A stretch of 63,029 nt of DNA from Candidatus Omnitrophota bacterium. GTDB taxonomy: Bacteria; Omnitrophota; Gorgyraeia; Zapsychrales; Zapsychraceae. The notes beneath the pieces are model-generated. The model ran no database searches, was not told where the DNA came from, and was given only the letters and a program-made list of their open reading frames with translations. Shown here one piece after another: positions 1 through 63,029 of this stretch; positions within the stretch are counted from its first letter, which is position 1; every line of letters starts with the position of its first letter. The stretch spans positions 1-63,029 of the forward strand of contig JAHJCZ010000155.1 of assembly GCA_018812705.1 (NCBI GenBank), given 5' to 3'. Both the position numbers and the translations under genes were made by a program.

Positions 1-276
1 CTTTATTGATTGAGATTTTTTTACTATCTTGGGATTATCATAAAGATAATCCCAAACTTTTGGTGTAGTTTTTATAACGCTCATATAAGCATTGTGAACC
101 ACTTTTTCTAAAATAGGATAGGTATACCCGAAACCATTAATGGCTGGCACTTCTATTCCCGGATCTAACTGACGCAAAGATTCCTGAATAGCAATTGTAG
201 CTTGCCTATGTCCAGAAACCTTCGTAATATACATAGAAAGAACTCTACGTTTCTTTTCTCTTTTATTAGGATTCAT
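1..276 (-). CDS. Glycosyltransferase of the MGDG synthase/UgtP-like family, N-terminal part (runs off the window at position 1)
   Basis: Manual translation from ATG 276: MNPNKREKKRRVLSMYITKVSGHRQATIAIQESLRQLDPGIEV...YMSVIKTTPKVWDYLYDNP. The SGH..A motif and P..W..LY pattern resemble MGDG synthase N-termini; ATGA overlap with the upstream gene. Confidence 0.65.
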   Translation of the reverse strand, partial: MNPNKREKKRRVLSMYITKVSGHRQATIAIQESLRQLDPGIEVPAINGFGYTYPILEKVVHNAYMSVIKTTPKVWDYLYDNPKIVKKSQSIK

Positions 277-533
277 TGATTTTCACTTTCATTATTACCT
301 TCTTCATCAATATGAGCAATAACTTGACCGATTTTAATTTCCTGTCCAACAGCGACAAGGATATTGATTATATTTCCTGAAACTTTTGTTGGCACATTAA
401 ATGTTGCTTTATCAGTTACAACCTCAACAATATCATCATCAGCATTAACATGATCACCTACATTACAATGAAAACAAGCAACAGTTGCTTTTTCAATATC
501 TTCACCTAATTCTGGCAACTTTATTTCTTCCAT
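273..533 (-). CDS. Stand-alone lipoyl-carrier domain protein (E2-type lipoyl domain)
   Basis: IKLPELGE...VGDHV...IVEVVTDKATFNVP...G: single lipoyl domain with the TDKA lipoyl-lysine motif, 86 aa. Confidence 0.85.
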   Translation of the reverse strand: MEEIKLPELGEDIEKATVACFHCNVGDHVNADDDIVEVVTDKATFNVPTKVSGNIINILVAVGQEIKIGQVIAHIDEEGNNESENQ

Positions 534-537
534 GATC

Positions 538-1173
538 CTATCCTTTTATAAGTTCAAATTGCTTACAAAAGCAATCAATTAAGCTTTGTTTAACTTTACT
601 TATTTCAATATCCACACCTATAACTTGAGCGACTGATGTCATGCTAACATCCAATCCGCAAGGATTGATCATTGCAAATTGGTTTAAATCAGTATTAACA
701 TTGAGGGCTAACCCATGAATAGATACCCATTTGCGAACACCAATACCAATTGATGCGATTTTTTTATCTCCAACCCATGCGCCAGTCTTCCCCGACAATC
801 TATTAGCCACTATATCAAAATCGCTTAATAAATCAATCACAACTTGTTCTAATTTGTATAAATATTTCCTCAAATCCTTATCATAATTCGCTAAATTAAG
901 AATAGGATATGCGATCAACTGTCCCCTTGTATGCAAAGTAACGTCTCCACCCCTATCAATATTCAATACTTCTACCCCGCGCTCCTTTAATTTATCTTTT
1001 GAAAAAAGGACATTGTATTCCTTTGCCAATCTTCCCATTGTAAGAACAGTTGGATGCTCGCAAAGAATCAAGACCTGATCTGAACCGTTAAGAACTTCTT
1101 GAGCATACTTCTTCTGGAAATCGTAGGCCTTTTTGTAATCAATGATTCCGAGATCAATTACCTTACAATTCAC
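538..1173 (-). CDS. lipB: Lipoyl(octanoyl) transferase
   Basis: EHPTVLTMGR, DRGGDVTLH..GQL..YP, KIASIG, HGLALN, INPCG motifs. Confidence 0.93.
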   Translation of the reverse strand: MNCKVIDLGIIDYKKAYDFQKKYAQEVLNGSDQVLILCEHPTVLTMGRLAKEYNVLFSKDKLKERGVEVLNIDRGGDVTLHTRGQLIAYPILNLANYDKDLRKYLYKLEQVVIDLLSDFDIVANRLSGKTGAWVGDKKIASIGIGVRKWVSIHGLALNVNTDLNQFAMINPCGLDVSMTSVAQVIGVDIEISKVKQSLIDCFCKQFELIKG

Positions 1174-1208
1174 AATGAATCCTTTTTTAGAATAATTATT
1201 TTTTCAAG

Positions 1209-1250
1209 AAAAAAAGACCTTGTTCTTTAATATCGAACAAGGTCTTTTTT
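1209..1250 (-). terminator. Intrinsic terminator after the dehydrogenase gene
   Basis: Stem GACCTTGTTC/GAACAAGGTC with 9-nt loop, followed by T7 on the minus strand; A/T tracts on both sides. Confidence 0.85.
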
Positions 1251-1263
1251 AAAATAGTTATCA

Positions 1264-2469
1264 TTACTTTAATCTATTGACTTCAGCTTCCCAACAAACT
1301 TTAAGTTCAGGATTATCTATCCATGAAAATAAGTATTTGCAATATTCTTCTCCAGTAACTCCAGTATCTCTGCCAGTTATTACCATTTTCTTTTCAAACT
1401 GTCCGCACATTTCCAAGGCCATTTCTACTTTCTCAGCAATTTCCTGATAACCTATATGTCTAAGAAGCATTGAACTTGCCCTGATCATAGAACAAGGATC
1501 TGCATAGATATCTCTACCTTCCTTGACCATTCTTGGAGCACTTCCATGAATAGCTTCAAACATTGACCACTTGTCACCAATATTCGCACTACCAGCCGTA
1601 CCTACACCACCTTGCAGTTGCGCTGCTTCATCAGTTAAAATATCACCATATAGATTAGGCATAACCATTACTTTAAACTCTTGTCGACGCGCAGGGTCGA
1701 TCAGTTTTGCCGTCATAATATCAATGTACCACTCATCAACTTTTATACCAGGATATTCCTTAGCCAATCTATAAGCAACCTTTGAAAAACGCCCATCAGT
1801 TGTTTTGACAACATTTGACTTGGTCACAACTGTAACTCTATCAATATTATTGTTTTTAGCATACTCCAGTGCCATTCTAATGATTCTTTCAGATCCTTGT
1901 TCAGTGATCACCTTAAAATCAATACTAAGGTCCTCTGATACATCAAAACCCCTTGAGCCTAGAACATAAGCTCCTTCGGTATTTTCTCTAAAAAAACACC
2001 AATCAACACCTTCTTGAGGAATTTTTACAGGACGAACATTGGCGTAAAGATCAAGATATCTTCTCATAGCAACATTTGCGCTCTCGATGTTTGGCCATTC
2101 ATCTCCAGCTTGAGGTGTTGTAGTTGGTCCCTTCAAGATCACATGACAAGACTTTATCTCTTCTAAAACATCTGCTGGAATTGCTTTGTTTTGTTTAGCT
2201 CTATTTTCAATTGTTAAGCCAGTAATATCTTTAAATTGAATTTTTCCTTTTGCTACTTCATCATTTAAAACATATTCTAAAACACTTTGTGCATGTTTTG
2301 AAATGATCTTCCCAATACCATCTCCCCAACAAACACCTATATTTATTTTATCAAGCATTGCAAAATCAACCTTTTCGCAACCCTTTTTCATAACTTCAAC
2401 TCTTTCAAGCTGTTCTTCTAGAATAGCTCCAAATTTTTCTTTTGCTTTTTCAATCAATTCTTTTGACAT
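1264..2469 (-). CDS. icd: Isocitrate/isopropylmalate dehydrogenase family protein, probably isocitrate dehydrogenase
   Basis: GDGIG, LKGPTTTP, SANVAMRR, RENTEG, KSNV, NLYGDILTD, FEAIHGSAP motifs. Confidence 0.75.
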   Translation of the reverse strand: MSKELIEKAKEKFGAILEEQLERVEVMKKGCEKVDFAMLDKINIGVCWGDGIGKIISKHAQSVLEYVLNDEVAKGKIQFKDITGLTIENRAKQNKAIPADVLEEIKSCHVILKGPTTTPQAGDEWPNIESANVAMRRYLDLYANVRPVKIPQEGVDWCFFRENTEGAYVLGSRGFDVSEDLSIDFKVITEQGSERIIRMALEYAKNNNIDRVTVVTKSNVVKTTDGRFSKVAYRLAKEYPGIKVDEWYIDIMTAKLIDPARRQEFKVMVMPNLYGDILTDEAAQLQGGVGTAGSANIGDKWSMFEAIHGSAPRMVKEGRDIYADPCSMIRASSMLLRHIGYQEIAEKVEMALEMCGQFEKKMVITGRDTGVTGEEYCKYLFSWIDNPELKVCWEAEVNRLK

Positions 2470-2569
2470 GTTTTTCTCGTTCTAAGTATAAAGTACACTG
2501 GATTAATAAATATTAATAAATAACTGGTCTTGATTTAAACAAAAAAGAGAATAGGAAAAAAGAAGAATA

Positions 2570-3625
2570 TTACTTTTTAATTAACTGCTTGAATTCTTCA
2601 ACATTCGCCACATGCTTCATAGCTTCTTCATAGGATATTACTCCTTGTTTATAAAGCAATCTCAAAGACATATCCATTGTATGCATACCAAAGCTTGAAC
2701 CTGTTTGTATAGAGGTCGGAATTTGCTCCGTAGCCCTCTCTCTTATCAAATTACGTATAGCTGGCGTAGCAACTAAAACTTCTGTTGCAACAACTCGCCC
2801 TCCACCATCAGCTCGCGTTATAAGTTTCTGCGAAACAATTCCTTGCAAGCAAGTAGACAATTGCAAACGAATCTGCTGTTGTTGATGAGAAGGAAAAACA
2901 TCAATAATACGTTCGATCGTTTGAGCAGTATCCGGTGTATGCAATGTTGCAAAAACCAAATGTCCTGTTTCAGCTGCTGTAAGAGCAGTTGAAATAGTCT
3001 CTAAATCTCTCATCTCCCCGACGACAATAACATCAGGATCCTGCCTTAAGGCTCTTTTAAGAGCCTCTGAAAATGACAAAGTATCAGTATATAGTTCTCT
3101 TTGTTTAATGACGGCTTTTTTATTTGTGTGCATATACTCAATTGGATCTTCAACACAAATAATCATGCAAGGATTTTCCTCATTGATCAATTGTATCATC
3201 GCGGCAAGAGAAGTTGTTTTACCTGAACCCGTTGGACCCGTAATCAAAACAAGACCATTCGGCTTTCGTGAGAATTCAATAACTGAAGGTGGCAAACCTA
3301 AATCACCTATAGAAGGAATGAATAAAGGTATCCTTCTGAATGCAGCCTCCACTGAACCTTTTTGCAAATGAACATTAACCCTAAATCTATCAATGCCTTC
3401 AAACTCCAAAGAAAAATCTAATTCCTTATCACGTTCAAATTTCTCTTTCTGAACATCAGACAAAACACCATAAATACTTTTTTTCAATTGTTCTCTTGTT
3501 AAAGGACTTTTATCAGTTAAATTTAATTTTCCATCAATTCTTAAAATTGGAGGACTATTTTCGGTGAGATGCAGATCAGATGCCTTTTTCTCGACAGCTA
3601 ATTTAAGTAGTTCTTTAAGATCCAC
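2570..3625 (-). CDS. pilT: Type IV pilus retraction ATPase
   Basis: Walker A GPTGSGKTT, EDPIEY, DPDVIVVGEMRD, TLHT and the PilT signature AIRNLIRE; GTG start. Confidence 0.93.
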   Translation of the reverse strand: MDLKELLKLAVEKKASDLHLTENSPPILRIDGKLNLTDKSPLTREQLKKSIYGVLSDVQKEKFERDKELDFSLEFEGIDRFRVNVHLQKGSVEAAFRRIPLFIPSIGDLGLPPSVIEFSRKPNGLVLITGPTGSGKTTSLAAMIQLINEENPCMIICVEDPIEYMHTNKKAVIKQRELYTDTLSFSEALKRALRQDPDVIVVGEMRDLETISTALTAAETGHLVFATLHTPDTAQTIERIIDVFPSHQQQQIRLQLSTCLQGIVSQKLITRADGGGRVVATEVLVATPAIRNLIRERATEQIPTSIQTGSSFGMHTMDMSLRLLYKQGVISYEEAMKHVANVEEFKQLIKK

Positions 3626-3667
3626 TTTTATTCTCCTGATAAGATAACTGATTTAGGTGAGTAATCG

Positions 3668-4837
3668 TTAAGCCTGCTTTTTAATCCACGCTTTTATACG
3701 TTTTGTTCCTTCTAGTATCCTTTCACTAGAAGTTGCAAAACTCAACCGCATAAAACCTGGAGAACCAAAACTGTCTCCCGGGATCATTGCAACATTAACA
3801 TCGTTCAAAATATTTTTTGCTACTTCAAGTGATTCCCCTAATTTTGAAAAATCACAGAAGAGATAAAAAGCTCCTTGGGGCATAATATAACTTATTTCAT
3901 CAACTTCATCAAAAGCAGATGTAATAAGGTCGCGCCTTTTCTTGAACTCCTCTCTCATTGCAGTAAAATATTCTTTTGTCTCACTTAAAGCTTGAAGGGC
4001 AGCTTTTTGACTAATAGATGAAGGACATGAAGTTGAGTGATCTTGTAATTTCGTAATATATCCAAGGATCTCCTCGTTTGCAGCACAATAACCGATTCTC
4101 CATCCAGTCATAGCAGCTGACTTTGAAACTCCATTAACAGTTATTGTTAAATCATAAATTTCTTTTCCTAAAGAAGCGATCGAAACACATTCATCATCTC
4201 CGTAAACGAACTGTTCATAAATCTCATCGCTGATAACATAAATATTATTTTTAACACAAACATCTGCAATAGCTTGCAATTCCTCTTTTGAATATATCAT
4301 CCCCGTCGGATTTGAAGGAGAATTTAAGATCAAAAGCTTTGTTTTGTCTGTGATGCTATTTTCTAACTGTTTTGCTGTAATTTTGAAATTTGTTTCGGAG
4401 CTCGTTTTAATGAATTTTGATGTTGCCCCTGATAGCTTAACCATTTCTGGATAGCTAACCCAATATGGAGTTGGGATCAAAACTTCTTCTCCCACATCAG
4501 TCAAAACTTGAATTATACAAAACAAGGAATGCTTTGCGCCGCAGGAAACAGCTACTTGTGATGGTTTATATTCAAGATTATTTTCTCTTTTAAACTTATC
4601 GCAAATTGCTTGTCTTAAGTCAAGGGCTCCTATACTAGGAGTATATTTAGTATAATCTTCGCCAATAGCTTTAATAGCAGCATCTTTAATATGCTGTGGC
4701 GTTCCAAAATCAGGTTCGCCAGCGGCAAAGTTCACAACATCAAATCCTTTAGCTCTTAATTCCTTTGCTCTTGCTGTAATAGCTAAAGTTGATGAAGCTT
4801 CTAGAAATTTTACTCTGGTATTTACTTTTAACGCCAT
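3668..4837 (-). CDS. aspC: PLP-dependent class I/II aminotransferase (aspartate aminotransferase-like)
   Basis: GEPDF, NSPSNPTG, SDEIYE, SKSAAMTGWRIG (PLP lysine). Confidence 0.85.
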   Translation of the reverse strand: MALKVNTRVKFLEASSTLAITARAKELRAKGFDVVNFAAGEPDFGTPQHIKDAAIKAIGEDYTKYTPSIGALDLRQAICDKFKRENNLEYKPSQVAVSCGAKHSLFCIIQVLTDVGEEVLIPTPYWVSYPEMVKLSGATSKFIKTSSETNFKITAKQLENSITDKTKLLILNSPSNPTGMIYSKEELQAIADVCVKNNIYVISDEIYEQFVYGDDECVSIASLGKEIYDLTITVNGVSKSAAMTGWRIGYCAANEEILGYITKLQDHSTSCPSSISQKAALQALSETKEYFTAMREEFKKRRDLITSAFDEVDEISYIMPQGAFYLFCDFSKLGESLEVAKNILNDVNVAMIPGDSFGSPGFMRLSFATSSERILEGTKRIKAWIKKQA

Positions 4838-4847
4838 AGCTTAACTC

Positions 4848-5459
4848 CTATTTTCCAGAAGATTTTTTAATGAACATTTTTCTTATGCCACTAAATTTCT
4901 GTATTGACTTATCTTTTTCTTTGCCTTCTACTCCCTTTTTGATCTCGATCTTTAATTGATCTTTTTTCTTTGAAGATTCAGTTGCTTCATCTTTTGGCAC
5001 TGCTTTAGATGATTTGTTAGGATCTTCAGATTTTTCAGGAGCAACTTTTTCTACTTTAGTTTTTGCTGACGCTTTAACTCTTGCCTTACTTACAACAATT
5101 TCTTTTTTCTCAGTAAGTTCAAGAAAAACTAGCTCAGCATTATCACCTTTTCTTGTTCCAAGCTGAATAATTCTTGTATATCCACCTTTTCTCTCTTTAA
5201 AACGTGGAGCTATGTCTGAAAATAATTCGCTAACTAATCTGTGATTACATAGAACTGCAAATGCACGTCGCTTATCAGCCAACGTACCTTTTTTACCCAT
5301 AGTAATAAGTTTATCAACTAATTTTCTTGCTTCCTTAGCCTTAGCTTTTGTAGTACAAATCCTATCTTTTAACAGTGCAGCTTTTGCAATATCTCGCATT
5401 GTTGCTTTTCTAAGACTAGAATTCCTGCTCAATCTATTTCCTGAAATACCGTGTCGCAT
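4848..5459 (-). CDS. rplQ: 50S ribosomal protein L17 with long Lys-rich C-terminal extension
   Basis: MRHG...LSR, I.TT.AKAKE, GGYTRI motifs. Confidence 0.97.
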   Translation of the reverse strand: MRHGISGNRLSRNSSLRKATMRDIAKAALLKDRICTTKAKAKEARKLVDKLITMGKKGTLADKRRAFAVLCNHRLVSELFSDIAPRFKERKGGYTRIIQLGTRKGDNAELVFLELTEKKEIVVSKARVKASAKTKVEKVAPEKSEDPNKSSKAVPKDEATESSKKKDQLKIEIKKGVEGKEKDKSIQKFSGIRKMFIKKSSGK

Positions 5460-5527
5460 CTAATTTCCTTTATATTAACTAATACAAATTTTCTCAATTC
5501 TATCAACTGAGGGAGGCCAAAAGCAAA

Positions 5528-6517
5528 TTAGTCTTTTTTTCTTAGCTTTTTAGCATCCACTTTCATACCTAAATTAATGCCCATTACCTTCAATAGATCA
5601 TTAATTTCAGTTAGTGATTTTTTACCAAAATTCCTGAAAGTTAGAAGTTCTGATTCAGTCTTTTTAACTAATTCAGCAATTGTCTTTATATTTGCATCTT
5701 TTAAACAATTTGCACTTCTGACAGATAGCTCAAGTTCAGAAATAGGTAATCTTAGCTTTTCGTATAAAGATTGCTCTTCTGCTGATACTTCTTCTTCCTC
5801 TTCTTCTTCCTCAGGAAGTTGCCCGTAACTAACAAAAATATCCAAATGCCTTTGTAAAATATTGGCGCCGTAAAGTACCGCTTCTTTTGGATTGATACTT
5901 CCATTTGTCCATATTTCAATAAGCAAACAATCATAATCAGTTTTCTGTCCTACGCGAGTGTTCTCAACATCAAATTTAACTCTAGTAATTGGTGTGAAAA
6001 TTGAATCAATAGGAATCGTGCCGACTGAAGCATCTTTCTTATTTAGTTCTGCAGGAACATATCCACGACCGCGAGAAACTTCCATTTCAATTGAAAAAGA
6101 AGCGTCTCTTGATAATGTTGCAATATGAAGTCCTGGATTTAATATCTCCACTGTCTCATCACAAATAATATCTGCAGCTGTTACTTCGCCCTTCTTATCA
6201 ACTTTGATGTAAATTGGCTTAGGAACTTTAGAATGAGAACGTAGGACCAATCTCTTAAGATTAAGAATAATCTCAGATACTGACTCCATAACACCAGGAA
6301 TAGTTGAATACTCATGAGGAGCACCTTCAACCTTGATCGATGTTACAGCACTGCCTTCTATTGATGATAACAATGCACGTCTAAGGGAGTTTCCTAAGGT
6401 AATACCATAACCTCTCTCGAAAGGCTCGGCAATAAATTTACCATAAGTATCTGTATAAGTTGCTTCATCACAATCTAGCCTTTTAGGCATCTGAAAATCG
6501 CGCCATTTGACTCCCAT
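5528..6517 (-). CDS. rpoA: RNA polymerase alpha subunit
   Basis: EPFERGYGITLGNSLRR, alpha-CTD LELSVRSANCL, NFGKKSL. Confidence 0.99.
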   Translation of the reverse strand: MGVKWRDFQMPKRLDCDEATYTDTYGKFIAEPFERGYGITLGNSLRRALLSSIEGSAVTSIKVEGAPHEYSTIPGVMESVSEIILNLKRLVLRSHSKVPKPIYIKVDKKGEVTAADIICDETVEILNPGLHIATLSRDASFSIEMEVSRGRGYVPAELNKKDASVGTIPIDSIFTPITRVKFDVENTRVGQKTDYDCLLIEIWTNGSINPKEAVLYGANILQRHLDIFVSYGQLPEEEEEEEEVSAEEQSLYEKLRLPISELELSVRSANCLKDANIKTIAELVKKTESELLTFRNFGKKSLTEINDLLKVMGINLGMKVDAKKLRKKD

Positions 6518-6546
6518 TTGATCCTCCTAAATTTTGTTAGAATCAT

Positions 6547-6573
6547 TTCTGCAATTAATAAAATATTGCAGAA
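6547..6573 (-). other. Intergenic hairpin between rpsD and rpoA (possible processing/stability stem)
   Basis: TTCTGCAAT/ATTGCAGAA 9-bp inverted repeat with 9-nt loop; no U-tract. Confidence 0.4.
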
Positions 6574-6583
6574 GTTAAATTTT

Positions 6584-7213
6584 TTACCTTGAATAAAGCT
6601 CGACGATCAACTGCTCATTAACTGGGAACCCAATATCTTCACGCTGTGGCAGCCTTACAACCTTTGTCTTAAAATGTGCTTTATCTACTTCAAGCCAACC
6701 TGGAACACTTCGGTCTTTTGTGTTTTCCATATTATCTTTTACTGATTGTTGACCTTTTGTCTTAAAACGAACATCTATTTCATCATTATCTTTAACTAAA
6801 AATGATGGGATATTAACTTTCTTATCATTAACATAAACATAACCATGTCCAACCATTTGCCGTGCTTGTCGTCTTGTAGTACAATATCCTGCCTGAAAGA
6901 TAACATTATCTATTCGTCTTTCTAGAAACTGCAGCAAAATTGAACCCGTAATGCCTTTTTTTCTTGTCGCCTTAGCAAAATAACCTCTGAACTGTTTTTC
7001 AAAAAGGCCATAAATCCTTTTAACTTTTTGCTTTTCGCGCAGCTGAATCCCATAATTAGATAATTTAACTCTTCGGGACTTAGCACCCTCACCCGGAGCG
7101 TAACTTCTTCTATCAAAAGCACAGCGATGTGTAGAACACCTCGTGCCTTTCAAAAAAAGCTTTTCACCTTCCCGTCTGCACAATCGGCAACTTGATCCGA
7201 TATATTTTCCCAT
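6584..7213 (-). CDS. rpsD: 30S ribosomal protein S4 (Cys-containing type)
   Basis: CRLCRREG, QLREKQK, LERRIDN motifs. Confidence 0.99.
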   Translation of the reverse strand: MGKYIGSSCRLCRREGEKLFLKGTRCSTHRCAFDRRSYAPGEGAKSRRVKLSNYGIQLREKQKVKRIYGLFEKQFRGYFAKATRKKGITGSILLQFLERRIDNVIFQAGYCTTRRQARQMVGHGYVYVNDKKVNIPSFLVKDNDEIDVRFKTKGQQSVKDNMENTKDRSVPGWLEVDKAHFKTKVVRLPQREDIGFPVNEQLIVELYSR

Positions 7214-7228
7214 AAATTTCCCCTTCTC

Positions 7229-7627
7229 TTACACCCTACGTTTTTTTCTTGGACGACATCCATTATGAGGTAAAGGTGTAATATCCTTTATTGAAGTCAC
7301 CAATAATCCGTTTGCTTGTAATGCTCTAATTGCAGATTCTCGACCAGATCCCGGCCCCTTAACTAGAACTTCAACTGTCTTAAGACCTAACTCCTTAGCC
7401 TTCTTTGCAGCATCTGAACTAGCTAGCTGAGCAGCAAATGGAGTAGATTTTTTTGATCCGCTAAATCCGACAACACCTGGTGTTGACCAAACAATTACAT
7501 TTCCTTGAGCATCTGTAATAGTAATTGATGTATTATTAAATGTTGCTTTAATATGAACGACTCCAGAAGTTATCCCCTTTAATGCTTTCTTTTTAGCCTT
7601 ATCTTTACGCTTAATATCCTTTGCCAT
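7229..7627 (-). CDS. rpsK: 30S ribosomal protein S11
   Basis: [30 protein letters not shown]. Confidence 0.99.
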
Positions 7628-7647
7628 TTAAAATCCTTTTTATTTGA

Positions 7648-8019
7648 TTATTTAGTCTTCTTACCACCAACTGATGGTTTTTTACCTTTTCTAATACGTG
7701 CATTTGTTTTAGTACGTTGCCCTCTTACTGGAAGACCTCTTCTATGCCTCAATCCGCGATAAGTTCCTATATCAACGTGTCTCTTCACGTTTTGACTGAC
7801 TTCTCTTCGAAGATCCCCTTCAATAATATAATTATTTTGAATTATTGATGTGATTCGAGCTATTTCCTCATCGGAAAGATCTTTTGCTCTTCTATTAATG
7901 TCTATATTTGCTTCTTTTAAAATTTCCAAGGTATTTGCAGGACCAACACCATAAATATATGGCAAAGCAGCCTCAATTCTCTTTTCCTTTGGAATATCAA
8001 CACCTAAAATTCTTGGCAT
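7648..8019 (-). CDS. rpsM: 30S ribosomal protein S13
   Basis: MPRILGVD, YRGLRHRRGLPVRGQRT. Confidence 0.99.
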   Translation of the reverse strand: MPRILGVDIPKEKRIEAALPYIYGVGPANTLEILKEANIDINRRAKDLSDEEIARITSIIQNNYIIEGDLRREVSQNVKRHVDIGTYRGLRHRRGLPVRGQRTKTNARIRKGKKPSVGGKKTK

Positions 8020-8023
8020 AATT

Positions 8024-8137
8024 TTACCCTTGTCTTTGTTTATGTTTTGGATTTGTGCAAATTACGCGAACAACACCTTTTCTACGTACAACTTTGCAAT
8101 TACTACATACTCTTTTAACAGATGATTTTACTTTCAT
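8024..8137 (-). CDS. rpmJ: 50S ribosomal protein L36 (Zn-binding type; below the ORF-track cutoff)
   Basis: Manual translation [37 protein letters not shown]. Confidence 0.97.
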
Positions 8138-8139
8138 TA

Positions 8140-8358
8140 TTACTTATTCCTGTATGTTATTCTTCCTCTTGTCAAATCATAGGGAGAAAGTTCTACTTTA
8201 ACTTTATCCCCTGGAAGAATCCTTATAAAATGTTTTCTAATTTTACCTGAAATATGCGCTAGAACAATATGCCCTTCTTCTAATTCAACTCGAAACTTAG
8301 CGTTTGGAAGGGCCTCTTTAACTATACCTTCAACTTCTATAAGATCTTCTTTAACCAT
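8140..8358 (-). CDS. infA: Translation initiation factor IF-1
   Basis: [33 protein letters not shown]. Confidence 0.99.
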
Positions 8359-9118
8359 GTTCCCTCGTTAATATTTCAGGCTTCTCTTTTGTCACTACAA
8401 TTGAATGCTCAAAATGTGCTGATGGTTTCCCATCTTTTGTAACGACTGTCCATCCGTCGTTTAAAATCTTTGTGTGCCAATCCCCAATATTTACCATTGG
8501 TTCAATAGCTAATACCATTCCTGCTTTTAATATAGGGCCATTGTTTGGTTCACCAAAATTCGGGATTTCAGGATCTTCATGCAATTGCTTCCCAATACCG
8601 TGACCTACAAACTCTCTGACAACTGAAAAACCATTTTCTTCAACATATTTTTGAATAGCATGTGAAACATCTGAAAGATGATTATTCTCTCTTGCTTGTT
8701 CAATCCCTCTATCAAGAGATTCTTTTGTTACGTCCATCAGTCTTTGAAACTCAGCGTCAATATCCCCTATTCCTGCAGTTATAGCCATATCAGAATAATA
8801 CTCTTTATAAATAATCCCGACATCCAAACTAACTATATCCCCATTTTCCATTTTGCGTTTAGAAGGTATTCCATGAACAACTTCATCATTAATTGAAACG
8901 CAAACACAACCAGGAAAACCTCTATAGCCTTTAAAAGCTGGTATAACGCCATAATCCTTTATAAGGTTCTCTGCAAGTATATCAATTTCTTGAGTTGAAA
9001 TTCCAGTTTTTAAAGAGCATTTTAATTCTTTTACAATAGCTGACAGTATCTTTCCAGCTTCCCTAAGAACAACGAGTTCTTCACTCGTCTTTATTCCAAT
9101 CTTATTAGTCTGATCCAT
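8351..9118 (-). CDS. map: Methionine aminopeptidase type I
   Basis: [25 protein letters not shown]. Confidence 0.97.
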
Positions 9119-9758
9119 TAAATATATCTAGCGCGTCTTCTTTAACTTCTTGCGAATCTTTATCTGCATTAACTTTTTTTAATTTATTTTGCCCTTCATA
9201 AAAACTTATTATCGGTGCTGTACTCTCATTATAAACATTCATACGATTCTTGATAGTTTCTTCATTATCATCAGCCCGTTGATATATTTCTCCACCGCAA
9301 GCGTCACAAATCCCATCTTCCTTTGATGGCATATTAACAATATGATATATCTTACCGCAACCTTTGCAAACTCTTCTTCCGGTCAGTCGAGCCAAAACAG
9401 TTTCTAAAGTAGCTTCCATGTATAAAGCACAATCAAGTGGCATTTCCAACTTCTCTAAAATTTTATCTAAATCCTCAGCTTGATTCACTGTTCTTGGAAA
9501 TCCATCCAGCATAAAACCATCTTTTGCCCTACTATCATTAGTCAATTTATTTTCTATCAACTTTGTAACTACTTCATCAGGCACCAAGCCACCAGACTCA
9601 ATGAATTTTTTTGCTTCCTGCCCCAGTGGAGTATTAGCTTTAAGTTCTTCCCTAAGTATATCGCCTGTCGAAACATGCAAAACACCTAAAGTATCCTTTA
9701 AAACACCAGCTAATGTTCCTTTGCCTGCTCCTGGAGGCCCTAGCAAAACTATTCTCAT
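9105..9758 (-). CDS. adk: Adenylate kinase with Zn-type LID
   Basis: GPPGAGKGT, LDGFPRT, CKGC...CDAC, RADD. Confidence 0.98.
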   Translation of the reverse strand: MRIVLLGPPGAGKGTLAGVLKDTLGVLHVSTGDILREELKANTPLGQEAKKFIESGGLVPDEVVTKLIENKLTNDSRAKDGFMLDGFPRTVNQAEDLDKILEKLEMPLDCALYMEATLETVLARLTGRRVCKGCGKIYHIVNMPSKEDGICDACGGEIYQRADDNEETIKNRMNVYNESTAPIISFYEGQNKLKKVNADKDSQEVKEDALDIFNGSD

Positions 9759-11104
9759 CTTCTTCCCCTTATTTGACCTGATTTCATAAATCCATCGTAA
9801 TGACGCATAACAAGATGCGATTCAATCTGCTTCATAGTATCAAGCATAACCCCCACAGTAATCAAAACACCTGTTCCACCAAAAAACGAAGCAACTAAAT
9901 ATGGCACCTTAAAAGAAGCCATTATCGCATCAGGCATAATAGCGATCACACAAATAAATAAAGCCCCAGTCAAAGTAATACGTGTCATAACAAAATCCAA
10001 ATAATCTGCTGTCTGAGATCCAGGCCTAACACCAGGTATAAAACCACCATGCTTCTTCATATTTTCAGCAACTTCAAGAGGATTAAAAACTATTGCAGTA
10101 TAAAAATAGCAGAAGAAGACAATAAATAAACCATAAATAATATAATATACAGCATGTCCTCTTTGAATATAACTTGCAAAAGCTTGAAAACCTTGGTTAG
10201 GTATAAAACTTGCTAAAGTCGCAGGAAACAAAATAATCGATTGAGCAAAGATAATCGCTATAACACCTGCTGTATCAACTTTTAGAGGAATATAAGTACT
10301 CTGACCACCATAGACTTTTCTTCCAACAATACGTCTTGCATATTGTACAGGTATTTTTCTTTGTGCTTGCGTTATCAAAGTAATTGCAACTATTACACCT
10401 AACAAGAACATAACCATAATAACAAGCGTAAAAGGTTGCAACTGAACGGCTCCGCCTGTTTGTGGTGATAAAAGTTTAACCAACATAGCAAGAGCAGAAG
10501 GTGCAGAAGAAATAATACCAGCGGTAATGATCAGAGAAATACCGTTTCCGATTCCCTTCTCCTGGATCTGTTCCCCTAGCCACATTAATAATAGAGTACC
10601 AGCTGATAAAGTAACCATCGTTGTAAAAATGAACTGTACACCAGCGCTGCTGCTTACTACTTCAAAACCTTTGAAAGTTTGTGGACTTTTAAGCCAAAGA
10701 GCAATAAAGAATGATTGTATAGTCGCTAATCCCAGCGTTCCATAACGAGTATACTGATTTATTTTATGATAACCAGCTTGTCCTTCTTTAGATAATTTCT
10801 CTAAAGCAGGAATAACCGCTGTTAATAACTGCATTATAATGGAGCTAGAGATATACGGCATAATTCCTAAAGAAAATACCGTCATTTTCTGCATCGCTCC
10901 TCCAGAAAACATGTTCATAATGCTGAAAATGCTTCCACTTGCAGAAGAAGTAATAGATTGAAAATATCTTGCTAGCTCAGCACCGTTTACTCCAGGAGTT
11001 GGAAGATAACAACCAACTCTATATGCAACAATAATTGCTAGAGTAAAAAGAATTTTCTTCTTTAATTCAGGAATTTTAAAACAATTTGCAAAAGCAGCTA
11101 ACAT
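9755..11104 (-). CDS. secY: Preprotein translocase SecY
   Basis: LGIMPYISSSII, GIGNGISL, FIPGVRPG, GGTGVLI. Confidence 0.99.
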   Translation of the reverse strand: MLAAFANCFKIPELKKKILFTLAIIVAYRVGCYLPTPGVNGAELARYFQSITSSASGSIFSIMNMFSGGAMQKMTVFSLGIMPYISSSIIMQLLTAVIPALEKLSKEGQAGYHKINQYTRYGTLGLATIQSFFIALWLKSPQTFKGFEVVSSSAGVQFIFTTMVTLSAGTLLLMWLGEQIQEKGIGNGISLIITAGIISSAPSALAMLVKLLSPQTGGAVQLQPFTLVIMVMFLLGVIVAITLITQAQRKIPVQYARRIVGRKVYGGQSTYIPLKVDTAGVIAIIFAQSIILFPATLASFIPNQGFQAFASYIQRGHAVYYIIYGLFIVFFCYFYTAIVFNPLEVAENMKKHGGFIPGVRPGSQTADYLDFVMTRITLTGALFICVIAIMPDAIMASFKVPYLVASFFGGTGVLITVGVMLDTMKQIESHLVMRHYDGFMKSGQIRGRR

Positions 11105-11113
11105 ATATTCAAT

Positions 11114-11593
11114 TTATTTCTTTGGTGTTTTTTTCTCTTTTTTAGAAACTTTTTCTAGAACTTCGATCTTACCACCAGCTTTTTCAATCTTCTCTTTTGC
11201 TGTCTTAGATACACTCTTTATTTTGATAAAAAGAGATTTTTCTATTTCACCATTACCTAAAATCTTTACTGGTTTATGAATGCTATTGATCAAGCCAAGA
11301 GCTTTCAAAGACACAATATCAACCACAGCATCGTTATCAAATTTATTTAAGCCGTCTAAACTTACAACTTGGTTTAAAATAGGTCTCTTGCTCCTAAATC
11401 CAACCTTGGGAAGACGACGAATAAGAGGCATTTGACCACCCTCAGAAGATGCCAAATTCCATCTGCCTGTACGAGATCTTGCTCCATTTTCTCCACGGCC
11501 ACTCGTTTTTCCACGTCCAGACCCTTTACCCCGGCCAATTATTCTTTTTTTCTTTCTTGAACCTTTTGGAGATTTTAATTCGTGTAATTGCAT
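11114..11593 (-). CDS. rplO: 50S ribosomal protein L15
   Basis: GRGKGSGRGKTSGRG, EGGQMPL.RRLPK.GF. Confidence 0.98.
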   Translation of the reverse strand: MQLHELKSPKGSRKKKRIIGRGKGSGRGKTSGRGENGARSRTGRWNLASSEGGQMPLIRRLPKVGFRSKRPILNQVVSLDGLNKFDNDAVVDIVSLKALGLINSIHKPVKILGNGEIEKSLFIKIKSVSKTAKEKIEKAGGKIEVLEKVSKKEKKTPKK

Positions 11594-11622
11594 TTATTAC
11601 TTAACCTTTATAAAATTAAAAA

Positions 11623-12291
11623 TTATTTTTTAGACTTCAGTCTACTTAATCCGTCAAATGTTGCCTTAACAACATTAATTGGATTGTTTGATCTATGGCA
11701 TTTAGTCAAAATATTATGTATTCCAGCCCCATCACAAACAGCTCGTACAGGACCAGATGCAATAACACCAGTACCTTCAGATGCAGGCTTTAACAAAACT
11801 CTAGCTCCTGAACACTGTCCAATAATTTCATGAGGGATCGTTGTCCCTTTCATTGGAACTTTTATCATATTCTTTTTTGCCACAATCATAGCTTTCTTAA
11901 TAGCTATAGCTACTTCCTTAGCTTTAGATAAACTATATCCTACATTACCCTTGGCATCACCAACAACTACTAGAGCGCTAAAAGATAAGTTTTTTCCACC
12001 TTTTGTTACTTTTGTAATTCTGTTGATAGAAATAACTTTTTCCATCATTTCAGAACTACCATACTCCTTTATCGCTTCACTTGCTTTTTTAGGATCTCTT
12101 GAAGCATCTCGAACCACTTTTTTCTTTTCGTCAAAAACAACTTCTTCATCTGCATCAATATCAACTTCTTCAATAATCTCTTGCTCTACAATTTTTTCCA
12201 CAGCATCAGCATTAACTTCATTCTTTAAAGTTTGATCAGCTGTAATTTCTGGTTCTTGAATTTCTTTATTTTCTTCGTTTGAATTATTCAT
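11623..12291 (-). CDS. rpsE: 30S ribosomal protein S5 with acidic N-terminal extension
   Basis: [31 protein letters not shown]. Confidence 0.98.
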
Positions 12292-12296
12292 AATAG

Positions 12297-12665
12297 TTAA
12301 AACTCCATTCCACCCTTGCGCACCGACTCGGCAAAGGCCTTCACTCGACCATGATATAGATAACCACCACGATCAAAACAAACTTTTTTAATACCTTTTT
12401 TCTTAGCCTCTACAGCAAATGACTCACCCAATACTGATGCCGCATCAATATTTCCACCATTTTTAATTTTACTGCGCACTTCTTTATTCATTGTTGACAT
12501 TCCAAATAAAACTTTACCTGTAGAATCATCAACAACTTGCGCAAATAAATTCTTTAAACTTCGATGCACACACAATCTTGGCTGTTCGGTTGTTCCAACA
12601 ACTTTTTTGCGTGTTCTTGCGTGCCTATAACCTCTTTTTAGTTCTTTTAATTTTGTATTATCCAT
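12297..12665 (-). CDS. rplR: 50S ribosomal protein L18
   Basis: [22 protein letters not shown]. Confidence 0.98.
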
Positions 12666-12671
12666 AATATT

Positions 12672-13211
12672 TTATTTCGACACCGATTTTCCTTGTTTCC
12701 TTCGAACAATTTCGCCCACATACCTAATGCCTTTTCCCTTATAAGGCTCAACAGGTTTTAAGGCACGAATTTTTGCTGCTTCCTGACCAACTCTTGCATT
12801 ATCAGGACCTTCAACGCTAACACTAGTTGGATTAGGTAGACTAACTTTTACATCTTCAGGAATCTGATACACCACAGGATGACTAAAACCTAACCCGAAC
12901 ACTATCTTTTTGCCTTCGATATTAGCCCTAAAACCAATTCCTTGAATCTCTAAATCTTTTTTATGACCTTTAGTTACACCAACGACCATATTTGATAAGC
13001 AGGAACGTATCGTTCCATGATTTGCTCGATTTTGCTTAGCATTTGACACTCTATTAATAACTAACTTATCATCCGTATGCTCAACTTTAATCCCATGAGG
13101 AATATCCAAGCTCAATTTACCATTTGGTCCTTCTAAAGAAATAGAACCTGGATCTATTTTAATTTTTACTTCTTTTGGAACACTAACTGGATTTTGACCT
13201 ATTCTTGACAT
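12672..13211 (-). CDS. rplF: 50S ribosomal protein L6
   Basis: MSRIG, LGFSHP, EPYKGKGIRY. Confidence 0.99.
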   Translation of the reverse strand: MSRIGQNPVSVPKEVKIKIDPGSISLEGPNGKLSLDIPHGIKVEHTDDKLVINRVSNAKQNRANHGTIRSCLSNMVVGVTKGHKKDLEIQGIGFRANIEGKKIVFGLGFSHPVVYQIPEDVKVSLPNPTSVSVEGPDNARVGQEAAKIRALKPVEPYKGKGIRYVGEIVRRKQGKSVSK

Positions 13212-13226
13212 AATATACCTTAGTTA

Positions 13227-13622
13227 TTACCAAATATAACACAAGACTTCGCCGCCAATTTTTTCTTTTCGAGCAGCCCGACAAGTCATAACACCTTTTG
13301 ATGTAGAAACAACTGCTGTTCCCAAACCATTTAGAACTCTTGGAAGTTTATCATGCTGAACATAAACTCTAAGGCCTGGTTTAGAAATTCTTTTTATTCC
13401 AACAACAACTGGCTTGTTATTATCGTATTTTAAATAAATTTTATAACTACCCTGAACACTGTCTTTCATTAACTTAAAATCTTCAAGATAACCATCTTCC
13501 TTAAAAATTTCTAGTATTTTTCCAGATGTTTTCGTAGCTGGAACATCAACAGTTTCTTTTCTAGCTTGATAAGCATTTCTGATATTTGTTAATAAATTAC
13601 TAATTGGATCATTTAATGACAT
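13227..13622 (-). CDS. rpsH: 30S ribosomal protein S8
   Basis: DPISNLLTNIRN, SKPGLRVY, STSKGVM. Confidence 0.99.
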   Translation of the reverse strand: MSLNDPISNLLTNIRNAYQARKETVDVPATKTSGKILEIFKEDGYLEDFKLMKDSVQGSYKIYLKYDNNKPVVVGIKRISKPGLRVYVQHDKLPRVLNGLGTAVVSTSKGVMTCRAARKEKIGGEVLCYIW

Positions 13623-13641
13623 ATATTTAAGTCCCCTTTAA

Positions 13642-13827
13642 TTACCAACTTGCCTTTTTTACTCCCGGAATCTCACCTTTCCATGCAAGCTCCCTAAAAC
13701 AAATTCGACAAACACCAAACCTTCTCAAATAACCTTTTGGCCTTCCACACAATTGACATCTATTATGTTGCCTTGTAGAAAACTTTGGCGGTCTTTTCGA
13801 TTTAATTATTAATCCTTTTTTTGCCAT
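13642..13827 (-). CDS. rpsN: 30S ribosomal protein S14 type Z (Zn-binding)
   Basis: 61 aa, RCQLCGRP...CRICFRE. Confidence 0.99.
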
Positions 13828-13836
13828 AATTATCCT

Positions 13837-14382
13837 TTATTTCTTGCTGAAAGGCATGCCCATCAAACTCAACACTTCAAAAGTTTGCTCTTGAGGCCCT
13901 TTGTTAAATACAATAGAAATATCCATACCTTGCGTATATTGAATTCTTCCTGGATCAATTTCAGGAAATATAGATTGATCAGAAATACCAAAAGTATAAT
14001 TTCCCTGTTTATCAAAAGAATTACGCGAAACACCATTAAAATCACGAATTCTAGGGAGACAAACATTAACTAATCTTTCAAAGAATTCATACATTGCGTC
14101 TCTGCGCAATGTGACTTTACAGGCGATAGGTATATCTTCCCTCAATTTAAAGTTCGAAATAGCTTTTTTTGATCTGATAATAATAGGTTTTCGGCCTGTT
14201 ATTGTTCCTAAATCCTTAACTGCAGATTCTAATGCTTTCATATCAGTTATAGCTTTTCCAACGCCCATATTCACTACGATCTTTTCAAATTTTGGTACTG
14301 CCATACTGTTTCTAACGCCAAATTTTTCCTTGATCTTTGGAACAATCTCTTCTTCATATTTTTTTTTCAAACTTGCACTCAC
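13837..14382 (-). CDS. rplE: 50S ribosomal protein L5 (GTG start)
   Basis: KIVVNMGVG, FKLRE, LPRIRDF.G. Confidence 0.99.
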   Translation of the reverse strand: MSASLKKKYEEEIVPKIKEKFGVRNSMAVPKFEKIVVNMGVGKAITDMKALESAVKDLGTITGRKPIIIRSKKAISNFKLREDIPIACKVTLRRDAMYEFFERLVNVCLPRIRDFNGVSRNSFDKQGNYTFGISDQSIFPEIDPGRIQYTQGMDISIVFNKGPQEQTFEVLSLMGMPFSKK

Positions 14383-14383
14383 G

Positions 14384-14695
14384 TTAAATTACCTCACCAC
14401 TTTTCTTACTGATTCTTACCTTTGACCCATCTTTTAATACTGAAACTCCAAAACGAGTAGGTTGATTTGTTTTTTTATCTACCAGCATTACATTTGAAAT
14501 ATTAATAGGCGATTCAATTTCAGAAATACCACCTTGTTGATCTTGTTGCGTTTTTCTTCTGGCCTTTTTAACCATATTAATATTTTCTACAATTAATCTG
14601 CTATCTTTAGGAAAAACTATAAGAACCTTACCAGTTTTTCCTTTGTCTTTTCCTGCAATTATAAATACTTGATCATTTTTCTTTATAGATAACAT
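14384..14695 (-). CDS. rplX: 50S ribosomal protein L24
   Basis: IKKND.V.IIAGKDKGK; ATG 14695 directly after the rplN stop preferred over TTG 14704. Confidence 0.97.
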   Translation of the reverse strand: MLSIKKNDQVFIIAGKDKGKTGKVLIVFPKDSRLIVENINMVKKARRKTQQDQQGGISEIESPINISNVMLVDKKTNQPTRFGVSVLKDGSKVRISKKSGEVI

Positions 14696-14696
14696 C

Positions 14697-15065
14697 TTAG
14701 ACAACCTCAGGGGCTAATGAAATTATTTTCATGTATTCTAAACTTCTTAGTTCTCGAGCAACTGGTCCAAAAACACGTGTACCTCTTGGATTTCCAGCAT
14801 CATCAATTATTACAATAGCATTACTATCAAAACGGACATAAGTCCCATCAGATCTTCGTATAGGGAATTTCGTTCTAACAATAACTCCCTTTGCCTTTTC
14901 TCCCTTTTTAATAGATGCTTCAGGAGCAGACTCTTTAATGTTAACTCTAATAACATCTCCAATTTGTGCATGCCGTCTACCCTTACAGTTTAATACACCA
15001 ATCATTGAAGCTTTTCGAGCACCAGTATTATCTGCTACGTTCAAAATTGTTTTCATATAAATCAT
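14697..15065 (-). CDS. rplN: 50S ribosomal protein L14
   Basis: VADNTGA, GTRVFGPVARELR, SLAPEV. Confidence 0.99.
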   Translation of the reverse strand: MIYMKTILNVADNTGARKASMIGVLNCKGRRHAQIGDVIRVNIKESAPEASIKKGEKAKGVIVRTKFPIRRSDGTYVRFDSNAIVIIDDAGNPRGTRVFGPVARELRSLEYMKIISLAPEVV

Positions 15066-15077
15066 AATATTTACCTC

Positions 15078-15362
15078 TTAAGCTTCTTGTTCAGCGCTTA
15101 ATTGCTTAACTATGCTGCGAATGATCCAGCGCTTATCTTTTGATAATGGACGAGTTTCCATTATTTGTACTACATCACCAGTCTTAGACTCATTCTTTTC
15201 ATCATGAGCCTTATACTTTGAAGCTGCTCTAACAACTTTATTATACTTCTTATGCTTAGTTGCCCACTTAACTTGAACAACTCGCGTTTTATCCATTTTG
15301 TCGCTAGTTACAGTCCCTTGAAGAAATTTTCTTCTATTCTGCCTGTTTGCCGTTTCGGTCAT
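15078..15362 (-). CDS. rpsQ: 30S ribosomal protein S17
   Basis: G.V.SDKMDKT, ETRPLSK.KRW. Confidence 0.98.
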   Translation of the reverse strand: MTETANRQNRRKFLQGTVTSDKMDKTRVVQVKWATKHKKYNKVVRAASKYKAHDEKNESKTGDVVQIMETRPLSKDKRWIIRSIVKQLSAEQEA

Positions 15363-15552
15363 TCTCTAATTCTCTTTCTTTTAATATAGTAAATATTTTT
15401 GCGATATTTCTTCTTAACTCTCTAAAATGGGCAGGCTTTTCTACTACACCCATTTTTCTTTGATAATTGAGATCAAAAATATCTTTTTTAAAAGACTTTT
15501 CTTTCTGAATCAATTCTTCTGAACTTAATACTCTTAAATCTTTTATCTTCAT
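15334..15552 (-). CDS. rpmC: 50S ribosomal protein L29
   Basis: Position between rplP and rpsQ; LR...EL, RRNIAKI.T. Confidence 0.93.
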   Translation of the reverse strand: MKIKDLRVLSSEELIQKEKSFKKDIFDLNYQRKMGVVEKPAHFRELRRNIAKIFTILKERELENDRNGKQAE

Positions 15553-15968
15553 TAATGACCAATCCTCGTTACAAATTTTGTCTTAATAGGCAATTTAAAA
15601 GATACTACTCTTAATACAGTCTTAGCAAACTCTTCTGGAACACCACTCATCTCAAAAATAACCTTCCCACGCTTTACAGCAGCAACCCAGTGACTTACAT
15701 CACCTTTTCCCTTACCCATTCTTACTTCAGCAGGTTTCTTTGTAACAGGTTTATGTGGAAATATATTTATCCAGAGCTTTCCAACACCCTTCATTTTTCT
15801 AGCTACAACAATACGACAAGCTTCAATGTGAGTTGCTTTAATAAAACCATTTTCTAGGGCCTTGATACCATATTCGCCAAAATGGATCTTGCTTCCTGCA
15901 GTTGCAATCCCTCTATTCTTACCTTTTTGAGCTTTTCTAAATTTAACTTTTCTAGGCATTAAAACCAT
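15552..15968 (-). CDS. rplP: 50S ribosomal protein L16
   Basis: PRKVKFRK, FPHKPVT.KP.EVRMGKGKG. Confidence 0.99.
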   Translation of the reverse strand: MVLMPRKVKFRKAQKGKNRGIATAGSKIHFGEYGIKALENGFIKATHIEACRIVVARKMKGVGKLWINIFPHKPVTKKPAEVRMGKGKGDVSHWVAAVKRGKVIFEMSGVPEEFAKTVLRVVSFKLPIKTKFVTRIGH

Positions 15969-15995
15969 TTTAAAAATTCTCCTAAAATATAAACA

Positions 15996-16664
15996 CTACT
16001 TTTTTTCAGTGTTATTAGCTTTCTGACGATTAATTGTCTTAATAATCTCCCCTTTATTAACCCATACCTTAATCCCAAGGATACCATATGTAGTCTGTGC
16101 TTCTGCAAATCCATAATCGATCTGAGCTCTAAAAGTATGCAAAGGAAGTTTTCCTTCTTGATAAGATTCCTGCCGAGCCATTTCAACTCCATTAAGTCGA
16201 CCAGAACACTTTATCTTAATCCCTTTAGCTCCAGCACTCATTGCATTATCAATAGCCCTCTTCATAGCCCTTCTAAAAGCAATACGTTTAACTAGCTGGA
16301 AAGAAATATTTTGAGCTATCAATTGAGCCTCAATAGTTGGATTCTTGATTTCTCGAGGGTCAATAGAAACTTCTTTTGAAGAAATTTTACCTAGCTCAGT
16401 CCTTAATTTATCAATATCTGCGCCTCTTCGTCCAATAATTACACCCGGTCTGGCAGTATAAATAATAATCTTTGTTTTATCTGCTAATCTTTCGATAACT
16501 ACTTTCGCAACAGCTGCTTGAACGAACCTTTTTTTAATAAATTCTCGAATTTTGTAATCTTCAATTACATTCTGAGCAAATTCTTTCTTATCTGCAAACC
16601 AAAGACTTCTCCAATTCTCAATATATCCAATTCTTAATGCTATAGGACTTACTTTTTGACCCAC
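15996..16664 (-). CDS. rpsC: 30S ribosomal protein S3 (GTG start)
   Basis: MGQKV.P, ARPGVIIG, PLHTFRA, YGILGIKVW. Confidence 0.99.
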   Translation of the reverse strand: MGQKVSPIALRIGYIENWRSLWFADKKEFAQNVIEDYKIREFIKKRFVQAAVAKVVIERLADKTKIIIYTARPGVIIGRRGADIDKLRTELGKISSKEVSIDPREIKNPTIEAQLIAQNISFQLVKRIAFRRAMKRAIDNAMSAGAKGIKIKCSGRLNGVEMARQESYQEGKLPLHTFRAQIDYGFAEAQTTYGILGIKVWVNKGEIIKTINRQKANNTEKK

Positions 16665-16676
16665 GTTATATCCCCT

Positions 16677-17012
16677 TTATTTCGTTATTAAATCTAACTC
16701 TATTAATAAATGTGTTGTTTTCTTTAAAATCCTTGTTGCCCTACCAAAAGCTGCAGGCCGAAATCTCTTCCAAGAAGGTCCTTGGTCAGCTTTGATCTTA
16801 GAAATATAAAGCTGATCTTCCATTAAGCCTTTTTGTTTTGCATTACAAATAGCAGAATTTAAAATCTTACTTATAGTGTCAGTTTGACCCTTATTAGTCT
16901 GTGACAAAATTGCAAGAGATATATTAACCGCTTTTCCTCTAATCAGGTCAATAACTTGTCTTACTTTTACGGGCGAAACTCTTATATAACTTCCTTTTGC
17001 TTGTGCAATCAT
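16677..17012 (-). CDS. rplV: 50S ribosomal protein L22
   Basis: RVSP.KVR.V.DLIRGK, ADQGP, GRA. Confidence 0.98.
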   Translation of the reverse strand: MIAQAKGSYIRVSPVKVRQVIDLIRGKAVNISLAILSQTNKGQTDTISKILNSAICNAKQKGLMEDQLYISKIKADQGPSWKRFRPAAFGRATRILKKTTHLLIELDLITK

Positions 17013-17048
17013 AATTTATTCTCTGATAATATCTTTATTGGTTAATTA

Positions 17049-17336
17049 TTATGTTTTCTGAGCTGCTTTCTTAGCCTTCACACCACCATGTTTTCTAAAA
17101 GTTCTTGTACCAGAAAATTCTCCAAATTTATATCCAACCATATTTTCAGTGATAAAAACCGGGATATGTTTCTTTCCATTATGAACAGATACTGTAAAAC
17201 CAACGAACTGTGGAGTAATCACTGATCTTCTTGACCAAGTCTTTATTGGTTGCCTTGAACCTGTTTCGATCATCTTCAACAATTTCTTTTCCAATGATGG
17301 TTCTAAATATGGTCCTTTATTAATTGAACGTGGCAT
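17049..17336 (-). CDS. rpsS: 30S ribosomal protein S19
   Basis: MPRS..KGP, KTWSRRS, HNGK, GEFS.TR. Confidence 0.99.
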
Positions 17337-17337
17337 A

Positions 17338-18177
17338 CTATTTCGATCCTCTTCTTCTTACGATATATTGTGATGAATACTTTCTCTTTTTACGAGTTTT
17401 GTATCCTTTTGTTGGTTTACCCCATGGAGTAACTGGATGTGGATTTCCTTGAGGAGCTTTACCTTCACCACCACCATGAGGGTGATCAACAGGATTCATA
17501 GCAACTCCTCTAACATTTCCTTTTCTTCCTAACCAGCGGCTTCTCCCAGCCTTTCCTAAAGAACGACTCTCATGCTCAACATTACCGATCTGACCAATTG
17601 TTGATCTGCAATCAATAGGAATCTTTCTAACTTCACTTGAAGGCATTCTGATAAAAGCAAAATCACCTTCCTTTGCCATAATCTGTGCAGATGTGCCAGC
17701 TGAACGAGCGATCTTACCACCTTTTCCAGGCTTCATTTCTATATTATGAACTGCTGTACCAAGAGGCATCCTCCTCAAAGGCAGACAATTGCCTGCTTTA
17801 AATTCAATATCTTTATCTAATGAACTAACTACTTTATCACCAACTTTAAGTTCTAAAGGTGCAAGAATATACGACTTGATACCATCTTCATACTGGATCA
17901 AAGCAATTCTACAGCTTCTATTTGGGTCATACTCAATCCCTAAAACTTCAGCTTGAACATCAACTTTATTCCTCTTGAAATCAACCATACGGTACATTCT
18001 CTTATGGCCGCCACTTCTATATCTTGCAGTTATTCTACCGTTAGAATTACGTCCACCAGATCTCTTTAATGGCTTCAATAATGACTTTTCAGGTTTTGAT
18101 TTTGTGATTTCAGAAAAATCTGAAATCGCTGTATGTCTTAAACTACTAGTTGTTGGTTTAAATCTTCGTATTCCCAC
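17338..18177 (-). CDS. rplB: 50S ribosomal protein L2 (GTG start)
   Basis: [24 protein letters not shown]. Confidence 0.99.
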
Positions 18178-18455
18178 TATGTTACCTCTATTTTTTCGCC
18201 TTCTTTAAGTGTCACAATTGCTTTTTTCCAAGGCGTTGTCTTGCCTTGCGCCTGTCGAACTCTTTTTAACTTTGCTTTCATCATATTGGTATTCACAGCT
18301 TGAACCTTTACTTTATAAATCTCTTCAATTGCTTTCTTGATCTCTATCTTATTTGCCTTTGAAGCAACTTGAAAAAGATATTTTCTGTCAGGTTCTTGCA
18401 TCGTACCTTTTTCAGTACGAACTAAAGTCTTAATTATATCGTAACAAGTTATCAC
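18177..18455 (-). CDS. rplW: 50S ribosomal protein L23 (GTG start)
   Basis: TEK, F.V...[14 protein letters not shown]. Confidence 0.98.
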
Positions 18456-19075
18456 TTTTTAATCCTATCCGTTAAATTCTTTAATGCTGTTTTTGTAACC
18501 AAGATATTTTTATTCTTTAGAATATCATACGCATTTACATCCTGTGATCTCATCAAGCTCAGTCTAGGAATATTACGTGATACTCTTGTAATGCTTTCAT
18601 CACAACCATCTAGAACTGCAAGTATTCTTCCAGAAAGTTTTAAATTTTTTAGAATTTCTGCAAATTCTTTTGTCTTGCTCAATGAATCAGTAAAATCATC
18701 AACACAATAAAAATTATTATCATTCAGCTTAGCTTTCAAGCTTTCTAATAAAGCCGCCTTTTTAATTTTCTTAGGAAGCGTATATCCGAAATCTCTTGGG
18801 TGTGGGCCAAAAACTACACCACCACCATGCCATAAAGGAGATCTGCTTGAACCAGCTCTTGCGCGACCTGTACCTTTTTGACGATGAGGTTTTTTACCAC
18901 CACCAGAAACAAAAGCTCTTTCTTTGGTAGAGGCATTTCCCTGGCGCAAAGAAGCTTGATACATTACTATAGCCTGATGAATAACATCTGTATTGACCCT
19001 TCCTTCAAAGACATCTGAAAGATCTATATTTTCTTTTTCTATTCCTTTAATATCTAATACGGCAACTTTTGACAC
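18452..19075 (-). CDS. rplD: 50S ribosomal protein L4 (GTG start)
   Basis: RQG, QKGTGRARAGS, GGGVVFGPHPR. Confidence 0.99.
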   Translation of the reverse strand: MSKVAVLDIKGIEKENIDLSDVFEGRVNTDVIHQAIVMYQASLRQGNASTKERAFVSGGGKKPHRQKGTGRARAGSSRSPLWHGGGVVFGPHPRDFGYTLPKKIKKAALLESLKAKLNDNNFYCVDDFTDSLSKTKEFAEILKNLKLSGRILAVLDGCDESITRVSRNIPRLSLMRSQDVNAYDILKNKNILVTKTALKNLTDRIKK

Positions 19076-19076
19076 T

Positions 19077-19784
19077 TTACTTTTTACCTTTCACATTTGC
19101 CTTGCTTTGCTTCATAGGATTGATCTTGTGTTTCACAACAGCTCTCTTCTCATCTAAAGATTTATATTCTTTCTTTTCAGAACGATTAATAGTTACAATT
19201 GAATTTTGATGACCAGCAATAGCACCTTTAATTAGCACGATATTGTTTTCAGAGTCGACTTCCAATATTCTAAGTCCTTGAACAGTTGCCCTTTTTCCAC
19301 CCATTCTTCCTGGCATATTTGTTCCTCTTAACGTTCTTGAAGGATCCGCGCTAGAACCGATCGAACCAACTCTTCTATGGTGCATTGAACCATGTGCAGC
19401 AGGACCACCTGACCAATGCCATCTCTTCATACCGCCTTGAAAACCTTTACCAATAGAAATCCCGACGACATCAACATAATCACCTGGCTTGAAAAAATCC
19501 GCTTTTATTTCTTGTCCAACAGAATACTCTTTGTTATCTGTTGACTTAAATTCTTGAATGTAACGCTTTGGCTCAACGCCAATTTTTTTAAAAAAACCTA
19601 TCTCAGGCTTCTTTACTTTCGATTCCTTTACAGCCTCAAAACCTATCTTAACTTTCATTGGAGATTCTTTTAACTCCAATACAGTACAGGGACCGACTTC
19701 GACAACAGTAACGGGAAATATATTCCCATCTTTATCGAATATTTGAGTCATACCAATTTTTCTACCTATTAAACCTCTTATCAT
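19077..19784 (-). CDS. rplC: 50S ribosomal protein L3 with short C-terminal extension
   Basis: [34 protein letters not shown]. Confidence 0.99.
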
Positions 19785-19795
19785 TTTATCTCTCT

Positions 19796-20098
19796 TTACT
19801 GCTTAATTTCTACATCAACACCAGCAGGCAAATTAAGTTTTCTTAACGCCTCAACTGTTTTTGCTGTAGGTTCAATTAAATCTATAAGCCTCTTGTGTGT
19901 TGCTAAACCAAACTGCTCTCTTGATTTTTTATCTATAACCGGAGATCTTAATACCGTATAAAGTTCTTTTTTTGTAGGCAATGGTACAGGTCCGGAAATT
20001 TTAGCTCCAGTACGAATTGCAGTATCAACAATTTCCTGAGCGGACTGGTCAATTATCCTATGATCAAATGCTTTTAATTTTATACGTATTTTTTGCAT
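19796..20098 (-). CDS. rpsJ: 30S ribosomal protein S10
   Basis: [25 protein letters not shown]; start moved to ATG 20098 (GGAG SD upstream). Confidence 0.98.
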
Positions 20099-20111
20099 AA
20101 TTATCTCCGAA

Positions 20112-20154
20112 AATTGTCGCTTTGGGGAACGTTCAGTTCCCCAAAACAGCAATT
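20112..20154 (-). promoter_or_regulatory. GC-rich hairpin in the tuf-rpsJ leader (attenuator or processing stem candidate)
   Basis: TTTGGGGAAC/GTTCCCCAAA perfect 10-bp stem with 5-nt loop, extended by AATTG/CAATT. Confidence 0.55.
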
Positions 20155-20162
20155 ATATTTTT

Positions 20163-21356
20163 TTAGCTAATAACTTCATGAATAACACCAGCACCTACGG
20201 TACGTCCACCTTCACGAATTGCAAAGCGCAATTCTTTTTCCATAGCGATTGGTTGAATTAGTTCAACTTCCATTTCAATGTTATCACCTGGCATACACAT
20301 TTCAATACCTTCAGGAAGTAAAGCAGTTCCTGTAACGTCTGTTGTCCTAAAATAAAACTGTGGTCTATATCCTTTAAAGAAAGGAGTATGACGTCCGCCT
20401 TCTTCTTTAGTTAGAATATATGCTTTAGCTTTAAATTTAGTGTGCGGAGTTATTGAACCAGTCTTTGCAAGAACTTGGCCTCTTTCAACTGAGTCTTTAT
20501 CTACACCTCTTAAAAGAAGACCCACATTATCTCCAGCATGCCCCTCATCCATTTCTTTACGGAACATTTCAACACCAGTAACAACAGTCTTCAATACCTC
20601 TTTTTTCATACCAACGATCTCAACTTCTTCACCAACCTTGACAGTTCCTCTTTCAATTCTTCCAGTTGCAACAGTACCTCGACCAGAGATTGAGAAAACG
20701 TCTTCAACAGCCATTAAGAAAGGCTTATCTAGTTCTCTAACTGGATCTACAAAAAAATCATCAACAGCCTGCATTAAATCTAAAATAGGCTTTGTTTTTT
20801 CATCATCATCTGGATTTTCCAATGCCTGTAAAGCACTACCCATTATTATAGGAATATTATCCCCATCATATTTATATTTTGATAGAAGTTCTCTGAGTTC
20901 CATTTCAACTAACTCAAGAAGTTCTTTGTCTTCAACTTGGTCACACTTATTTAAGAAAACAATTAATGAAGGAACATTTACCTGGCGAGCTAAAAGAATA
21001 TGCTCTTTTGTTTGAGGCATAGCACCATCCGCAGCAGAAACAACTAAAATAGCCCCATCCATCTGAGCAGCTCCAGTGATCATATTCTTGATATAATCAG
21101 CATGTCCAGGACAATCGATATGAGCATAATGTCTTTTTTCAGTTTCATATTCAAGATTAGCAATATTAATTGTAACTCCACGTTCTTTTTCTTCTGGAGC
21201 ATTGTCAATTGAAGCGTAATCTCTTATCTCTGCGAAACCCTTTTTTGCTAAGATAGTTGTAATAGCAGCACTCAGGGTAGTTTTACCATGATCAACGTGA
21301 CCAATTGTTCCTATGTTCATATGCGGCTTATTACGTACAAACTTTGCTTTAGCCAT
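20163..21356 (-). CDS. tuf: Elongation factor Tu
   Basis: [36 protein letters not shown]. Confidence 0.99.
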
Positions 21357-21404
21357 AATATTCCTCCTCCTTTTTAGATAAATATCTATTTAAAACTCTA
21401 TTTT

Positions 21405-23504
21405 TTAACTTTTTTTACCTACAACTTGCTGTTTCGAGCCAATTATTTTTTCAGCTACAAAATTAGGAACCTCTGAATAGTATGATGGCTCCATTGAGAA
21501 TGATGCACGACCTTGAGTTAAGGAACGAACAGCATTAACATAATTAAACATCTCTGCTAGAGGAACATCACATCTCGCCGTCTTTAATTTTCCTCTTGTC
21601 CCAAGATTTACAATTTGTGCTCTTCTTTGGTTAAGGTCACCAAGAACTGCACTCATAAATTCCTCTGGCGATGTAACCTCTATGTCCATGATCGGTTCTA
21701 AAAACACTGACTTTCCTTTACGTAAAGCCTCTTTCAATGCATTCTTTGCAGCCAACTGAAAAGCCAACTCACTTGAATCAACCTCATGATAAGAACCATC
21801 AACCAACGTTACCGTAAAATCAACAACTGGATAACCAGCTAAAATACCATTTAAAGCACCTTCCCTAATCCCTTTTTCTATTGGCTTAATATATTCCCTA
21901 GGGATCGCTCCTCCCTTTATCATATCAATAAAAATAATGCCTTTTCCTTTTTCTTCATTTGGCTCAACACTGATAACAACATGACCATACTGACCACGTC
22001 CACCACTTTGAGAAACATGTTTTCCAACAATTCCAACAACTTTTTGTGTTATTGTTTCTTTATATGCAACTTCTGGACGACCAACTGTTGTCTCAAGATT
22101 AAACTCTCTTTTCATTCTATCAACAATTATTTCTAAATGAAGCTCACCCATGCCCGAGATAATTGTTTGCGCTGTTTCATGATCATAATCTACTCTTAAT
22201 GATGGATCTTCATCTAAAAATTTCCTTAAGGTCAATCCCAATTTATCTGAATCAGCCTTTGTTTTAGGCTCAATAGACATCGAAACAACAGGTTCAGGAA
22301 TTTTCATATTCTCTAATAATATCTTGTTATCAAAATCACAAAGAGTATTTCCGGACTTAGTTTCTTTTAAACCAACAAGAGCGACAATTTCACCTGCCGA
22401 AGCCTTTGTTACAATTTCTTGTTTATTAGAATGCATAACAACGATCTTAGAAATTCTTTCTTTTTTCTTTTCGGATGAATTATATACTTGTCCTCCAGAT
22501 GTAATAGTCCCCGAATAGATTCTTGTATAGAATAATTTGCCAACATAAGGGTCCGTAGCGACCTTAAATACAAGCGCGCTTAAAGGAGCATCCTCTTTTA
22601 CTTCGTAAGCTTTCGTTTCTTCTGTATTGGGGTCAATTCCAGGAACAGCAGGAACATCAAGAGGTGAAGGCAAATAATCGCAAACAGCATCCAATACTAG
22701 CTGAACACCTTTATTTCTTAGAGCGGTACCACAAAGAACTGGCAAAAATGCATTCTTACACACTGCTCTTCTAATAGCTGCTTTAATATCTGCGACTGGA
22801 ATTTCTCGCTCTTCAAAGAATTTCTCCATGATCTCATCATCTGCATCCGCTAATCTTTCGATCATAGTAGCCCTGAACTCCTCAACCTTTTCCTTTAAGT
22901 GCTCAGGAACCTCTAATACATCTATCTCGCTACCTTGATCATCTTTATAAACGTGATATTTTCTTTCAATAAGATCAATTATCCCTTTGAATTTCTCTTC
23001 TGATGCATCAGGCAATTGAATTGCTGCAGCATTTGCGCCAAGTCTATCATGTATTTCACCTAATACTCGCTCGAAACTTGCACCTAATCTGTCTAATTTG
23101 TTTATAAAAGCTAATCTAGGCACATGGTATCTGTCAGCTTGGCGCCAAACAGTTTCAGTCTGTGACTGAACACCACTTGTTGCGCAAAGAATAACAACTG
23201 CACCATCTAAAACTTTCAAAGAACGCTCAACTTCAACGGTAAAATCAACGTGTCCAGGCGTATCAATAATATTTATTTTCTTCTTTTTCCAACCACAAGT
23301 CGTATTTGCAGAAGTTATCGTAATCCCTCGTTCTTGCTCTTGCTCCATCCAATCCATCGTTGCATTACCTTCATCAACAGTACCCATCTTATGGATAACA
23401 CCTGTATAGAACAATATACGCTCAGTTGTAGTCGTTTTACCCGCATCTATATGCGCAATAATACCTGTATTTCTATAATCTTTTAAAGGAGTCATTTCTG
23501 CCAT
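21405..23504 (-). CDS. fusA: Elongation factor G
   Basis: [33 protein letters not shown]. Confidence 0.99.
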
Positions 23505-23505
23505 A

Positions 23506-23976
23506 TTACCACCTCAAATGCGAAAACGCTTTATTCGCGTCAGCCATCTTATGCGTATCATCTCGTTTTTTAACCGCAGCGCCTTCCCCTTTATAAGCCG
23601 CCAAAAATTCATCGGCTAATTTGTTCTGCATTGGTTTCCCTTTTTTCTTCCTAGCAAAATCTCTAATCCATCTCATAGCCAAAGAATTACCCCTAGCAAC
23701 AGGAACTTCAATAGGAACCTGATATGTCGCGCCTCCAACTCTTCTTGCCTTTACTTCAAGTTTTGGACGTGCATTTTCCATAGCTTTATTAAAAACTTTT
23801 AATGCATTTGTTTCTTGTGTCTTTTGTTCTAATATTTCAAAAGCACCATATACTATATTTTCAGCAACATTCTTCTTTCCATGTCGCATAAGATTATTAA
23901 TAAAATTAGCAACTAATTTACTATTATATTTTGGATCCGCTGCTGGCTCTCTTTTTTCTGCTTTTCGTCTTCTCAT
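23506..23976 (-). CDS. rpsG: 30S ribosomal protein S7
   Basis: [21 protein letters not shown]. Confidence 0.99.
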
Positions 23977-23981
23977 TTTAT

Positions 23982-24356
23982 TTATTTTTCTTCTTTCTTT
24001 GTTCCATATTTAGAACGTGATTTTTTTCTTTTTGCAACACCTGAAGTATCCAATGTTCCACGAACAATGTGATATCTAACACCAGGCAAATCTTTTACTC
24101 TTCCCCCTCTAATCAATACAATAGAGTGTTCCTGAAGATTATGACCTTCTCCTGGAATGTAAGAAGTAACTTCAAATTTATTCGACAATCTAACCCTAGC
24201 GATTTTACGCAATGCTGAATTAGGTTTTTTTGGTGTCATTGTTCTTACTTGCAAACATACACCTCTTTTAAAAGGACTATTCTGCAATGCAGGTGATTTA
24301 GTCTTCTTCTTTTTCTGAATTCTGCTCTTCCTGATCAACTGCTGTATCGTCGGCAT
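23982..24356 (-). CDS. rpsL: 30S ribosomal protein S12
   Basis: [26 protein letters not shown]. Confidence 0.99.
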
Positions 24357-27300
24357 ATTTCACCATTTCCACTTCGTTATATTGTTTTAAACCTGTACCT
24401 GCAGGGATCAAATGCCCTACAATTACGTTCTCTTTCAAGCCACAAAGAAGGTCGATTCTACCAGAAGCTGCTGCCTCTGTCAAGACCCTTGTTGTTTCTT
24501 GAAAACTTGCTGAAGAAATAAAGCTACCCGTCGTTAAAGATACTTTTGTAATACCTAACAACAGCGGTGTTGCTTGTGCAGGCTTACCTTTCTTTTTCAA
24601 AACAACTTCGTTTGCTTTCTTAAAAGTAATTCTGTCTACCTGCTCACCGACAAAAAGATTCGTATCTCCAGCATCTTCTATTTTAACCTTCTTGAGCATT
24701 TGTGAAATTATAAGTTCAATGTGTTTATCATTAATGCGGACTCCCTGTAATCTATAAACCTCCTGAACCTCATTCAATAAATATTCTTGCAAAACTTTGT
24801 CACCACAAACCCTCAAGATATCATGCGGAACAACTGGACCATCTGTTAATTGTTGCCCTGCAAAAACTCTATCATTCTTGTATACGTTCGGATGTTTTCC
24901 ATGAGGAATCGTATACTCAGAAGCCATGCCAGACTCACTCTTAACTATAATGGTTCTTCTTCCTTTTTTATCTTCACCAAATTCAACAATACCGTCAAGC
25001 TCACTAACAACAGCAGGATCTTTTGGTTTTCTTGCTTCAAACAACTCAGCAACCCTAGGAAGACCACCCGTGATATCTCTTGTTTTACCAGCTCCTCTTG
25101 GAATCTTAGCGATTAAATCACCAGCTCTAACTTCTTGCTTGTCTTTAACAAGAATGTGCGCTCCAATAGAAATCGAATAAATACCGACTATCTCTTGCTT
25201 ATCATCAGTAATGATAATTTGAGGATGATATTCACGTCTATGCTCAACAACAACTCGTTCAGTAACGCCTGTAATAGGATTCTTTTCTTCCTGCACCGTA
25301 ACATCCGGGATCAAATCCTCAGAATGAACATATCCTTTAACCTCAGTAATAATTGGAACAGTATACGGATCCCATGTTACAAATATTTTATCTTTATCAA
25401 TTGCATCTCCATCAGCAGCTTTAATAGCAGCACCCTGGGGCAATTGATAACGCTCAAATTCACGACCATATTCATTATTGATACTAACTGAACCATTTCG
25501 GTTCAAAACAATATACTCTTTGTTCTTTTCTACAACTCTTAGCTGGTGATATTTTAATGTACCAGCATTCTTAGCCTTATAGAATGACTGTTCAATAGCA
25601 CGTGAAGCAGTTCCACCAATATGGAAAGTACGCATAGTTAGCTGTGTTCCTGGTTCACCAATACTTTGTGCAGCAATAATACCAACTGCCTCGCCAATTT
25701 CAACCATCCTTTTTGTTGCCAAATTGCGGCCATAACATTTTACACAAAGGCCTTTTTCTGCCTCACAAGTAAGAACACTTCTGATCCTTACCTTTTCAAT
25801 ACCTAAATGTTCTATGAACTCTGCTGTTTCTTCAGTAATAACTTCTCCAGCTTCAACAACTTTGTGATCAGTAACAATATCAACTATACTGTCTAATGCA
25901 ACCCTTCCTGAAATTCGTTCTTTCAAACTAACAACCAGCTCATCACCTTCAACAATCGCTGAAACTGTGATTCCATTCAGTGTTCCACAATCTTCTTCCA
26001 TAATAACCTGCTCTTGAGCAACGTCAACCAAACGTCTAGTAAGATAACCGGCATCAGCTGTCTTAAGAGCCGTGTCAGCTAGACCTTTACGAGCACCATG
26101 GGTTGAAATAAAGTATTCCAGAACTGTTAACCCTTCACGGAAACTAGCAGTAATAGGATTCTCAATGATCTCTCCAGAAGGCTTAGCCATAAGACCACGC
26201 ATACCTGAAAGCTGGCGAATCTGCAAACGAGAACCTCTCGCACCAGAATCTGCCATAATGAAGACAGGATTCATAGGATCCATTCTTTTAAAAACTAAAT
26301 CTGAAATTTGTTCCGTTGTATGTGTCCAAATATCAATTACTTTGTTATAACGTTCTCTTCCTGTAATGATACCCTTAGAATACTGATCTTCAACTTTGTG
26401 GATCTCTTGACTGGATAATTTTAAGATATCTTTCTTTTCTTTTGGAATAGTCAAATCAGTAATACTAATTGAAATTCCTGCCAAAGTAGCATTTTTAAAA
26501 CCAAGATCTTTTAGATCATCCAAAAGTGTAATAGTGGTATCTTGTCCAAACCTTTCATAACAATCTGAAACAACTGCGCCAATCTTCTTCTTGGATAGCA
26601 ATTCATTAACAAAACCAAAACCTTCAGGCAACAACTCGTTTAATAGAACACGACCAATTGTTGTCTCTATAATACTAAGTTTATTTTTATCTTTATTTTT
26701 TTCTACTTCACCTTTAATAGCTGCCTCTTGAGAAATTATCATTGACGGCTTTTCTTCTCCCCAAACTTGACCATCAATTCTTAATTTAATACAATCCTGC
26801 AAATTAAACAATCCGTCGTCAAAAGCAATTACTGCTTCTTCCTTTGAAGCAAAGACCTTGGCTTCATTCTTATTTTCATCACTTTCCTTTGTCAGGTAAT
26901 ACAAACCTAAAACAACATCCTGTGATGGAGAAATAACTGGCCTACCATCAGCTGGCGAAAATAAATTATTAATTGATAATAACTGCAATCTACATTCTAT
27001 TTGAGCTTCTAATGACAAAGGAACATGAACAGCCATTTGATCACCGTCAAAGTCAGCATTAAATGCCGCACAAACTAATGGATGCAATTTAATTGCTTTC
27101 CCTTCAACAAGAATTGGATAAAATGCCTGGATACTTAATCTATGCAGCGTAGGAGCACGGTTTAGCATAATAGGATGATCTTGAATTACCTCATCTAAGA
27201 TGTCCCAAACCTCGATCTTTGCTCTCTCAACCATTCTTTTTGCACCCTTAATAGTGTGCACAAAACCTTTTTCACGCAATTTTCTTATAATAAATGGCTC

Positions 27301-28416
27301 AAATAGTTCGAGGGCCATTTTCTTTGGCAAACCACATTGATGCAACTTCAAATTAGGACCAACAACAATTACAGATCTTCCTGAATAATCAACACGTTTA
27401 CCTAAAAGATTCATTCTGAATCTTCCCTGCTTACCCTTCAACATATCTGAAAGTGATTTAAGCGGCCTGTTTCCTGACCCCAACACAGGTCTTCCGTGGC
27501 GACCATTATCTAAAAGTGCATCAACTGATTCCTGAAGCATTCTCTTTTCATTTCTACAAATGATCTCCGGAGCTTTTAGATCCATCAACTTCTTTAAACG
27601 ATTATTTCTATTAATTACCCGTCTATATAGATCATTGAGATCTGACGTAGCAAATCTTCCACCTTCTAGCGGGACCAAAGGTCTTAGATCAGGAGGAATA
27701 ACTGGTAACGCATCCAAAACCATCCATTCAGATAAGTTCTCGGATTTATTAAAATCATCAACTATTTTCAAGGTCTTTGCTAATTTTTTTGCGTTTGTTC
27801 CGGCTGGATTAGCTTTTTCAAGATCTTTTCTTACCTTCTTACATAGAGCACTCAAATCCAGATCTTTTAAAATATCTTTAACTGCAGCTGCACCAATTTT
27901 AGCCTTGAATGATGCGCCATACTTAACTTGCGCTTCTTGATACTGATCTTCTGATAAAAACTGGCTCTTCTTCAATGGAGTATCGCCTGGATCAATAACA
28001 ATATATTCTTCATAATAAATTAGTTTTTCTAGATCTCTAAGACTGATTTGCAATAATGCAGCTAAACGGCTGGGAACTGCTTTGTAAAACCAAATGTGCG
28101 TAACCGGGCATGCTAACTCAATATGCCCCATTCTTTCTCTACGAACAGATGAACGAGTCACCGTAACACCACAACGATCACAAGTTATACCTTTAAACTT
28201 GATACCTTTATATTTACCACAGTTACATTCCCAGTCTCTTACTGGTCCAAAAATCTTCTCACAAAAAAGGCCATCTTTTTCAGGCTTCAAAGTACGATAA
28301 TTAAGAGTTTCTGCTTTCTTAACCATTCCACTAGACCAAGAACGAATAACATCGGGCGAAGCGATCTGAATAGTAATCCTATCTTGATTCTTTATATCTT
28401 CTTTTTTCTTAATCAT
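24298..28416 (-). CDS. rpoC: RNA polymerase beta' subunit
   Basis: NADFDGD catalytic motif, Zn ribbon CNC...CDRC, bridge helix [15 protein letters not shown]. Confidence 0.99.
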
Positions 28417-31400
28417 TTTTGGCTTTTTTCCCTTTTAGTTTTTCAACACTTTCAAGAAAGCCTTGTTCAGAACCGGCTTTAACCATTTTAATATCTAAAC
28501 ATAAACCCTGAAGTTCTTTTACAAGAACGTTAAACGATTCAGGAGTTCCTGGAGTTAACTTTTGATGACCTTTAACAATTGCTTCATACATACGACTTCT
28601 ACCCAGAACATCATCACTCTTTACAGTTAGCATTTCCTGCAAGGTGTACGCGGCTCCATAAGCTTCAAGCGCCCAAACTTCCATCTCACCAAATCTCTGT
28701 CCACCAAAATGAGCTTTTCCGCCTAATGGCTGTTGAGTAACCAATGAATAAGGACCAATTGAACGAGCATGTATCTTTTCATCAACAAGGTGATTCAATT
28801 TGATCATATATATGATACCAACCGTTACCTTTTGATCAAAAGGTAATCCTGTATAACCATCATAAACAGTTGTCTTTCCTGTTTCAGGCAAACCAGCTTC
28901 CTTTAAACAAGCAACAATTTCATCTTCAGAAGCCCCATTAAATACAGGTGTAATAGCATGAAACCCTAACACTTCAGCTGTCCATCCTAAATGAGTTTCT
29001 AATAGCTGTCCAACGTTCATACGAGAAGGAACGCCTAATGGATTAAGAACGATATCAACTGCTGTTCCATCAGCAAGGAATGGCATATCTTCTTCTGGCA
29101 GAATTCGCGAGATAACACCTTTGTTGCCGTGACGACCAGCCATTTTGTCACCTTCAGAAAGTTTTCTTTTTGTTGCAACATAAACAATAACTCTTTTCAA
29201 AACACCAGCTGGAAGCTCATCGCCTCTTTTAACTCTTTCGATTTCATGAACTTCTTCTTCAACAAGCTCAGCAATTTTATCATTATAAAATCTAACAATT
29301 TCTCTTTCTTCTGAATCTTCCTCGAAATCATCAAATGCTATTTTGCTTAATTTTTTTCCATCAATACCAAGAAGTTTGCTTAATTTCTTTTCTTTTTCCT
29401 CTTCAGAAAAGTGAATTTCTTGACGGTAATATGCTTTTATTTTTTCGATAACTTCGTCTTCTTTAGTCTTATCAACCTTGGTCTTTCTTCCTCTTTCATT
29501 TCTCTGGAAGACTTCAATATTTACAACAACACCTTCAATCCCTGGTGACAATGTCATTGAAGTATCGCGGATATCAGCTGCTTTTTCGCCAAAGATAGCT
29601 CTAAGCAATCTTTCTTCAGGAGAAAGCTCTTTTTCACTCTTTGGTGTAACCTTACCAACAAGAATATCACCTGCTTTAACTTCAGCTCCAATGCGGATAA
29701 TACCATCCTCATTCAAATTAATTAATGCCTCTTCACCAACATTAGGGATATCTCTAGTAACCTCTTCATTGCCAAGTCTTGTTTCTCTACATTCAACTTC
29801 AAACTTTTCAATGTGTATTGAGGTAAAAACATCTTCTCTAACGATCTTCTCGTTAATTAAAATTGCATCCTCAAAGTTATATCCTCGCCAAGGCATAAAA
29901 GCTACCTTAACATTACGTCCAAGCGCCAACCGACCATTTTTAGTTCCTATACCATCAGCTATTGTCTGACCTGCCTTGATCTTTTCTCCGATCTTCACTA
30001 ATGGAGTTTGATGAATACAAGTATTTGCATTAGTTCTTTGATAATTCTTTAAAGGATAGACAGTTTCATTAACAACTATTTCACTTGCATCTACTTTTGT
30101 AACAACTCCAGATTCCTTAGCGATAACAACAACACCTGAATCTCTAGCAACCTTTTCCTCAATACCAGTCCCTACACGAGGAACCTCAGGTATCATTAGA
30201 GGAACAGCCTGACGTTGCATGTTTGAACCCATAAGAGCACGGTTAGCATCGTCATGCTCTAAAAACGGAATAAGTGATGCAGCTACTGAAACGATCTGTA
30301 AAGGAGACACATCCATATAACTAACTTTACTTGGATGAACCTTTGGAAAATCTGTCTTATAACGACAAGCTACCTCTTCTTCAAGAAAATTACCTTGTTC
30401 ATCAACAGGCGCATTTGCCTGAGCAATATATTCAGCTTGATCTTTATCTGCAGTCAAAAATTCTATTTTCTTTGTTACTATTCCATTAACTACCTTTTTG
30501 TAAGGTGTTTCAATAAAACCTAGATCATTAACACGGGCACAATTTGTCAAAGAAGCGATCAATCCGATGTTTGGACCTTCAGGTGTTTCAATAGGACAAA
30601 CTCTTCCATAATGAGTAGGATGAACATCTCTAACTTCAAAGCCAGCGCGTTCACGAGACAACCCGCCCGGACCTAAAGCACTTAATCTTCTTTTGTGAGT
30701 CATTTCAGATAATGGATTAACTTGATCCATAAACTGAGACAACTGACTTCTTGCGAAGAAATCTTGTATTTGGTTTGAAAATAGTCTTGAATTGATTAAG
30801 TGGTGCGCAGTTAAATTCTCAAAACTGTTCATTACAACCAAACGCTCTTTAATAGAACGCTCCAAACGAGAAAGACCAATACGCACTTGGTTCTGCACTA
30901 ACTCACCAACAGTCTTAATACGTCTATTGCCCAAATGGTCAATATCATCAGTTTCGCCAATTCCATCTCTTAACCCAGCCAAATATCTAATCACCTCAAC
31001 AACAGTAGAAATATCCAAAACTCTGTTTTCTGAAGAAGTATCCGTACCTAATTTCCTATTTATAATATGTCGACCAACCTTACTTAGATCATATCTCTTT
31101 GGCTCAAAGAACAATCTAAAGAACAAAGCATCAGCAACTTCAATAGTCGCAGGTTCTGTAGGTCTCATTTTTCTATAAAAATCTAAAAGAGCTTCTTCCT
31201 TATTTTCAGTATGATCCTTTTCAAGCGTTGGAGCTAATTTTGCAAAGTCGTCTCCCAACATTTGTTTAATATCTTCATTACTTGAAAGACCCATAATCCT
31301 TAAGATCTGTGTGGCCGGAAAATTTCTTCTTCTGTCAATATAAGCAAGCAAAACATTGTTCAAGTCATATTTAATTTCAAACCAAGCTCCCCGAGAAGGA

Positions 31401-31888
31401 ATGATACGACCATGAAAAATACTCTTTCCTGTTGGATGCAGTTCTTCTTCAAAGGAAACTCCTGGTGGTCTCTGAATTTGAGAAACAACAACTCTCTCGT
31501 CACCATTAATAATGAAGGTTCCAGTATCTGTCATTAAAGGGAAATCGCCGAAATAGACTTCTTGCTCCTTAATATCAACTGGCGTAATCAAACGAAGCTT
31601 TACTTTCAATGGAGCAGAATAATTCATACCTCTTCTTTTGCACTCAAGCGAAGAATACTTTTCTTTCCCTAATGTATAGCTCATGTATTCAAGTCTAATT
31701 TGACCATCGTAGCTTTCAAGAGGAAAAACTTCGCGGAAAACTTCTTCTAATCCTTGCTCATCACGCTTATCAGCAGGAATGTCTCTCTGTAAAAACTGCT
31801 CATACGCAACAAGCTGAATATCAAGCAATTGAGGGAAATCAAAGTTATCACGAACTTTACTGAAATCCTTAATATTTATTTTTTCCAT
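28409..31888 (-). CDS. rpoB: RNA polymerase beta subunit
   Basis: [39 protein letters not shown]. Confidence 0.99.
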
Positions 31889-31949
31889 AGTTTTCTTTAG
31901 AAATAGAGTTTCTTATTAGTTTAGACTGCTAACTGAATGAATAGCTTAA

Positions 31950-32384
31950 TTACTTCAATTCTGCTTTTGCACCAACTGCTTCTAGCTTCTTCTTTAGCTC
32001 TTCAGCTTCACTTTTTGAAACACCTTCTTTAACTACTTTTGGAGCTGCTTCAACTAAGTCTTTAGCTTCTTTTAAACCTAAACTCGTTGCGCCTCTAACT
32101 TCTTTAATAACAGCAATTTTATTTGCTCCAATCTCTGTTAGAACAACATCAAACTCTGTCTTTTCTTCTTCAGCTACTGCACCGCCTGCTGCAGGACCAG
32201 CCATAACCATTCCCGCTGCCATAGGAGCTGCTGCCTGAATTCCAAATTTGTCTTCCAACCCTTTGACAAGCTCTGAAAGCTCAAGCGCTGTCAACCCTTC
32301 GATTGTTTTCATTACTTCTTCTAATTTCGGAGAAAGTTGTACCTCTTCCTTTGCTCCTTTTTCAGCCACTGTATTTTCAGACAT
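31950..32384 (-). CDS. rplL: 50S ribosomal protein L7/L12
   Basis: [30 protein letters not shown]; start moved to ATG 32384 behind a GGAGG SD. Confidence 0.98.
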
Positions 32385-32385
32385 T

Positions 32386-32916
32386 TTAATTTCCTCCCTT
32401 TTGTTCACTTAATTGTTTCAATACAGATAATAATTCTCTTGTTTTTGCATTTAGTACTTGGGCAAATCTTGTTAATGGCGATTGAATAACTGATAACAAC
32501 ATAGACAATAGAACTTCTCTAGAAGGAAGCTCAGATAATTTCTGAACATCAGCTTTATTTAAGATTTTTCCTTCCAGAAGTCCGCCAGAAACAGAAACAG
32601 AATCAATTCCCTTTGCGAACTCAACTAAAATCTTTGAAATCTCAACAGAATCAGAACTACTCCATACAAAAGCTGTTTGCCCCTCTATGACCTGAGAAAG
32701 CTGCTCCTTCTCTAGTTCTTTTAAAGCAAGTTGCGCAATGCTATTCTTAGAAACATACATATTTGCACCCGCACTGCTAAGATTTTTTCTTAAATCACTA
32801 AGCTTCTCTCCAGAAAGCTGAGAATAGCTCAAAAGAAAAACATTGTCATTGCTACTGACATTTTCTTTAATGTGTTTAACAAAATTTTCTCTAAATAATT
32901 GTCCGACTTTTTTCAT
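32386..32916 (-). CDS. rplJ: 50S ribosomal protein L10
   Basis: LRK.L, KNSIA.LAL, G.T, LPSRE.LL; position between rplA and rplL. Confidence 0.95.
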
Positions 32917-33593
32917 AAAGCTATCCTTAAACCAGGTCCCATAGTTGTGGACAAGGATGCTGTCTTTATAAGGTGACCTTTAACTGAGGCAGGCTTAGCA
33001 TGATTAATTGCATCAAGCAACTGATTAAAATTCTCCACCAGCTTTTCCTTAGAAAAAGATCTTTTCCCTATACCCACATGAATACCTGCTTGTTTATCTG
33101 ATTTAAATTCAATCTTACCCGCTTTAACTTCTCTAATTGCTTTATCAACATCAACCGTAACGGTACCTGCCTTAGGAGAAGGCATAAGACCTCTTGGTCC
33201 CAAGACTTTACCTAATTTCCCTAAATCTCTCATCATATCAGGCGCCGCAACAACTACGTCAAAATCTAAAAATCCTTTTGAAACCTTTTCAACTAAATCA
33301 TCAGAACCTACAAAATCAGCTCCAGCTTCTTTTGCTTTTAGTTCAAGCTCGCCCTTGCAGAAGCATGCAACTCGTATTACCTTACCTAAACCATGTGGTA
33401 AAGCAACCGTGCCTCTTACTGCCTGATCTGAACTTTTGGCATTAATAGTTAAAGAAAGATGCAGCTCTACAGTTTCATCAAATTTTACTTTTGGAAACTC
33501 AGCAATACAATCTAAAGCCTCATCTACTGTATACTTTTTTAATTTATCAGTTACCTTTGCAGCTTCTTTCATTCTTTTGCTTGTTTTCACCAT
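32913..33593 (-). CDS. rplA: 50S ribosomal protein L1
   Basis: KFDETVE, RGTVALPHG.G, LGPRGLMP.PK.GTV, STTMGPG; start moved to ATG 33593. Confidence 0.99.
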   Translation of the reverse strand: MVKTSKRMKEAAKVTDKLKKYTVDEALDCIAEFPKVKFDETVELHLSLTINAKSSDQAVRGTVALPHGLGKVIRVACFCKGELELKAKEAGADFVGSDDLVEKVSKGFLDFDVVVAAPDMMRDLGKLGKVLGPRGLMPSPKAGTVTVDVDKAIREVKAGKIEFKSDKQAGIHVGIGKRSFSKEKLVENFNQLLDAINHAKPASVKGHLIKTASLSTTMGPGLRIAL

Positions 33594-33594
33594 T

Positions 33595-34020
33595 TTAATC
33601 CACCACCTCAACACCCATACTTCTTGCAGTACCTTTAATGATCTTCACGGCCTGCTCAAAGTTTCCGGTATTTAAGTCTTCCATTTTTGTTTTTGCGATT
33701 TCATTGACTTGACTTCTTGTTATAGAAGCAATTTTTTCTCTTCCTGCTAAACCAGATGCTTTTGCCAAATTTGCAGCTTTTTTGATCAGAACAGAACTGG
33801 GAGGGGTCTTAAGAATAAAAGTGAATGACTTATCTTTATAAACACTTATAACCGCAGGCAGAATAAGCCCTTCTCTTCCTTTAGTCTTTTCATTAAATGC
33901 CTTACAAAATCCCATAATATTCACACCATGCTGTCCTAAAGCAGGACCAACTGGTGGCGCTGGATTTGCTTGTCCAGCCGGTACATATAGTTTTATTTGA
34001 GCTACAACTTCTTTTGCCAT
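33595..34020 (-). CDS. rplK: 50S ribosomal protein L11
   Basis: [23 protein letters not shown]. Confidence 0.99.
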
Positions 34021-34046
34021 ATCAGTTCCTTAAGTTAATCTAAAAA

Positions 34047-34577
34047 TCACAATTTTTCAACTTGCCAATATTCAAGTTCAACAAGAGTTGATCTTCCAAA
34101 GATAGAAACACTCACTTTTAACTTTCCCCTGTCAGGATATAGCTCCATAACTATCCCATTAAAATTGGCAAAAGGCCCTTGCGCTATTCTAATAGACTCG
34201 CCAACTTCAAAACTAGTTTTTGGAGTAGGTTTTGTTTCTGTATCTTCTGTTCTTCTTAAAATCGCATTAACTTCATCCATAGAAATAGGTGTTGGTTTTC
34301 TACCCGGTCCAATAAATCCAGTAATACCTGGAGTGCTCTTTACCAGATACCAACTTTCCTTATTCATTTCCATGTTTATAATGATATATCCAGGAAAAAA
34401 CTTTCTTGCAGTAATACGTTTTTTGCCGCCTCGTATTTCAGAAACTTGTTCAGTAGGAACAACTATCTCTTGCACATATTCTTTAAGAGCAGTAGTTGCC
34501 ATACGGTTTTCTAAACCCGCCTTGGCTTTTTCTTCTGATCCTGTCTGCGTATGTACAACATACCACTTTTTTTCCAT
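34047..34577 (-). CDS. nusG: Transcription termination/antitermination factor NusG
   Basis: WYVVHT..G.E, FFPGY, KOW GPFANF.G, IFGR.T.VEL. Confidence 0.99.
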   Translation of the reverse strand: MEKKWYVVHTQTGSEEKAKAGLENRMATTALKEYVQEIVVPTEQVSEIRGGKKRITARKFFPGYIIINMEMNKESWYLVKSTPGITGFIGPGRKPTPISMDEVNAILRRTEDTETKPTPKTSFEVGESIRIAQGPFANFNGIVMELYPDRGKLKVSVSIFGRSTLVELEYWQVEKL

Positions 34578-34584
34578 TTTATTA

Positions 34585-34770
34585 TTACCTAATTATAAGT
34601 CCTAACAATTTTGAAAGAACAAAATCGACAACTGCAATAAATATCCCCAAAAATGAAGAACTCAAAATGATTATCCACGTCGCATCGATCAATTCCTTCT
34701 TATTTGACCATGAAACTTTCTTAAGCTCGACTACGACTTCTGAAATAAATTTTTTTATTTTAACTAACAT
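34585..34770 (-). CDS. secE: Preprotein translocase SecE
   Basis: ELKKVSW plus one TM helix; position upstream of nusG. Confidence 0.95.
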   Translation of the reverse strand: MLVKIKKFISEVVVELKKVSWSNKKELIDATWIIILSSSFLGIFIAVVDFVLSKLLGLIIR

Positions 34771-34781
34771 AATTTTAAAAA

Positions 34782-34855
34782 CAGGCCTGGTAGGATTTGA
34801 ACCTACAACCTTCGGTTTTGGAGACCGTCGCTCTGCCAGTTGGAGCTACAGGCCT
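34782..34855 (-). tRNA. trnW: tRNA-Trp(CCA); 3' CCA not encoded
   Basis: Acceptor AGGCCTG/CAGGCCT, anticodon loop CT-CCA-AA, GTTCAAATC T-loop. Confidence 0.96.
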
Positions 34856-34870
34856 AGCTATCCACAAAAC

Positions 34871-35023
34871 CTATTTCTTCATTTCTTTATGGACAGTATG
34901 CTTTCGGTCAAAGCGACAATATTTTTTTAACTCGATTTTGTCGGGATGTTTCTTCTTATCCTTAGTACTGCTATAGTTGATTTGGTTGCATTCAGCGCAT
35001 TGGAATCTAATAGGTTCTCTCAT
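34871..35023 (-). CDS. rpmG: 50S ribosomal protein L33 (below the ORF-track cutoff)
   Basis: Manual translation MREPIRFQCAECNQINYSSTKDKKKHPDKIELKKYCRFDRKHTVHKEMKK*. Confidence 0.96.
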   Translation of the reverse strand: MREPIRFQCAECNQINYSSTKDKKKHPDKIELKKYCRFDRKHTVHKEMKK

Positions 35024-35096
35024 TTTTAACTCTCTATAATAAAACTAATTCAAAATATATTTGGATTTTTCCGTCTAGCTCACTTGACTTTCTCAA

Positions 35097-35169
<73 letters not shown>

Positions 35170-35188
35170 AATAGATAAAGAGATTTCA

Positions 35189-35216
35189 AGTATACCGAAT
35201 ATTTTCATGTTGTCAA
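35189..35216 (-). promoter_or_regulatory. Sigma70-type promoter heading the ribosomal super-operon
   Basis: TTGACA-16nt-TATACT with an AT-rich upstream tract, ending 19 nt before tRNA-Thr. Confidence 0.8.
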
Positions 35217-35284
35217 GTATTTTATTAATTTATTTTTGATTCTAATTGGCTTGAATTGTTGAAGTTACAAACGTAAAAAATAAA

Positions 35285-36457
35285 TCAAACAATTTTTAAA
35301 AAACGTCTTTTTCCTACCTTTAGTAATCCTACTTTTAGTTCCCATTCTTCAGTAAAAATTTTTTCTCCATCACAACTAATAGCACCTTGTTTAATTAGCC
35401 TCCTAAATTCGTTTTTTGATTCAACAAGGTTATTTTCCAACAAAACATCAACTAATTTTGTGCCTTTTCCATCATTTTTAGCATATTCAGCAATATTTTC
35501 CGGTGTTTTCCCCAGGCTAAAAATATTTTCAAAATCATTTTTAGCTCGAAGAGCCTCTTTTTCATCATAAAATTGGCTTACGATCTCTTGTCCCAATTTC
35601 ATCTTAGCTTCTTTAGGATGCATACTTTTCAACTCATCAAGGTCAAAATCAGTCAATATTTCAATATATCTAAACATCAATTCATCACTAATAGACATTA
35701 ATTTACCAAAAATCTCTTTTGGAGGTTCGTCAATTCCAATGTAATTACCCAAAGATTTACTCATCTTTTTAACCCCATCCAATCCTTCCAATAATGGTGT
35801 CATAATAATTACTTGCGGCTCCTGTCCCTTTACTTCCTGCAATTGGCGACCCATAAGCAAATTAAACTTCTGATCACTGCCTCCTAACTCTATATCAGCT
35901 TCTAAATGAACTGAATCATATCCTTGTAACAAAGGATAAAGGAACTCCATTATGCTTATTTCCGAACCAGCTTCATATCTTTTTTTAAAATCAGATCGCG
36001 CTAACATTTGAGCCACTGTTGAATGTGCAGTCAATTCAAGCATTTCTTGAGCTGTTAACTTACTTAACCAATCATAATTATAAACAATTTTAATTTTTTT
36101 AGGGTCTTGATCTAATATTTTCAATGCTTGCTTTGCATAAGTTTTTGCATTTTTACGAATATCTGATAGATCAATTGCTGGACGCAATTCATTTCGTCCC
36201 GTAGGATCGCCAACTAAAGCAGTGAAATCCCCAATAAGAAATAAAACTTTATGACCAAGATCTTGAAATTGTCTTAACTTTCTTAGAAGAACTACATGCC
36301 CCAAGTGGATATCGGGTGCGGTGGGATCAAAACCTGCTTTTACTCGCAATGGTTTTTTATTTTTTTTACTTTCCTGAAGTTTTTTCTCTAAGCTCTTTAA
36401 ATCAATAATTTCAGCCGACCCTCGAGAAATCTTCTTTATTTGATCCTTTATTTCCAT
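35285..36457 (-). CDS. tyrS: Tyrosine--tRNA ligase
   Basis: GFDPTAPDIHLGH (HIGH), KMSKS, ELGGSDQKFN, C-terminal S4-like domain; ATG 36457 preferred, GTG 36472 possible. Confidence 0.97.
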   Translation of the reverse strand: MEIKDQIKKISRGSAEIIDLKSLEKKLQESKKNKKPLRVKAGFDPTAPDIHLGHVVLLRKLRQFQDLGHKVLFLIGDFTALVGDPTGRNELRPAIDLSDIRKNAKTYAKQALKILDQDPKKIKIVYNYDWLSKLTAQEMLELTAHSTVAQMLARSDFKKRYEAGSEISIMEFLYPLLQGYDSVHLEADIELGGSDQKFNLLMGRQLQEVKGQEPQVIIMTPLLEGLDGVKKMSKSLGNYIGIDEPPKEIFGKLMSISDELMFRYIEILTDFDLDELKSMHPKEAKMKLGQEIVSQFYDEKEALRAKNDFENIFSLGKTPENIAEYAKNDGKGTKLVDVLLENNLVESKNEFRRLIKQGAISCDGEKIFTEEWELKVGLLKVGKRRFLKIV

Positions 36458-36467
36458 GATATGAATA

Positions 36468-36495
36468 GGCACCTTCCTTATATAAGGAAGGTGCC
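36468..36495. repeat. Perfect 28-bp palindrome between rpsA and tyrS
   Basis: GGCACCTTCCTTAT-ATAAGGAAGGTGCC. Confidence 0.9.
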
Positions 36496-36538
36496 ATCAA
36501 TTTGTTTCTAAAGATTATCCGTAAAGCAACTTCTGGCG

Positions 36539-38086
36539 TTACTGCTTAGCGCTAACACCAATTTTCATTTGCTCAACATCAACCTTAATTATCTTTACGA
36601 TTAATTTATCTCCTGGCTTCAAAGCATCTGCTTTTTCTTTCTCGATCTCAGATGAATAAACCAAAGCTTCAACGTCATTTTCCAGCTTTACAAAAACACC
36701 AAAATTAGAATTTAACACAACTTCTGCCTCTATTTCCAATCCCACAGTATACTTTTCAGAAATACTTTCCCAAGGATTGCTTGTAAGTTGCTTTAATCCT
36801 AAATTAATTTTTCTGTTTTCTGAATCAACAGCCAGAACAACAACTTCAACTTCATGACCTTTTTCAAAAACATCTTGAGGATGATTGATTTTCTTTGTCC
36901 ATGACATATCAGAAATATGTATCATTCCTTCAAGGCCTGAATCAAGTTCGATAAAAGCTCCATAATCAGTAAAACCTCTGATTTTACCTTTAACCTTAGC
37001 TCCAACAGTATATTTTGCTTCTGCTTCTAGCCAAGGATTGTTCTCTAGTTGCTTCATGCTTAATGAGATTCTCTTTGAATCCTTATCAACATTAATAACT
37101 TGAACTTCAATCTCATCCCCGACCTTAAACATTTCTTGAGGATTAACTAATTTTTTCTGCCAAGTTATTTCTGATGAATGCAACAATCCTTCAATACCTT
37201 TTTCTATTTCAACAAAAACACCATAAGGCATTACATTTACTATCTTACCCTTAGCTTTTTGACCCGTAGGATATTTTTCGTAAATATCTGCCCATGGATT
37301 TTCAACGATTTGCTTTAATCCTAAAGAAACCTTTGAATTATCTTTATCAAAATCCAAAATAAGGACTTCAACTTTATCTCCAATAGATACGATCTCAGAT
37401 GGATGATTAATTCTAGTCCAGCTCATATCAGTGATATGCAATAGGCCATCAACACCGCCGAGATCAACAAAGGCACCGAAGTCTGTTATCCCTTTAACAA
37501 CGCCCATTCTCTTTTGACCTTTTCCAAGCTCTCCCCACAACTGGTCTCTAACAACTTCTTTCTCTTTCTGAACAACTTCGCGACGAGAAAGAATAAGATT
37601 GCGTCTTGGCTTATTTAATTTTGCAACTTGGAACTTATATCTGCTTGCCATTATTTCGTCTGAAGAAACTCCTCTAAAAGCAGATAGAGACATTGGTAAA
37701 AATGCTTCAATGCCTTCTGTATCCACAATAAAGCCACCTCTTACTTGCTTGACAATCCTTCCCTCTACAGAATCACCTTCATTGATTGAATCACCTAGCT
37801 TCATCCAACCTTTAAGTTTTTCTGCTTTTTGACGGGAAAGAACCAAGCGGCCTTCGTCATCTTCAATTGATTCTATCAAAATATCTAATACTGTACCGAT
37901 CTTAAGATCTTCCATATTCCGAAACTCTTCAATCGGAACAAAGCCTTCTGACTTAAAACCAATATCAACAACAGCTTCCTTGTCATTAAAAGCAACAACC
38001 GTCCCTAAGACAATTTCTCCTTCCTTAATATCTCGAAATGTTTCACTATACATTTCGGCCATCAATGATTTCTTTTCTTCACTCAT
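36539..38086 (-). CDS. rpsA: 30S ribosomal protein S1
   Basis: Tandem S1 repeats: DIGFKSEG, FGAFVDLGGVDGLLHITDMSW, GLLHSSEI, GMIHISDMSW. Confidence 0.98.
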   Translation of the reverse strand: MSEEKKSLMAEMYSETFRDIKEGEIVLGTVVAFNDKEAVVDIGFKSEGFVPIEEFRNMEDLKIGTVLDILIESIEDDEGRLVLSRQKAEKLKGWMKLGDSINEGDSVEGRIVKQVRGGFIVDTEGIEAFLPMSLSAFRGVSSDEIMASRYKFQVAKLNKPRRNLILSRREVVQKEKEVVRDQLWGELGKGQKRMGVVKGITDFGAFVDLGGVDGLLHITDMSWTRINHPSEIVSIGDKVEVLILDFDKDNSKVSLGLKQIVENPWADIYEKYPTGQKAKGKIVNVMPYGVFVEIEKGIEGLLHSSEITWQKKLVNPQEMFKVGDEIEVQVINVDKDSKRISLSMKQLENNPWLEAEAKYTVGAKVKGKIRGFTDYGAFIELDSGLEGMIHISDMSWTKKINHPQDVFEKGHEVEVVVLAVDSENRKINLGLKQLTSNPWESISEKYTVGLEIEAEVVLNSNFGVFVKLENDVEALVYSSEIEKEKADALKPGDKLIVKIIKVDVEQMKIGVSAKQ

Positions 38087-38166
38087 AAAAATAATACCTC
38101 TTTCTTTTTATTTTCTTCAGACATAAAAACAGCTAAAAAACAGCTATCCCGAAATCTGAGGACACC

Positions 38167-38194
38167 ATTATCTCAAAATATGTCAATTTGTCAA
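38167..38194 (-). promoter_or_regulatory. Sigma70-type promoter of rpsA
   Basis: TTGACA (38194-38189)-16nt-TGn-GATAAT; a second TTGACA at 38186-38181. Confidence 0.6.
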
Positions 38195-38231
38195 ATAAAA
38201 TTATTCGAGAAAACAGATATTTTTAAGAAAA

Positions 38232-38822
38232 CTACCTTTTGGCAAGATCTTCAACTGTATCCATTATTTTTTGTGCAATTTTAAGATAAGGCAGATCACT
38301 CTTTGAAAAATTGAGAGGCTCTCCAAACCTAACCAATGCTGGAAGCCTTTTGACCGTCCTTGAACCAGGAGGAAAAACCTTATCTGTTCCGCTAACATAT
38401 ATAGGAATCACAGGTAAACCGCTTTTGACTGCGATCAAACCGATCCCAGCCTGAACTTCACTCTCCTCTCCTTCACGAACTCTAGTACCTTCGGGAAACA
38501 TTAAAATCGGCAAATTCCTCTTTAGCCTTCGCATAATCTCTTTTATTGCCCCAATATCAGAAGATTCCCTTTTAATAGGAAATGCCTCAAGCTGCTTAAG
38601 ATACCAGCCAAAAAACTTATTCTTAAACAATGAATCTTTTGCAAGAAAACTGATCCTACGCGTACAACATATCGGTATTAAAATCGGGTCTAAATGGCTT
38701 CTATGGTTGCTTGCAAAAATAAAAGCTCCTTTTGAAGGAATATTCTTTTGCCCATAGACTTTTAATGGAAAGAAAAATATTCTAACAAACCTAACCACAA
38801 CCCATGTTATCCAATAAATCAT
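38232..38822 (-). CDS. plsC: 1-acyl-sn-glycerol-3-phosphate acyltransferase
   Basis: NHRSHLDP, FPEGTR motifs. Confidence 0.92.
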   Translation of the reverse strand: MIYWITWVVVRFVRIFFFPLKVYGQKNIPSKGAFIFASNHRSHLDPILIPICCTRRISFLAKDSLFKNKFFGWYLKQLEAFPIKRESSDIGAIKEIMRRLKRNLPILMFPEGTRVREGEESEVQAGIGLIAVKSGLPVIPIYVSGTDKVFPPGSRTVKRLPALVRFGEPLNFSKSDLPYLKIAQKIMDTVEDLAKR

Positions 38823-38832
38823 TTTACGAATT

Positions 38833-40260
38833 CTAAGTTCTTTTTAGGAGTTTTTCACCTATTTTAATTAACTCCTTAGCTTTTTTCAATGACTTTGCTT
38901 CAGAATAAGCCCTTACGAGGGGCTCGGTACCTGATGGTCTTAACATAAGCCAGCTGTCATCATCACAAATAAGTTTAATTCCGTCAAAATCTTTAACTTC
39001 AACAACTTTTCTGCCTAAAAGCGTTTTGATAGATTTGATATCACTTTGCCTATACGCTTTTGGGTCAACCTCAACATCAGAACGTTCATAATAATATCTA
39101 CCAAACTCTTTTTCCATATCACTTAAAATTTGCTTTATATTTTTCTTCTCGCAAACCATCATTTCAAGCAAAAGCAAACCTGCTAAAGTTCCATCTCTCT
39201 CGGGAATATAATCTTGAACACCCATTCCGCCAGCTTCTTCTCCGCCACAAATAATTTCTTCATTGATCATAAGATCAGAAATATATTTAAAACCTACAGG
39301 CGTTTCATATAATTTTAAACCTAATTTTTTTGCAATGTTGTCCATTATCATTGAACCACAAGTTGTTTTAACCACGCCACCTTTACGACCACAATTTCTA
39401 ACCAAATGCAATGTTAGAAGGCCTAATATCTTTTGTGGACTGATAAACTCTCCCCCAGGAGCAACAGCTGCTATTCTGTCTGCATCACCATCTAAGACCA
39501 ACCCTAAGTCAAACTTTTCTTCTTTAACTCTTTTTAGAATTCCTGGCAAATACTCTTCTACCGGTTCTGGCTTAGTGCCTGCAAAAGAAGGATTTACTTC
39601 AGCGCGCATAAGTTCAACTTTGATATTGCCTCCTTTTAAAACTTCTTCCAATATTCTTCCGCCACTACCATGCATAACATCCTGAATAACTTTAAATTTA
39701 GCCTTTTTGATCTTTTTAAGATCAATGTAGCTTTTCATGAACTTAAGATAATTTGTTTTAAAATCAAAGATCTCGATCTTCTTTTCCTTAATAGCCTGAT
39801 CCAATTCTACAGTCTTAACTTTTGTTTTTCCTAAAAATTCTTCAACTTTATTAGTAACTTCTTCTGGGGCGCCTCCTCCAAGGCTCGTTTTTATCTTAAT
39901 TCCATTGAATTTTGCAGGATTGTGGCTTGCCGTGATCATTATTCCTGCAACACCTTTTACTTGAACCACCCCAAAGCTTAATGCCGGAGTTGGAATGGCT
40001 ATATCAGAAAGGTATACCTCTAAATTGTTTGCGGCTAAAATACAGCTCACGATCTGCGCATATTCTTTTGATAAAAATCTTGTATCATATCCAACAGCGA
40101 TTTTATTTTTCTTTCCCTTTAAAACCTTAAAATCTTTCTTGATCCATTCGCTGATTGCTTGTGCAACAAAAGCAACATTCTTAAATGTAAAATTATCAGA
40201 GATAACTCCTCTCCATCCATCCGTACCAAATTTAATTTGACTTCTTAATTCTTTGATCAT
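38833..40260 (-). CDS. Phosphoglucomutase/phosphomannomutase family protein
   Basis: FGTDGWRG, ITASHNP, DGDADR, GEEAGG, RPSGTEP. Confidence 0.93.
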   Translation of the reverse strand: MIKELRSQIKFGTDGWRGVISDNFTFKNVAFVAQAISEWIKKDFKVLKGKKNKIAVGYDTRFLSKEYAQIVSCILAANNLEVYLSDIAIPTPALSFGVVQVKGVAGIMITASHNPAKFNGIKIKTSLGGGAPEEVTNKVEEFLGKTKVKTVELDQAIKEKKIEIFDFKTNYLKFMKSYIDLKKIKKAKFKVIQDVMHGSGGRILEEVLKGGNIKVELMRAEVNPSFAGTKPEPVEEYLPGILKRVKEEKFDLGLVLDGDADRIAAVAPGGEFISPQKILGLLTLHLVRNCGRKGGVVKTTCGSMIMDNIAKKLGLKLYETPVGFKYISDLMINEEIICGGEEAGGMGVQDYIPERDGTLAGLLLLEMMVCEKKNIKQILSDMEKEFGRYYYERSDVEVDPKAYRQSDIKSIKTLLGRKVVEVKDFDGIKLICDDDSWLMLRPSGTEPLVRAYSEAKSLKKAKELIKIGEKLLKRT

Positions 40261-40290
40261 AACAACTCCTCAAAAAGTTTATTCAAATAG

Positions 40291-40863
40291 TTAAATGTAT
40301 AGTTTTTTTCTCTTAATATATTTGAGAACCTTTTCAGGTAAAAGATATTTAACAGTTTTGCCCAATCTCAAACATTTCCTGACTCCAGATGATGAAATAT
40401 CTAATCCTGGCATATCAATAGTCTTTACCTTGATCTTTGAATCTTCAACATTAAACCCTGGACGATTGACAACAACAAAGTCTGCAAGTTTAACTATATC
40501 TTCAATATGCTTCCATGTATCCAGTGTTGAAAAAGAATCTTCCCCTATAATGAAGTATAATTTTGCTTTCTCAAGATACAATTTATAAAAGTGTTCGACT
40601 GTATCAATACTATATGATCTTCCTTCTCTTTTAATTTCAAAATCAGAAATATCGAAATATGGATTACCTTCAATTGCCATTTGCACCATACGATATCTCT
40701 GAGCTGGTGGAAGAACATTCTTGCTGCTTTTATGCGGAGGTAGATTCGACGGAACAAAAAAGACCTTCTCAAGATCCAAATTCTCTCTTGCTCTCTGCGC
40801 AATAGCCAAGTGACCAATGTGTACAGGATTAAATGTGCCTCCAAGAATTCCAATGCGCTTCAT
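40291..40863 (-). CDS. nadD: Nicotinate-nucleotide adenylyltransferase
   Basis: GGTFNPVHIGH, PPHK, SYSIDT, ISSS..R. Confidence 0.96.
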   Translation of the reverse strand: MKRIGILGGTFNPVHIGHLAIAQRARENLDLEKVFFVPSNLPPHKSSKNVLPPAQRYRMVQMAIEGNPYFDISDFEIKREGRSYSIDTVEHFYKLYLEKAKLYFIIGEDSFSTLDTWKHIEDIVKLADFVVVNRPGFNVEDSKIKVKTIDMPGLDISSSGVRKCLRLGKTVKYLLPEKVLKYIKRKKLYI

Positions 40864-40890
40864 CAGTTTATCTCAACTTCCTATAACTAC

Positions 40891-42156
40891 TTATTCCCTT
40901 ATCTGACCTTGACCATAAACCATATACTTGTAAGTAGTCAGTTCTTCAAGGGCCATTGGGCCTCTTGCATGCAATTTATCTGTACTAATGCCTATTTCCG
41001 CACCAAAACCAAATTCATATCCATCTGTAAATCTCGTTGAAGCATTAACATATAGACATGACGAATCAACAGATCTTAAAAAGATATCCGCTTCTTTTTT
41101 ATCTTTTGTAATTATCGCATCTGAATGCTGTGAGCCATAATTATTAATATGTTCTATCGCCTGTTTAACATCATCAACAACTTTTACAGACAAAATCAAA
41201 TCTAAATACTCTTCATTCCAATCTTTTTCCGTCGCTGCTTTTGCACACTTAATTATCGCTTTTGTTCTCTTACAACCTCTAATTTCAACACCTGCCTCTA
41301 ATAATTCAGATGCTATCTCTGGTAAAAATTTCTTGGCTATTGCCTTATGCACAAGCATTGTTTCCATAGCATTGCAAACGCCTGGCCTTTGAACCTTTGC
41401 ATTAAAACATATTGTTCTTGCCATTTTAAGGTCAGCTTTATTGCTTACATATGTATGGCACACCCCTTTATAATGCTTTATAACAGGGATGCTTGAGTTT
41501 TCTGCAACAAATCTAATAAGGCCTTCGCCTCCGCGAGGAACAATAAGGTCAACATAATCATTGAGACCGAGCAGAACATTAATAGCTTCCCTATCAGTTG
41601 AAGCAACTAATTGAATTGCCTCTTGGGGAATTTTTGTCTTCTTTACAGCCTTTTTCATGACAGAAAAAATAGCTTTGTTTGAATAAAAAGCTTCTTTTCC
41701 TCCTTTGAGTATAACTGAATTCCCTGATTTTAAACATAAACCTATACAATCACTGGTTACATTTGGACGTGATTCGTAAATAATGCCAATAACACCTATC
41801 GGAGTTCTTACTTTTTTAATATTTAATCCATTTGGTCTTTTAAACGAAGTGATCACATCTCCCACTGGATCTTTTAATTTTGCAGTATCCAATAAGCACT
41901 GAACCATGGCTTTAATTCTTTTATCATTAAGCAACAACCTGTCGATCAAAGCTTCTGAATAACCCTGCTTTTTAGCAAAAACAATATCTTTTTTATTTTC
42001 TTTCTTCAAATATTCGGCATTATCTTTTATTGCCTTTGCCATAGCCTTTAAAGCAGCGTTCTTAAAAGATGTTGGGATCAAAGAAAGCAGGAATGAAGCA
42101 TTCTTGGCTTTTTTAGCCATAGCTATCACATCTTTTCTAGCATTATTATTTTTCAT
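40891..42156 (-). CDS. proA: Gamma-glutamyl phosphate reductase
   Basis: IYESRPNVT, VPRGGEGL, CNAMET, NASTRF.DG, KLHARGP; ATG 42156 preferred. Confidence 0.97.
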   Translation of the reverse strand: MKNNNARKDVIAMAKKAKNASFLLSLIPTSFKNAALKAMAKAIKDNAEYLKKENKKDIVFAKKQGYSEALIDRLLLNDKRIKAMVQCLLDTAKLKDPVGDVITSFKRPNGLNIKKVRTPIGVIGIIYESRPNVTSDCIGLCLKSGNSVILKGGKEAFYSNKAIFSVMKKAVKKTKIPQEAIQLVASTDREAINVLLGLNDYVDLIVPRGGEGLIRFVAENSSIPVIKHYKGVCHTYVSNKADLKMARTICFNAKVQRPGVCNAMETMLVHKAIAKKFLPEIASELLEAGVEIRGCKRTKAIIKCAKAATEKDWNEEYLDLILSVKVVDDVKQAIEHINNYGSQHSDAIITKDKKEADIFLRSVDSSCLYVNASTRFTDGYEFGFGAEIGISTDKLHARGPMALEELTTYKYMVYGQGQIRE

Positions 42157-42178
42157 AAAATCACCCAATTATTGTTCT

Positions 42179-43267
42179 TCACCTCGCACACAATACAAGA
42201 TTATCTCTATGGATAGCCTCTAACTTTCCCTTCTTCTCTTTGATTTTCTGAAGCTCAGTCATCGAATAACTTACAACACCACGTGCGATCTCGTTCTTTG
42301 ACTTATCCTGAACAACGACGACATCATCCTTCTTAAAATGCCCATCCCATGAAACGATACCTGGAAGAAGAAGGCTCATCCCTCCTTTAAGCAGAGCATC
42401 TTTAGCCCCATCATCTATCACTAACACACCTTTTGGTTTTACTCCAAAAGAAATCCAGTGTTTACGCGCCAACAATTTCTCTTTTTTTTCTAAGAAGTAT
42501 GTCCCGATTCGCTCTCCTTTTAATATTCGCAACAATACGTTTTCTGTCTTACCATTTGCAATAATACATGGAATATTTGCCTGTGTAACAACTTTAACTG
42601 CTTCCAGCTTTGCCTTCATTCCGCCTTTTGAAATATGTTTTTTTACCGCTCCCGACGCAATGCCTTCAATTTCTCTAGTGATTTCCTGTATCTCTTCAAA
42701 TATTTTTTTGTCCTTACTGTTCAGATCATACAACCCATCAACATCAGAAAGCATTACAAGAAGGTCTGCCTGAACTAAACTCGCCACTAACGAAGAGAGC
42801 TTATCATTATCTCCAAATTTAATTTCATCAGTAGAAACAGTATCGTTCTCATTAATAATCGGAATGATACCCATGTCTAACATCGCTTTTAAAGTATTAC
42901 GCGCATTATTAAATCTAGATCGATTATCAAAATCATCCCAAGTTAACAAAACTTGAGCACATTTTGATTTATATTTTGCAAACAGTTCATTATACTTTTT
43001 CATTAGAACTGTTTGTCCTATTGCAGCTAAAGCCTGAATCGTGGCAAGATCTCCTGGACGAGTTTTATGATTTAACTCACCCATACCAAGAACGATCGCC
43101 CCTGAACTAACAAGAATTACATCAATGCCCTCATTCTTTAATTTACAGATCTGCGCTGCCAAAGAACGCAATTGTGCTGTTCTTGGTTTCATTTTGTAAG
43201 TTGCTATAACACTTGAACCAACTTTAACAACTATTCTTCTGACTTTTCTTGGGAATTTTCTAGACAT
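42179..43267 (-). CDS. proB: Glutamate 5-kinase with PUA domain
   Basis: VVKVGSS, VSSGAI, NENDTV, FGDND.L, GGMKAK. Confidence 0.97.
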   Translation of the reverse strand: MSRKFPRKVRRIVVKVGSSVIATYKMKPRTAQLRSLAAQICKLKNEGIDVILVSSGAIVLGMGELNHKTRPGDLATIQALAAIGQTVLMKKYNELFAKYKSKCAQVLLTWDDFDNRSRFNNARNTLKAMLDMGIIPIINENDTVSTDEIKFGDNDKLSSLVASLVQADLLVMLSDVDGLYDLNSKDKKIFEEIQEITREIEGIASGAVKKHISKGGMKAKLEAVKVVTQANIPCIIANGKTENVLLRILKGERIGTYFLEKKEKLLARKHWISFGVKPKGVLVIDDGAKDALLKGGMSLLLPGIVSWDGHFKKDDVVVVQDKSKNEIARGVVSYSMTELQKIKEKKGKLEAIHRDNLVLCAR

Positions 43268-44226
43268 AAAGAATCTCTTATCTCTCTGACTAATTCATCC
43301 AAACCAACATTATTCAATGCAGAAATAACAAATATTTTATCTTTAAATTTCTTTTTAAATCTATCGAGGTTCTCTTGTGCTCCAGGCAGATCGATCTTAT
43401 TTGCGACTAATATCCTTTTTTTAAAGCTCAAAAGGTCACTAAATTCTCTAAGCTCGTGGTTTAATTTCTCATAATCCTCGAGCGGGTCTCTTTGATCCTC
43501 AGCTGCCATATCGATGGCATGCACAAGAATCCTCGTCCTTTCAGCATGCCTTAAAAACCTGTCGCCAATACCTTTACCTTGATGAGCACCTTCAATTATT
43601 CCAGGCAGATCAGCAATAATAAAGCTTGACCCGTCCTCATCGTTCTCAACAATTCCTAAGATAGGCTGCTTTGTTGTAAAAGGATAACTTGCAATTTTAG
43701 ATCTTACTTTCGAAATATTTGATATTATGGTAGATTTTCCAGCATTGGGAAAGCCAACTATGCCAACATCAGCGATTAATTTCAATTCAAGACTTATCGT
43801 TTTCTCTTCACCTTTGCACGGAGGTTTAGATGGTTTCTTTTGGCCATTACCAATTCCACCTTCACCACCTTTAGCAACAATGATTAATTGCCCATCTTCA
43901 ACTAAATCCCTGATCAATAATCCTGTTTCTGCATCTTTAATAATGGTGCCCATTGGCACTCTTAAAATACAGTTTTCTCCTATTTTGCCCTTCTTACTGT
44001 TACTGCTGGCATTACCACCTTTTTTAGCTTTATGATGTTGTCTGAATTTGAAATCTAATAATGTTTGAACACTGCGAGAAGCGACAAAAACAACATTACC
44101 ACCTTTTCCCCCATCACCGCCATCTGGTATAGGATGACGCATATACTTATCTCTGTAGAAGCTTTCACATCCCTTGCCACCATCTCCAGCTTTTAAAAAG
44201 ATTCTTGCTTCATCAATAAATATCAT
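43231..44226 (-). CDS. obgE: GTPase ObgE (no long C-terminal domain)
   Basis: DGGDGG.GG, GFPNAGKST, YPFTT, ADLPG, NKID. Confidence 0.97.
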   Translation of the reverse strand: MIFIDEARIFLKAGDGGKGCESFYRDKYMRHPIPDGGDGGKGGNVVFVASRSVQTLLDFKFRQHHKAKKGGNASSNSKKGKIGENCILRVPMGTIIKDAETGLLIRDLVEDGQLIIVAKGGEGGIGNGQKKPSKPPCKGEEKTISLELKLIADVGIVGFPNAGKSTIISNISKVRSKIASYPFTTKQPILGIVENDEDGSSFIIADLPGIIEGAHQGKGIGDRFLRHAERTRILVHAIDMAAEDQRDPLEDYEKLNHELREFSDLLSFKKRILVANKIDLPGAQENLDRFKKKFKDKIFVISALNNVGLDELVREIRDSLCLENSQEKSEE

Positions 44227-44231
44227 GATCT

Positions 44232-44546
44232 TTATTTAGCAGTGATTTTGGTAATGTTTAAAGCTGTAAGTTGTTGACGATGACCAACTTTTGTAGCTGA
44301 ATCTTTTTTAACTCTGTATTTAAAAGAAACGACTTTATCTCCCTGAGTGTGCTTTACAACCTTTGCTTCCACCTTAACATCATCAAGATACGGCTGACCA
44401 ATACGAATATCAGCACCGTTTGCAAAAGCTAAAACCTTATCAAAAACTAAAGTTTCGCCTTCCTTTTCTTTTATTCGGTTAGCATCAATAAAATCCCCTT
44501 CAGCAACTTTAAATTGTGTAGACCCTAATTGAACAACTGCGTACAT
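44232..44546 (-). CDS. rplU: 50S ribosomal protein L21
   Basis: MYAVV, IGQPY, GHRQ. Confidence 0.97.
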   Translation of the reverse strand: MYAVVQLGSTQFKVAEGDFIDANRIKEKEGETLVFDKVLAFANGADIRIGQPYLDDVKVEAKVVKHTQGDKVVSFKYRVKKDSATKVGHRQQLTALNITKITAK

Positions 44547-44803
44547 TTATTCCTCCTTAATATTAATATCTGAACATCTCTTACTAACAAAGTAATTTTT
44601 TGTTCATTGTTATAAATTATGCTTGCTTTATAATTTATATAGCTAGCAACTAATTTATTCCCACCTAGAACAAAACTAAACTTTATACTAGGTCAGCCCA
44701 ACAACAAAGTATCCTTATAATACTTATTTTGAATCAACAATTGTATCTATGATTTAAACAAATGCAACAATAAAATTTTTCAGTAAGAAAATATGCAAAA
44801 ACA

Positions 44804-46117
44804 CTAAACAGCTTTGATCCTACCTCTTCCGTTACAATAGGGACACTTTTTAAAGGAAAGTGACTCAATATTCTTTCCTGTTCTTGCCCTTGTCATTTCA
44901 ACTAACCCTAAAGAAGAGATCTTATTTACTTCCGTTTTAGCATGATCACGCGCTAGAGACCTTTTAAGAACTTCAAGCACTTTTCTTTTATGATCCTCTC
45001 TAACCATATCTATAAAATCAATGACAATGATACCACCTAAGTCCCTTAAACGCAACTGCCTGGCAATTTCACCAGCAACTTCCATGTTTACCATAAAAGC
45101 TGCTTCACCTGGAGAAGCCTTGGTCTTGAACTTGCCACTGTTAACATCTACAACGATCAACCCCTCCGTTGGTTCAATAACAATATAAGCTCCAGATTTA
45201 CAGTACACGTTAGTGTTATAGATCTTTTCTAATTCTTTATCAACATTCTTATGCTCGAAAAGTGATGTAGTTCCCTTGTAATAATGGATCTTTTCTACCA
45301 TATGTTTTCCAATAAGAGCTTCAACAAATTTACAAATCTTTTGATATTCTTCTTGAGAATCAATTATTAGCTTATCAACTTTTTCTGTCAAATAATCACG
45401 AACAATTTTCCAAGTAAGCTCTCCTTCTTCATATATCAAAGCAGGAGACTGTTCTTGCTCAGACTTTTTATATATTTTGGACCATATATTGGATAAAAAT
45501 TTCGCGTCTCTTACCAACTCCCGCTTACCCTGCTTTAAAGATGCCGTTCTTATAATAAATCCGCCTGTTTTTGCGAATGAAAAACTTTTTATTACCTCTC
45601 TTAATCGCTGACGCTCTTCAACGCTTTCAATCTTCTTTGATACTCCAGTTTGCTTATCAAAAGGCATATATACAACAAACCGTCCAGGAAGAGTAATATG
45701 CGTCGTAAGTCTTGCTCCTTTTTCTACAAATGGGTCCTTAACAACTTGAACTAAAACGTCTTGACCCTCTTTTAGCGTCACCTCATCTTTTACTTTTTTA
45801 GTCCTTTTATGCTTTTCCTTTTCGTTCTTACTCATATTGAATATTTTCTTGATCAGTTTTTGGGGACCCGAAACATCTTCTTCTATCAATGGACTAACAG
45901 CATCTGTCAAATATAGGAACCCATTACGTTTTTGACCAATATTGATAAAAGCTGCATTTATTGATGGAAGGATTGACTCTACTCTTCCCTTATAAATGTT
46001 GCCCAAAAGTGATTGATAGCGGTCTACTTCAATATGAAAATCATCCACCCTGTTGTTTTCAATTATAACAACTTGGCGTTCACTTCTTTGTACTTGAATT
46101 AAAATCTCTCTAGACAA
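44804..46117 (-). CDS. rng: Rne/Rng family ribonuclease (RNase G-like; TTG start)
   Basis: S1 domain GNIYKGRV, AAFINIG, DVNSG, RLRDLGGIIVIDFIDM, Zn-link CPYC. Confidence 0.92.
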   Translation of the reverse strand: MSREILIQVQRSERQVVIIENNRVDDFHIEVDRYQSLLGNIYKGRVESILPSINAAFINIGQKRNGFLYLTDAVSPLIEEDVSGPQKLIKKIFNMSKNEKEKHKRTKKVKDEVTLKEGQDVLVQVVKDPFVEKGARLTTHITLPGRFVVYMPFDKQTGVSKKIESVEERQRLREVIKSFSFAKTGGFIIRTASLKQGKRELVRDAKFLSNIWSKIYKKSEQEQSPALIYEEGELTWKIVRDYLTEKVDKLIIDSQEEYQKICKFVEALIGKHMVEKIHYYKGTTSLFEHKNVDKELEKIYNTNVYCKSGAYIVIEPTEGLIVVDVNSGKFKTKASPGEAAFMVNMEVAGEIARQLRLRDLGGIIVIDFIDMVREDHKRKVLEVLKRSLARDHAKTEVNKISSLGLVEMTRARTGKNIESLSFKKCPYCNGRGRIKAV

Positions 46118-46309
46118 AACACCACCTAATTCTTTCTTTTATTAAAATTAAGAAATTTACTAATCAACAATCAGCACTATACTAGTCGATTTCCCAGAAA
46201 AACCAAGTATTTTTTACAGTGTAGGAAATTATACAAATTCCTATACGACAGTAAAAAATTAATAGTCGATACCCAATCTTTATTCAAAACACCTTATTCA
46301 TCAACCCAT

Positions 46310-47725
46310 TTACAAATCAGCAGATATCTCGGGGGTAATGATAGTTGGTGTAATAAAGATCAATAAGTCAGTTTTATCAATATCCTTAGAAGTCTTGGTA
46401 AATAATTTTCCAAATATCGGGATATCTCCTAAAAATGGCACTTTTTTCTTTACATCTACTACTTTATCCTTAACTAAGCCGCCAATAACCAAAGTTTCAC
46501 CATCCTTAACCATAACTTTAGTAGAAGCTTGCTCAATACTTAGTTTTGGAACTGCAGAACCACTTGCAGCATCTGTAACATCACCTAAATTATCAGTTAT
46601 ACTTGGTTCAACATCAAGCGTAATGATCCCTGCAGCTAAACTAACATGCGGAGTAACTTTCAAGACTATTCCTATTTTTTTATACTCCCAGCCTGATAGT
46701 TGCCAGCTTCCGGTTTCGTCATTAAAAAACTTTAATGGATATGGGTGCTCAGTTCCCACATCAATCCTTGCTTCATGATTATCCAATGTGACAATTCTAG
46801 GATTAGAAAGAATATTCGTATCTGTTCTTTCTGCTAACATTTTGAACACCGCTTGTAAATTCGCAAAACTAAGAGTTCCATTAGTAATTGCAGAAGCAGT
46901 TGATGTTACTCCACCAGTATCTACATCCGGGTTGATATATTTATTATTCATTACAGGGGGTGTGAACGGAAATGTATGTGTTATGGAAGAACCCGTAACA
47001 GAAGCTTGCGTAGTCCATTCAATCCCAAGATGCTCACTATCATCTAAAACTGTTTCAATAATCTTACTTTCAATTAGAACTTGTGGAGTAGTAGCATCCA
47101 GGCCTTTAATGATTTTTGCCATTATAACTTGTTTGGTTGCTGTGTCTGTAACGATCAGAGTATTAGTTCTTTCATCGAAGTTAACGTTCCCTCTTTCTGA
47201 TTTCATTTTTTCAAGAGATTCGACGATCTCTGATGCCTTTCCAAAATTAAGCATAAATATTTCGGTCTCTAAAGGCTCTTGCTCCGAAAGAAGAAGAGAA
47301 TCCTCTCTTCTTTTTTTCATATCTTCAATAGTGGTAACAACGATTATATTTCCCTTTTGCTCATATGCATATCCATATGTTTGCAATATTACTTCCAGAG
47401 CTTGTTCCCAAGGAACATCCTTAAGTTGTATCGTAACTACCCCGACTACTTCAGGACTTGTAACAATATTTATACCACTTTTAAAAGCAAGTATTTTCAG
47501 GACATTCCTAATATCCGCTTCTCGGAAATCCAAGCTTACTTCCCCTCCATCAGACATCATAACATCATCTGCTGATTGAGAAGCATCCTCAACTTCAGAA
47601 CCAGCAGCATTTTGAGCATTAAGTCTTCCAACGTCTTTTTGGGCGAAAACACAATCAACTTTAACAAAAGAGAGCATCATAAATAACCCTAAGATTAAAA
47701 TTATCAATAGATTTTTCCTGGACAT
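46310..47725 (-). CDS. pilQ: Type IV pilus secretin (short, no AMIN domains)
   Basis: SLDFREADIR N0 domain, DERTNTLIV, QVLIESKIIE, LSNPRIVTLDN, VPFLGDIPIFG.LF; follows pilMNOP. Confidence 0.92.
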   Translation of the reverse strand: MSRKNLLIILILGLFMMLSFVKVDCVFAQKDVGRLNAQNAAGSEVEDASQSADDVMMSDGGEVSLDFREADIRNVLKILAFKSGINIVTSPEVVGVVTIQLKDVPWEQALEVILQTYGYAYEQKGNIIVVTTIEDMKKRREDSLLLSEQEPLETEIFMLNFGKASEIVESLEKMKSERGNVNFDERTNTLIVTDTATKQVIMAKIIKGLDATTPQVLIESKIIETVLDDSEHLGIEWTTQASVTGSSITHTFPFTPPVMNNKYINPDVDTGGVTSTASAITNGTLSFANLQAVFKMLAERTDTNILSNPRIVTLDNHEARIDVGTEHPYPLKFFNDETGSWQLSGWEYKKIGIVLKVTPHVSLAAGIITLDVEPSITDNLGDVTDAASGSAVPKLSIEQASTKVMVKDGETLVIGGLVKDKVVDVKKKVPFLGDIPIFGKLFTKTSKDIDKTDLLIFITPTIITPEISADL

Positions 47726-47726
47726 A

Positions 47727-48086
47727 TTAATCCTCCTTTTTTAACTGCAACTCAAAAATCTTGTTTCCTTTAATTAGATATACCTTTTCTCTTTTAATCT
47801 CATGAACAACAAAGTCACCTACCTTATCCTTAAGCTTAACAATTTTACCATTGATTATAGCAAGACTACTATCTCCATCACCTAGCATCACGCCCTCGAG
47901 AGATAAGTCAGAAATTGAAAGACTATCATCATAATTCTCAATAATGCCCTCAGTGCTTACCAAAGGCAGCATTGGGTCCCTTTTGCCTTGATCATCATAT
48001 TTTAAAATATCCTCTTCGGCAAAAGTAGCATTTACCGTCATAACGATCAAACAACAAACAATAATTGTAAATTTCATAAACCTCAT
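47727..48086 (-). CDS. pilP: PilP-like pilus assembly protein
   Basis: YDDQGKRDP..PL motif, L.GV...A.ING..V..G..V HR-domain pattern, synteny. Confidence 0.7.
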   Translation of the reverse strand: MRFMKFTIIVCCLIVMTVNATFAEEDILKYDDQGKRDPMLPLVSTEGIIENYDDSLSISDLSLEGVMLGDGDSSLAIINGKIVKLKDKVGDFVVHEIKREKVYLIKGNKIFELQLKKED

Positions 48087-48095
48087 ATATTATTC

Positions 48096-48698
48096 CTACT
48101 TTTTTCCTTTTAACTCCTCATAAACAACAGCATCCAATGTTATCTCCACTAAATGTTTTTTCTCTCCTCTTGATGATATGATCCCGAAAGAGCTCACTTT
48201 AAAGAATATGTCACCACGTTCAAGTTCACTTAAAAACCTTCCAAAATCATGATAACCGCTCGTAGCCTTAATAAATATTGGCAAGCTGTAATAACGCCTC
48301 TCCTCATTCTCTAATAATATTTGCTGATCTTGCGCATCCGGCATGATCTGATCGATTTTAACTCCATTGTCATCAGCCATTCGAGAAATATTTTCCAGAA
48401 TAAGAGGAACTTCTTCTTTAAATTTCAGTTTTGCATTTGATTTTGCTACATCATCACTTATTTTTGCAACTTCTAATTCGTACTGTTTTGATCTTAGGAT
48501 ATCATCTTTAGCTTTCTTAATATCTTCCGATAGCGATCGAATTTCTGGGCCGATCTTAGATAAAGAAGCTATCTGCGGCCTCATAAGAACAAAATAATCT
48601 AAAAGAAAGACTGAAAATAAGATGCCACCCAAAATATAGTAGATAACTTTTTCATCTACGCTTTCTATATAGGACGATATTTTGTTCTGCAATGTCAT
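48096..48698 (-). CDS. pilO: Type IV pilus assembly protein PilO
   Basis: N-terminal TM, coiled coil, EVP.ILE.I, YHDFGRFL..LE. Confidence 0.88.
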   Translation of the reverse strand: MTLQNKISSYIESVDEKVIYYILGGILFSVFLLDYFVLMRPQIASLSKIGPEIRSLSEDIKKAKDDILRSKQYELEVAKISDDVAKSNAKLKFKEEVPLILENISRMADDNGVKIDQIMPDAQDQQILLENEERRYYSLPIFIKATSGYHDFGRFLSELERGDIFFKVSSFGIISSRGEKKHLVEITLDAVVYEELKGKK

Positions 48699-49285
48699 TT
48701 TTTTCCCAATCTAGATGTTATTAAAAAATCAGCAACATCCACTTTCTTGATCTTTCTCATTTGTATTGAGCCTAATTCCAGATCCGTTAGATCCGTCAAA
48801 AAATTTTCATCTTGCTTAAGATTTGCAGTAAATTTATGTACTCCGATCATTTCTTTATTTTGTCTGGAGATTGCACTACCCTCTACAAAGAACGCATCTT
48901 CATTAAACGCTATCTTCCTTAGCCAAACCCCTTTGGGAAGGTTATCGCTTAAAATATTCATTTTCTGTGACCAAATGACCTTTTCCTCTTCTGTAAGTTT
49001 CTTTATTGCGCTTTGCTTTTTCTGAAGCATCCTAAGTTCACTGATCACAACATCAACTTTCTCTTTTTCCGGAGCGATCTCCTCCCAAGATAGTTTTAAT
49101 TTATTATGGGTTGCTAACTTAGACACATTAATGACAAGTAAAATAACATGAACCAAAAATAGCAATATGATTAATCCTCCACCTAGTCCAATAACTACCT
49201 CAAGAGGCAGCTTAAATCCTCCGACAAAGAAAACCTTCTTCTTTTTTTTCCTTAAATGTAACGGAACTAAATTGATCTCAATCAT
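48695..49285 (-). CDS. pilN: Type IV pilus assembly protein PilN
   Basis: IEINLVP PilM-binding motif, TM helix, LP.GVWL; start moved to ATG 49285. Confidence 0.9.
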   Translation of the reverse strand: MIEINLVPLHLRKKKKKVFFVGGFKLPLEVVIGLGGGLIILLFLVHVILLVINVSKLATHNKLKLSWEEIAPEKEKVDVVISELRMLQKKQSAIKKLTEEEKVIWSQKMNILSDNLPKGVWLRKIAFNEDAFFVEGSAISRQNKEMIGVHKFTANLKQDENFLTDLTDLELGSIQMRKIKKVDVADFLITSRLGKK

Positions 49286-50333
49286 ATTCATATAAAGCCA
49301 ATCCAAAGGCAACTCCCAGCTGAAGAGCCTTTTTGTTCAATTCATCAACATTTATTTCTGGTGAGACGCTTAAAGCCTTAAGTGGATTCCAACTTGCAAC
49401 TTCCATTTCTAAATTGTCCCCCAAAACATCAATGATACCGTCTAGCAAAGAGCCTCCACCAGTTACGAGCAATTTATTCACCTCTTTACTTTTTTCTGTG
49501 GAAAAATAATCAATAGACAACCTTAATTCCTGAACAATATTCATAAGAGTCGACTCACAAGCAGCTCGTACTTCACTAACTCTTTTCTCTGGTTGACATT
49601 TTAGCTTTTCAGCTTCGTCTAAACTAATCCCCAAGGTATTGCTTATTCTCTTTGTAAAATCAGTTCCACCTACAAAAATATCTCGGGTAAATCTTGGAGA
49701 TTTGTTTGCAATTATCATGAATGTGCTTACAGACTCTCCAATATCCAACAATGCCACTATTTCATCTTTACCTTCATCTTCTTTTTCTAATGAAAAATTC
49801 AAAGCATTGACCAATGCAGCTGGGTTCAAACCAATAAATTCTGCCTGGTATCCTAAGCTTGAAATAAGCTGCGTTCTCTGGTCAATCATCTCTTTTTTTG
49901 CTGCAGATGCCATAACAGCCATTTGCTTGCTCTTCTTGTCACCATCTAAAATATAACAATCTGTATAAATTTGATCTTGAGAAAACGGAAAATATTTATC
50001 AGCTTCTATAGAAAAAGAGTTGCGCATATCATCCAAAGCCATTCTAGGCATATCAATATAACGGATCAAAGTACCTTTTCCAAAAACAGCAGTATATAGA
50101 GTATGTGGCGGTTTTTTTAATTTTGCAATTAATGTCTTTATCGCTTCTGCTGTCCCATTTTTTCGTGAGGATTCAGTTGCCCAGCTAACTAACTCATACT
50201 CGTTATTCTCTTTTTTTATTTCAACTAACTTACAACTATTTAAACCAATATCTATTCCAACAGCTGTGCCTTTAGGCTTGTCAGGAAGAAATTTCTTTAT
50301 TATACCAAAATAGTTGTTTAGCAATGAATTCAT
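49278..50333 (-). CDS. pilM: Type IV pilus assembly protein PilM
   Basis: Actin-like VGIDIG, LDIGE, GG.DFT..I, LVTGGGS, A.GLAL. Confidence 0.93.
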   Translation of the reverse strand: MNSLLNNYFGIIKKFLPDKPKGTAVGIDIGLNSCKLVEIKKENNEYELVSWATESSRKNGTAEAIKTLIAKLKKPPHTLYTAVFGKGTLIRYIDMPRMALDDMRNSFSIEADKYFPFSQDQIYTDCYILDGDKKSKQMAVMASAAKKEMIDQRTQLISSLGYQAEFIGLNPAALVNALNFSLEKEDEGKDEIVALLDIGESVSTFMIIANKSPRFTRDIFVGGTDFTKRISNTLGISLDEAEKLKCQPEKRVSEVRAACESTLMNIVQELRLSIDYFSTEKSKEVNKLLVTGGGSLLDGIIDVLGDNLEMEVASWNPLKALSVSPEINVDELNKKALQLGVAFGLALYEYD

Positions 50334-50389
50334 CTTAACCTCAAAGTTTAAATAGTAAATAATCTATATACATATTATTAATACAACTA

Positions 50390-50418
50390 ATTGTATTGTA
50401 AGGCAATCTCTCTATCAA
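50390..50418 (-). promoter_or_regulatory. Sigma70-type promoter of pilMNOPQ
   Basis: TTGATA-17nt-TACAAT, 56 nt upstream of the pilM ATG. Confidence 0.55.
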
Positions 50419-50494
50419 GCAGTAATTCATAAATTATCATAATCCTTTGTTTCATCAAAAACAAACATTAAAAAATCCTTACAAATTATTCACT

Positions 50495-50531
50495 AAAAAA
50501 AAGAGAGGGCTTAAATAGCCCCCTCTTTTTT
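50495..50531 (-). terminator. Intrinsic terminator after the pilin gene
   Basis: AAAAAAGAGGGGGC-TATTTAA-GCCCTCTC followed by T8. Confidence 0.88.
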
Positions 50532-50555
50532 CAACAAACTGATTCTCAAACCTTA

Positions 50556-50951
50556 TTATTGCTGACTTAAAACTCCACCTGTTGTAACTGTAAAATGCGT
50601 AGTTCCTGATGTTCCAAGACTCATAGCATTTGCATCAAAAGTATAATAACCTGCATTAAACGTACATGCATAAGTAAAACCTGATGATGCCTGTCCACAA
50701 TAAGCTGCGTTAAGATAAGGTGGTGTTGCGCCGGTCAATGAAGCTTCCGCTCCTGGATACACACCATTTGCAGATGTTTGGAATGTTTCTGCCGCTGTTG
50801 ACATCGTCTTAAGCGTGCTTTGTGCTAATGCATCATTTGCTGAAATCTTAGCTCTTAGCAAGTTTGGAATTGCAATTGCTGCTAACAAAGCGATAATTGC
50901 AACAACGATCATGATTTCTACTAGCGTAAAACCTTTTTGGCTCATTCTCAT
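50556..50951 (-). CDS. pilA: Major type IV pilin (class III signal peptide)
   Basis: MRMSQKG/FTLVEIMIVVAIIALLAAIAIPN with G-1, F+1, E+5; two C-terminal Cys; strong AGGAGG SD; own terminator. Confidence 0.9.
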   Translation of the reverse strand: MRMSQKGFTLVEIMIVVAIIALLAAIAIPNLLRAKISANDALAQSTLKTMSTAAETFQTSANGVYPGAEASLTGATPPYLNAAYCGQASSGFTYACTFNAGYYTFDANAMSLGTSGTTHFTVTTGGVLSQQ

Positions 50952-51110
50952 GATACCCTCCTTCTGAGTTTGTGAGCTTAAAGTTTACATTTGCCATCCT
51001 AAGCTAAGACAAGACAAGATATATATAAGGATAATTACATTTACAAAATATCTTAGCTCTGCTACGCAAACGACTAACTTTTCGCTCAGATTAAGTTAAA
51101 ATTATGTTTG

Positions 51111-51140
51111 ATTCTACCACCTCCTTTCTTTCTTTGTCAA
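51111..51140 (-). promoter_or_regulatory. Proximal pilin promoter P2
   Basis: TTGACA-18nt-TAGAAT with extended -10 TGG. Confidence 0.6.
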
Positions 51141-51260
51141 TTCATTTATAAACTCATCATCTGTCTGCTTTCGCACCAAAACAAAACAAGGTGGGACAAA
51201 AAAGAATATTACCCTCATAAAAAAAATAACTATGTTTTTTTCCAATGTAGCCATTTTCAT
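51114..51260 (-). CDS. Putative 48-aa hydrophobic small protein downstream of the riboswitch terminator
   Basis: GAGGA SD 9 nt before ATG; MKMATLEKNIVIFFMRVIFFFVPPCFVLVRKQTDDEFINELTKKERRW*. Confidence 0.35.
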   Translation of the reverse strand: MKMATLEKNIVIFFMRVIFFFVPPCFVLVRKQTDDEFINELTKKERRW

Positions 51261-51274
51261 CACAAACAATCCTC

Positions 51275-51307
51275 AAAAAAAATCCCACTCCATTATAAGG
51301 AGCGGGA
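51275..51307 (-). terminator. Riboswitch expression-platform terminator
   Basis: TCCCGCTCC-TTATAAT-GGAGTGGGA followed by T8. Confidence 0.88.
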
Positions 51308-51321
51308 CCATAAAATTTCCC

Positions 51322-51404
51322 TTGTGGCAACTGGCTGTCCTATTTTCTCTTAGGACCCTATAGCTTTGTGCCCCATCCTTACGAATGGTTTACCATTTAC
51401 ACAA
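51322..51404 (-). ncRNA. Cyclic di-GMP-I (GEMM-I) riboswitch aptamer
   Basis: UUGUG-UAAAU-GGUAAACC-AUUC-GUAA-GGAU-GGGGCACAAAGCUAUAGG-GUCCUA..UAGGAC-AGCCAGUUGC-CACAA: P1 UUGUG/CACAA, GNRA tetraloop, AAAG junction, P3 stem. Confidence 0.9.
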
Positions 51405-51425
51405 CAAAATCAAACTTGCAGTTGA

Positions 51426-51454
51426 AGTATAACACCCGAAAATATGATTGTCAA
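51426..51454 (-). promoter_or_regulatory. Distal promoter P1 driving the riboswitch leader
   Basis: TTGACA-17nt-TATACT with extended -10 TGT, ending about 20 nt before the aptamer. Confidence 0.85.
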
Positions 51455-51474
51455 AAAATAACAATTATAAAAGC

Positions 51475-52497
51475 TTACTTGTTTTTAATTTCCTGAATTT
51501 GTTTCTCAAAATCAGAGACCTTCTTAAGCAACATCTTCTTTTCATTCTTGATCGCAACCAAATTTTCGATTAATTGACGCTCTCCCTCTTCCCCACTATC
51601 TAAATTCAAATTACTAGCCTTTAGTTTATCTTTAGCAATAGAAAGTATCGATTTCAGGCTGTCCTTTTGATCGTTTAAAGCTTTTATTTCCTTTAACAGC
51701 TCTTCCTTTCGGCTTTCTCTTTCTTCACTAACGTTTGAAATCTCTTTTTGTATTTTGTCCTCTTCTTCTAAAACAATCTTAAGCTCATCTTCAATTATCA
51801 ACAATTGCTGTTTTAAAAGACTTCTTTTTTTACTAACTTCTTCAGCTTCAGATAAAGGCCGAATATTATTATTTGTAACTTTGGTCAATTGCCTTTGCAA
51901 CGCTTCGATCTCATCCCCACTTGTTTCAATTTGTTCGATCAACTGCTCCTTAATATTATCTTCTGCACCTTTACTTTTTTTAATATTCAAATTATCGATC
52001 TTCTGTTGGACATCAACAATGTATTTATTGACTTTAGCAATTTCTTGGAGCACTTCGTCTTCTTTGGATCTCTTAGCATCTAAATTTTTCTCTAAATTCT
52101 GTTGCTCCCTGACCATTTTACTAACATCATTAGTTAGGCTGCTCGCGTTTTTCTCAAAGAATATGAGTTCTTGTTCTTCTGCATTTATATCATCAATGCT
52201 CGCATTCTGAACTATCCACTTCATTTTATCTTCTTCTAGACGTACTAACTCTGCCTTCAATGTCCGGATATTATCACGAAGTTTTTCATTTTCAGAGAAA
52301 AGCCATACGTTCTTCTGAGCAACTTCTTGTGCGCTATTTTTTAAACTTAACAAGCTATACTCAAGAACTTTTATTGCTGACAAATTTGCTCTTCTCTCTG
52401 CATAACAAAAATGAATATTAAACTGAATAAATATTATAGTTAGAAATAGAGCTTTTATCATTGTTGTTCTATAAACAATCTTAACACTTCTATACAT
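51475..52497 (-). CDS. Uncharacterised exported long coiled-coil protein
   Basis: Hydrophobic N-terminus ending CYA/E (start possibly ATG 52461), then about 300 aa of E/K/Q/L-rich heptad-like sequence. Confidence 0.75.
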   Translation of the reverse strand: MYRSVKIVYRTTMIKALFLTIIFIQFNIHFCYAERRANLSAIKVLEYSLLSLKNSAQEVAQKNVWLFSENEKLRDNIRTLKAELVRLEEDKMKWIVQNASIDDINAEEQELIFFEKNASSLTNDVSKMVREQQNLEKNLDAKRSKEDEVLQEIAKVNKYIVDVQQKIDNLNIKKSKGAEDNIKEQLIEQIETSGDEIEALQRQLTKVTNNNIRPLSEAEEVSKKRSLLKQQLLIIEDELKIVLEEEDKIQKEISNVSEERESRKEELLKEIKALNDQKDSLKSILSIAKDKLKASNLNLDSGEEGERQLIENLVAIKNEKKMLLKKVSDFEKQIQEIKNK

Positions 52498-52521
52498 AAT
52501 TAATACCTTCAGTAAACACGT

Positions 52522-53727
52522 TTATATTACTTGTGTAATGTTCAAAATAGGCATAAACAAAGCAATAACAATAAAACCAATAACGATACCAAGAACCCCT
52601 ATTATCAAAGGCTCAATAATGCTAGTCAAACCTTCAACTGCTGCGTCAACTTGATCATCATAAAATTCTGCTATTTTTAGAAGCATTTTTTCCATCTGCC
52701 CCGATTTCTCGCCAATGCTGATCATCCTTGTAACCATGGGTGGAAACACTTTGCTTTTACTTAATGGTGTCGCAATACTTTCTCCCTCGCGAACACAATT
52801 TTTTACATCTTCAACAACATCTTCTAGAACAGTATTTCCAATAGTCTTACCAACTATATCTAGAGATTCCAGAATTGGAACACCGCTTTGTATAAGCGTA
52901 GCAAGCGTTCTACTAAAACGACTAATCGCAACTTTACAAAAAAGCTCGCCAAAAAGAGGCATATTCAAAAGTGCGCCATCTATTGCACGCGCACCTTTTT
53001 CAGTTCTATACCATCTTCCAATAAGAAAAATTGCTATCACTAAAAAGCCAATTAGCCAAAGCAAATAACTTTTAAGCCCTTCGCTTATGCCAATTAACAT
53101 TTGAGTCATAGCAGGCAATTCCCTATCAAAAGAATCATATATACCAGCAAAAGTTGGAACAACTTTAACTAATAAAATAACCGTAATAATTGTCGCCATT
53201 GAAACAATTACTGAAGGATATATTAATGCAGCCTTGACTTTCCTTTGCAATTTAAGAGATTTCTCCATATATGTTGATATGCGGTCTAATACTTGGCTTA
53301 AAACACCACCAGTCTCTCCGACTCTTACCATATTTACAAAAAGAGTATCAAAAACATTAGGATGTTTATTGAATGCTGCAGAAAGACTTGCCCCATGCTG
53401 AATATCATCATAAACATTTGTTAGCACCTTTTGAAATAAAGGATGGGCCACTTGGTCTCGTAAAGCATCAATTCCTTGTAGTATAGGAATACCTGCATCG
53501 ACCATTGTCGCTAATTGTCTTGTGAAAATAACGATCTCATCAGGCTTTACTTTTTTTGATTGAAAAGAAGATCCAGGCGCTTTGGAATCCTTAATTTCAG
53601 CAACAGATATAATAACAAGTTTCTTTTTTCTTAAAGCTTCAATTACTGATTCTTTGTTATCAGCAGAAATCTTTCCGGAAACATTCCCTGATTCTGCATT
53701 CTTTGCAACATATTTAAACGTCGCCAT
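52522..53727 (-). CDS. pilC: Type IV pilus inner-membrane platform protein (GspF/PilC)
   Basis: FTRQLATMVDAGIP, GETGGVL, YP.VI, GEKSGQM, EPLII. Confidence 0.95.
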   Translation of the reverse strand: MATFKYVAKNAESGNVSGKISADNKESVIEALRKKKLVIISVAEIKDSKAPGSSFQSKKVKPDEIVIFTRQLATMVDAGIPILQGIDALRDQVAHPLFQKVLTNVYDDIQHGASLSAAFNKHPNVFDTLFVNMVRVGETGGVLSQVLDRISTYMEKSLKLQRKVKAALIYPSVIVSMATIITVILLVKVVPTFAGIYDSFDRELPAMTQMLIGISEGLKSYLLWLIGFLVIAIFLIGRWYRTEKGARAIDGALLNMPLFGELFCKVAISRFSRTLATLIQSGVPILESLDIVGKTIGNTVLEDVVEDVKNCVREGESIATPLSKSKVFPPMVTRMISIGEKSGQMEKMLLKIAEFYDDQVDAAVEGLTSIIEPLIIGVLGIVIGFIVIALFMPILNITQVI

Positions 53728-53813
53728 ATCGACCTTTCATGATAGTCATATTGTTTTCAAACCATAAGGGATTTTAGAGCGAATTACTCTAGCTTTTAAT
53801 TGAATAAGATGGT

Positions 53814-54272
53814 TTAATTTCCACCATAAACGTTATTCAATGCTTGATCAATTTCCATTCTAGTGGAAATAAAAGGCACTATTTCACAGCTTGTATCTTC
53901 CTTTAATTTTTGAATAAGCGAACTATCCAAAGGATTTGACATAACTATACTTAAAATATTACCAACACAATCTAACGGCACCAGATGGTGCTTGTAAGCT
54001 ACCTGTCTTGGAATGATATTCAAAACTTCTTTGTTTATTTCATACTGATCTATTGCGATATAAGGAAAATAACACTGTTCAGATAAAGCCGCAACAATAT
54101 CTTTTTCACTAACAAATCCCAGATTTGTTAGAATTTCACCAATGAATATCTTCTCCTTCTTCTGAAGCTTCAAAGCTCTGTTTAGCTGTTCTCTGACAAC
54201 AGTCTTTCTCTTAAGAAGAATCTCCCCTAAGCGACTTTTCTTTTGAACAAAATGTCCAGATAGAACAACCAT
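53814..54272 (-). CDS. Stand-alone MshEN (GspE/PilB N-terminal) domain protein A
   Basis: RLGEILL...QLNRALKLQ-x5-FIGEILTNLGFV...ALSEQ plus N1 subdomain; no ATPase; AAGGAG SD. Confidence 0.85.
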   Translation of the reverse strand: MVVLSGHFVQKKSRLGEILLKRKTVVREQLNRALKLQKKEKIFIGEILTNLGFVSEKDIVAALSEQCYFPYIAIDQYEINKEVLNIIPRQVAYKHHLVPLDCVGNILSIVMSNPLDSSLIQKLKEDTSCEIVPFISTRMEIDQALNNVYGGN

Positions 54273-54470
54273 GATCAGCTCCTTACATATCCATTCTCTG
54301 AATACTTATTTTACCACTAAATACATTCTTGGAAACAATAAACTTTGGTTTAGCAATATTCTAATAAAAAAATAAATTAAGCTCGCATAACAATTTTGAT
54401 AGCTCGCTACTAATTTACGGGTCACACCAGGTATTTCGTCTTTTTGATTTTGAAATATCTTTGCTTCAAT

Positions 54471-56177
54471 TTATTCATCCATAGCCACTCTTAATACTTC
54501 TTCAATAGTTATTTGTCCAGAGATGCATTTTTCAATAGCATCCTCCCAAAGAGTCACCATTCCATTGACCTCACACGCATGTCGTTTTATCTCATCAGAT
54601 GAGCATCCCCTTAATAACATATTCTTGATCTCATCTGTTACCTCTAGCACTTCCATCAAAGCCATTCTCCCAGAATAGCCTGTGCCACGGCAAGCCTCAC
54701 AACCTTTTCCATGATAGAAATCTGTATTTGGCTTGAATTTATAATCGAGCTTATCCAATACTTTTTTTGGTATCTCTACTTTTTCTTTACAGCGTTTACA
54801 AATTTTCCTACATAGTCTTTGGGCATTTACCAAAACAAGGCTAGATGCAACCAAAAATGGCTCAACTCCCATATCAACCAATCTTGTTAACGTACCAGCA
54901 GCATCATTAGTATGCAGTGTAGAAAAAACCAATTGCCCTGTTAAAGATGCTTTAACTGCTATGTCAGCTGTTTCATTATCACGAATTTCCCCGATCATTA
55001 CAATGTCAGGACTCTGTCTTAATACTGCCCTTAACCCTTCAGCAAAAGTCAATCCTATTTCAGGTCTGGCCTGGATCTGTGTCAATCCTTCAACCAAATA
55101 CTCAACTGGATCTTCAATAGTAATAATATTCTTATCAACCGTATTTAGCTCATTAATGATCGAGTATAAAGTTGTCGATTTTCCACTACCCGTAGGTCCA
55201 GTAACCAAAAACATACCAAACGGTTTAATAATGCCATTCTTTAAAACAGCCAGTGACTTTTCAGAAATACCTAAGCCATCAAGCCCAACAGCTAAGTTAC
55301 TTTTATCAAGAACACGCAAAACAACTTTTTGCCCAAATGTCGTAGGCAGAACAGAAACACGAAAATCAATTTCTTTTCCAGCGACCTTCATCTTAAAACG
55401 CCCATCTTGAGGAACATAATTTGAAGTTATATCTAACCTAGACATTATCTTTATTCTTACGATAACAGCATTCTGGTTTTCCTTTGGCAAATTCAAAATA
55501 TCTCTCAAAACGCCATCTATTCTATAACGAACTCTAACACCCTCTTCTGAAGGTTCAATATGAATATCAGAAGCTTTCTGCCTAATAGCTTCTTTGACAA
55601 TAAGATTGACCATTCGAATAACCGGGGCCTTCTCTCCATCATCTGCAGAACCACCACTTCCATCTTCTTCTTGGTCCATGACTATTTCAAAATCATCGAC
55701 CTGAATATCCTGAGTAATTTCAGTCACACTCACACTTTCCGGAACTCCGTAATAATTATCAATTGCCTTAATGATTTCCGTATTAGTGCTCATAACCACA
55801 TCGATATCTTTGCTAGTGATGCTTTTTAGATCATCAACAATAAAAACATCTAGAGGGTCTGAAAGAGCCACCGTAAGGGTATTCTCGAGCAGCGAAAGAG
55901 GAATTATTTTATATTGCCTTGCAACTCTCTCCGGCACGATCTCTTGCAAATAAGGATCGATCTTATATTTACTTAAATTAATAAAAGGAATATTTAACTC
56001 TCGAACAAGAAGCATCAAAAGGTCATCCTCGTTTATCAAACCTTGTTCGATCAAAGCTTTATCAAGACCAATATTCTTTCTCTTTTGCAAGACAATAGCA
56101 GCATCAAGTTCTTTTTTGCTGATCTGCTGAGTCTCAATAAGTGTATTTAATATTTTATCTTTTAATGTCTTTGTCAC
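54471..56177 (-). CDS. pilB: Type IV pilus extension ATPase, paralog 1
   Basis: GPTGSGKST, TIEDPVEY, MIGEIRD, STLHTND, CKRC/CEAC Zn site. Confidence 0.9.
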   Translation of the reverse strand: MTKTLKDKILNTLIETQQISKKELDAAIVLQKRKNIGLDKALIEQGLINEDDLLMLLVRELNIPFINLSKYKIDPYLQEIVPERVARQYKIIPLSLLENTLTVALSDPLDVFIVDDLKSITSKDIDVVMSTNTEIIKAIDNYYGVPESVSVTEITQDIQVDDFEIVMDQEEDGSGGSADDGEKAPVIRMVNLIVKEAIRQKASDIHIEPSEEGVRVRYRIDGVLRDILNLPKENQNAVIVRIKIMSRLDITSNYVPQDGRFKMKVAGKEIDFRVSVLPTTFGQKVVLRVLDKSNLAVGLDGLGISEKSLAVLKNGIIKPFGMFLVTGPTGSGKSTTLYSIINELNTVDKNIITIEDPVEYLVEGLTQIQARPEIGLTFAEGLRAVLRQSPDIVMIGEIRDNETADIAVKASLTGQLVFSTLHTNDAAGTLTRLVDMGVEPFLVASSLVLVNAQRLCRKICKRCKEKVEIPKKVLDKLDYKFKPNTDFYHGKGCEACRGTGYSGRMALMEVLEVTDEIKNMLLRGCSSDEIKRHACEVNGMVTLWEDAIEKCISGQITIEEVLRVAMDE

Positions 56178-57946
56178 TACTTCTTTTTATCCTCATCAGG
56201 TGCTGTCAATCTCAAAACTTCTTCTATTGTTGTTAACCCTTCTACGGCTTTCACCAAACCATCTTCTCTCATAGTCCTCATACCTTCTTGACGGGCAATT
56301 TGTTTAATCTTTATTTCGCCTACACGCGCCAATACAGCCTCTTTTACTTTTTGGCTAAAAACAAGGATTTCAGTAATACCAACCCGGCCTTTATAACCAG
56401 TATTAAAACAATGCTTACAACCTTTTGGCCTCATAACTTCAATATTCTGTTTTGGGTATAATTTATCAAGTCCTACTTTTGAAGTTATCTCAGGAGTAAC
56501 TATATACGACTCACAACATTTCGGACATACCCTTCTTAGTAGCCTTTGAGCAATGATAGCCAACACTGAAGAACATATTAAAAATGGCTCAATTCCCATA
56601 TTCATCATGCGGACTATTGAACCAGCAGCAGTTGTTGTGTGAAGAGAGCTCAAAACAAGGTGACCAGTTAAAGCAGCCTTAACAGCAATGTCTAATGTTT
56701 CTTTATCGCGAATTTCTCCTATCATAATAATATCTGGATCTTGTCTAAGAATTGATCTTAGGCTCGAGGAAAAAGTTAATCCCATTTTGGGTTTTATATT
56801 AACTTGAATGATCCCTTTCATCTGATATTCAACTGGATCCTCAACAGTAACGATATTCTTCTCAGGAGAGTCTACATACTTTAAAATGGAATAAAGTGTC
56901 GTCGTCTTACCACTTCCTGTCGGCCCACAAGTTAAAATCAAGCCATGTGGCTTCACTGAACATTCCTTTAAACGCTGCAAAGCTGTTTCTTCAAAACCTA
57001 AATTTTCAACATCAAGCACTGTTCCCTGCTGATCTAAAACCCTTAATACGATTTTCTCACCAACAGCCGTAGGCAAAACATTAACACGAAAGTCAACCTC
57101 TCTGTCCCCTGATATAATGGTCTTAAATCTTCCATCTTGAGGCAACCTGTGTTCTGAAATATCTAAATTTGAAATAACCTTTATTCTTGAAACCAAAGGA
57201 AAGTGCAACACTTTTGTCATTCGATCAATCTCTCGAATAACCCCATCAATTCTGTACCTAATGCGGACTGCTTTTTCTAATGGCTCAATAAACACATCGC
57301 TGGCTTTTGCAAAGACTGCTTGCTGGATAATCGTGTCAGTTAACTTAATAATTGGCGCCTCATCAGAGATTTCCTCAACAGATGACTGGCCATCGCTATG
57401 TCCATCTTTAATCAATTCAAGATCTTCAGTATCTCTAAAATCCTGGATTATCTCATCAAAGGTCTCACTATTTTTTTCCTGCTCTGGACTTTCCCTATCT
57501 TGCCCATCCTCCTGCTTAAAATAATATTTCTCAATAGCATTATGAATATCCGAAACCCTACATATAATTGGAATAATCGTATAGCCTGTCAGAGCTTTAA
57601 CATTATCTATGATAAATATATTTAATGGATCAGCCATCGCTAGGGTCAACTGATCTCCCAATAAAGAAACAGGTATAATTTGATATTTGATGGCGATATC
57701 TTTTGGAATAGTTTGAATTACATCTGGAGAAATATTGAAGCTAACGATCTTGATTAACGGCAGCTCAAGGCTTTCACTTAAAACTTGAGTCAATTGATCT
57801 TGACTCACAAAGTTCATTTCAACGAGTATCTTACTTAATTCCCCTCCTGCTCTCTTCTGCTCAAGTAAAGCTTTTTCAAGCTCCTTTGCAGTAATAAGCT
57901 CATCTCGAATAAGAATTTCTTTTAAACGATCTTTAAAAGATGCCAT
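56177..57946 (-). CDS. pilB: Type IV pilus extension ATPase, paralog 2
   Basis: GPTGSGKTT, TVEDPVEY, MIGEIRD, SSLHTT, CPKC/CKHC Zn site. Confidence 0.9.
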   Translation of the reverse strand: MASFKDRLKEILIRDELITAKELEKALLEQKRAGGELSKILVEMNFVSQDQLTQVLSESLELPLIKIVSFNISPDVIQTIPKDIAIKYQIIPVSLLGDQLTLAMADPLNIFIIDNVKALTGYTIIPIICRVSDIHNAIEKYYFKQEDGQDRESPEQEKNSETFDEIIQDFRDTEDLELIKDGHSDGQSSVEEISDEAPIIKLTDTIIQQAVFAKASDVFIEPLEKAVRIRYRIDGVIREIDRMTKVLHFPLVSRIKVISNLDISEHRLPQDGRFKTIISGDREVDFRVNVLPTAVGEKIVLRVLDQQGTVLDVENLGFEETALQRLKECSVKPHGLILTCGPTGSGKTTTLYSILKYVDSPEKNIVTVEDPVEYQMKGIIQVNIKPKMGLTFSSSLRSILRQDPDIIMIGEIRDKETLDIAVKAALTGHLVLSSLHTTTAAGSIVRMMNMGIEPFLICSSVLAIIAQRLLRRVCPKCCESYIVTPEITSKVGLDKLYPKQNIEVMRPKGCKHCFNTGYKGRVGITEILVFSQKVKEAVLARVGEIKIKQIARQEGMRTMREDGLVKAVEGLTTIEEVLRLTAPDEDKKK

Positions 57947-58395
57947 TATTTTTGTTTATAGTATTTATCAATGGATTGTTTAATATCACTAGACGTGCTT
58001 ACAAAGAACTGAACAATACATCCTGTAATCAGTTCAATGTCCTCTACTGATTTCACATTTAACGGATCAGACATTGCTATTGTTAAACTTTTACCTATCT
58101 TATCAATTGGGATCAGACAAAACTGTCTACAAACATTTTCCGGAATTGCATTGATCACTTCATCATCAATTTCATAATTTAGTAAGGGTAAATATGGGAA
58201 ACCATACTGACATGTTATTGCTTGCGCAATATCTTTCTCTGTGGCAAAATTCAATTCAACTAGAACTTCGCCTATCAGTCCACCATTCTTTTCTCTGTAC
58301 TCCAAAGCCTCTTCGATTTGAGCATGATTTATAACGCCTCTTTCTATCAGAAGCTCTCCCAACTTTTTATGAGTATCTCTGTTAAATTGTTTCAT
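57946..58395 (-). CDS. Stand-alone MshEN domain protein B
   Basis: KLGELLIERGVI...IEEALEYR-x5-LIGEVLVELNF...AITCQ plus N1 subdomain; no ATPase. Confidence 0.85.
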   Translation of the reverse strand: MKQFNRDTHKKLGELLIERGVINHAQIEEALEYREKNGGLIGEVLVELNFATEKDIAQAITCQYGFPYLPLLNYEIDDEVINAIPENVCRQFCLIPIDKIGKSLTIAMSDPLNVKSVEDIELITGCIVQFFVSTSSDIKQSIDKYYKQK

Positions 58396-58757
58396 AGAAA
58401 TCTAAAATCAACTTTTACAATCAATGGTATATAATTAATATTATTAAGCATAATAACTCTACTATACTTATATAAACATAACAATTAATAATTAATTGTT
58501 TATCAAAAATATGCTAAAAAAATAGAAATATTCTAAATTTTAAATAATTTCTTCTCTTCTGCGAAAACTAACCAGTTCATTAACAAACTTTATAAGCTCT
58601 AACAAATTGACTTCATAATCAAGAATACAAGAAGATATAGAAAAGCAACAACTAAAGAAAATGCATGAGGATCTCTTAATGCGTATTTAACAAAATCGTT
58701 ATTGATACTATAAATAAAACATTTAATACCCAATACGCACACAAAAGTCAGCAGTTT

Positions 58758-59129
58758 TTATTCTTCGGTCAGTCTTTTAATGCTAGCAAGCAACTCCTCA
58801 GCATTGTAAGGTTTCATTAAATATTCATCAGCCCCTGCTTCATTCCCCCAGAACTTGTCGCTCTCTGAAGTTTTTGCTGTTAAAAGAATGACTGGAATAT
58901 GTTCTGTTTCAGCATCATCCTTGATCAGGCGGCAAACTTTATATCCATTTGGAGCCGGCATCATAACATCTAAAATCACTAAATCTGGCATATGTTCTTT
59001 TGTTAAACTTAAAGCCTCTTCTCCAGAAGCTCCAGTAATGACTTCGTATCCATTTGCTTTTAATCGTAAACTTATAACTTTAACAATTTCAGGCTCGTCA
59101 TCAATAATTAATATTTTTTTTCTAGACAT
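58758..59129 (-). CDS. Single-domain response regulator (receiver only)
   Basis: ILIIDDE, LVILDVMMP, LLTAK, YLMKPY. Confidence 0.95.
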   Translation of the reverse strand: MSRKKILIIDDEPEIVKVISLRLKANGYEVITGASGEEALSLTKEHMPDLVILDVMMPAPNGYKVCRLIKDDAETEHIPVILLTAKTSESDKFWGNEAGADEYLMKPYNAEELLASIKRLTEE

Positions 59130-59147
59130 GTTTTACCTTTCCAAAAT

Positions 59148-59228
59148 CTATGAATTATTTACCTCTAAGCAAATTCTAACAACTTCCAAAATATCTACTT
59201 CATCAACAATGATTAATACTTTTTACAA
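59148..59228 (-). pseudogene. Decayed receiver-domain gene remnant
   Basis: TTG-TAA-KVLIIVDEVDILEVVRICLEVNNS-TAG aligns to the REC N-terminus of the adjacent gene. Confidence 0.55.
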
Positions 59229-59275
59229 CTTTCCCTGGCTTTTGGTCTACATATAAAATAATTATAAAAATATGA

Positions 59276-59650
59276 TTATTTTTCACTTAAAATGTGCTTA
59301 ATAATATCTATACGGCTTACAACTCCAACAACCTTTTTATCTTTAATCACAGGTACTCTCTTTATATTTCTTTTAACCAACAATCTTCCTACATCTTCAA
59401 TCAAATCTTCCTCACTAACACCAATAACCTCACTCGCAGAAAACTCCTTAACCAATGCTTCAGTTGATCCAGTAAAATCATATGCCACTAAAAAATCCTT
59501 TTCAGTAACTACACCAACAACCTCCTCATTATCATCAACTACCATTAAGCCACTTATATTATTTGATAAAAGAAGCCGCATACCTTCTTCAATTTTAGCT
59601 TCCGGCTTTATAGTAATTACGTTAGTTGCCATGATATCCTTTACTTGCAT
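59276..59650 (-). CDS. Stand-alone CBS-pair (Bateman) domain protein
   Basis: VKDIM..VITI.P, ISGLMVVD...VVGVVTEKDF, IKRVPV....VVGVVSRIDI. Confidence 0.92.
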   Translation of the reverse strand: MQVKDIMATNVITIKPEAKIEEGMRLLLSNNISGLMVVDDNEEVVGVVTEKDFLVAYDFTGSTEALVKEFSASEVIGVSEEDLIEDVGRLLVKRNIKRVPVIKDKKVVGVVSRIDIIKHILSEK

Positions 59651-59705
59651 AATTTACCTCCAATGATCTATTTTTTTTGTTAAAAACATATTTTAAATGT
59701 ATAAG

Positions 59706-62039
59706 CTAAGTCAATCTTTCGATTAGATCTATTACAACATTAATATTACCAGTCTTTTCAATCACTGGAATTTCACCTAATTCACCACATTCTTCTCTAA
59801 CCTCACTCAAATGTTTATCAGTAAGAACAATTATTGGAATAATTGCCAGTTGTGAATTTTGTTTCAATCTTCCCAAAACTTCATATCCATTCATATTTGG
59901 CATAACAATGTCTAGCAATATCAAGTCTACTTGCTTTGTTTTCAAATAATCAAGAGCCTCCTCGCCATCAAAAACCTGCTCTGTAATAATATCGCGTCGC
60001 TCTAATCTTGATGAAAGCAACCTGCCGATCTGTGGATGGTCATCAACAATGAGAACCTTTTTCTTTCTTTCACATTCTTCTAACGCTCTTTCTTGTAATT
60101 CATTTTTGTTCAAGCCATCTCTAGGATGCATAACAAAACCGAATTTCACTTTTATTCCTAATGCATCTTTCATCATCGCAACTCTTTCCCGAACAACACT
60201 TTTTATCTTATCTAATAAAATCATTCCACCTTTTTTATCTGTATCAGCAAGGGCGATATGAATTGTTTCTTGATCATATAATATATATTTATCTGTTGTT
60301 CTCGATACTAATCTTGCCAAAATCTCAAAAACAATATTTATTATTTCATTTGCAAAAGCTTCTCCGAACTTTGTCCTGATCATATCCATTTCAAAAAAAC
60401 GAGCAATAATAAACACCGACTCCTTGTTCTTCATTCTTGCCTCTGTAAATATTTTCTCAACATCATTATCAAATGTTTGTTTTAATTTCAATTTACTTGG
60501 TAGAGTAAAAAAGAAATTTGTGCCCTTGCCTATCTCACTCTCTGCCCATATCTGCCCACCATGAAGATCTATTAAAGATTTACTGATAGTCAAGCCTAAC
60601 CCAGTGCCTTTTATACCTGGACCATGTATCCTCCCGAACTGAGTAAACTTATCAAAGAGCTTTGAAATATTATCCTTTTCAATTCCAACTCCTGTGTCTG
60701 AAACCCTGCATAAACATCCTCCACCTTGACCTGCAATCTCAAGTTCTATTTCCCCGCCTTCAGGTGTAAACTTATGCGCATTATTCAATAAATTTGTAAC
60801 GACTTGTATTATTTTCTCTTCATCAATAAAGAAAAACATCTCATTATCAGGGAATATCGTTTTAATCTTTTGCTGCTTTGTATCTAAAACCTTTTGGTAA
60901 TCATCAGTTATTTTATTCATTGTAGATTTTAGGTCCACAATGGTCTTTCTTAACGTGATCTCTCCAGATTCTATTTTCGAAATATCTAATAAATCGTTTA
61001 CAATTGTATGTAACCTGTGAAGATTGTCCTTCGAAGCATTTAAAAGCTCTTTTTGCTCTTCATTAATCTTCCCAACTACGCCGTCTAAAATAAGATTTAT
61101 GCACTCAGTTGAGATCGCAAGTGGAGTTCTTAGCTCATGAGAAACAGTAGAGACAAAATCGGACTTCAGCTGATCCAATTTCTTAAGTTCAAAATTCTTC
61201 CTTTCAAGGTTCTTATATAGGGTCTTAATTGACTCATTGGTTTTTTGAAGCCCCCAAGATTGTTGTTCTAGCTTATCTCGAGCATTAACTAAATCCTTTT
61301 CAGCATTCCTTCTTGCTGTAATATCGCTAAATGATTCAATACCGCCAATAATTTTGCCCTCATCATTTTTTAGGATATCAGCATTCTTAAGAATAGTTAT
61401 TCTGTCCCCATTTTTTTTCTTAATAGAACACTCAGTCTCAATGATCGGCTTCTCTACATCATTACTATAAAGCCCGCAGAAAGACTCGCAGGGATATTCA
61501 GAGAACATATTACATTTTTTACCAATAACTTCTTGAGATTTATAACCTGTTAGCTCTTCCGCTTTTTTATTCCAACCAGTCACAATTTTGTTTTCATTCA
61601 CCGTAAAGACAGCACTCGGAACAACTTTAAAAATACGCTCCAAATCCTTTTTTGCTTTAATTACAGCTTCCTCAGCACGCTTATATACTGTTATATCGCT
61701 CATTAAATGAATTGAACCTAATAGATCTTTATTATCATCAAAAAGAGGTGCCGTTTGAACAAAGAACCATTTATTAAAAAGAGGCTCCCAATATTCCTTT
61801 TTTTCATATTTTTTGGAGTCCTTTAACGCACAATATGGACAATCAGATATAGGTTCATCCTTACCATGCATGACCTCATAGCATTTCTTGTTCAAGAACG
61901 CACTTTCGTCCTTATCAGTAAATTTTAAAAATGCCTTATTCACTTTCTTTATTCCATGATCTAGATCAAGAATAAAAATAAATTCTTCTAAAGAATCAAA
62001 AGCGGGAGACCAAAATCGATTGTAATCAATGTTGTTCAT
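59706..62039 (-). CDS. Cytoplasmic hybrid sensor kinase: PAS-PAS-HisKA-HATPase-degenerate GGDEF-REC
   Basis: SHELRTPL, NLLNNAHKF, DTGVGI, GTGLGL; GGDEF-fold segment ...RTTDKYILYDQETI...HPRDG; REC VLIVDD/LLDIVMP; no TM helix seen. Confidence 0.88.
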   Translation of the reverse strand: MNNIDYNRFWSPAFDSLEEFIFILDLDHGIKKVNKAFLKFTDKDESAFLNKKCYEVMHGKDEPISDCPYCALKDSKKYEKKEYWEPLFNKWFFVQTAPLFDDNKDLLGSIHLMSDITVYKRAEEAVIKAKKDLERIFKVVPSAVFTVNENKIVTGWNKKAEELTGYKSQEVIGKKCNMFSEYPCESFCGLYSNDVEKPIIETECSIKKKNGDRITILKNADILKNDEGKIIGGIESFSDITARRNAEKDLVNARDKLEQQSWGLQKTNESIKTLYKNLERKNFELKKLDQLKSDFVSTVSHELRTPLAISTECINLILDGVVGKINEEQKELLNASKDNLHRLHTIVNDLLDISKIESGEITLRKTIVDLKSTMNKITDDYQKVLDTKQQKIKTIFPDNEMFFFIDEEKIIQVVTNLLNNAHKFTPEGGEIELEIAGQGGGCLCRVSDTGVGIEKDNISKLFDKFTQFGRIHGPGIKGTGLGLTISKSLIDLHGGQIWAESEIGKGTNFFFTLPSKLKLKQTFDNDVEKIFTEARMKNKESVFIIARFFEMDMIRTKFGEAFANEIINIVFEILARLVSRTTDKYILYDQETIHIALADTDKKGGMILLDKIKSVVRERVAMMKDALGIKVKFGFVMHPRDGLNKNELQERALEECERKKKVLIVDDHPQIGRLLSSRLERRDIITEQVFDGEEALDYLKTKQVDLILLDIVMPNMNGYEVLGRLKQNSQLAIIPIIVLTDKHLSEVREECGELGEIPVIEKTGNINVVIDLIERLT

Positions 62040-62084
62040 AATATTTTAATACCGTTTTTACAAGTTCAATAAAGACTAATATAG

Positions 62085-62093
62085 ATTATAGCA
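62085..62093 (-). promoter_or_regulatory. Extended -10 promoter candidate for the kinase operon
   Basis: TGCTATAAT 45 nt upstream of the ATG; no clear -35. Confidence 0.45.
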
Positions 62094-62130
62094 ATTTTTG
62101 CTTACCATATAATAAGTATTGCAAAATTTT

Positions 62131-63029
62131 TTAAAATATCGTCCTTCTCTTACTTAAGTTCAGCAAGAACCCCATCATAACAATAAAAACTAAGAACGAT
62201 GAACGTCCATAACTTGCAAAAGGAAGGGTCAATCCCACAATCGGGAACAAACCCATGACCATACCAATATTTATAACTACTTGCAGCGCTAAAATTGAGA
62301 CTATTCCCAGTGCAACAAGCATTCCAAATTTATCTTTAACCTGATTAGCAATATTCAATCCACAATTTATCAGCAGAAAATAAAAGCATACCAAAACCAA
62401 CGCCCCAACGATCCCCCATTCTTCACCGATTACAGAGAAAATAAAATCAGTATGCCTTTCAGGAAGAAAATTTAATTGATTCTGCGTGCCTCCTAACCAA
62501 CCTTTACCAAATATCCTGCCAGAACCCATCGCTATCTTTGATTGAATAATAGTATAGCCTGCACCAAGAGGGTCTATATTTGGGTTCAAGAACACCAACA
62601 ATCTGTCTTTTTGATAAGATTTTAAAATACCCCAGGCAAATGGAACAACAGAAAGGCATAGAGCCAAAAACCCAAAGACATAGCTATATTCTAATCCACT
62701 TGCAAAAAGCATTATAAAGAAAATCCCGAACATCAGTAAAGACGTCCCAAGATCTGGCTGCTTAAATATCAAGAACATTGATGCTCCTGTCAATAAAAAG
62801 GGAACCACCAGTTCTCTAAAAATAACCTGTGTTCTATTAAGTATACCAAAAGAAAGACTAGGTCTTCGATTACTAAAATAACGTCCCAGCATCAATATCA
62901 AAGCTAATTTTGTTAACTCAGAGGGTTGAAAACTTATACCCGCTATTTCGATCCATCGTCTTGCACCAAGAGCATTCTTCCCTCCGATCAAAACCACGAA
63001 CAACAAAATAATGTTTAGAATATAAAAAA
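62131..63029 (-). CDS. rodA: Peptidoglycan glycosyltransferase RodA (5' part beyond the window)
   Basis: GARRWI, FQPSELTK, QPDLGT, YTIIQSKIAMGSG, FLPERHTDFIF, LPFASYG; frame open to the window end. Confidence 0.93.
   Translation of the reverse strand, partial: FYILNIILLFVVLIGGKNALGARRWIEIAGISFQPSELTKLALILMLGRYFSNRRPSLSFGILNRTQVIFRELVVPFLLTGASMFLIFKQPDLGTSLLMFGIFFIMLFASGLEYSYVFGFLALCLSVVPFAWGILKSYQKDRLLVFLNPNIDPLGAGYTIIQSKIAMGSGRIFGKGWLGGTQNQLNFLPERHTDFIFSVIGEEWGIVGALVLVCFYFLLINCGLNIANQVKDKFGMLVALGIVSILALQVVINIGMVMGLFPIVGLTLPFASYGRSSFLVFIVMMGFLLNLSKRRTIF

Follow-up and report, generated by a model that had tools for sequence, protein, structure and literature searches.

A type IVa pilus locus of Omnitrophota with predicted c-di-GMP input at the RNA and protein levels

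The histidine kinase SgmT of Myxococcus xanthus, whose degenerate GGDEF domain binds c-di-GMP, has the domain order GAF-kinase-REC-GGDEF. Riboswitches that respond to cyclic dinucleotides are found upstream of flagellar and type IV pilus genes and act in both directions. In the Clostridioides (C.) difficile OFF switch Cd1, the aptamer and terminator folds coexist and compete with an antiterminator; in the pilM ON switch the folds are mutually exclusive (PMC9262584). The C. difficile gene pilA1 is ON-regulated (PMC11656802). At the protein level, the GSPII-B domain of the assembly ATPase PilF, in which K and L are the native first-position residues of the two motifs, binds c-di-GMP with a Kd of 6 nM, and its K167L variant binds at 2 nM (PMC11731258). 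The near-consensus domain GSPII-A of the same protein is non-binding, even with the consensus restored (PMC12002112).

The stretch of DNA analyzed here (63,029 nucleotides, referred to as the window) originates from an Omnitrophota MAG and harbors a type IVa pilus cluster that is found phylum-wide in Omnitrophota; the remainder of the window is occupied by ribosomal-protein and rpoBC operons. Each element listed in an original prediction from the sequence was found where it had been placed, all on the minus strand (Table 1). The core order, RodA / MshEN-only protein 1-PilB1-PilB2-(MshEN-only protein 2)-PilC-coiled coil-(aptamer)-pilin-PilMNOPQ, is shared by 80 further genomes of Omnitrophota. 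Related loci keep the order of the PilM-PilN-PilO-PilP-like-PilQ block (46310..50333, minus strand). The coiled-coil protein, which occupies this place in 17 loci, is weakly conserved (22-39% identity). Each part of the pilus locus belongs to an already known kind.

The original prediction combined three types of c-di-GMP receptor in this single locus, i.e., a riboswitch, MshEN proteins and a kinase with a degenerate GGDEF domain. In a synteny survey the riboswitch was found in 37 of the 47 loci that reach far enough and the MshEN-only protein 1-PilB core in 80 other genomes; the kinase was seen at this position in 0/80. The co-location of all three is therefore not conserved, which is one half of what had been named as counting against the prediction.

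Table 1. Features of the pilus locus, in order of position in the window
Feature	Position	Strand	Basis
PilQ secretin	46310-47725	-	Pfam
PilP-like protein	47727-48086	-	no Pfam match
PilO	48096-48698	-	Pfam
PilN	48695-49312	-	Pfam
PilM	49278-50333	-	Pfam
Terminator-like hairpin 3' of pilin gene	50495..50526	-	read from sequence
Major type IV prepilin, 131 aa, GFTLVE	50556..50951	-	Pfam N_methyl + NCBIfam pilin models
Promoter-like site P2, TTGACA-18-TAGAAT with TG, between terminator and pilin	51111..51140	-	scan, 11/12 matches
Intrinsic terminator of expression platform, 11-bp stem, U8	51273..51309	-	scan
c-di-GMP-I (GEMM-I) aptamer	51322..51403	-	Rfam
Promoter P1, TTGACA-17-TATACT with TG, of the riboswitch leader	51426..51454	-	scan, 11/12 matches
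Coiled-coil protein, hydrophobic N-terminus, 340 aa	51475..52497	-	Pfam: no family
PilC platform protein, 401 aa	52522..53727	-	Pfam T2SSF x2
MshEN/GSPII stand-alone protein 2, 152 aa, between PilB2 and PilC	53814..54272	-	PF05157 only
PilB2 assembly ATPase, 568 aa	54471..56177	-	Pfam MshEN+T2SSE, TIGR02538
PilB1 assembly ATPase, 589 aa	56177..57946	-	Pfam MshEN+T2SSE, TIGR02538
MshEN/GSPII stand-alone protein 1, 149 aa	57946..58395	-	PF05157 only
Single-domain response regulator, REC only, 123 aa	58758..59129	-	Pfam Response_reg, 98 bits
CBS-pair protein accompanying the kinase, 124 aa	59276..59650	-	Pfam CBS x2
Hybrid histidine kinase, 777 aa, PAS-PAS-HisKA-HATPase-degenerate GGDEF-REC	59706..62039	-	Pfam
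Degenerate GGDEF domain of the kinase, residues 516-662	60054..60494	-	phmmer alignment to 4urq/4urg

Stand-alone MshEN proteins and the PilB motors

As originally predicted, two MshEN-only ORFs flank both full PilB ATPases. The two proteins display the MshE fold (for an AF2 model of protein 1 the TM is 0.79-0.84 to the MshE-c-di-GMP structure 5htl) and pass NF053729, the NCBIfam 53-residue c-di-GMP-motif model with a cut-off of 38 bits, at 58.7 bits (protein 1) and 56.6 bits across 53/53 positions (protein 2). PilB1 also passes (48.9 bits), while PilB2 is found under the cut-off (26 bits). Protein 1 has 2267 homologues and a mean identity of 68.6% over 80 loci. The stop codon of its gene runs into the start of PilB1 (TAATG), a conserved arrangement, with the two genes within 10 nt of each other in 56 of the 80 loci. 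From this overlap, protein 1 appears to be translationally coupled to PilB1. Its degree of conservation equals that of the motors. Protein 2 is present in 38/80 loci.

None of 81 sequences of protein 1 varies at G11, G40 or Q61, and 74 of them retain Q32; in 39 sequences of protein 2 all four are invariant, and L25 and L29 are invariant or nearly so. The N-terminal domain of PilB2 has lost the motif (G11 replaced by L/I, G40 by D and Q61 by E; 75 loci), and in that of PilB1 motif I is mostly kept and motif II is degenerate. Comparison by hand revealed deviations in the window itself: protein 1 carries R in place of Q32 and N in place of G47, and in protein 2 G18 is replaced by K and R38 by F. 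The first residues of motifs I and II in protein 1 are K and L, respectively.

[quoted passage not shown] The MshEN-only proteins could instead be structural GSPII adaptors that join PilB to PilM, PilC or other partners and are not c-di-GMP receptors; the conserved residues would then serve to maintain a four-helix bundle and not a pocket for the ligand. We consider this alternative possible, although doubtful. The fold matches include the N-domain of X. citri PilB (7lko), which binds PilZ with this same fold; the turn glycines deviate in both window proteins, as does Q32 in protein 1; and stand-alone and multi-repeat GSPII/MshEN proteins are very common, i.e., their presence here is no rarity. 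However, it is precisely the only polar c-di-GMP contacts (G11, G40, Q32 and Q61) that are most conserved, at positions where, in these loci, the N-domain of PilB2 has drifted. Furthermore, the two proteins score above the cut-off of the curated motif model for c-di-GMP, and the first-position residues are those of the high-affinity binder GSPII-B. These observations argue for c-di-GMP receptors. At the protein level, PilB2 has lost and PilB1 half-lost the c-di-GMP motif of their own GSPII N-domains, and the detached proteins retain the Gly and Gln contacts together with hydrophobic or Lys stacking residues. We infer that the MshEN-only proteins bind c-di-GMP and act in trans on the motors, as their subunits or adaptors.

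The kinase-CBS-REC module

The GGDEF domain of the hybrid kinase (Pfam 30.6 bits, GA 23.8) is modeled with an AF2 pLDDT of 90 and a TM of 0.76 to GGDEF structures. Here, D589-Q-E-T-I593 (DQETI) occupies the place of GG[DE]EF, which renders the active site dead, while R580-T-T-D583 (at 60291-60302) aligns with the I-site RxxD of the T. maritima cyclase (4urq/4urg). In 28 family members the RxxD arginine is found in 24 and the aspartate in 27, and the A-site is variable, in line with the RxxD-bearing degenerate domain that had been proposed from the sequence. The proposed absence of an intact GGDEF, EAL or HD-GYP enzyme also agrees with our search, as no GG[DE]EF, EAL-domain DDFGTG or HD-GYP signature was found in window ORFs of at least 80 aa in all frames.

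At this locus the kinase-CBS-REC module is found only in this genus (this species plus one sister species); identical kinase copies are present in loci L001, L002 and L004. In 30 other loci the same slot harbors a different gene, encoding HAMP-GAF-GGDEF with a degenerate GGDEF domain. These proteins have neither GG[DE]EF nor the RxxD arginine and are, therefore, not obviously related to c-di-GMP. The HK-CBS-REC order is also seen in L085, L088 and L090.

This distribution raises the question of whether the module is an unrelated two-component system that, in a single genus, was inserted by chance between the rodA cluster and the pil cluster, with the GGDEF-like domain as a mere structural spacer. 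The module is missing at this position in all 80 other Omnitrophota loci, a kinase relative in L089 has no pilus genes nearby, and in L027 the slot is occupied by a transposase, i.e., it tolerates insertions. We nevertheless regard a chance insertion as unlikely, because module and pil genes point in the same direction and the kinase retains its position and 73% identity in the sister species, kinase relatives adjoin a second type IV filament cluster (GspE/GspF/pseudopilin/PilMNO/secretin) in 4 of the 5 other contexts examined, and the RxxD is kept while the A-site is not. In this genus, the head of the cluster is thus occupied by a PAS-kinase whose GGDEF domain has only the I-site, accompanied by the CBS and REC proteins. 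Similarly to SgmT, this kinase probably links phosphotransfer to whether its I-site is occupied by c-di-GMP.

The riboswitch and its expression platform

The best Rfam model for the aptamer is RF03167 (61.5 bits, GA 59, E 4e-12), and a second member of the c-di-GMP-I clan also scores above its gathering threshold. A custom CM gave 44 matches in 81 sources, all co-oriented, on one strand and at one position, 6.3-9.3 kb downstream of the start of MshEN-only protein 1. The contact nucleotides G20, A47 and C92 are kept in 40 of these matches and are present in the window; 95.8% of cells in the alignment are paired, and compensatory double changes are seen in 11 pairs, compared to 3.8 in shuffles. 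Judged from these data, the element is a genuine, canonical c-di-GMP-I riboswitch, for which binding of c-di-GMP is predicted. It is located 190-450 nt 5' of the pilin in 35 of the 38 loci that have this pilin (370 nt upstream of the prepilin in the window), which bears out the original assignment of a GEMM-I riboswitch to this gene. Downstream of the pilin gene, the terminator scan lists the hairpin at 50495..50526 also on the plus strand.

Both P1 hexamers are kept in 9/9 aligned loci. The terminator is kept in position across loci, with a changed sequence, and the sequence of its 5' arm complements the 3' strand of P1b. In the MFE fold aptamer and terminator coexist. A transcript cut at nt 108 keeps an aptamer-like fold (-29.3 kcal/mol), and at nt 110 it refolds to the P1b-3'/terminator-5' pairing (-29.6 kcal/mol). 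This duplex is better than shuffles (<=0.05) in 18 of 33 loci and no better in 15, e.g., in the L005/L045/L051 group. An aptamer-compatible intrinsic terminator leads to the prediction of a Cd1-like OFF switch, where c-di-GMP represses transcription of the pilin. The direction is opposite to that of C. difficile pilA1, which had been offered as a parallel and does not apply in this respect. In the absence of ligand, the P1b 3' strand and the terminator 5' arm of the P1 leader would form an antiterminator to allow read-through into the pilin; upon binding of c-di-GMP the aptamer would be locked, the terminator would form and P1 transcripts would end.

The P2 site is kept in L085, L026, L059 and L076, while none is recognizable in L005 and L045. 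A conserved P2 would let some pilin transcription bypass the riboswitch, thereby supplying a ligand-independent floor of pilin mRNA, and the riboswitch could even be only a minor input. A small ORF (51114-51269, ~50 aa) is found in the same region. It is improbable that the riboswitch turns expression ON, or that its main target is not the pilin but, e.g., this ORF, with the pilin essentially P2-driven. In favor of such a reading, P2, a sigma-70-like site 3' of the terminator, is strong and conserved, the ORF is maintained in the sister species, about half of the loci lack an antiterminator signal and ON regulation is known for pilA1 (PMC11656802). Against it, the terminator overlaps no aptamer strand so that the ligand cannot block it directly, conservation of the ORF ends at the genus (with only ~40% amino-acid identity within it), and the linkage of aptamer and pilin holds also in L005 and L045, where no P2 is recognizable.

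Combined reading and comparison with known systems

The original prediction is thus supported in part. Observed are the elements themselves, their folds and motifs, synteny and covariation in the RNA; the OFF direction, regulation of the motors and each binding of c-di-GMP are predictions. Input of c-di-GMP at multiple levels is plausible from the sequence data, and we lean slightly toward a pilus cluster that receives this signal at two conserved levels, RNA and protein, plus a third, genus-specific level. A pilin OFF switch and an MshE-like activating receptor would pull in opposite directions.

The Omnitrophota element is of the same aptamer class as Cd1, the transcriptional OFF switch of the C. 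difficile flgB operon, and also shares the downstream intrinsic terminator that coexists with the folded aptamer while an antiterminator competes (PMC9262584). In contrast to Cd1, which targets flagellar genes, its target is a type IV pilin, its predicted antiterminator is built with the 3' strand of P1b and not with that of the aptamer, a second promoter follows the terminator, and switching is predicted. Cyclic-dinucleotide riboswitches are located just 5' of type IV pilus genes also in C. difficile (Cdi2_4, pilA1; PMC11656802) and Geobacter (pilM GEMM-Ib; PMC9262584). However, Cdi2_4 is a class II ON switch and the pilM element a cGAMP-sensing ON switch, whereas the Omnitrophota riboswitch is a class I element that combines G20/A47/C92, the c-di-GMP triad, with an OFF-type layout.

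The MshEN-only proteins share the fold of V. cholerae MshE, the layout of MshE and Thermus thermophilus PilF GSPII-A/B/C (two motifs over 53 residues, with 5 residues as the spacer), and, in protein 1, the K/L first-position residues of GSPII-B. They differ in being separate ~150-aa proteins rather than N-termini of ATPases, whose own domains are degenerate here, and in deviating from the consensus (Q32R and G47N in protein 1, G18K and R38F in protein 2). Similarly to SgmT, the kinase combines a dead GGDEF domain with an intact RxxD I-site in a type IV-piliated organism, but it has another domain order (PAS-PAS-HisKA-HATPase-GGDEF-REC) and no sequence orthology, and its partners are REC-only and CBS proteins instead of a DNA-binding regulator of the DigR type.

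Composition of the pilus locus

The type IVa pilus locus brings together a prepilin with PilB, PilC, PilM, PilN, PilO and PilQ, as assigned by Pfam and NCBIfam (see the table below). All genes of the window, which has a G+C content of about 35%, are found on the minus strand. The Pfam-scanned part of the window (46310-62039) encodes neither the retraction ATPase PilT nor the prepilin peptidase PilD; both may be located elsewhere in the genome. Products in NCBI assemblies that carry identical pieces of the window bear the name Candidatus Omnitrophica, and source-named homologues of the window proteins are from Omnitrophota or Omnitrophica. The window sequence itself occurs in DNA metagenomes only (groundwater and biofilm). 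Omnitrophota are uncultured and often ultra-small bacteria, for which surface appendages are considered relevant to attachment or host dependence.

Each item of the observation behind the original prediction was borne out by the Pfam, NCBIfam and Rfam assignments, i.e., all c-di-GMP-related elements that it listed are present: a riboswitch before the pilin gene, two stand-alone MshEN proteins (MshEN-only#1 and MshEN-only#2) and a hybrid histidine kinase with a degenerate GGDEF domain. An intact turnover enzyme is missing from the window, as also stated there, with the GG[DE]EF, EAL-domain DDFGTG and HD-GYP motifs all absent from a six-frame motif scan.

The assembly ATPases PilB1 and PilB2 are tandem paralogues (together 54471-57946) that appear intact and are kept throughout the phylum; in both, the Walker A motif, the Walker B region and the His box can be read in the sequence, along with cysteine motifs consistent with a zinc site. 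The coiled-coil protein encoded after PilC matches no family; a weakly conserved counterpart (22-39% identity) occupies this position in 17 loci.

Coordinates of features in the window and in compared loci (L-numbers; L085 is from the sister species)
Source	Feature	Coordinates	Strand	Remark
Window	RodA	62131-63006	-	
Window	Hybrid histidine kinase	59706-62039	-	777 aa
Window	CBS-pair protein	59276-59650	-	
Window	REC-only protein	58758-59129	-	
Window	MshEN-only#1	57946-58395	-	149 aa
Window	PilB1	56177-57946	-	
Window	PilB2	54471-56177	-	
Window	MshEN-only#2	53814-54272	-	152 aa
Window	PilC	52522-53727	-	
Window	Coiled-coil protein, hydrophobic N-terminus	51475-52497	-	340 aa; between PilC and riboswitch promoter
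Window	Promoter P1, TTGACA-17-TATACT	51426-51454	-	upstream of aptamer
Window	Riboswitch aptamer	51322-51403	-	Rfam
Window	Intrinsic terminator	51273-51309	-	3' of aptamer
Window	Small hydrophobic ORF	51114-51269	-	45-51 aa; between terminator and P2 site
Window	P2 site, TTGACA-18-TAGAAT with TG	51111-51140	-	between terminator and pilin
Window	Prepilin	50556-50951	-	
Window	PilM, PilN, PilO, PilP-like protein, PilQ secretin	46310-50333	-	
L085	Counterpart of small ORF	20343-20531		
L025	Second c-di-GMP-I aptamer	16523-16624		
L025	ORF after second aptamer	16654-19179		841 aa
L063	Tandem aptamers	15771-15882 and 15958-16069		before pilin
L010	TM-HAMP-GAF-GGDEF* gene	8512-9948		
L018	TM-HAMP-GAF-GGDEF* gene	8536-9951		
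L030	TM-HAMP-GAF-GGDEF* gene	4162-5610		
L027	DDE transposase	8993-9988		

The riboswitch and the pilin leader

The aptamer belongs to the c-di-GMP-I clan (Rfam, E = 4e-12). Its best model is RF03167 (61.5 bits against a gathering threshold, GA, of 59), while a second model of the clan (CL00126) also scores above its GA and is masked by the overlap rule. Despite this ranking, the "GGC" variant identity that RF03167 represents was rejected, because, in the printed alignment, the window has an A at the position whose G in the RF03167 consensus marks that family off from canonical class I. The orthologous aptamers also score best on RF01051, the top model in two of the three related loci with an Rfam match (58-60 bits in L005 and L021; GA 35). 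Apart from its defining paper, the literature that mentions the RF03167 variant holds no ligand data.

A covariance model (CM) built from four copies of the aptamer and searched against 81 sources gave 44 matches, all co-oriented with the pilus genes and located 6.3-9.3 kb downstream of the MshEN-only#1 start. The aptamer is found in 37 of the 47 loci that reach at least 1.5 kb past PilC, and 35 of the 38 loci with this pilin have it 190-450 nt before the pilin gene. We take G20, A47 and C92 (Vc2 numbering) to be the ligand contacts; mapped in this way, the G/A/C triad is present in the window aptamer and in 40 of the 44 related matches. Across 42 distinct sequences the three-helix architecture (helices P1, P1b and P2) has 95.8% of its cells paired, against at most 47% in slid controls, and compensatory double changes occur at 11 of 20 pairs versus 3.8 ± 1.0 in shuffles; this covariation is supportive rather than independent, because the model itself guided the alignment. 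Covariance score, architecture and contact nucleotides thus all agree with a canonical c-di-GMP-I aptamer, for which c-di-GMP is the predicted ligand. In one locus (L063) a tandem pair of aptamers precedes the pilin gene, and in another (L025) a second aptamer lies directly before a long ORF without a Pfam domain.

The near-consensus promoter P1 upstream of the aptamer is kept in nine of nine aligned loci. The terminator that follows the aptamer (11-bp stem and a U8 tail) is constant in position and variable in sequence across loci. Within the c-di-GMP-I class, coexistence of aptamer and terminator characterizes the OFF switch Cd1, and in the pilM ON switch the two are mutually exclusive (PMC9262584). 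In the minimum-free-energy (MFE) fold of the whole window leader, the terminator coexists with an aptamer-like fold. In 8 of 12 loci, a transcript cut before the 3' arm of the terminator is predicted to refold, with the terminator 5' arm pairing to the 3' P1b strand. For the window leader, the energy of this antiterminator (-29.6 kcal/mol at nt 110) nearly equals that of the aptamer-like fold (-29.3 kcal/mol at nt 108), both values being from unconstrained MFE folds. Complementarity between helix P1b and the terminator exceeds that of shuffled sequences at the ≤0.05 level in 18 of 33 loci, against an expectation of about 1.6. A cross-locus control (mean -10.95 kcal/mol for own-locus pairs and -10.42 kcal/mol for cross-locus pairs) carries no information, given how little P1b varies. 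From the coexisting aptamer and terminator together with the competing antiterminator fold, we predict that c-di-GMP probably terminates transcripts from promoter P1, i.e., that the switch is of the OFF type.

Between the terminator and the pilin gene, about 160 nt before its ATG, lies a second strong, near-consensus site (P2) resembling a sigma-70 promoter, which recurs in the sister species as well as in three further loci (L026, L059 and L076). Rather than acting as a gate, the riboswitch probably modulates the level of pilin mRNA. The small hydrophobic ORF in the same interval has a counterpart at the same place and in the same frame in the sister species (about 40% amino acid identity); as the true target of the riboswitch it was rejected, since its conservation is poor and it is not recognizable outside the genus.

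Detached and motor-borne MshEN modules

The Pfam model PF05157 is matched above its GA by MshEN-only#1, MshEN-only#2 and the N-domains of PilB1 and PilB2; these matches are silent on the ligand site because they span the C-terminal subdomain only. Over their full lengths, both stand-alone proteins are clearly homologous to MshE (5htl), PilF and the N-domains of Geobacter PilB. The GSPII fold, i.e., an N-terminal four-helix bundle followed by a C-terminal alpha/beta subdomain, is present in MshEN-only#1 according to its AF2 model (pLDDT 85.7; helices 12-18, 24-37, 41-47 and 53-64, then the alpha/beta part), to which the closest fold is MshE with bound c-di-GMP (5htl, TM 0.79/0.84), and is indicated for MshEN-only#2 by sequence-level matches to 5htl and PilF.

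The ligand motif consists of two 24-residue stretches, (R/K/L)LGxx(L/V/I)(L/V/I)xxG(L/V/I)(L/V/I)xxxxLxxxLxxQ, separated by a five-residue spacer, which is five residues long in all four modules. In MshE, two glycines and two glutamines make the sole polar contacts to c-di-GMP (PMC5013675). These positions are conserved in the detached modules and, apart from Q32, decayed in the motor-borne ones (see the table below).

Scores on NF053729 (the NCBIfam 53-position model of the c-di-GMP motif; cut-off 38 bits) and conservation of the polar contact positions
Module	Window score (bits)	G11	G40	Q32	Q61
MshEN-only#1 (81 sequences)	58.7	invariant	invariant	Q in 74/81	invariant
MshEN-only#2 (39 sequences)	56.6	invariant	invariant	invariant	invariant
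PilB1 N-domain	48.9	K/Q	S	Q in 78/83	G/S
PilB2 N-domain	26.0 (below cut-off)	I/L	D	Q in 65/75	E

Read by hand, the motifs of the window's own MshEN-only#1 start with K-L-G and L-I-G, with R at Q32 and N at G47; those of MshEN-only#2 start with R-L-G and F-I-G, with both glutamines kept and K at G18. Loss of the arginines is not disqualifying, because GSPII-B of PilF begins its motifs with K and L and binds c-di-GMP at 6 nM (2 nM in the K167L variant), and the first motif position has been widened to (R/K/L) (PMC11731258). MshEN-only#1 has exactly this K and L combination and differs in this respect from MshEN-only#2, with its R and F. A near-consensus motif is nevertheless insufficient, because GSPII-A of PilF carries one and does not bind even after the consensus is restored (PMC12002112); among the four PilF stretches that MshEN-only#1 matches, GSPII-A scores highest. 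On these motif patterns, c-di-GMP binding is predicted as likely for MshEN-only#2 and, with somewhat less assurance, for MshEN-only#1; it would be unlikely for the PilB1 N-domain and highly improbable for that of PilB2.

By its conservation, MshEN-only#1 counts among the core genes of the pilus. Its homologues number 2267, and tblastn confirmed 494 loci in the set of species-representative genomes. Averaged over 80 loci, its identity is 68.6%, which equals or exceeds the values for PilB1, PilB2 and PilC; in 56 of the 80, the MshEN-only#1 stop codon overlaps, or lies at most 10 nt from, the PilB1 start. MshEN-only#2 is found in 38 of the 80 loci. Stand-alone MshEN proteins are common, with many examples of about 150 aa among the top matches of an exhaustive search, which also include proteins with two to seven MshEN repeats.

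A tentative reading, which we regard as possible rather than probable, is that in Omnitrophota the pilus motor senses c-di-GMP through a part that has become separate from the ATPase, as in a "split MshE". The two PilB paralogues, whose N-terminal motifs have decayed, would then be served in trans by two highly conserved MshEN proteins, the first of which appears to be translationally coupled to PilB1 through the stop/start overlap. A single messenger might in this way tune motor activity through exchangeable sensor subunits, with pilin supply capped by the OFF riboswitch, and the circuit would be multi-level and phylum-wide.

The hybrid kinase and the locus as a whole

Residues 516-662 of the kinase score 30.6 bits on the Pfam GGDEF model (GA 23.8). 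In an alignment with the T. maritima cyclase, RTTD (R580-D583) falls on the RxxD I-site and DQETI on the GGDEF motif (A-site), the RxxD preceding the A-site by five residues. The AF2 model of the domain (pLDDT 90) reaches a TM score of 0.76 both to 4urq and to c-di-GMP-bound GcbC (5euh). Among 28 relatives with a HisKA-HATPase-GGDEF-REC core, the A-site positions vary, and the I-site arginine is kept in 24 and the aspartate in 27. Fold, lost GG[DE]EF and conserved RxxD are those of an I-site-type degenerate GGDEF domain; a lost A-site with a kept I-site is as expected of an I-site receptor, which is not proof of one, and ligand binding is a prediction from sequence and model. SgmT has the domain order GAF-kinase-REC-GGDEF. 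The kinase differs in being ordered PAS-PAS-HisKA-HATPase-GGDEF-REC, so that comparison of domain order reveals neither shared architecture nor orthology; it would be at most SgmT-like in action and is not a member of the SgmT family.

The kinase, CBS and REC genes lie between RodA and MshEN-only#1 solely in the window species and its sister species (73% identity), and this trio is found at that position in none of 80 other loci; the module is therefore lineage-specific at the pilus locus. The kinase family is recurrently linked to type IV filament systems: in four of the five other contexts examined, relatives adjoin a second filament cluster (L086, L087, L088 and L090) with a GspE-like ATPase of 539-553 aa, to which L086-L088 add GspF, T2SSG pseudopilins and a secretin, and L086 and L087 also PilM/N/O. 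In L088 and L090, the relatives keep their CBS and REC neighbours. Among these filament loci, L087 also carries a full che cluster and L090 a kinase-PilZ fusion.

In 30 other loci, the slot between RodA and MshEN-only#1 holds, directly upstream of the latter, a gene for a TM-HAMP-GAF-GGDEF* protein of about 475 aa (for example in L010, L018 and L030, and in 27 further loci). Despite Pfam GGDEF scores of up to 99.6 bits, its identity as an active diguanylate cyclase was rejected: the protein is probably not a cyclase, because it has GDHEF or AEHEF in place of GG[DE]EF and lacks the RxxD arginine. The slot accepts insertions, since one locus (L027) has a DDE transposase there.

The claim of the original prediction that the pilus locus is wired to c-di-GMP through riboswitch, MshEN-only proteins and kinase therefore holds in part: the riboswitch, the MshEN motifs and the I-site pattern speak for it, and the absence of the kinase from this position in all 80 other loci speaks against it. 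What the present analysis mainly adds is the predicted OFF direction with its bypass promoter, and the opposition between conserved detached and decayed motor-borne MshEN modules. For the question of whether c-di-GMP governs the pili of Omnitrophota, the locus supplies cheaply testable parts, i.e., an 82-nt RNA, two 150-aa proteins and a 150-aa GGDEF-like domain. Should the detached MshEN proteins not bind the messenger, what remains would be an ordinary cluster of pilus genes and a single ordinary riboswitch; c-di-GMP binding by these proteins, combined with action on the motors in trans, would represent a new coupling of the messenger to PilB-type ATPases. Each component is of a known kind, with ligand binding predicted throughout, and it is their arrangement that is new; a class I riboswitch of the OFF type before a pilin gene would mirror the C. 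difficile paradigm in reverse.

Follow-up and report, generated by a model that had tools for sequence, protein, structure and literature searches.

Which ligand is recognized by the riboswitch that precedes the sole pilin gene of an Omnitrophota type IV pilus cluster, and does its binding promote or stop transcription? The Omnitrophota form a widespread phylum, most of whose members are uncultured; as far as is known, some have very small cells that may depend on a host, and type IV pili probably play a part in their attachment. The initial annotation of the locus had described a c-di-GMP-I aptamer with an intrinsic terminator upstream of the major pilin and had offered pairings that would allow either an ON or an OFF logic. 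Here, the aptamer is placed within its family, its conservation is followed across genomes and metagenomes, and the direction of regulation is predicted from the pairing partners of the terminator, which point to an OFF switch with partial control over the pilin.

Genomic context of the switch

The switch and the pilin are embedded in a type IV pilus cluster on the minus strand, which carries nearly all genes of the window, i.e., the whole stretch of 63,029 nt that was analyzed, with a G+C content of approximately 35% across its length. The PilC encoded in the window shares 94% identity with its counterpart in "Omnitrophica WOR_2 bacterium RIFOXYA2_FULL_38_17", followed by ~45 relatives from Candidatus Omnitrophota metagenome-assembled genomes. 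Matches to the window DNA come from groundwater and biofilm metagenomes, and a search of sequencing runs for the region returned DNA metagenomes only and zero RNA sequencing runs.

Four proteins with MshEN domains are recognized by Pfam in the cluster, including a stand-alone MshEN protein (58395..57946), a PilB-like ATPase of 589 aa with MshEN and T2SSE domains (57946..56177), and a second stand-alone MshEN protein (54272..53814). The cluster further encodes a PilB-like ORF of 568 aa (56177..54471), named from sequence and position only, PilC (53727..52522), named from cluster position and sequence, and a 340-aa protein with a coiled-coil-like sequence and no Pfam match (52497..51475); further upstream, Pfam identifies a hybrid histidine kinase with a weak GGDEF domain, along with a receiver protein. 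Beyond the pilin lie PilM, PilN, PilO, and PilP (50333..47727), also named from cluster position and sequence, and the secretin (47725..46310; Pfam).

The pilin itself (50556..50951, minus strand) has 131 aa, begins with MRMSQKGFTLVEIMIVVAIIALLAAIAIPNLLRAK, and carries the N-terminal methylation motif of type IV pilins (Pfam N_methyl, 4.9e-9, residues 2–28). Its gene is located between pilC and pilMNOPQ, and a motif scan identifies it as the sole prepilin of the 63-kb window. The placement of the riboswitch upstream of the pilin is upheld, with the correction that ~320 nt, including a second promoter, intervene between the terminator and the start codon (ATG 50951). The pilin is followed by a terminator of its own, read from the sequence as AGAGGGGGC-UAUUUAA-GCCCUCUCU and a subsequent U run (50495..50526, minus strand), which looks strong and whose palindrome is reported on the plus strand by the terminator scan. 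The unit thus reads, in order, promoter P1, aptamer, terminator, promoter P2, a UTR of ~150 nt, pilin, and terminator; the same scan of the window finds no terminator between the upstream 340-aa gene and promoter P1.

Identity of the aptamer

Rfam cmscan reports one riboswitch match in the whole window (51403..51322, minus strand; E = 4.3e-12, 61.5 bits), and the c-di-GMP-I (GEMM-I) aptamer, as delimited by Rfam and by covariation among homologues, spans 51322..51404 on the minus strand. The aptamer P1 helix is formed by UUGUG (51404–51400) with CACAA (51326–51322), the aptamer P2 helix by 51388–51383 with 51378–51373, capped by a GUAA loop (51382–51379), and the aptamer P3 helix lies at ~51365–51329. 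Alignment of the Rfam model to the sequence places G20 at 51394, A47 at 51367, and C92 at 51327, and pairs G21 with C46 (51393–51368) and U22 with A45 (51392–51369), so that every element the initial annotation had assigned to the aptamer, from the P1 strands and the GUAA loop to the G20/C92 pattern, is found where it had been placed.

The fold is shared with Vc2 of Vibrio cholerae (RF01051), with which the window has in common three helices, G20, A47, and C92, the G21–C46 pair, and a GNRA tetraloop on P2; members of RF01051 are, like the window element, tied to motility and surface genes. The two differ at the 22–45 pair, which is U–A in the window and C–G in Vc2, and in P3, where the window has a short helix without the 11-nt tetraloop receptor seen in the RF01051 consensus. 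A check with the covariance model RF01051 had been proposed earlier; the match falls within the expected clan, but the best family is RF03167 (c-di-GMP-I-GGC) rather than RF01051, at 61.5 bits against a cut-off of 59, and one more family of clan CL00126 also exceeds its gathering score. The meaning of "GGC" is taken here from a comparison of the two consensus lines, which differ at one junction position, RF03167 having GACGCGAA with G at position 47 and RF01051 having GACGCAAA with A. The window reads GGCACAAA, with A in the column of position 47, and its ligand-contacting triad is therefore the canonical G20/A47/C92. The RF03167 consensus and the window are alike in their short P3 and unlike at position 47, where the window and every alignable homologue have A. 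RF03167 probably scores higher on account of the short P3 without the receptor. P2 bears the GUAA tetraloop, and the CUAAG...UAUG receptor of the RF01051 consensus is missing from P3.

Two related classes were considered and set aside. The GGC variant carries G at the A47 equivalent, where the window has A. The cGAMP-selective GEMM type is marked by A at position 20, and assignment as a 3',3'-cGAMP riboswitch (GEMM-Ib) was rejected, as G occupies this position in the window and in all anchored homologues. That the ligand is 3',3'-cGAMP or an unknown one of the GGC variant is, despite the top score of RF03167, very improbable: position 47 agrees with RF01051 and not with RF03167, position 20 is G in 30 of 30 anchored copies, RF01051 is the best-scoring model for the close homologues (58 bits, with a cut-off of 35), and the neighboring genes encode MshEN, GGDEF and, at another locus, PilZ proteins. 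Folding of the predicted full transcript yields aptamer plus terminator with an energy of −48.1 kcal/mol (z = −4.5), which none of 200 shuffles attains. On these alignments, the element is a genuine class I c-di-GMP aptamer, for which binding of c-di-GMP is predicted.

Conservation of the aptamer module

A covariance model built from ten aptamer copies was searched against the loci of PilC relatives and recovered 35 aptamers in 32 Omnitrophota genomes or loci, and none in the ~35 loci of other phyla that encode PilC relatives. Every one of the 35 lies between pilC and a pilin gene, the pilins beyond them share the invariant N-terminus GFTLVEIMIVVAIIALLAAIAIPNL, and three loci contain a tandem pair of aptamer–pilin modules. 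Among the 35 homologues, 97.9% of cells are paired, which is matched by none of 500 shuffles and compares with 33–49% in slid controls. Compensatory change on both sides is seen in 9 of the 17 aptamer pairs; even the aptamer P1 helix, short as it is (4–7 bp), covaries, with GC, AU, UA, GU, and CG as pair types. All 30 anchorable copies have G20 and C92. L001, the closest relative, shares the aptamer with the window at 100% identity, and the flanks have diverged.

An exact-pattern scan of metagenomes, independent of the genome set, found 38 loci with the aptamer. The module is conserved in Omnitrophota, with further copies in metagenomes, and a literature search for a c-di-GMP switch in Omnitrophota found none. 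The metagenome scan also revealed a second type of expression platform, ahead of secreted proteins longer than 1000 aa, and a single locus in which the aptamer precedes a PilZ protein. In 9 of the 11 non-pilin loci, the cassette of promoter, aptamer, and terminator stands directly before ORFs, at ~60–280 nt, and no second promoter is present; the cassette is therefore best read as an ordinary cis-acting leader, to which promoter P2 is an addition of the pilin loci.

Terminator and linker

The aptamer is connected through the linker GGGAAAUUUUAU (51310..51321, minus strand) to an intrinsic terminator, identified by the terminator scan as GGUCCCGCUCC-UUAUAAU-GGAGUGGGAUU plus U8 (51275..51309, minus strand). 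In the hairpin, 51309–51299 pair with 51291–51281 around a 7-nt loop (51298–51292), and the U8 tract occupies 51282–51275. The stem comprises 11 pairs when G–U is counted, six of them G–C, and 9 pairs without the G–U closing pairs; the hairpin energy is −17.7 kcal/mol. A hairpin with a T-run follows 31–62 nt past the aptamer in 32 of the 35 homologues, where stem sequences differ and pairing is kept, and both terminator substitutions that separate the window from L001 likewise preserve pairing. A G+C-rich hairpin followed by a U tract and conserved through compensatory change is what is expected of an intrinsic terminator, in agreement with the earlier proposal of a hairpin with U8 at this place.

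In the folds, linker bases 51320–51317 are weakly able to extend the aptamer P1 helix, and U51310 joins the antiterminator described below. The bound aptamer and the terminator form without overlap and are both present in the minimum-energy fold, so the ligand alone would be unable to prevent termination; no overlap of the aptamer P1 helix with the terminator, of the kind that could support an ON logic, was seen in the folds.

Antiterminator and direction of regulation

The partner of the terminator was sought in the transcript cut before the terminator 3' arm. In both the minimum-energy and the centroid fold of this transcript, 51382–51367 pairs with 51310–51295 through 15 pairs. The aptamer half of the helix, GUAAGGAUGGGGCACA (51367..51382, minus strand), consists of the P2 loop, the P2 3' strand, C44, A45, C46, and A47, and the terminator half, UGGUCCCGCUCCUUAU (51295..51310, minus strand), of one base from the linker, the complete 5' arm, and the first four bases of the loop. 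The folds hence contain an antiterminator helix incompatible with either the aptamer or the terminator, at −30.9 kcal/mol against −29.4 kcal/mol for the aptamer fold of the same cut transcript. The duplex scan of the window returned the same stretch, 51382–51367, as the best upstream partner of the terminator 5' arm (−18.6 to −19.1 kcal/mol). The partners suggested by the initial annotation, the GGGA of the linker or GGAC/CCA on the 3' side of the aptamer with UGGUCCC, did not hold up, as none of these pairings reaches −8 kcal/mol, compared with −18.6 kcal/mol for the P2 3' strand and J2/3.

Since bulge positions differ between loci, the antiterminator was assessed across homologues by shuffle and positional statistics. 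For the window, the duplex has −19.1 kcal/mol against −11.4 kcal/mol for dinucleotide shuffles of the terminator segment; over 31 copies, the median z is −2.0, and 19 of the 31 fall at or below the 5% level. In a scan of the whole upstream transcript, the 5' arm finds its best partner in the P2 loop, P2 3' strand, and J2/3 in 22 of 29 loci from genomes; in 24 of the 25 independent metagenome loci with a clear terminator, this partner is the P2 3' strand or the J2/3 core. The pairing follows sequence changes on the aptamer side: loci with a P2 of CCACUC-GAAA-GGGUGG have the terminator UUCGAGUG(G), and those with CCAUUC-GUAA-GGAUGG have CCUAUUCCUUAU. A GUG just outside the terminator stem, which pairs with the CAC of the junction, is kept in about half of the loci, in a linker that is otherwise unconserved. 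In the second platform type, CUUUGUG in the 5' arm of the terminator is fully complementary to the CACAAAG of J2/3. These patterns suggest that the antiterminator pairing has been selected rather than arising by chance.

In about half of the homologues, the minimum-energy fold of the cut transcript keeps the aptamer and not the antiterminator, which fits a poised switch, short of proof. The P2 hairpin also resembles the terminator hairpin, and some of the complementarity could be a by-product of this likeness.

The question of direction is answered in favor of OFF, because the 5' arm pairs best with the P2 loop, the P2 3' strand, and J2/3. Both platform versions consume nucleotides that contact the ligand or flank those contacts, and the ligand would thus withdraw the competitor of the terminator; an OFF switch is therefore predicted, in which c-di-GMP at a high level most likely stops transcription.

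Promoters, spacer, and pilin leader

Promoters were compared with the σ70-type consensus of E. coli, and their activity is predicted from this match. Promoter P1 (51426..51454, minus strand) consists of TTGACA (51454–51449), a 17-nt spacer, and TGtTATACT (−10 element at 51431–51426), which agrees with the consensus at 11 of 12 positions and has an extended −10. It ends 22 nt before the aptamer P1 helix, with a predicted transcription start near 51419. TTGACA-N16-18-TATACT recurs ~45 nt upstream of the aptamer, at a fixed distance, in 31 of the 35 homologous copies, and the same motif at the same position in 26 of 33 metagenome copies. The near-consensus promoter P1 is predicted to drive the aptamer.

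Promoter P2 (51111..51140, minus strand), with TTGACA, an 18-nt spacer, and TGgTAGAAT, also agrees at 11 of 12 consensus positions, and its predicted transcription start is near 51104. A similar TTGACA-N16-18-TAGAAT is found between the terminator and the pilin in 27 of the 35 copies, 130–180 nt ahead of the ATG; 9 of the 11 non-pilin loci with the same aptamer lack it. Sites with at least 11 of 12 consensus positions occur in these loci at 0.074 per kb, and most are promoters P1 or P2 themselves; on both strands of the window, seven such sites are present in total.

The spacer from the terminator to promoter P2 (51141..51274, minus strand) is poorly conserved except for a block around UGUUUUGUUUUGGUGCGAAAGCAG and is visibly the least conserved part of the window in the alignment with L001. 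The gap amounts to 134 nt in the window and to 8–30 nt in most other loci, often 8–15 nt. A 51-codon ORF in the spacer (51269..51114) was considered as a gene and set aside; most homologous loci lack it, L001 has lost its first ATG, and it is probably not a gene.

The 5' UTR of the pilin (50952..51104, minus strand) is predicted to form a long closed rod that ends just before the Shine–Dalgarno sequence GGAGG (−37.4 kcal/mol, z = −2.2), and individual folds of 26 homologous pilin UTRs gave comparable rods with common motifs. RNAalifold returned no consensus structure from a MAFFT alignment of these 26 UTRs, the alignment being too poor, and Rfam gave no match in the pilin 5' UTR. A σ54 promoter, suggested by the conserved GAGCCAAUAAGUUGC in the UTR, was rejected, as the GG and GC elements are missing.

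Comparison with known c-di-GMP riboswitches

Among the closest known systems is Cd1 (Cdi-1-3) of the C. difficile flgB operon, which, as predicted here, combines a class I aptamer with a terminator into an OFF switch ahead of a motility or surface operon (PMC6366702). Cd1 has been tested experimentally, whereas the switch in the window is predicted, places its antiterminator on the P2 3' strand and J2/3, and is followed by a second promoter. In C. difficile, each of the seven functional class I switches turns transcription OFF, and a class I ON switch is known in Bc2 of B. thuringiensis (PMC6366702). Cdi-2-4, before C. difficile pilA1, is likewise a c-di-GMP riboswitch with a terminator upstream of the major type IV pilin; however, its aptamer is of class II and it acts as an ON switch, the opposite of the OFF predicted for the window (PMC6366702).

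The merRNA of Bdellovibrio also contains a c-di-GMP-I aptamer under its own strong promoter, and the window similarly predicts a short terminated RNA (PMC3627812). However, merRNA is massively expressed and has no conserved downstream ORF, whereas in the present family a gene always follows and the antiterminator is conserved: a pilin stands after 35 of 35 copies, and ORFs follow in the non-pilin loci. Bc1 of Bacillus thuringiensis shares with the window a class I aptamer and a long stretch between aptamer and start codon with extra regulatory signals (PMC11218506). In Bc1, these consist of a Zur site and a further terminator, with no internal promoter found; in the window, the extra signal is a conserved promoter (PMC11218506).

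Proposed mechanism and alternatives

We propose that the locus probably carries a canonical class I c-di-GMP OFF riboswitch with its own σ70-type promoter P1, an intrinsic terminator, and partial control over the pilin. Without ligand, the single-stranded J2/3 (C44-A45-C46-A47) would serve as a toehold for the nascent 5' arm of the terminator, which would pair at J2/3 and then invade the P2 hairpin; the resulting helix of ~15 bp (51382–51367 with 51310–51295) would block the terminator, and RNA polymerase would transcribe through promoter P2 and on into the pilin gene. Bound c-di-GMP would lock the junction and the P2 hairpin in the aptamer, leaving the 5' arm free to form the terminator, and a terminated transcript of ~143 nt would be released. 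As a conserved promoter P2 lies behind the terminator, the pilin is not expected to be under exclusive riboswitch control; its mRNA would be the sum of a riboswitch-independent share from promoter P2 and a c-di-GMP-repressible share from promoter P1. Given two promoters of similar consensus quality and an additive model, regulation of the pilin would perhaps be modest, approximately two-fold, and an effect of this size seems small for so conserved a device.

The OFF direction also presents a puzzle. MshEN domains elsewhere bind c-di-GMP and thereby activate pilus ATPases, and the OFF switch would lower transcription of the pilin and the putative adhesins at high c-di-GMP, when the MshEN ATPases are expected to be activated. 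The converse logic, in which c-di-GMP prevents termination and raises pilin transcription, would match the MshEN-type ATPases of the cluster and has a class I precedent in Bc2; it also fits the common biology of c-di-GMP promoting pili and adhesion (PMC6366702). Such an ON switch is nevertheless unlikely here. The terminator overlaps neither the aptamer P1 helix nor any other part of the aptamer, and the two coexist in the minimum-energy fold; the one strong competitor for the 5' arm of the terminator comes from the aptamer core, and the ligand would withdraw it; no sequestering element for the terminator that depends on a folded aptamer was found; and the GGGA/UCCC pairing amounts to 4 bp and falls short of −8 kcal/mol.

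Another reading makes promoter P2 the only pilin promoter and the ~143-nt product a stand-alone sRNA that buffers or stores c-di-GMP, for which the near-consensus promoter, the efficient-looking terminator, and a next promoter within 8–30 nt in most loci could be adduced, together with the precedent of merRNA (PMC3627812). We regard this as improbable, since conservation of an antiterminator would make no sense in an RNA that is terminated constitutively, the cassette stands directly before ORFs in the classical cis arrangement where the second promoter is lacking (9 of 11 non-pilin loci), and a gene always follows, unlike in merRNA. A similarly small chance is given to transcriptional interference, in which read-through from promoter P1 and from the upstream pilBC operon occludes promoter P2, such that high c-di-GMP could have the net effect of raising the pilin. 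The promoter P2 −35 element starts 8–15 nt after the T-run in most loci, and the region between the upstream 340-aa gene and promoter P1 is free of a terminator, as this reading would have it; however, read-through transcripts would carry the complete pilin UTR and ORF and so offset the occlusion, and in the window the gap is 134 nt. Both ideas meet in the rather doubtful possibility that the promoter–aptamer–terminator unit is a discrete, strongly transcribed c-di-GMP-binding sRNA, set directly ahead of the pilin promoter throughout the Omnitrophota, that acts either as a buffer or through ligand-gated interference on the downstream promoter. To our knowledge, this combination is undescribed for sense-strand riboswitches.

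Significance for the Omnitrophota

The OFF riboswitch with partial control of the pilin remains the preferred reading. The riboswitch class and the type of platform are known; what is added is the phylum-wide conservation, a predicted direction with a testable helix, and the tandem promoters. Both promoters are near the E. coli consensus, and the system is therefore testable in vitro and in E. coli without culturing the host. For riboswitch biology, the family offers more than 50 natural sequences in which the expression platform is predicted to attack the ligand-binding junction and P2 rather than the aptamer P1 helix, and one aptamer that is combined with two versions of the platform. For the Omnitrophota, a switch that precedes the only pilin of the cluster, giant secreted proteins, and a PilZ protein would constitute a concrete and testable c-di-GMP regulon.

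Variation and Duplication of the Aptamer

In a subset of the homologous aptamers, large insertions, each of one or two extra hairpins, are located either inside helix P3 (the homologous loci L016, L017, L026, L035, and L037) or in the junction after P2, between helices P2 and P3 (L021 and L059). The aptamers that bear these insertions reach 130–170 nt while retaining the core nucleotides. Furthermore, two complete aptamer–terminator–pilin modules are found in tandem in three genomes, at positions 4835 and 5615 in L018, 3865 and 5000 in L027, and 8207 and 8875 in L036; these are duplicated pilin genes, each of which has its own switch.

Leader Region Downstream of the Terminator

The gap between the terminator and promoter P2 is 134 nt long in the window (51141–51274, minus strand) and in its closest relative, compared with 8–30 nt in most relatives. 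This spacer contains the block UGUUUUGUUUUGGUGCGAAAGCAG, which is perfectly conserved between the window and the closest relative and could form a GAAA-capped mini-hairpin; an A7…U8 stretch also lies within it.

The pilin 5′ UTR (50952–51104, minus strand), which is predicted to be transcribed from promoter P2, is modeled as an extended, closed rod-shaped structure with a folding energy of −37.4 kcal/mol (z = −2.2), and it has homologs among loci L001–L059. In 26 homologous pilin UTRs, GAGCCAAUAGGUU recurs near the 5′ end and base-pairs with a segment located directly 5′ of the Shine–Dalgarno sequence, and an apical motif resembling GUAAUUAUCCU/CGUCAUUAUUCU is conserved as well. The pilin 5′ UTR had no match in Rfam, and the modeled rod may represent an undescribed pilin-leader RNA motif.

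Elsewhere in the window, two ordinary tRNA genes (34782–34855 and 35097–35169, minus strand; Rfam 61.4 and 69.9 bits, respectively) are located upstream of a region that, judged from the sizes and order of its ORFs alone, appears to encode rpoB/rpoC and ribosomal proteins.

Aptamers Preceding Non-Pilin Genes

In ten metagenome loci (L085, L088, L093, L094, L096, L097, L109, L111, L114, and L117), the aptamer, promoter P1, and the terminator are located 5′ of very large secreted proteins of up to >1000 aa, in which a signal peptide is followed by either a conserved ATYYVRxDGGTxxQCTG...YPGSG motif or the APVIFYSDLTAGPNTGG motif. Their first 90 residues gave no Pfam match; the proteins probably act at the cell surface or as adhesins and belong to the same regulon. 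In another metagenome locus, L106, the aptamer is followed by a 122-aa PilZ-domain protein (Pfam 2.8e-9) and then by more ORFs, among them one for a pilin-like protein (MKKTNDGFSLVEVLL...).

Candidate c-di-GMP-Related Proteins Encoded in the Window

A hybrid histidine kinase of 777 aa (59706–62039, minus strand) comprises PAS, HisKA, HATPase, and receiver domains, along with a GGDEF domain that is matched weakly (30.6 bits); it adjoins a single-domain receiver protein (58758–59129). c-di-GMP may thus be produced or sensed locally here. The pilus cluster itself encodes two stand-alone MshEN-domain proteins of 152 and 149 aa (53814–54272 and 57946–58395, minus strand) and an MshEN-T2SSE ATPase of 589 aa (56177–57946, minus strand), the latter adjoined by an ORF of 568 aa (54471–56177) that is judged to be T2SSE-like from its sequence and position. 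Since the MshEN domain binds c-di-GMP in other systems, c-di-GMP may act in the pilus cluster at the RNA and protein levels alike.

Follow-up and report, generated by a model that had tools for sequence, protein, structure and literature searches.

Organization of the pilus locus

The window (the whole 63,029-nt stretch of DNA that was analyzed) belongs to an uncultured groundwater Omnitrophota bacterium and carries a type IVa pilus locus on its minus strand, in which five genes follow each other in the order MshEN-B, PilB2, PilB1, MshEN-A and PilC. MshEN-B (57946..58395, minus strand) is a stand-alone MshEN protein of 149 aa in the "upstream" position that is kept phylum-wide. It is followed by PilB2 (56177..57946, minus strand; 589 aa) and PilB1 (54471..56177, minus strand; 568 aa, GTG start), the first and second members of a tandem pair of extension ATPases, both composed of MshEN and T2SSE domains according to Pfam. 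Next come MshEN-A (53814..54272, minus strand), a second stand-alone MshEN protein of 152 aa recognized by Pfam, AF2 and Foldseek, and the platform protein PilC (52522..53727, minus strand; 401 aa, Pfam T2SSF), whose position is conserved in 120 loci. The MshEN-B/PilB2 junction (TAATG, 57946) and the PilB2/PilB1 junction (TAGTG, 56177) are both stop/start overlaps of 1 nt; MshEN-A is flanked by spacers of 198 nt and 86 nt. A previous sequence-only reading of this DNA had described the same gene order and the two overlaps, and the ORF listing and direct reading of the sequence bear it out.

Beyond PilC, a c-di-GMP-I-GGC riboswitch aptamer (51322..51403, minus strand; RF03167, 61.5 bits for a gathering score of 59) lies upstream of a pilin gene (50556..50951, minus strand) whose product has an N-terminal methylation motif (Pfam). 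The remaining type IVa pilus machine, namely PilM, PilN, PilO, a PilP-like protein and the PilQ secretin, is encoded at 46310..50333 (minus strand). At the other end of the locus, a single-domain response regulator (58758..59129, minus strand) adjoins MshEN-B on its upstream side, and a hybrid histidine kinase with the layout PAS-HisKA-HATPase-degenerate GGDEF-REC is found at 59706..62039 (minus strand). This kinase has DQETI in place of GGDEF, with an I-site-like RxxD (RTTD) five residues upstream.

Over 53700-58500, contigs from two independent metagenome studies agree at every position, without indels, which confirms the stop codons of both small ORFs. Apparent joints in the read mapping were not rearrangements; they arose where conserved ATPase motifs of other organisms gave short cross-matches. 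A scan for promoters and terminators performed no better than shuffled sequence (23 vs 18.2±4.7), and the sequencing runs that contain the stretch are all DNA runs.

Domain structure of the two small proteins

PF05157 (MshEN) is the sole Pfam family matched in the two small ORFs (E 2e-19 and 1e-15). The scores of 57.7 bits for MshEN-A and 69.6 bits for MshEN-B exceed the cut-off of 23.1, the mark of a C-terminal T2SSE_N1 α/β subdomain, and both ORFs stop after the MshEN domain with no T2SSE ATPase fused to it. Both align over their full length with PilF, Geobacter PilB and 5HTL. The AF2 models (pLDDT 88.9 for MshEN-B and 88.6 for MshEN-A) place four helices ahead of the α/β part, and their Foldseek searches are headed by 5htl_A/B (E 1e-10 to 1e-11, TM 0.77-0.86, rmsd 2.0-2.3). 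The best match, 5HTL, has a TM of 0.78-0.83 for the predicted MshEN-B fold and of 0.79-0.86 for that of MshEN-A (rmsd 2.0-2.1). Other matches are 2BH1 and 4PHT, both partial, and the PilB N-domain of the Xanthomonas FimX-PilZ-PilB complex. As modelled, each small protein is a complete MshEN domain, with a four-helix bundle bearing tandem 24-residue motifs and a T2SSE_N1 subdomain.

The ligand-contact positions of each motif are a hydrophobic residue at 2, Gly3, hydrophobic residues at 17 and 21, and Gln24, with R/K/L at position 1 in the extended consensus. In MshEN-A, the two motifs are separated by a 5-residue spacer (RLGEILLKRKTVVREQLNRALKLQ - KKEKI - FIGEILTNLGFVSEKDIVAALSEQ). Motif I has R-L-G and the Gln (RLG...Q) and motif II the Gly and the Gln (FIG...Q), and every ligand-contact position is present; the Phe at position 1 of motif II is hydrophobic but lies outside the published set. 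MshEN-B has the same architecture (KLGELLIERGVINHAQIEEALEYR - EKNGG - LIGEVLVELNFATEKDIAQAITCQ), with K-L-G and an Arg replacing Gln24 in motif I (KLG...R) and an LIG...Q motif II. These features agree with those listed in the sequence-only reading.

Conservation and origin of the stand-alone genes

All 151 sampled Omnitrophota genomes give matches, mostly within open frames of 145-205 aa; overall, at least 572 species genomes and at least 3350 short relatives, counted as clusters, were recovered. The order MshEN-PilB-PilB(-PilC) is found in 38/40 loci and in 111/120 loci, a distant class included; in these 111 Omnitrophota loci the stand-alone MshEN stands directly 5' of two tandem PilBs. The best 80 related loci from a narrower alignment are all close Omnitrophota relatives. 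Outside the phylum we observed one short match labelled Hydrogenedentota and one locus labelled Elusimicrobia, labels that may be wrong. A second, downstream MshEN is present in 25 of the 120 loci. The conserved unit is one upstream MshEN with two PilBs; the bracketing of the ATPases by two MshENs, proposed in the sequence-only reading, holds for the present locus and is not a general design. MshEN-A stems from a lineage-specific duplication of the stand-alone gene. A free MshEN adjoining PilB was found neither in Wang 2016 Supplementary Table 4 nor in the PilB-cofactor review or the Omnitrophota survey, and we could not find a phylum-wide split sensor/motor layout described before.

The notion that the small ORFs are broken pilB fragments or assembly artefacts, which the earlier reading had named as its own refutation, draws its sole support from their homology to PilB N-termini and can practically be dismissed. 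The short ORFs are kept in hundreds of genomes across the phylum and recur on identical, independent contigs. They are under purifying selection, with a dN/dS of 0.04-0.07 for MshEN-B, the same as for PilB and PilC, and of 0.17-0.29 for MshEN-A. In addition, the stand-alone proteins form their own clade in the tree, apart from the fused N-domains (SH-aLRT 100).

Ligand-contact residues in free and PilB-fused domains

The ligand-contact core was defined as hG..h..h..Q, required in each of the two 24-residue motifs. Among the stand-alone proteins, 100/109 upstream and 26/26 downstream members retain it complete, compared with none of the PilB-fused N-domains (0/110 and 0/98). In the upstream proteins, Gly3 is present in 109/109 (motif I) and 108/109 (motif II) and Gln24 in 104/109 and 108/109, respectively. 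The predicted contact residues are partitioned between the free domains, which keep them, and the fused domains, which have lost them. In the window, the N-terminal MshEN of PilB2 is degenerate (RLK.., ELS..S), the Gly being gone from both motifs and the Gln from motif II, and that of PilB1 likewise (KIL.., GLD..E). PilB2 has intact Walker A, Walker B and TGH His-box motifs, and the His-box of PilB1 is a TGQ variant. Since other ATPases encoded in this genome keep intact fused motifs, the degeneracy is confined to the two PilBs with free partners. MshE loses binding upon substitution G11L or G40I (PMC5013675). With the motors' own MshEN copies deprived of the binding residues, c-di-GMP is probably sensed by the separate proteins.

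The published consensus has been widened to (R/K/L)LG..Q, and high affinity is predicted where the first residue is hydrophobic (PMC11731258). In the upstream family, the first residue of motif I is mostly Gln or His (76/109), outside both published versions of the consensus. Moreover, the GSPII-A domain of PilF does not bind even with the consensus restored, owing to its N-cap and inter-subdomain contacts (PMC12002112), and motif conservation is thus no guarantee of binding.

These reservations are relevant to an unlikely reading that nevertheless deserves to be weighed, in which the small proteins are ligand-independent adaptors or decoys: their T2SSE_N1 would dock on PilM/PilC or PilB, and they would serve as spacers, assembly factors or competitive docking inhibitors that sense no nucleotide. 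A purely structural role is possible because T2SSE_N1 is a docking module in the type II secretion system, where the MshEN_C/N1 subdomain binds GspL (GspE-GspL), and the partial fold matches 2BH1 and 4PHT are in line with it, as is the existence of a non-binding MshEN-like domain such as GSPII-A. MshEN-B of this genus also lacks the motif I Gln (Arg here, Ser in the genus relative L012) and yet remains under very strong constraint, with its dN/dS still at 0.04-0.07; its essential role may therefore not need high-affinity binding. However, the near-universal Gly3 and Gln24 of the 109 upstream proteins, the intact core of every downstream protein and the loss of the same positions from the fused domains amount to a selective keeping of ligand-contact residues that is hard to explain without a ligand, and the same operons carry c-di-GMP enzymes.

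The Arg of MshEN-B had been taken to suggest a different affinity or a different ligand. The motif I Gln is absent from only 5/109 orthologues, which points to a peculiarity of the genus that would lower the affinity at most, and nothing supports the second half of the suggestion. That another cyclic dinucleotide, e.g., 3'3'-cGAMP, is sensed, especially by MshEN-B through the Arg at the motif I Gln site, is very improbable. The first motif residues are indeed non-canonical, and a passage of the MshE study reports that VcMshEN binds cGAMP too (PMC5013675). The kept contacts are, however, guanine-directed in both half-sites (backbone NH of Gly3 and residue 4 to guanine O6/N7, with the Asp/Asn of the C-subdomain), the Arg is an exception at the genus level, and the surroundings of the locus (riboswitch, GGDEF, HD-GYP) speak of c-di-GMP. 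Loss of the upstream Gln/Gly core showed no clear link with the presence of a second MshEN (3/26 vs 4/83).

Links to PilB and to c-di-GMP signaling

Coupling between the upstream MshEN gene and the first PilB is tight: a median of 34 nt separates the MshEN stop from the first PilB motif, and the distance is 15-29 nt in 47/109 loci. In the window, MshEN-B is translationally coupled to PilB2 via TAATG. A Rosetta-stone fusion to PilB also exists, as P0017 is a single polypeptide with an intact MshEN, a degenerate MshEN and a T2SSE domain. The divergence of the upstream MshEN best tracks that of the N-domain of the adjacent PilB (r 0.85 vs 0.69, bootstrap difference 0.10-0.20), such mirror-tree correlations being inflated by shared ancestry.

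These ties bear on the alternative that the small proteins bind c-di-GMP but act elsewhere than on PilB, be it on PilC/PilM, on a PilT-type retraction ATPase or by buffering c-di-GMP locally for the riboswitch and the kinase, which we judge decidedly unlikely. A 354-aa PilT-like ATPase lies just 5' of the upstream MshEN in 18/120 loci, MshEN-A adjoins PilC with spacers of its own, and the divergence of the downstream MshEN correlates weakly with any partner, all of which would suit such a target. The stop/start coupling is nonetheless with the first PilB and not with PilT, the fusion joins MshEN to PilB, co-divergence is strongest with the N-domain of the adjacent PilB, and the ORF listing places no PilT gene beside the pilus locus in this window.

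The connection to c-di-GMP is further supported by the riboswitch ahead of the pilin gene. Sister lineages encode REC-GGDEF or REC-HD-GYP proteins between PilB and PilC, and the present genome contains at least 11 GGDEF and 16 PilZ genes.

Proposed mechanism

Based on the above data, we lean towards a model in which the type IVa pilus extension motor has MshEN-B and MshEN-A as separate subunits that serve as its c-di-GMP receptors. Sensing in trans, the central proposal of the sequence-only reading, has strong comparative support at the sequence level (a core confined to the stand-alone proteins and lost from all PilB-fused N-domains examined, fused (MshEN)2-T2SSE relatives, and c-di-GMP enzymes and a riboswitch in the same operons), and it survives without general bracketing or a different ligand. 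In Omnitrophota, the ligand-binding N1 tier of PilB would now be a separate polypeptide, with the residues that hold c-di-GMP (the backbone-donor Gly and the Gln of motif II) gone from the N1 domains still fused to both PilB paralogues. Each free protein would bind one c-di-GMP, and motif II begins with a hydrophobic residue (Leu in MshEN-B, Phe in MshEN-A), which matches the high-affinity pattern of Thermus PilF GSPII-B. In this genus, the replacement of the motif I Gln by Arg or Ser probably weakens binding by MshEN-B. MshEN-B would join PilB2, probably via the N1 domain of the latter, in the manner of the extra GSPII domains of PilF or of a split (MshEN)2-T2SSE. The ligand could then turn the subdomains relative to each other and thereby alter the engagement of the PilM/PilC platform by the motor. 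Increased c-di-GMP would increase pilus extension, a direction taken solely by analogy with MshE, PilF and M. xanthus PilB. MshEN-A, presumably a later duplicate evolving 3-5 times faster, may provide a second input, tentatively on PilB1 or PilC.

A more elaborate scheme, which we consider rather unlikely, would make the free MshENs dissociable, c-di-GMP-loaded selectors at a single PilC platform. MshEN-B would arm PilB2 (TGH) and MshEN-A would arm or admit PilB1 (TGQ), and the c-di-GMP level, read through two affinities, would pick one of two non-equivalent extension motors or a hetero-oligomer, yielding a two-gear motor with exchangeable sensors.

How c-di-GMP binding at the N1/MshEN tier reaches the PilB motor is an open question (PMC11656802, PMC11731258). 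If the small proteins are receptor subunits of the motor, as we favor, sensing falls to a separate protein of 150 residues and the fused tier is blind to the ligand, and the coupling becomes testable by mixing sensor, ligand and motor. A large "hypothetical" family would also join the c-di-GMP receptors. Omnitrophota are ultra-small and probably host-attached, and their attachment or predatory lifestyle is thought to rest on type IVa pili (PMC10066038); the model would bear on how they control the pili behind this presumed attachment or predation.

Comparison with known systems

The closest structural counterpart is the N-domain of V. cholerae MshE (MshEN, PDB 5HTL, c-di-GMP-bound), which shares the two-subdomain fold and the two tandem motifs of 24 residues set 5 residues apart, with Gly3, Gln24 and the Leu cluster kept. 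In MshE, however, this domain is the N-terminus of an ATPase, whereas here it is the whole protein; in addition, the first motif residues are Arg in MshE but K/R (motif I) and L/F (motif II) here, and MshEN-B lacks the motif I Gln. Thermus thermophilus PilF, a (GSPII)3-T2SSE protein, likewise has several MshEN-type domains per motor, binding and non-binding ones mixed. Its GSPII-B domain (PDB 8PDK) has the same pattern as the Omnitrophota free proteins (KLG..Q-5-LLG..Q) and binds c-di-GMP at 6 nM without the arginines. The PilF domains are covalently linked and the most N-terminal one does not bind, whereas here the predicted binder is separate and the ATPase-proximal domain is degenerate.

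A precedent for c-di-GMP control in trans on a PilB N-domain unable to bind the ligand is the Xanthomonas FimX-PilZ-PilB complex (PDB 7LKM/7LKO). There, the sensor is the EAL domain of FimX and a degenerate PilZ forms the bridge, while the putative sensor described here is a paralogue of the PilB N-domain itself; both small proteins consist of MshEN, with no EAL, GGDEF or PilZ sensor, and the likeness is functional only. Pseudomonas aeruginosa PA3740 (MshEN with a diverged T2SSE_N1 and no ATPase fusion) is a free c-di-GMP-binding MshEN-type protein that affects surface motility (PMC5013675). Unlike in the Omnitrophota proteins, its C-subdomain has diverged strongly; no description links its gene or its action to PilB, and it lies outside any conserved MshEN-PilB-PilB cassette. 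Acinetobacter baylyi uses two extension-type ATPases, PilB and TfpB, for one pilus machine (PMC11656802), as may be the case here, but its motors are not tandem sister genes and a free MshEN subunit is not known there.

Lastly, the (MshEN)2-T2SSE ATPases (Clostridia, Wang 2016 Supplementary Table 4; P0017) have the combined domain content of MshEN-B and PilB2, and P0017 pairs an intact first with a degenerate second domain, like the split pair of the present locus. What is one polypeptide in these ATPases is, in Omnitrophota, split in two at a stop/start overlap.

Results

The genes of the MshEN/pilus region of the window are all encoded on the minus strand and follow the order RodA/FtsW, a PAS-HisKA-HATPase-(degenerate GGDEF)-REC hybrid kinase (62039-59706), a CBS protein, a single REC, MshEN-B (58395-57946; 149 aa), PilB2 (57946-56177; 589 aa), PilB1 (56177-54471; 568 aa, GTG start), MshEN-A (54272-53814; 152 aa) and PilC (53727-52522), after which come a 340-aa coiled-coil protein, pilin, PilM, PilN, PilO, a PilP-like protein and the PilQ secretin. 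Pfam gives PF05157 (MshEN) as the sole domain of MshEN-A and of MshEN-B, and MshEN plus T2SSE for both PilBs. The ORF coordinates bear out the gene order and one-base overlaps described in the sequence-only reading, with junctions TAATG (MshEN-B/PilB2) and TAGTG (PilB2/PilB1), and direct reading of the two MshEN sequences returns the motif residues reported there. The coiled-coil protein (51475-52497, minus strand) gave no match in a Pfam search; it sits between PilC and a riboswitch, and at the same place in the genus relatives L009 and L012. The MAG to which the window belongs, as contig C97, spans 2.69 Mb and is 93% complete; among named organisms it is closest to 'Omnitrophica WOR_2' / Candidatus Omnitrophota, and the metagenomes containing this stretch come from groundwater and biofilm.

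MshEN-A and MshEN-B are real genes. Runs X1 and X2, from two independent studies, have contigs that match the window exactly over 53700-58500, with 0 indels. Nei-Gojobori dN/dS against two genus-level relatives, in which the whole locus is syntenic, is 0.04-0.07 for MshEN-B, equal to that of PilB1, PilB2 and PilC (0.03-0.06), and 0.17-0.29 for MshEN-A. AlphaFold2 yields confident folds (pLDDT 88.9 for MshEN-B and 88.6 for MshEN-A) with an N-terminal group of four helices followed by an alpha/beta C-subdomain; for both proteins the top structural match is the c-di-GMP-bound N-domain of V. cholerae MshE (5HTL; TM 0.77-0.86, rmsd 2.0-2.7 Å), ahead of the non-binding PilF GSPII-A. The identical independent contigs, low dN/dS and confident folds together rule out broken pilB fragments, the possibility that had been raised against these genes.

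In MshE, the guanine of c-di-GMP is contacted by backbone NH groups at Gly3 and position 4 of each motif, Leu2, Leu17 and Leu21 form the stacking clusters, Gln24 holds the ribose-phosphate, and the G11L and G40I substitutions abolish binding (PMC5013675). We scored this core as hG..h..h..Q, required in both motifs, across the loci. It is intact in 100/109 free proteins upstream of the first PilB and in all 26 of those lying between the second PilB and PilC (26/26); none of the N-domains of the first (0/110) or second PilB (0/98) retains it. The fused N-domains replace Gly3 by T/K/Q/L/I in motif I and by S/R/D/E in motif II, where the Gln becomes G or E. Two T2SSE ATPases of the same genome (C187:278-1921 and C80:2272-4020) keep fused, intact RLG..Q motifs, so the degeneracy is specific to the PilB pair with free partners. 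A 758-aa T2SSE ATPase of this genome (G000:C164:5745-8018) combines a degenerate N-domain with a C-terminal PilZ. Domains closely related to the free MshEN family were seen in other fusions as well: with a DnaA-type ATPase in P0050, with PilZ and a large adhesin-like region in P0046, and with a coiled coil plus PilZ in P0103.

The first motif residue of the upstream proteins is Q/H/P/K/R in motif I and Leu in motif II (105/109), and that of the downstream proteins L/R and F/Y, respectively. In Thermus PilF GSPII-B the corresponding residues are K and L, and c-di-GMP is bound at 6 nM; the study of this domain widened the consensus to (R/K/L)LG..Q and proposed a hydrophobic first residue as a predictor of very high affinity (PMC11731258). 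The main rival reading is that the free MshEN proteins have a ligand-independent docking or decoy role: GSPII-A shows that an intact motif is no guarantee of binding, the Gln and His first residues lie outside the published consensus, and MshEN-B of this genus is strongly constrained although its motif I Gln is lost. This Gln is absent from 5/109 upstream orthologues, MshEN-B of the window included; the two genus relatives examined carry Arg (L009) and Ser (L012). The Gln-to-Arg change had been taken to suggest a different affinity or ligand. Since a single Gln-to-Glu change in GSPII-B lowers affinity 77-158-fold without abolishing binding, weaker c-di-GMP binding by MshEN-B is a reasonable guess; a different ligand found no support.

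MshEN-A has matches in 151/151 sampled Omnitrophota genomes, most best matches lying in open frames of 145-205 aa, and a profile search confined to lengths of 83-260 aa gave at least 3350 clusters of short relatives, named, where at all, 'hypothetical protein' or 'PilB'. The cassette free MshEN-PilB-PilB-PilC-pilins is present in 38/40 fetched regions, with RodA and, in many, a PilT-like ATPase before the MshEN; contig ends interrupt it in the other two. An upstream MshEN plus PilB occurs in 111/120 loci (these 40 regions and 80 GTDB species-genome loci, the best from a narrower profile and all close Omnitrophota relatives), among them Ca. Velamenicoccus archaeovorus LiM, and distant-class genomes have the identical MshEN-PilB order. 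A downstream free MshEN is found in only 25/120. The N-domain tree places the free proteins in a single clade (SH-aLRT 100), separate from both fused sets, with the downstream type, itself monophyletic (99), branching within the upstream type; MshEN-A is thus a duplicate of the free gene specific to its lineage and not a piece of PilB. Free MshEN genes number three or four in some Omnitrophota genomes (G014, G017), and several of them adjoin other T2SSE ATPases (G014:C3:21557-21976, for example, is followed by a 583-aa ATPase), so that the pairing of free sensor and ATPase occurs at more than one locus. We found no literature description of a free MshEN beside PilB, including in a PilB-cofactor review and an Omnitrophota survey.

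Between the upstream MshEN stop and the first conserved PilB residue after it the median distance is 34 nt; 47/109 loci have 15-29 nt, which means that the two genes overlap or abut, as they do in the window. A 765-aa Rosetta-stone protein (P0017) joins an intact MshEN, a degenerate MshEN and a T2SSE ATPase, and Wang et al. list (MshEN)2-, (MshEN)3- and (MshEN)4-T2SSE architectures. Across 88 loci, the upstream MshEN co-diverges best with the adjacent PilB N-domain (r 0.85; partial r 0.74 given PilC), the second-PilB N-domain giving r 0.69 (bootstrap difference 0.10-0.20). Co-divergence of the downstream MshEN (23 loci) is weak, highest with the second PilB (0.38-0.42) and 0.01 with the first-PilB N-domain. 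These correlations are only suggestive of a link between MshEN and its PilB partner. Both tandem PilBs (54471-57946 in the window, and 120 related loci) have Walker A and Walker B, and their His-boxes differ consistently (TGH in 106/111 first and TGQ in 84/98 second copies), so the two paralogues are non-equivalent.

The locus's only pilin gene is preceded by a c-di-GMP-I-GGC aptamer (RF03167; 51322-51403, minus strand; Rfam, 61.5 bits vs a gathering score of 59), a variant whose ligand we take to be c-di-GMP. Within the hybrid kinase, the degenerate GGDEF (60057-60485, minus strand) reads DQETI, and an I-site-like RxxD, RTTD, stands exactly five residues before it, which makes the kinase a possible c-di-GMP receptor in its own right. 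In sister lineages, the interval from the second PilB to PilC is occupied by a REC-HD-GYP phosphodiesterase (Ca. Velamenicoccus-type loci L045:14115-15182, L053, L054) or by a REC-GGDEF cyclase (RYGGEEF) and then the second MshEN (genome G147, L034:13812-14705); the pilus motor operon thus includes enzymes of c-di-GMP turnover. The window's genome has at least 11 GGDEF and at least 16 PilZ genes.

Discussion

We propose that in the Omnitrophota PilB motor the c-di-GMP-sensing N1 tier would now be a separate subunit, which would have been duplicated in the lineage of the window. MshEN-A and MshEN-B are best explained as this split-off, duplicated sensor, whose binding, partners and sign of regulation we infer. 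With sensor and motor as separate parts, their coupling would become testable.

By domain and fold both proteins belong to the MshEN family; in contrast to MshE/PilB-type sensors, they carry no fused ATPase and for this reason are not of that type. P. aeruginosa PA3740, a receptor of MshEN type that also stands free, has no tie to PilB. The nearest functional precedents are Thermus PilF, with several GSPII domains of mixed competence, and Xanthomonas FimX-PilZ-PilB (7LKM/7LKO, among the fold matches of the free proteins), where the PilB N-domain is itself blind and c-di-GMP reaches it in trans.

Follow-up and report, generated by a model that had tools for sequence, protein, structure and literature searches.

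A degenerate GGDEF domain with retained I-site residues in a hybrid histidine kinase encoded beside type IV pilus genes in Omnitrophota

Why should a histidine kinase whose gene heads a cluster of type IV pilus genes carry, between its catalytic part and its receiver, a domain with the fold of a diguanylate cyclase from which the GGDEF motif itself has disappeared? The question is raised by a stretch of 63,029 nucleotides of Candidatus Omnitrophota bacterium (GenBank assembly GCA_018812705.1, contig JAHJCZ010000155.1, positions 1 to 63,029), referred to below as the window. The answer proposed here is that the kinase probably senses c-di-GMP, because its dead GGDEF domain (GGDEF*) appears to have kept the c-di-GMP-binding pocket. 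The kinase gene and the domains of its product are as follows.

59706..62039, minus strand: hybrid histidine kinase gene, 777 aa, PAS-PAS-HisKA-HATPase-GGDEF*-REC (ORF list, translation and Pfam)
N-terminal, about aa 10-120: first PAS-like region, with C53, C67 and C70
61308..61646, minus strand: second PAS domain, aa 132-244 (Pfam PAS_9/PAS/PAS_4)
60963..61166, minus strand: HisKA/DHp domain, aa 292-359 (Pfam E 4e-15), phospho-acceptor His301 in SHELRTP
60495..60824, minus strand: HATPase_c (CA) domain, aa 406-515 (Pfam E 3.8e-28), with N, G1, F and G2 boxes intact
60057..60494, minus strand: degenerate GGDEF domain (GGDEF*), aa 516-661 (Pfam, family profile, AF2 and Foldseek)
59724..60056, minus strand: receiver (REC), aa 662-772 (Pfam E 8.8e-22)

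The hallmarks of a hybrid histidine kinase are all present, from the H-box His and the four boxes of the CA domain to the DD, Asp, Thr and Lys of the receiver (D666/D667, phospho-acceptor D710, T740 and K762). His301 is invariant in a 13-sequence core alignment, N416, N420, D448, G450, G452 and the GTGLGL stretch of the CA domain are invariant in the family core alignment, and so are the receiver DD, D and K in the family. The protein is a soluble hybrid histidine kinase in which the kinase and receiver parts are both intact. Two orthologues, with 84% and 73% identity, are likewise 777 aa long. Four cysteines of the second PAS domain (C176, C184, C188 and C204) are invariant in the orthologue alignment, and the same pattern recurs in distant members of the family.

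What lies between CA and REC, at aa 516-661, is a genuine GGDEF domain. Pfam detects GGDEF (PF00990) at aa 520-661 with an E-value of 3.3e-7 (30.6 bits against a gathering score of 23.8), and a profile of 63 family sequences matched solved GGDEF domains in the PDB at E-values from 1.5e-23 to 1e-12, with the Geobacter GGDEF domain 6D9M as the top sequence match and the GGDEF domain of FimX (3HVA) among the others. An AF2 model of the domain built with the 63-sequence alignment reached a pLDDT of 92.8 and a pTM of 0.87, whereas the full 777 aa modelled without an alignment reached a pLDDT of only 35. In Foldseek the domain model superimposed with a TM of 0.77-0.80 on GGDEF structures, and 4URG, 5EUH, WspR and PleD are among its matches; all of the best 50 matches listed were GGDEF domains, and c-di-GMP-bound structures (5EUH, 3IGN and 2WB4) were found among them. 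The profile E-values together with the TM of the model show that the homology is not a matter of chance. The elements of the model follow each other as α0-β1-α1-α2-β2-β3-α3-β4-α4; the final β-strand past α4 is missing, and the receiver begins immediately after α4, with no β5 in between. A preliminary description of this DNA, made from the letters alone, had proposed a GGDEF fold between the HATPase and REC domains and a PAS-PAS-HK-GGDEF*-REC order unlike that of SgmT. The AF2 and Foldseek check returned this fold, the Pfam boundaries (HATPase_c 406-515, Response_reg 662-772) agree with the placement and the order, and the motifs FGEAFANEII (aa 558-567) and FGFVMHPRDG (aa 633-642), both of which it had quoted, are present as described.

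Within the domain, three sites matter for its function:

60261..60275, minus strand: DQETI in place of GG(D/E)EF, aa 589-593, in the β2-β3 hairpin (phmmer alignment)
60291..60302, minus strand: RTTD, the RxxD motif of the I-site, aa 580-583, in the α2-β2 loop of the model
60207..60209, minus strand: Lys611, position of the second basic I-site residue, in helix α3

In a phmmer search of the PDB, DQETI was aligned to the GGDEF motif of the T. maritima GGDEF domain 4URG/4URS. The consensus residue is kept at none of the five positions: both glycines, the catalytic Glu and the Phe have been replaced, and only the third position is still acidic (Glu, as in GGEEF). In the same alignment R547 stands in place of the metal-binding Asp, R555 in place of the guanine-binding Asn and N564 in place of the guanine-binding Asp; the PleD counterparts of these residues are D327, N335 and D344. 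Set against ten catalytic GGDEF domains that this genome encodes, GGDEF* also has another residue in place of the phosphate-site K/R. As all residues of the catalytic site (A-site) are lost, GGDEF* is predicted to be catalytically dead and unable to make c-di-GMP. The loss is not peculiar to this copy: among 52 non-redundant members of the subfamily the A-site columns are randomised (conservation ranks 86-145 of 147), motif columns 589-592 ranking 86-140, whereas column 593, the Phe position, stays hydrophobic (rank 8).

RTTD was aligned by phmmer to the I-site RRSD of 4URG/4URS and is separated from DQETI by the five residues KYILY (aa 584-588). Lys611 lies 22 residues past the first motif residue (D589), which matches R794 of SgmT, and the family profile pairs it with the R of 'aeRIr' in 6D9M and 4URG. 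We take R390 of PleD, also 22 residues past the motif start, to be its counterpart. A chance occurrence of RxxD was rejected, as both phmmer and the family profile place the motif in register with homologous I-sites. The preliminary description had given RTTD as aa 580-583 (nt 60302-60291), five residues ahead of DQETI, which is exact and corresponds to the canonical RxxD spacing; its claim that the domain is catalytically dead is borne out by DQETI and by the disappearance of the metal- and guanine-binding residues. The position of the second I-site arginine, which it had left unchecked, holds Lys611 and not Arg.

The kinase is one of an uncharacterised family with over 100 cluster representatives, mostly from Omnitrophota where the source names the organism. 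It was found by an exhaustive search of representatives combined with a profile of the core; a word-indexed search with the domain alone gave two close orthologues. A related-locus search of species genomes mostly returned ordinary hybrid kinases from many phyla, and about a dozen with GGDEF*; ordinary kinases dominate because the search patterns were taken from the H-box and the start of REC, so that these counts are no measure of phyletic spread. In length the HisKA-HATPase-GGDEF*-REC core hardly varies (about 494 aa, range 494-497), and members that have no fused receiver also exist (P0006, P0009, L025 and others). In a sister subfamily the hairpin has acquired a conserved motif of its own, RWQRGEM, where RYGGDEF would stand, while the hairpin is not conserved in the subfamily of the window.

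Conservation of the I-site is substantial and incomplete. Among the 52 non-redundant subfamily members, D583 ranks 1, column 611 ranks 18 and R580 ranks 20 of 147 columns; column 611 is basic in 83% and the R580 position is Arg in 67%, and the columns ranked above these two are nearly all core, Gly or Pro. Over 100 family members column 611 holds R in 72 and K in 17 (R or K in 89/100). The Arg of RxxD is kept in 40/58 members of the window's subfamily and in 53/98 overall, and the motif in 26 of the 30 nearest relatives and in all eight pilus-linked kinases examined. Two copies had no pilus genes in the fetched stretch; one of them has HPED (L012) and the other keeps RKAD (L007). In the sister subfamily the Arg is mostly shifted by one residue, giving RxxxD in 20/40. 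If R580 and K611 formed one functional pocket, the two should be lost together; in the window's subfamily, however, no association was seen (611 basic in 15/18 RxxD-broken against 34/40 RxxD-intact members, Fisher p = 1). Since position 611 is basic equally often without RxxD, its conservation does not depend on an intact I-site and may have structural reasons, which weakens the I-site argument. Among the ten catalytic GGDEF domains of the same genome, RxxD is found in nine and R or K at the 611 column in eight; Some of these active cyclases combine RxxD with Lys at this column, so that Lys is normal there in this lineage. GGDEF domains in general share the Asp of RxxD and the 'RI(K/R)' helix motif, and part of the I-site signal is therefore inheritance.

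The surroundings of the gene connect it with pili and with c-di-GMP:

59276..59650, minus strand: CBS-pair protein, 124 aa (Pfam CBS), a recurrent neighbour of the kinase
58758..59129, minus strand: single-domain response regulator, 123 aa (Pfam REC, E 4e-28), two genes downstream of the kinase
46310..58395, minus strand: type IV pilus cluster (Pfam and Rfam)
51322..51403, minus strand: c-di-GMP-I-GGC riboswitch aptamer upstream of the pilin gene (Rfam RF03167)

A CBS protein follows the kinase in five other loci (L001, L004, L008, L010 and L011), which makes six with the window. The 123-aa receiver is 34% identical to the fused REC without gaps and is likely to be the phosphotransfer partner of the kinase; one or two single-domain receiver genes follow the kinase in nine of the ten related loci examined, and in L004 they lie upstream. 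The pilus cluster encodes, in this order, an MshEN-only protein, PilB, a second PilB, another MshEN-only protein, PilC and a 340-aa protein of no assigned family, and then, after the riboswitch, pilin, PilM, PilN, PilO, a 119-aa unassigned protein and PilQ. By Pfam, four proteins of the locus contain an MshEN domain. The RF03167 match reached 61.5 bits (E 9e-13), where the gathering score is 59; when the riboswitch was looked for in the distant pilus-linked loci it was absent, and only the closest relatives, L001 and L011, have it. In seven loci besides the window (G001, G003, G010, G013, G024, L001 and L005), from at least six genera, the kinase gene likewise comes directly before the receiver gene or genes, with or without a CBS gene, and pilB-pilC-pilin; the distant ones among these loci share only 35-47% kinase identity. 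The host genome (2.7 Mb) has an active c-di-GMP network, with 10 strong GGDEF, 4 EAL and 16 PilZ matches.

Degenerate GGDEF domains that act as receptors have been described in several bacteria. PopA of Caulobacter and PelD of Pseudomonas have a dead A-site and bind c-di-GMP in an RxxD-dependent manner, with localisation or partner activation as output, and SgmT of Myxococcus xanthus (GAF-HK-REC-GGDEF) binds it via the I-site (R763/D766/G772/R794) of its degenerate GGDEF domain (PMC3509222). GGDEF* resembles these receptors in combining a dead A-site with an RxxD motif five residues upstream and, albeit incompletely (RxxD in 40/58), in having an I-site that is conserved while the A-site drifts. 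Neither PopA, a REC-REC-GGDEF protein, nor PelD, a membrane GAF-GGDEF protein, is a kinase. SgmT comes closer, as it too is a soluble hybrid kinase that senses a small molecule through its N-terminal domain, whose kinase and receiver are intact and whose GGDEF domain has lost its A-site. The RxxD spacing and a basic residue at +22 (here R580/D583/D589/K611) are common to the two proteins, and each is connected biologically with type IV pili. In SgmT, however, the GGDEF domain is C-terminal and keeps GGGVF, while here it lies between CA and REC and retains 0/5 GGDEF residues; the sensor is GAF in the one and PAS-PAS in the other. SgmT is also an orphan gene with the DNA-binding partner DigR, where the window has single-domain receivers inside the pilus operon, and ligand binding in SgmT leads to spatial sequestration, a change in kinase activity not having been shown there. 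Orthology with SgmT was rejected, as domain order and partner differ and only domains are shared. Receptor GGDEF domains with an I-site are thus known already, and the comparison suggests that the placement in a HisKA-HATPase-GGDEF*-REC kinase is what is new.

For this placement the closest parallel is ShkA of Caulobacter crescentus, a hybrid kinase switched on by c-di-GMP at a domain between CA and receiver (PMC6969517). Both kinases have a dedicated noncatalytic domain between CA and a phosphorylatable receiver, and the position of GGDEF* fits the logic of a latch. The middle domain of ShkA is, however, a pseudo-receiver (Rec1) with a ligand site unrelated to RxxD, and ShkA feeds the Hpt-TacA relay, which controls the cell cycle and not pili. 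The kinase of the window does not belong to the ShkA type: its middle domain has the GGDEF fold, and position alone is shared. PleD and WspR have the same fold (Foldseek TM 0.71-0.79) and the same three I-site positions; they differ in being active enzymes with REC N-terminal to GGDEF, while the domain described here is predicted to lack catalysis and has REC C-terminal to it.

These parallels lead to a mechanism for which we see an even chance: a c-di-GMP receptor built on an I-site would gate the phosphorelay, with the logic of SgmT in a position like that of ShkA. The pocket used for product inhibition in cyclases would be kept in R580 and D583, in the α2-β2 loop, and K611, in α3. We infer that it binds c-di-GMP, probably in the intercalated dimeric form known from I-sites, and that it works as a latch in one direction or the other, the ligand either fixing the receiver with respect to the helix bundle that bears the phospho-histidine or releasing it. 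The dimer that immobilises domains of PleD and WspR by cross-linking at the I-site may serve as a model for a fixed receiver; alternatively, the ligand might cross-link both chains of the kinase dimer. An effect on receiver position or on the dimer is proposed because GGDEF* is joined to CA and receiver almost without linker. Phosphate flow to the fused receiver and to the stand-alone one would then be altered by c-di-GMP, and these receivers would act on the type IV pilus that is driven by PilB and whose genes adjoin that of the kinase.

A receptor role is the best reading of GGDEF* rather than an established one, since the RxxD Arg is partly lost, position 611 is independent of RxxD and the Asp is of general occurrence. 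The same observations favour its main rival, which is possible, although unlikely: a ligand-free structural module, that is, a rigid spacer or dimerisation element setting the geometry between CA and receiver, in which RxxD and K611 are inherited or structural. The constant core length of 494-497 aa with essentially no linker on either side of GGDEF*, the best conserved columns being mostly hydrophobic core, Gly or Pro, and the loss of R580 in about a third of the subfamily are what such a module would lead one to expect. The receiver-less versions point the same way, as they indicate that GGDEF* belongs with the kinase itself. A spacer does not need a GGDEF fold, however, and the locus is otherwise rich in c-di-GMP sensors. 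Moreover, while the A-site drifted to randomness, an Arg in a surface loop stayed in 67% of the subfamily, in 87% of the 30 nearest relatives and in 8/8 pilus-linked kinases, which makes structure alone hard to invoke. Further points against the receptor reading are the Lys in place of Arg at 611, the restriction of the riboswitch to the closest relatives, and the degenerate GGDEF domains of FimX, LapD and CsrD, which are not known to be bound by c-di-GMP.

A receptor for something else, either another ligand ((p)ppGpp, GTP, cGAMP or c-di-AMP) or a protein (such as the CBS or MshEN neighbours), bound at the relic I-site or at a remodelled hairpin, is improbable. The fold matches do include 9G85 and 9G86, in which PleD is seen with (p)ppGpp besides c-di-GMP; the top profile match is the Geobacter domain 6D9M, the RWQRGEM motif suggests a new role for the hairpin in the sister subfamily, and a CBS-pair protein accompanies the kinase in six loci. 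In the window's subfamily, though, the hairpin is unconserved; every A-site residue that would hold GTP is gone, RxxD with a basic residue in α3 is a signature specific to c-di-GMP I-sites, and no alternative ligand is directly indicated. That GGDEF* is still an active, unorthodox diguanylate cyclase is hardly conceivable, even though activity is on record for a few cyclases whose motif is imperfect, for example AGDEF (PMC3974145). With 0/5 motif residues matching, the metal-, guanine- and phosphate-site residues replaced and the C-terminal β-strand missing from the AF2 model, this possibility was rejected, both on the residues lost here and on the A-site columns randomised in the family.

With c-di-GMP reception kept as the preferred reading, its significance lies in the small number of precedents. 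Only a few kinases directly regulated by c-di-GMP are known to us, mainly CckA, ShkA and SgmT, each with a different site. If the reading is true, a dead cyclase domain at the position of the ShkA latch would be a second, independent solution to c-di-GMP gating, and it could be taken as a rule that a phosphorelay is gated by a second messenger wherever an I-site domain is placed between CA and REC. The further proposal, a tentative one, is that the HisKA-HATPase-GGDEF*-REC proteins are a class of hybrid kinases not described before, gated by c-di-GMP and dedicated to the type IV pili of Omnitrophota, in which a recycled I-site serves as the latch and a ShkA-like function has evolved independently from another fold. 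Should binding fail, the family would still show the GGDEF fold reused as a rigid inter-domain module in kinases.

The Omnitrophota are uncultured, their cells are very small, and the pili of this phylum are suspected of mediating attachment. As gene order ties the kinase family to pilus genes across several genera of the phylum, the family offers a concrete handle on the decision to build pili. On the tentative reading of a c-di-GMP-gated class, this messenger would control pilus biogenesis at three levels within one locus: the phosphorelay, MshEN/PilB and the pilin riboswitch.

The domain inserted between HATPase_c and the receiver of the hybrid histidine kinase is a GGDEF domain, as three independent lines of evidence show. 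The gene and its Pfam matches are arranged as follows:

59706..62039, (-) strand, hybrid histidine kinase gene (ORF), 777 aa
aa 132-244, PAS (best match), with a second PAS-like region N-terminal of it
aa 292-359, HisKA
aa 406-515, HATPase_c
aa 520-661, GGDEF (E 3.3e-7; 30.6 bits versus a cut-off of 23.8 bits)
aa 662-772, Response_reg

The start codon and architecture are confirmed by two orthologues of the same length (84 % and 73 % identity). The preliminary description had proposed a catalytically dead GGDEF domain (GGDEF*; aa 516-661 in this analysis) with an RxxD I-site, the product-inhibition site for c-di-GMP. The strings on which it relied are all in place (FGEAFANEII at aa 558-567, KYILY at aa 584-588, FGFVMHPRDG at aa 633-642), as are RTTD at aa 580-583 (nt 60302-60291) and DQETI at aa 589-593, with five residues between positions 583 and 589. 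A single-sequence phmmer search of the PDB matched the T. maritima GGDEF domain (4URG, 4URS) at E 4e-3 and placed RTTD opposite its I-site RRSD and DQETI opposite GGDEF. Using a profile of 63 family domains, 47 solved GGDEF sequences were matched in the PDB, among them 6D9M (1.5e-23), GcbC 5EUH (2.8e-18), PleD (8e-13) and WspR (1e-12). AF2 run with the 63-sequence alignment (pLDDT 92.8, pTM 0.87; unusable without alignment, at pLDDT 35) gave the element order alpha0-beta1-alpha1-alpha2-beta2-beta3-alpha3-beta4-alpha4, and GGDEF domains were the only folds among the 50 top Foldseek matches listed (TM 0.77-0.80). The fold had been named beforehand as a point on which the proposal could fail; it holds, because phmmer, the family profile and AF2/Foldseek all give GGDEF, as does Pfam.

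The catalytic site (A-site) has been lost, as had also been proposed. DQETI matches GGDEF at 0/5 residues, the third alone still being acidic (Glu); in the alignment R547 stands where the beta1 metal Asp belongs, and R555 and N564 replace the guanine-binding Asn and Asp. Each of the genome's ten catalytic GGDEF domains, on alignment to the same profile, carries D-x-D-x-F-K-x-x-N-D together with GG(D/E)EF or AGDEF. Of 147 columns ranked by conservation across the family, those of the A-site take places 86-145 and are thus randomised. In the AF2 model of GGDEF* the usual strand after alpha4 is absent; alpha4 leads through a basic stretch, ERKKK, directly into receiver beta1 (VLIVDD). An active diguanylate cyclase is excluded for practical purposes.

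Within the alpha2-beta2 loop, RxxD precedes the degenerate motif by five residues, the spacing also seen in PleD. Lys611 on alpha3, 22 residues past the first motif residue, occupies the position at which the primary I-site has its second basic residue (R390 in PleD). When the family profile was aligned with PDB sequences, Lys611 fell opposite the Arg of 'aeRIr' in 6D9M and 4URG, and Lys is common in this column among the RxxD-bearing active cyclases of the same genome. The kinase SgmT has the same spacing (R763-HPD766, G772), with R794 at the position of Lys611 (PMC3509222).

Ninety-eight family domains fall into subfamily A (n=58, 52 non-redundant), which holds the protein studied here, and its sister, subfamily B (n=40). 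RxxD is retained in 26 of the 30 nearest relatives. In subfamily A, D583 is the most conserved column of all (92 %), position 611 is basic in 83 % (rank 18), and Arg is found at R580 in 67 % (rank 20 of 147); the columns ranked above these I-site positions are almost all core hydrophobic, Gly or Pro. Since the Asp of RxxD and the alpha3 'RI(K/R)' motif are conserved across GGDEF domains in general, and a basic residue at 611 is not tied to RxxD (15/18 with RxxD broken versus 34/40 intact; Fisher p = 1), only the conservation of R580 is specifically informative; its signal in the alignment is real, though incomplete. Subfamily B has RxxxD, shifted by one residue, in 20/40 and RxxD in 13/40, and in its hairpin a new conserved motif, RWQRGEM, replaces RYGGDEF. 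In this subfamily the dead hairpin seems to have acquired another, conserved role. Its members (P0082-P0145) are kinases of ~667 aa.

Searched exhaustively with the domain alone, 1.8 billion representatives yielded only 33 matches at E<=1e-3, of which the best ~20 all carry the HisKA-HATPase-GGDEF*-REC module, preceded by variable sensors (PAS, GAF, REC or long N-terminal regions lacking annotation here). Of 13 members, 12 have a core of 494-497 aa from H-box to C-terminus, and one has 488 aa. A search with the core profile brought up over 100 cluster representatives in which Pfam recognises HisKA, HATPase_c, GGDEF and Response_reg, the named ones being Candidatus Omnitrophota/Omnitrophica or Candidatus Aureabacteria; loci from species genomes are mainly Omnitrophota, with one Aminicenantales MAG and one Deltaproteobacteria MAG. 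Out of 41 genomes of the order, 8 contain a family-type domain (140 bits or more), 7 of these belonging to the organism's own family (25 genomes). In some species-genome loci the receiver is a separate gene. The ORF ends right after GGDEF* in L025, L031, L017, L014, L019, L023, L016, L030, L035, P0006 and P0009, and the match to the query's receiver lies downstream of that ORF. GGDEF* belongs with the kinase, fusion of the receiver being optional. No description of this architecture was found in the literature searched.

The kinase part is intact, with H301 and the N, G1, F and G2 boxes invariant in the family. So is the receiver, in which D666, D667, D710 and K762 are invariant and T740 was read from the window's sequence only. 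K762 is followed by Thr-Gly, not the usual Pro (aa 758-764, PVIEKTG; KTGGFE in most family members), making the beta5-alpha5 loop unusual for a receiver. Invariant cysteines occur in the first PAS region (C53, C67, C70; C-x13-C-x2-C; aa 53-70, ~nt 61830-61881) and in the second PAS (C176, C184, C188, C204; C-x7-C-x3-C-x15-C; aa 176-204, ~nt 61428-61514), and also in the distant members P0005, P0012, P0013, P0015 and P0021. Such clusters hint that the primary input signal is a metal or an Fe-S/redox cofactor.

The kinase gene stands first in a complete type IV pilus cluster (Pfam), whose members all share one strand:

59276-59650, (-), CBS-pair protein of ~125 aa, followed by a single-domain receiver (-)
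57946-58395, (-), stand-alone MshEN-domain protein, 149 aa
56177-57946, (-), PilB with its own MshEN domain
54471-56177, (-), second, tandem PilB paralogue with its own MshEN domain
53814-54272, (-), stand-alone MshEN-domain protein, 152 aa, followed by PilC (-)
51475-52497, (-), ORF of 340 aa
51322-51403, (-), c-di-GMP-I-GGC riboswitch aptamer (RF03167; 61.5 bits, gathering score 59), upstream of the single pilin gene; then pilin, PilM, PilN and PilO (-)
47727-48086, (-), ORF of 119 aa, followed by PilQ (-)

The two stand-alone MshEN proteins bracket both PilB genes. By eye, the 149-aa protein nearly matches the tandem c-di-GMP-binding motif (KLGELLIERGVI...L..R, then LIGEVLVE...Q), and in the first PilB (RLKEILIRDELI...L..Q) both motif Gly residues are replaced. 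The riboswitch is also present in the two closest relatives (L001 18229-18310, L011 1133-1214) and absent from five more distant kinase-pilus loci. Neither the 340-aa ORF, between PilC and the riboswitch, nor the 119-aa ORF, between PilO and PilQ, has a significant Pfam match; the former has 74 % identity in G001 and a counterpart of the same length and position in L001. The CBS-pair protein directly follows the kinase in six loci of different genera (the window, L001, L004, L008, L010, L011) and is possibly an adenine-nucleotide-sensing accessory of the kinase system. Farther along, obg (43231-44226, (-)) comes 5 nt after the L21 gene (44232-44546), with no L27 gene between them, unlike the usual order rplU-rpmA-obg.

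This arrangement recurs widely: a kinase, with or without CBS, then one or two receivers and pilB-pilC-pilin are found in G001 (84 % identity), in G003, G010, G013 and G024 (35-47 % identity) and in two metagenome loci, L001 and L005. All eight pilus-linked kinases have RxxD (RTTD twice, RSID, RPQD, RPLD, RQAD, RSDD, RPSD). No pilus genes lie within the fetched stretches of L007, which keeps RKAD, and L012, which has HPED. The fused receiver and the neighbouring stand-alone receiver are 34 % identical without gaps. The 2.7-Mb genome contains 10 strong GGDEF, 4 EAL, 16 PilZ and 3 Hpt matches, the first three showing that this organism makes c-di-GMP, breaks it down and reads it widely.

GGDEF* is wedged between the HATPase_c (CA) and receiver domains with almost no linker. 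Bound at R580/D583/K611, c-di-GMP would fix or free the receiver relative to the HisKA phospho-His bundle (DHp) or, alternatively, cross-link the kinase dimer; the ligand state would then change how phosphate is shared out between the fused receiver and its stand-alone counterpart(s), the latter acting on the pilus machinery. In PleD and WspR, structures of which are among the Foldseek matches, c-di-GMP at the I-site cross-links domains. SgmT binds c-di-GMP through its I-site (PMC3509222), and the middle domain of ShkA liberates the receiver when driven by c-di-GMP (PMC6969517). With these precedents, such a c-di-GMP latch at the I-site is the best-supported model, one that we regard as an even call; we infer ligand binding, the latch and its sign alike.

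The constant core length, the incomplete conservation of the RxxD Arg and the retention of a basic residue at 611 whether RxxD is intact or broken would also suit a ligand-free spacer or dimerisation module, a reading that we consider rather unlikely. That GGDEF* serves to recognise some other nucleotide or a protein partner appears improbable; the new hairpin motif of subfamily B, the recurrent CBS neighbour and the PleD-(p)ppGpp structures among the fold matches speak for it.

Under the c-di-GMP latch model, the receptor site would work most like that of SgmT and its position would be most like that in ShkA. The kinase falls into neither family: SgmT works with a DNA-binding partner and has the order GAF-HK-REC-GGDEF, from which PAS-PAS-HisKA-HATPase-GGDEF*-REC differs, as the preliminary description had said, and the middle domain of ShkA is a pseudo-receiver. 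The protein belongs to the GGDEF fold family and to the hybrid kinases, and from its sequence it would group with the degenerate-GGDEF I-site receptors, but with Lys as the second basic residue. That dead GGDEF domains can act as receptors is already well known; what is new is the architecture, the phylum and a pilus locus with proposed c-di-GMP wiring in three layers, in a kinase family that is conserved, uncharacterised and pilus-linked in an uncultured phylum.
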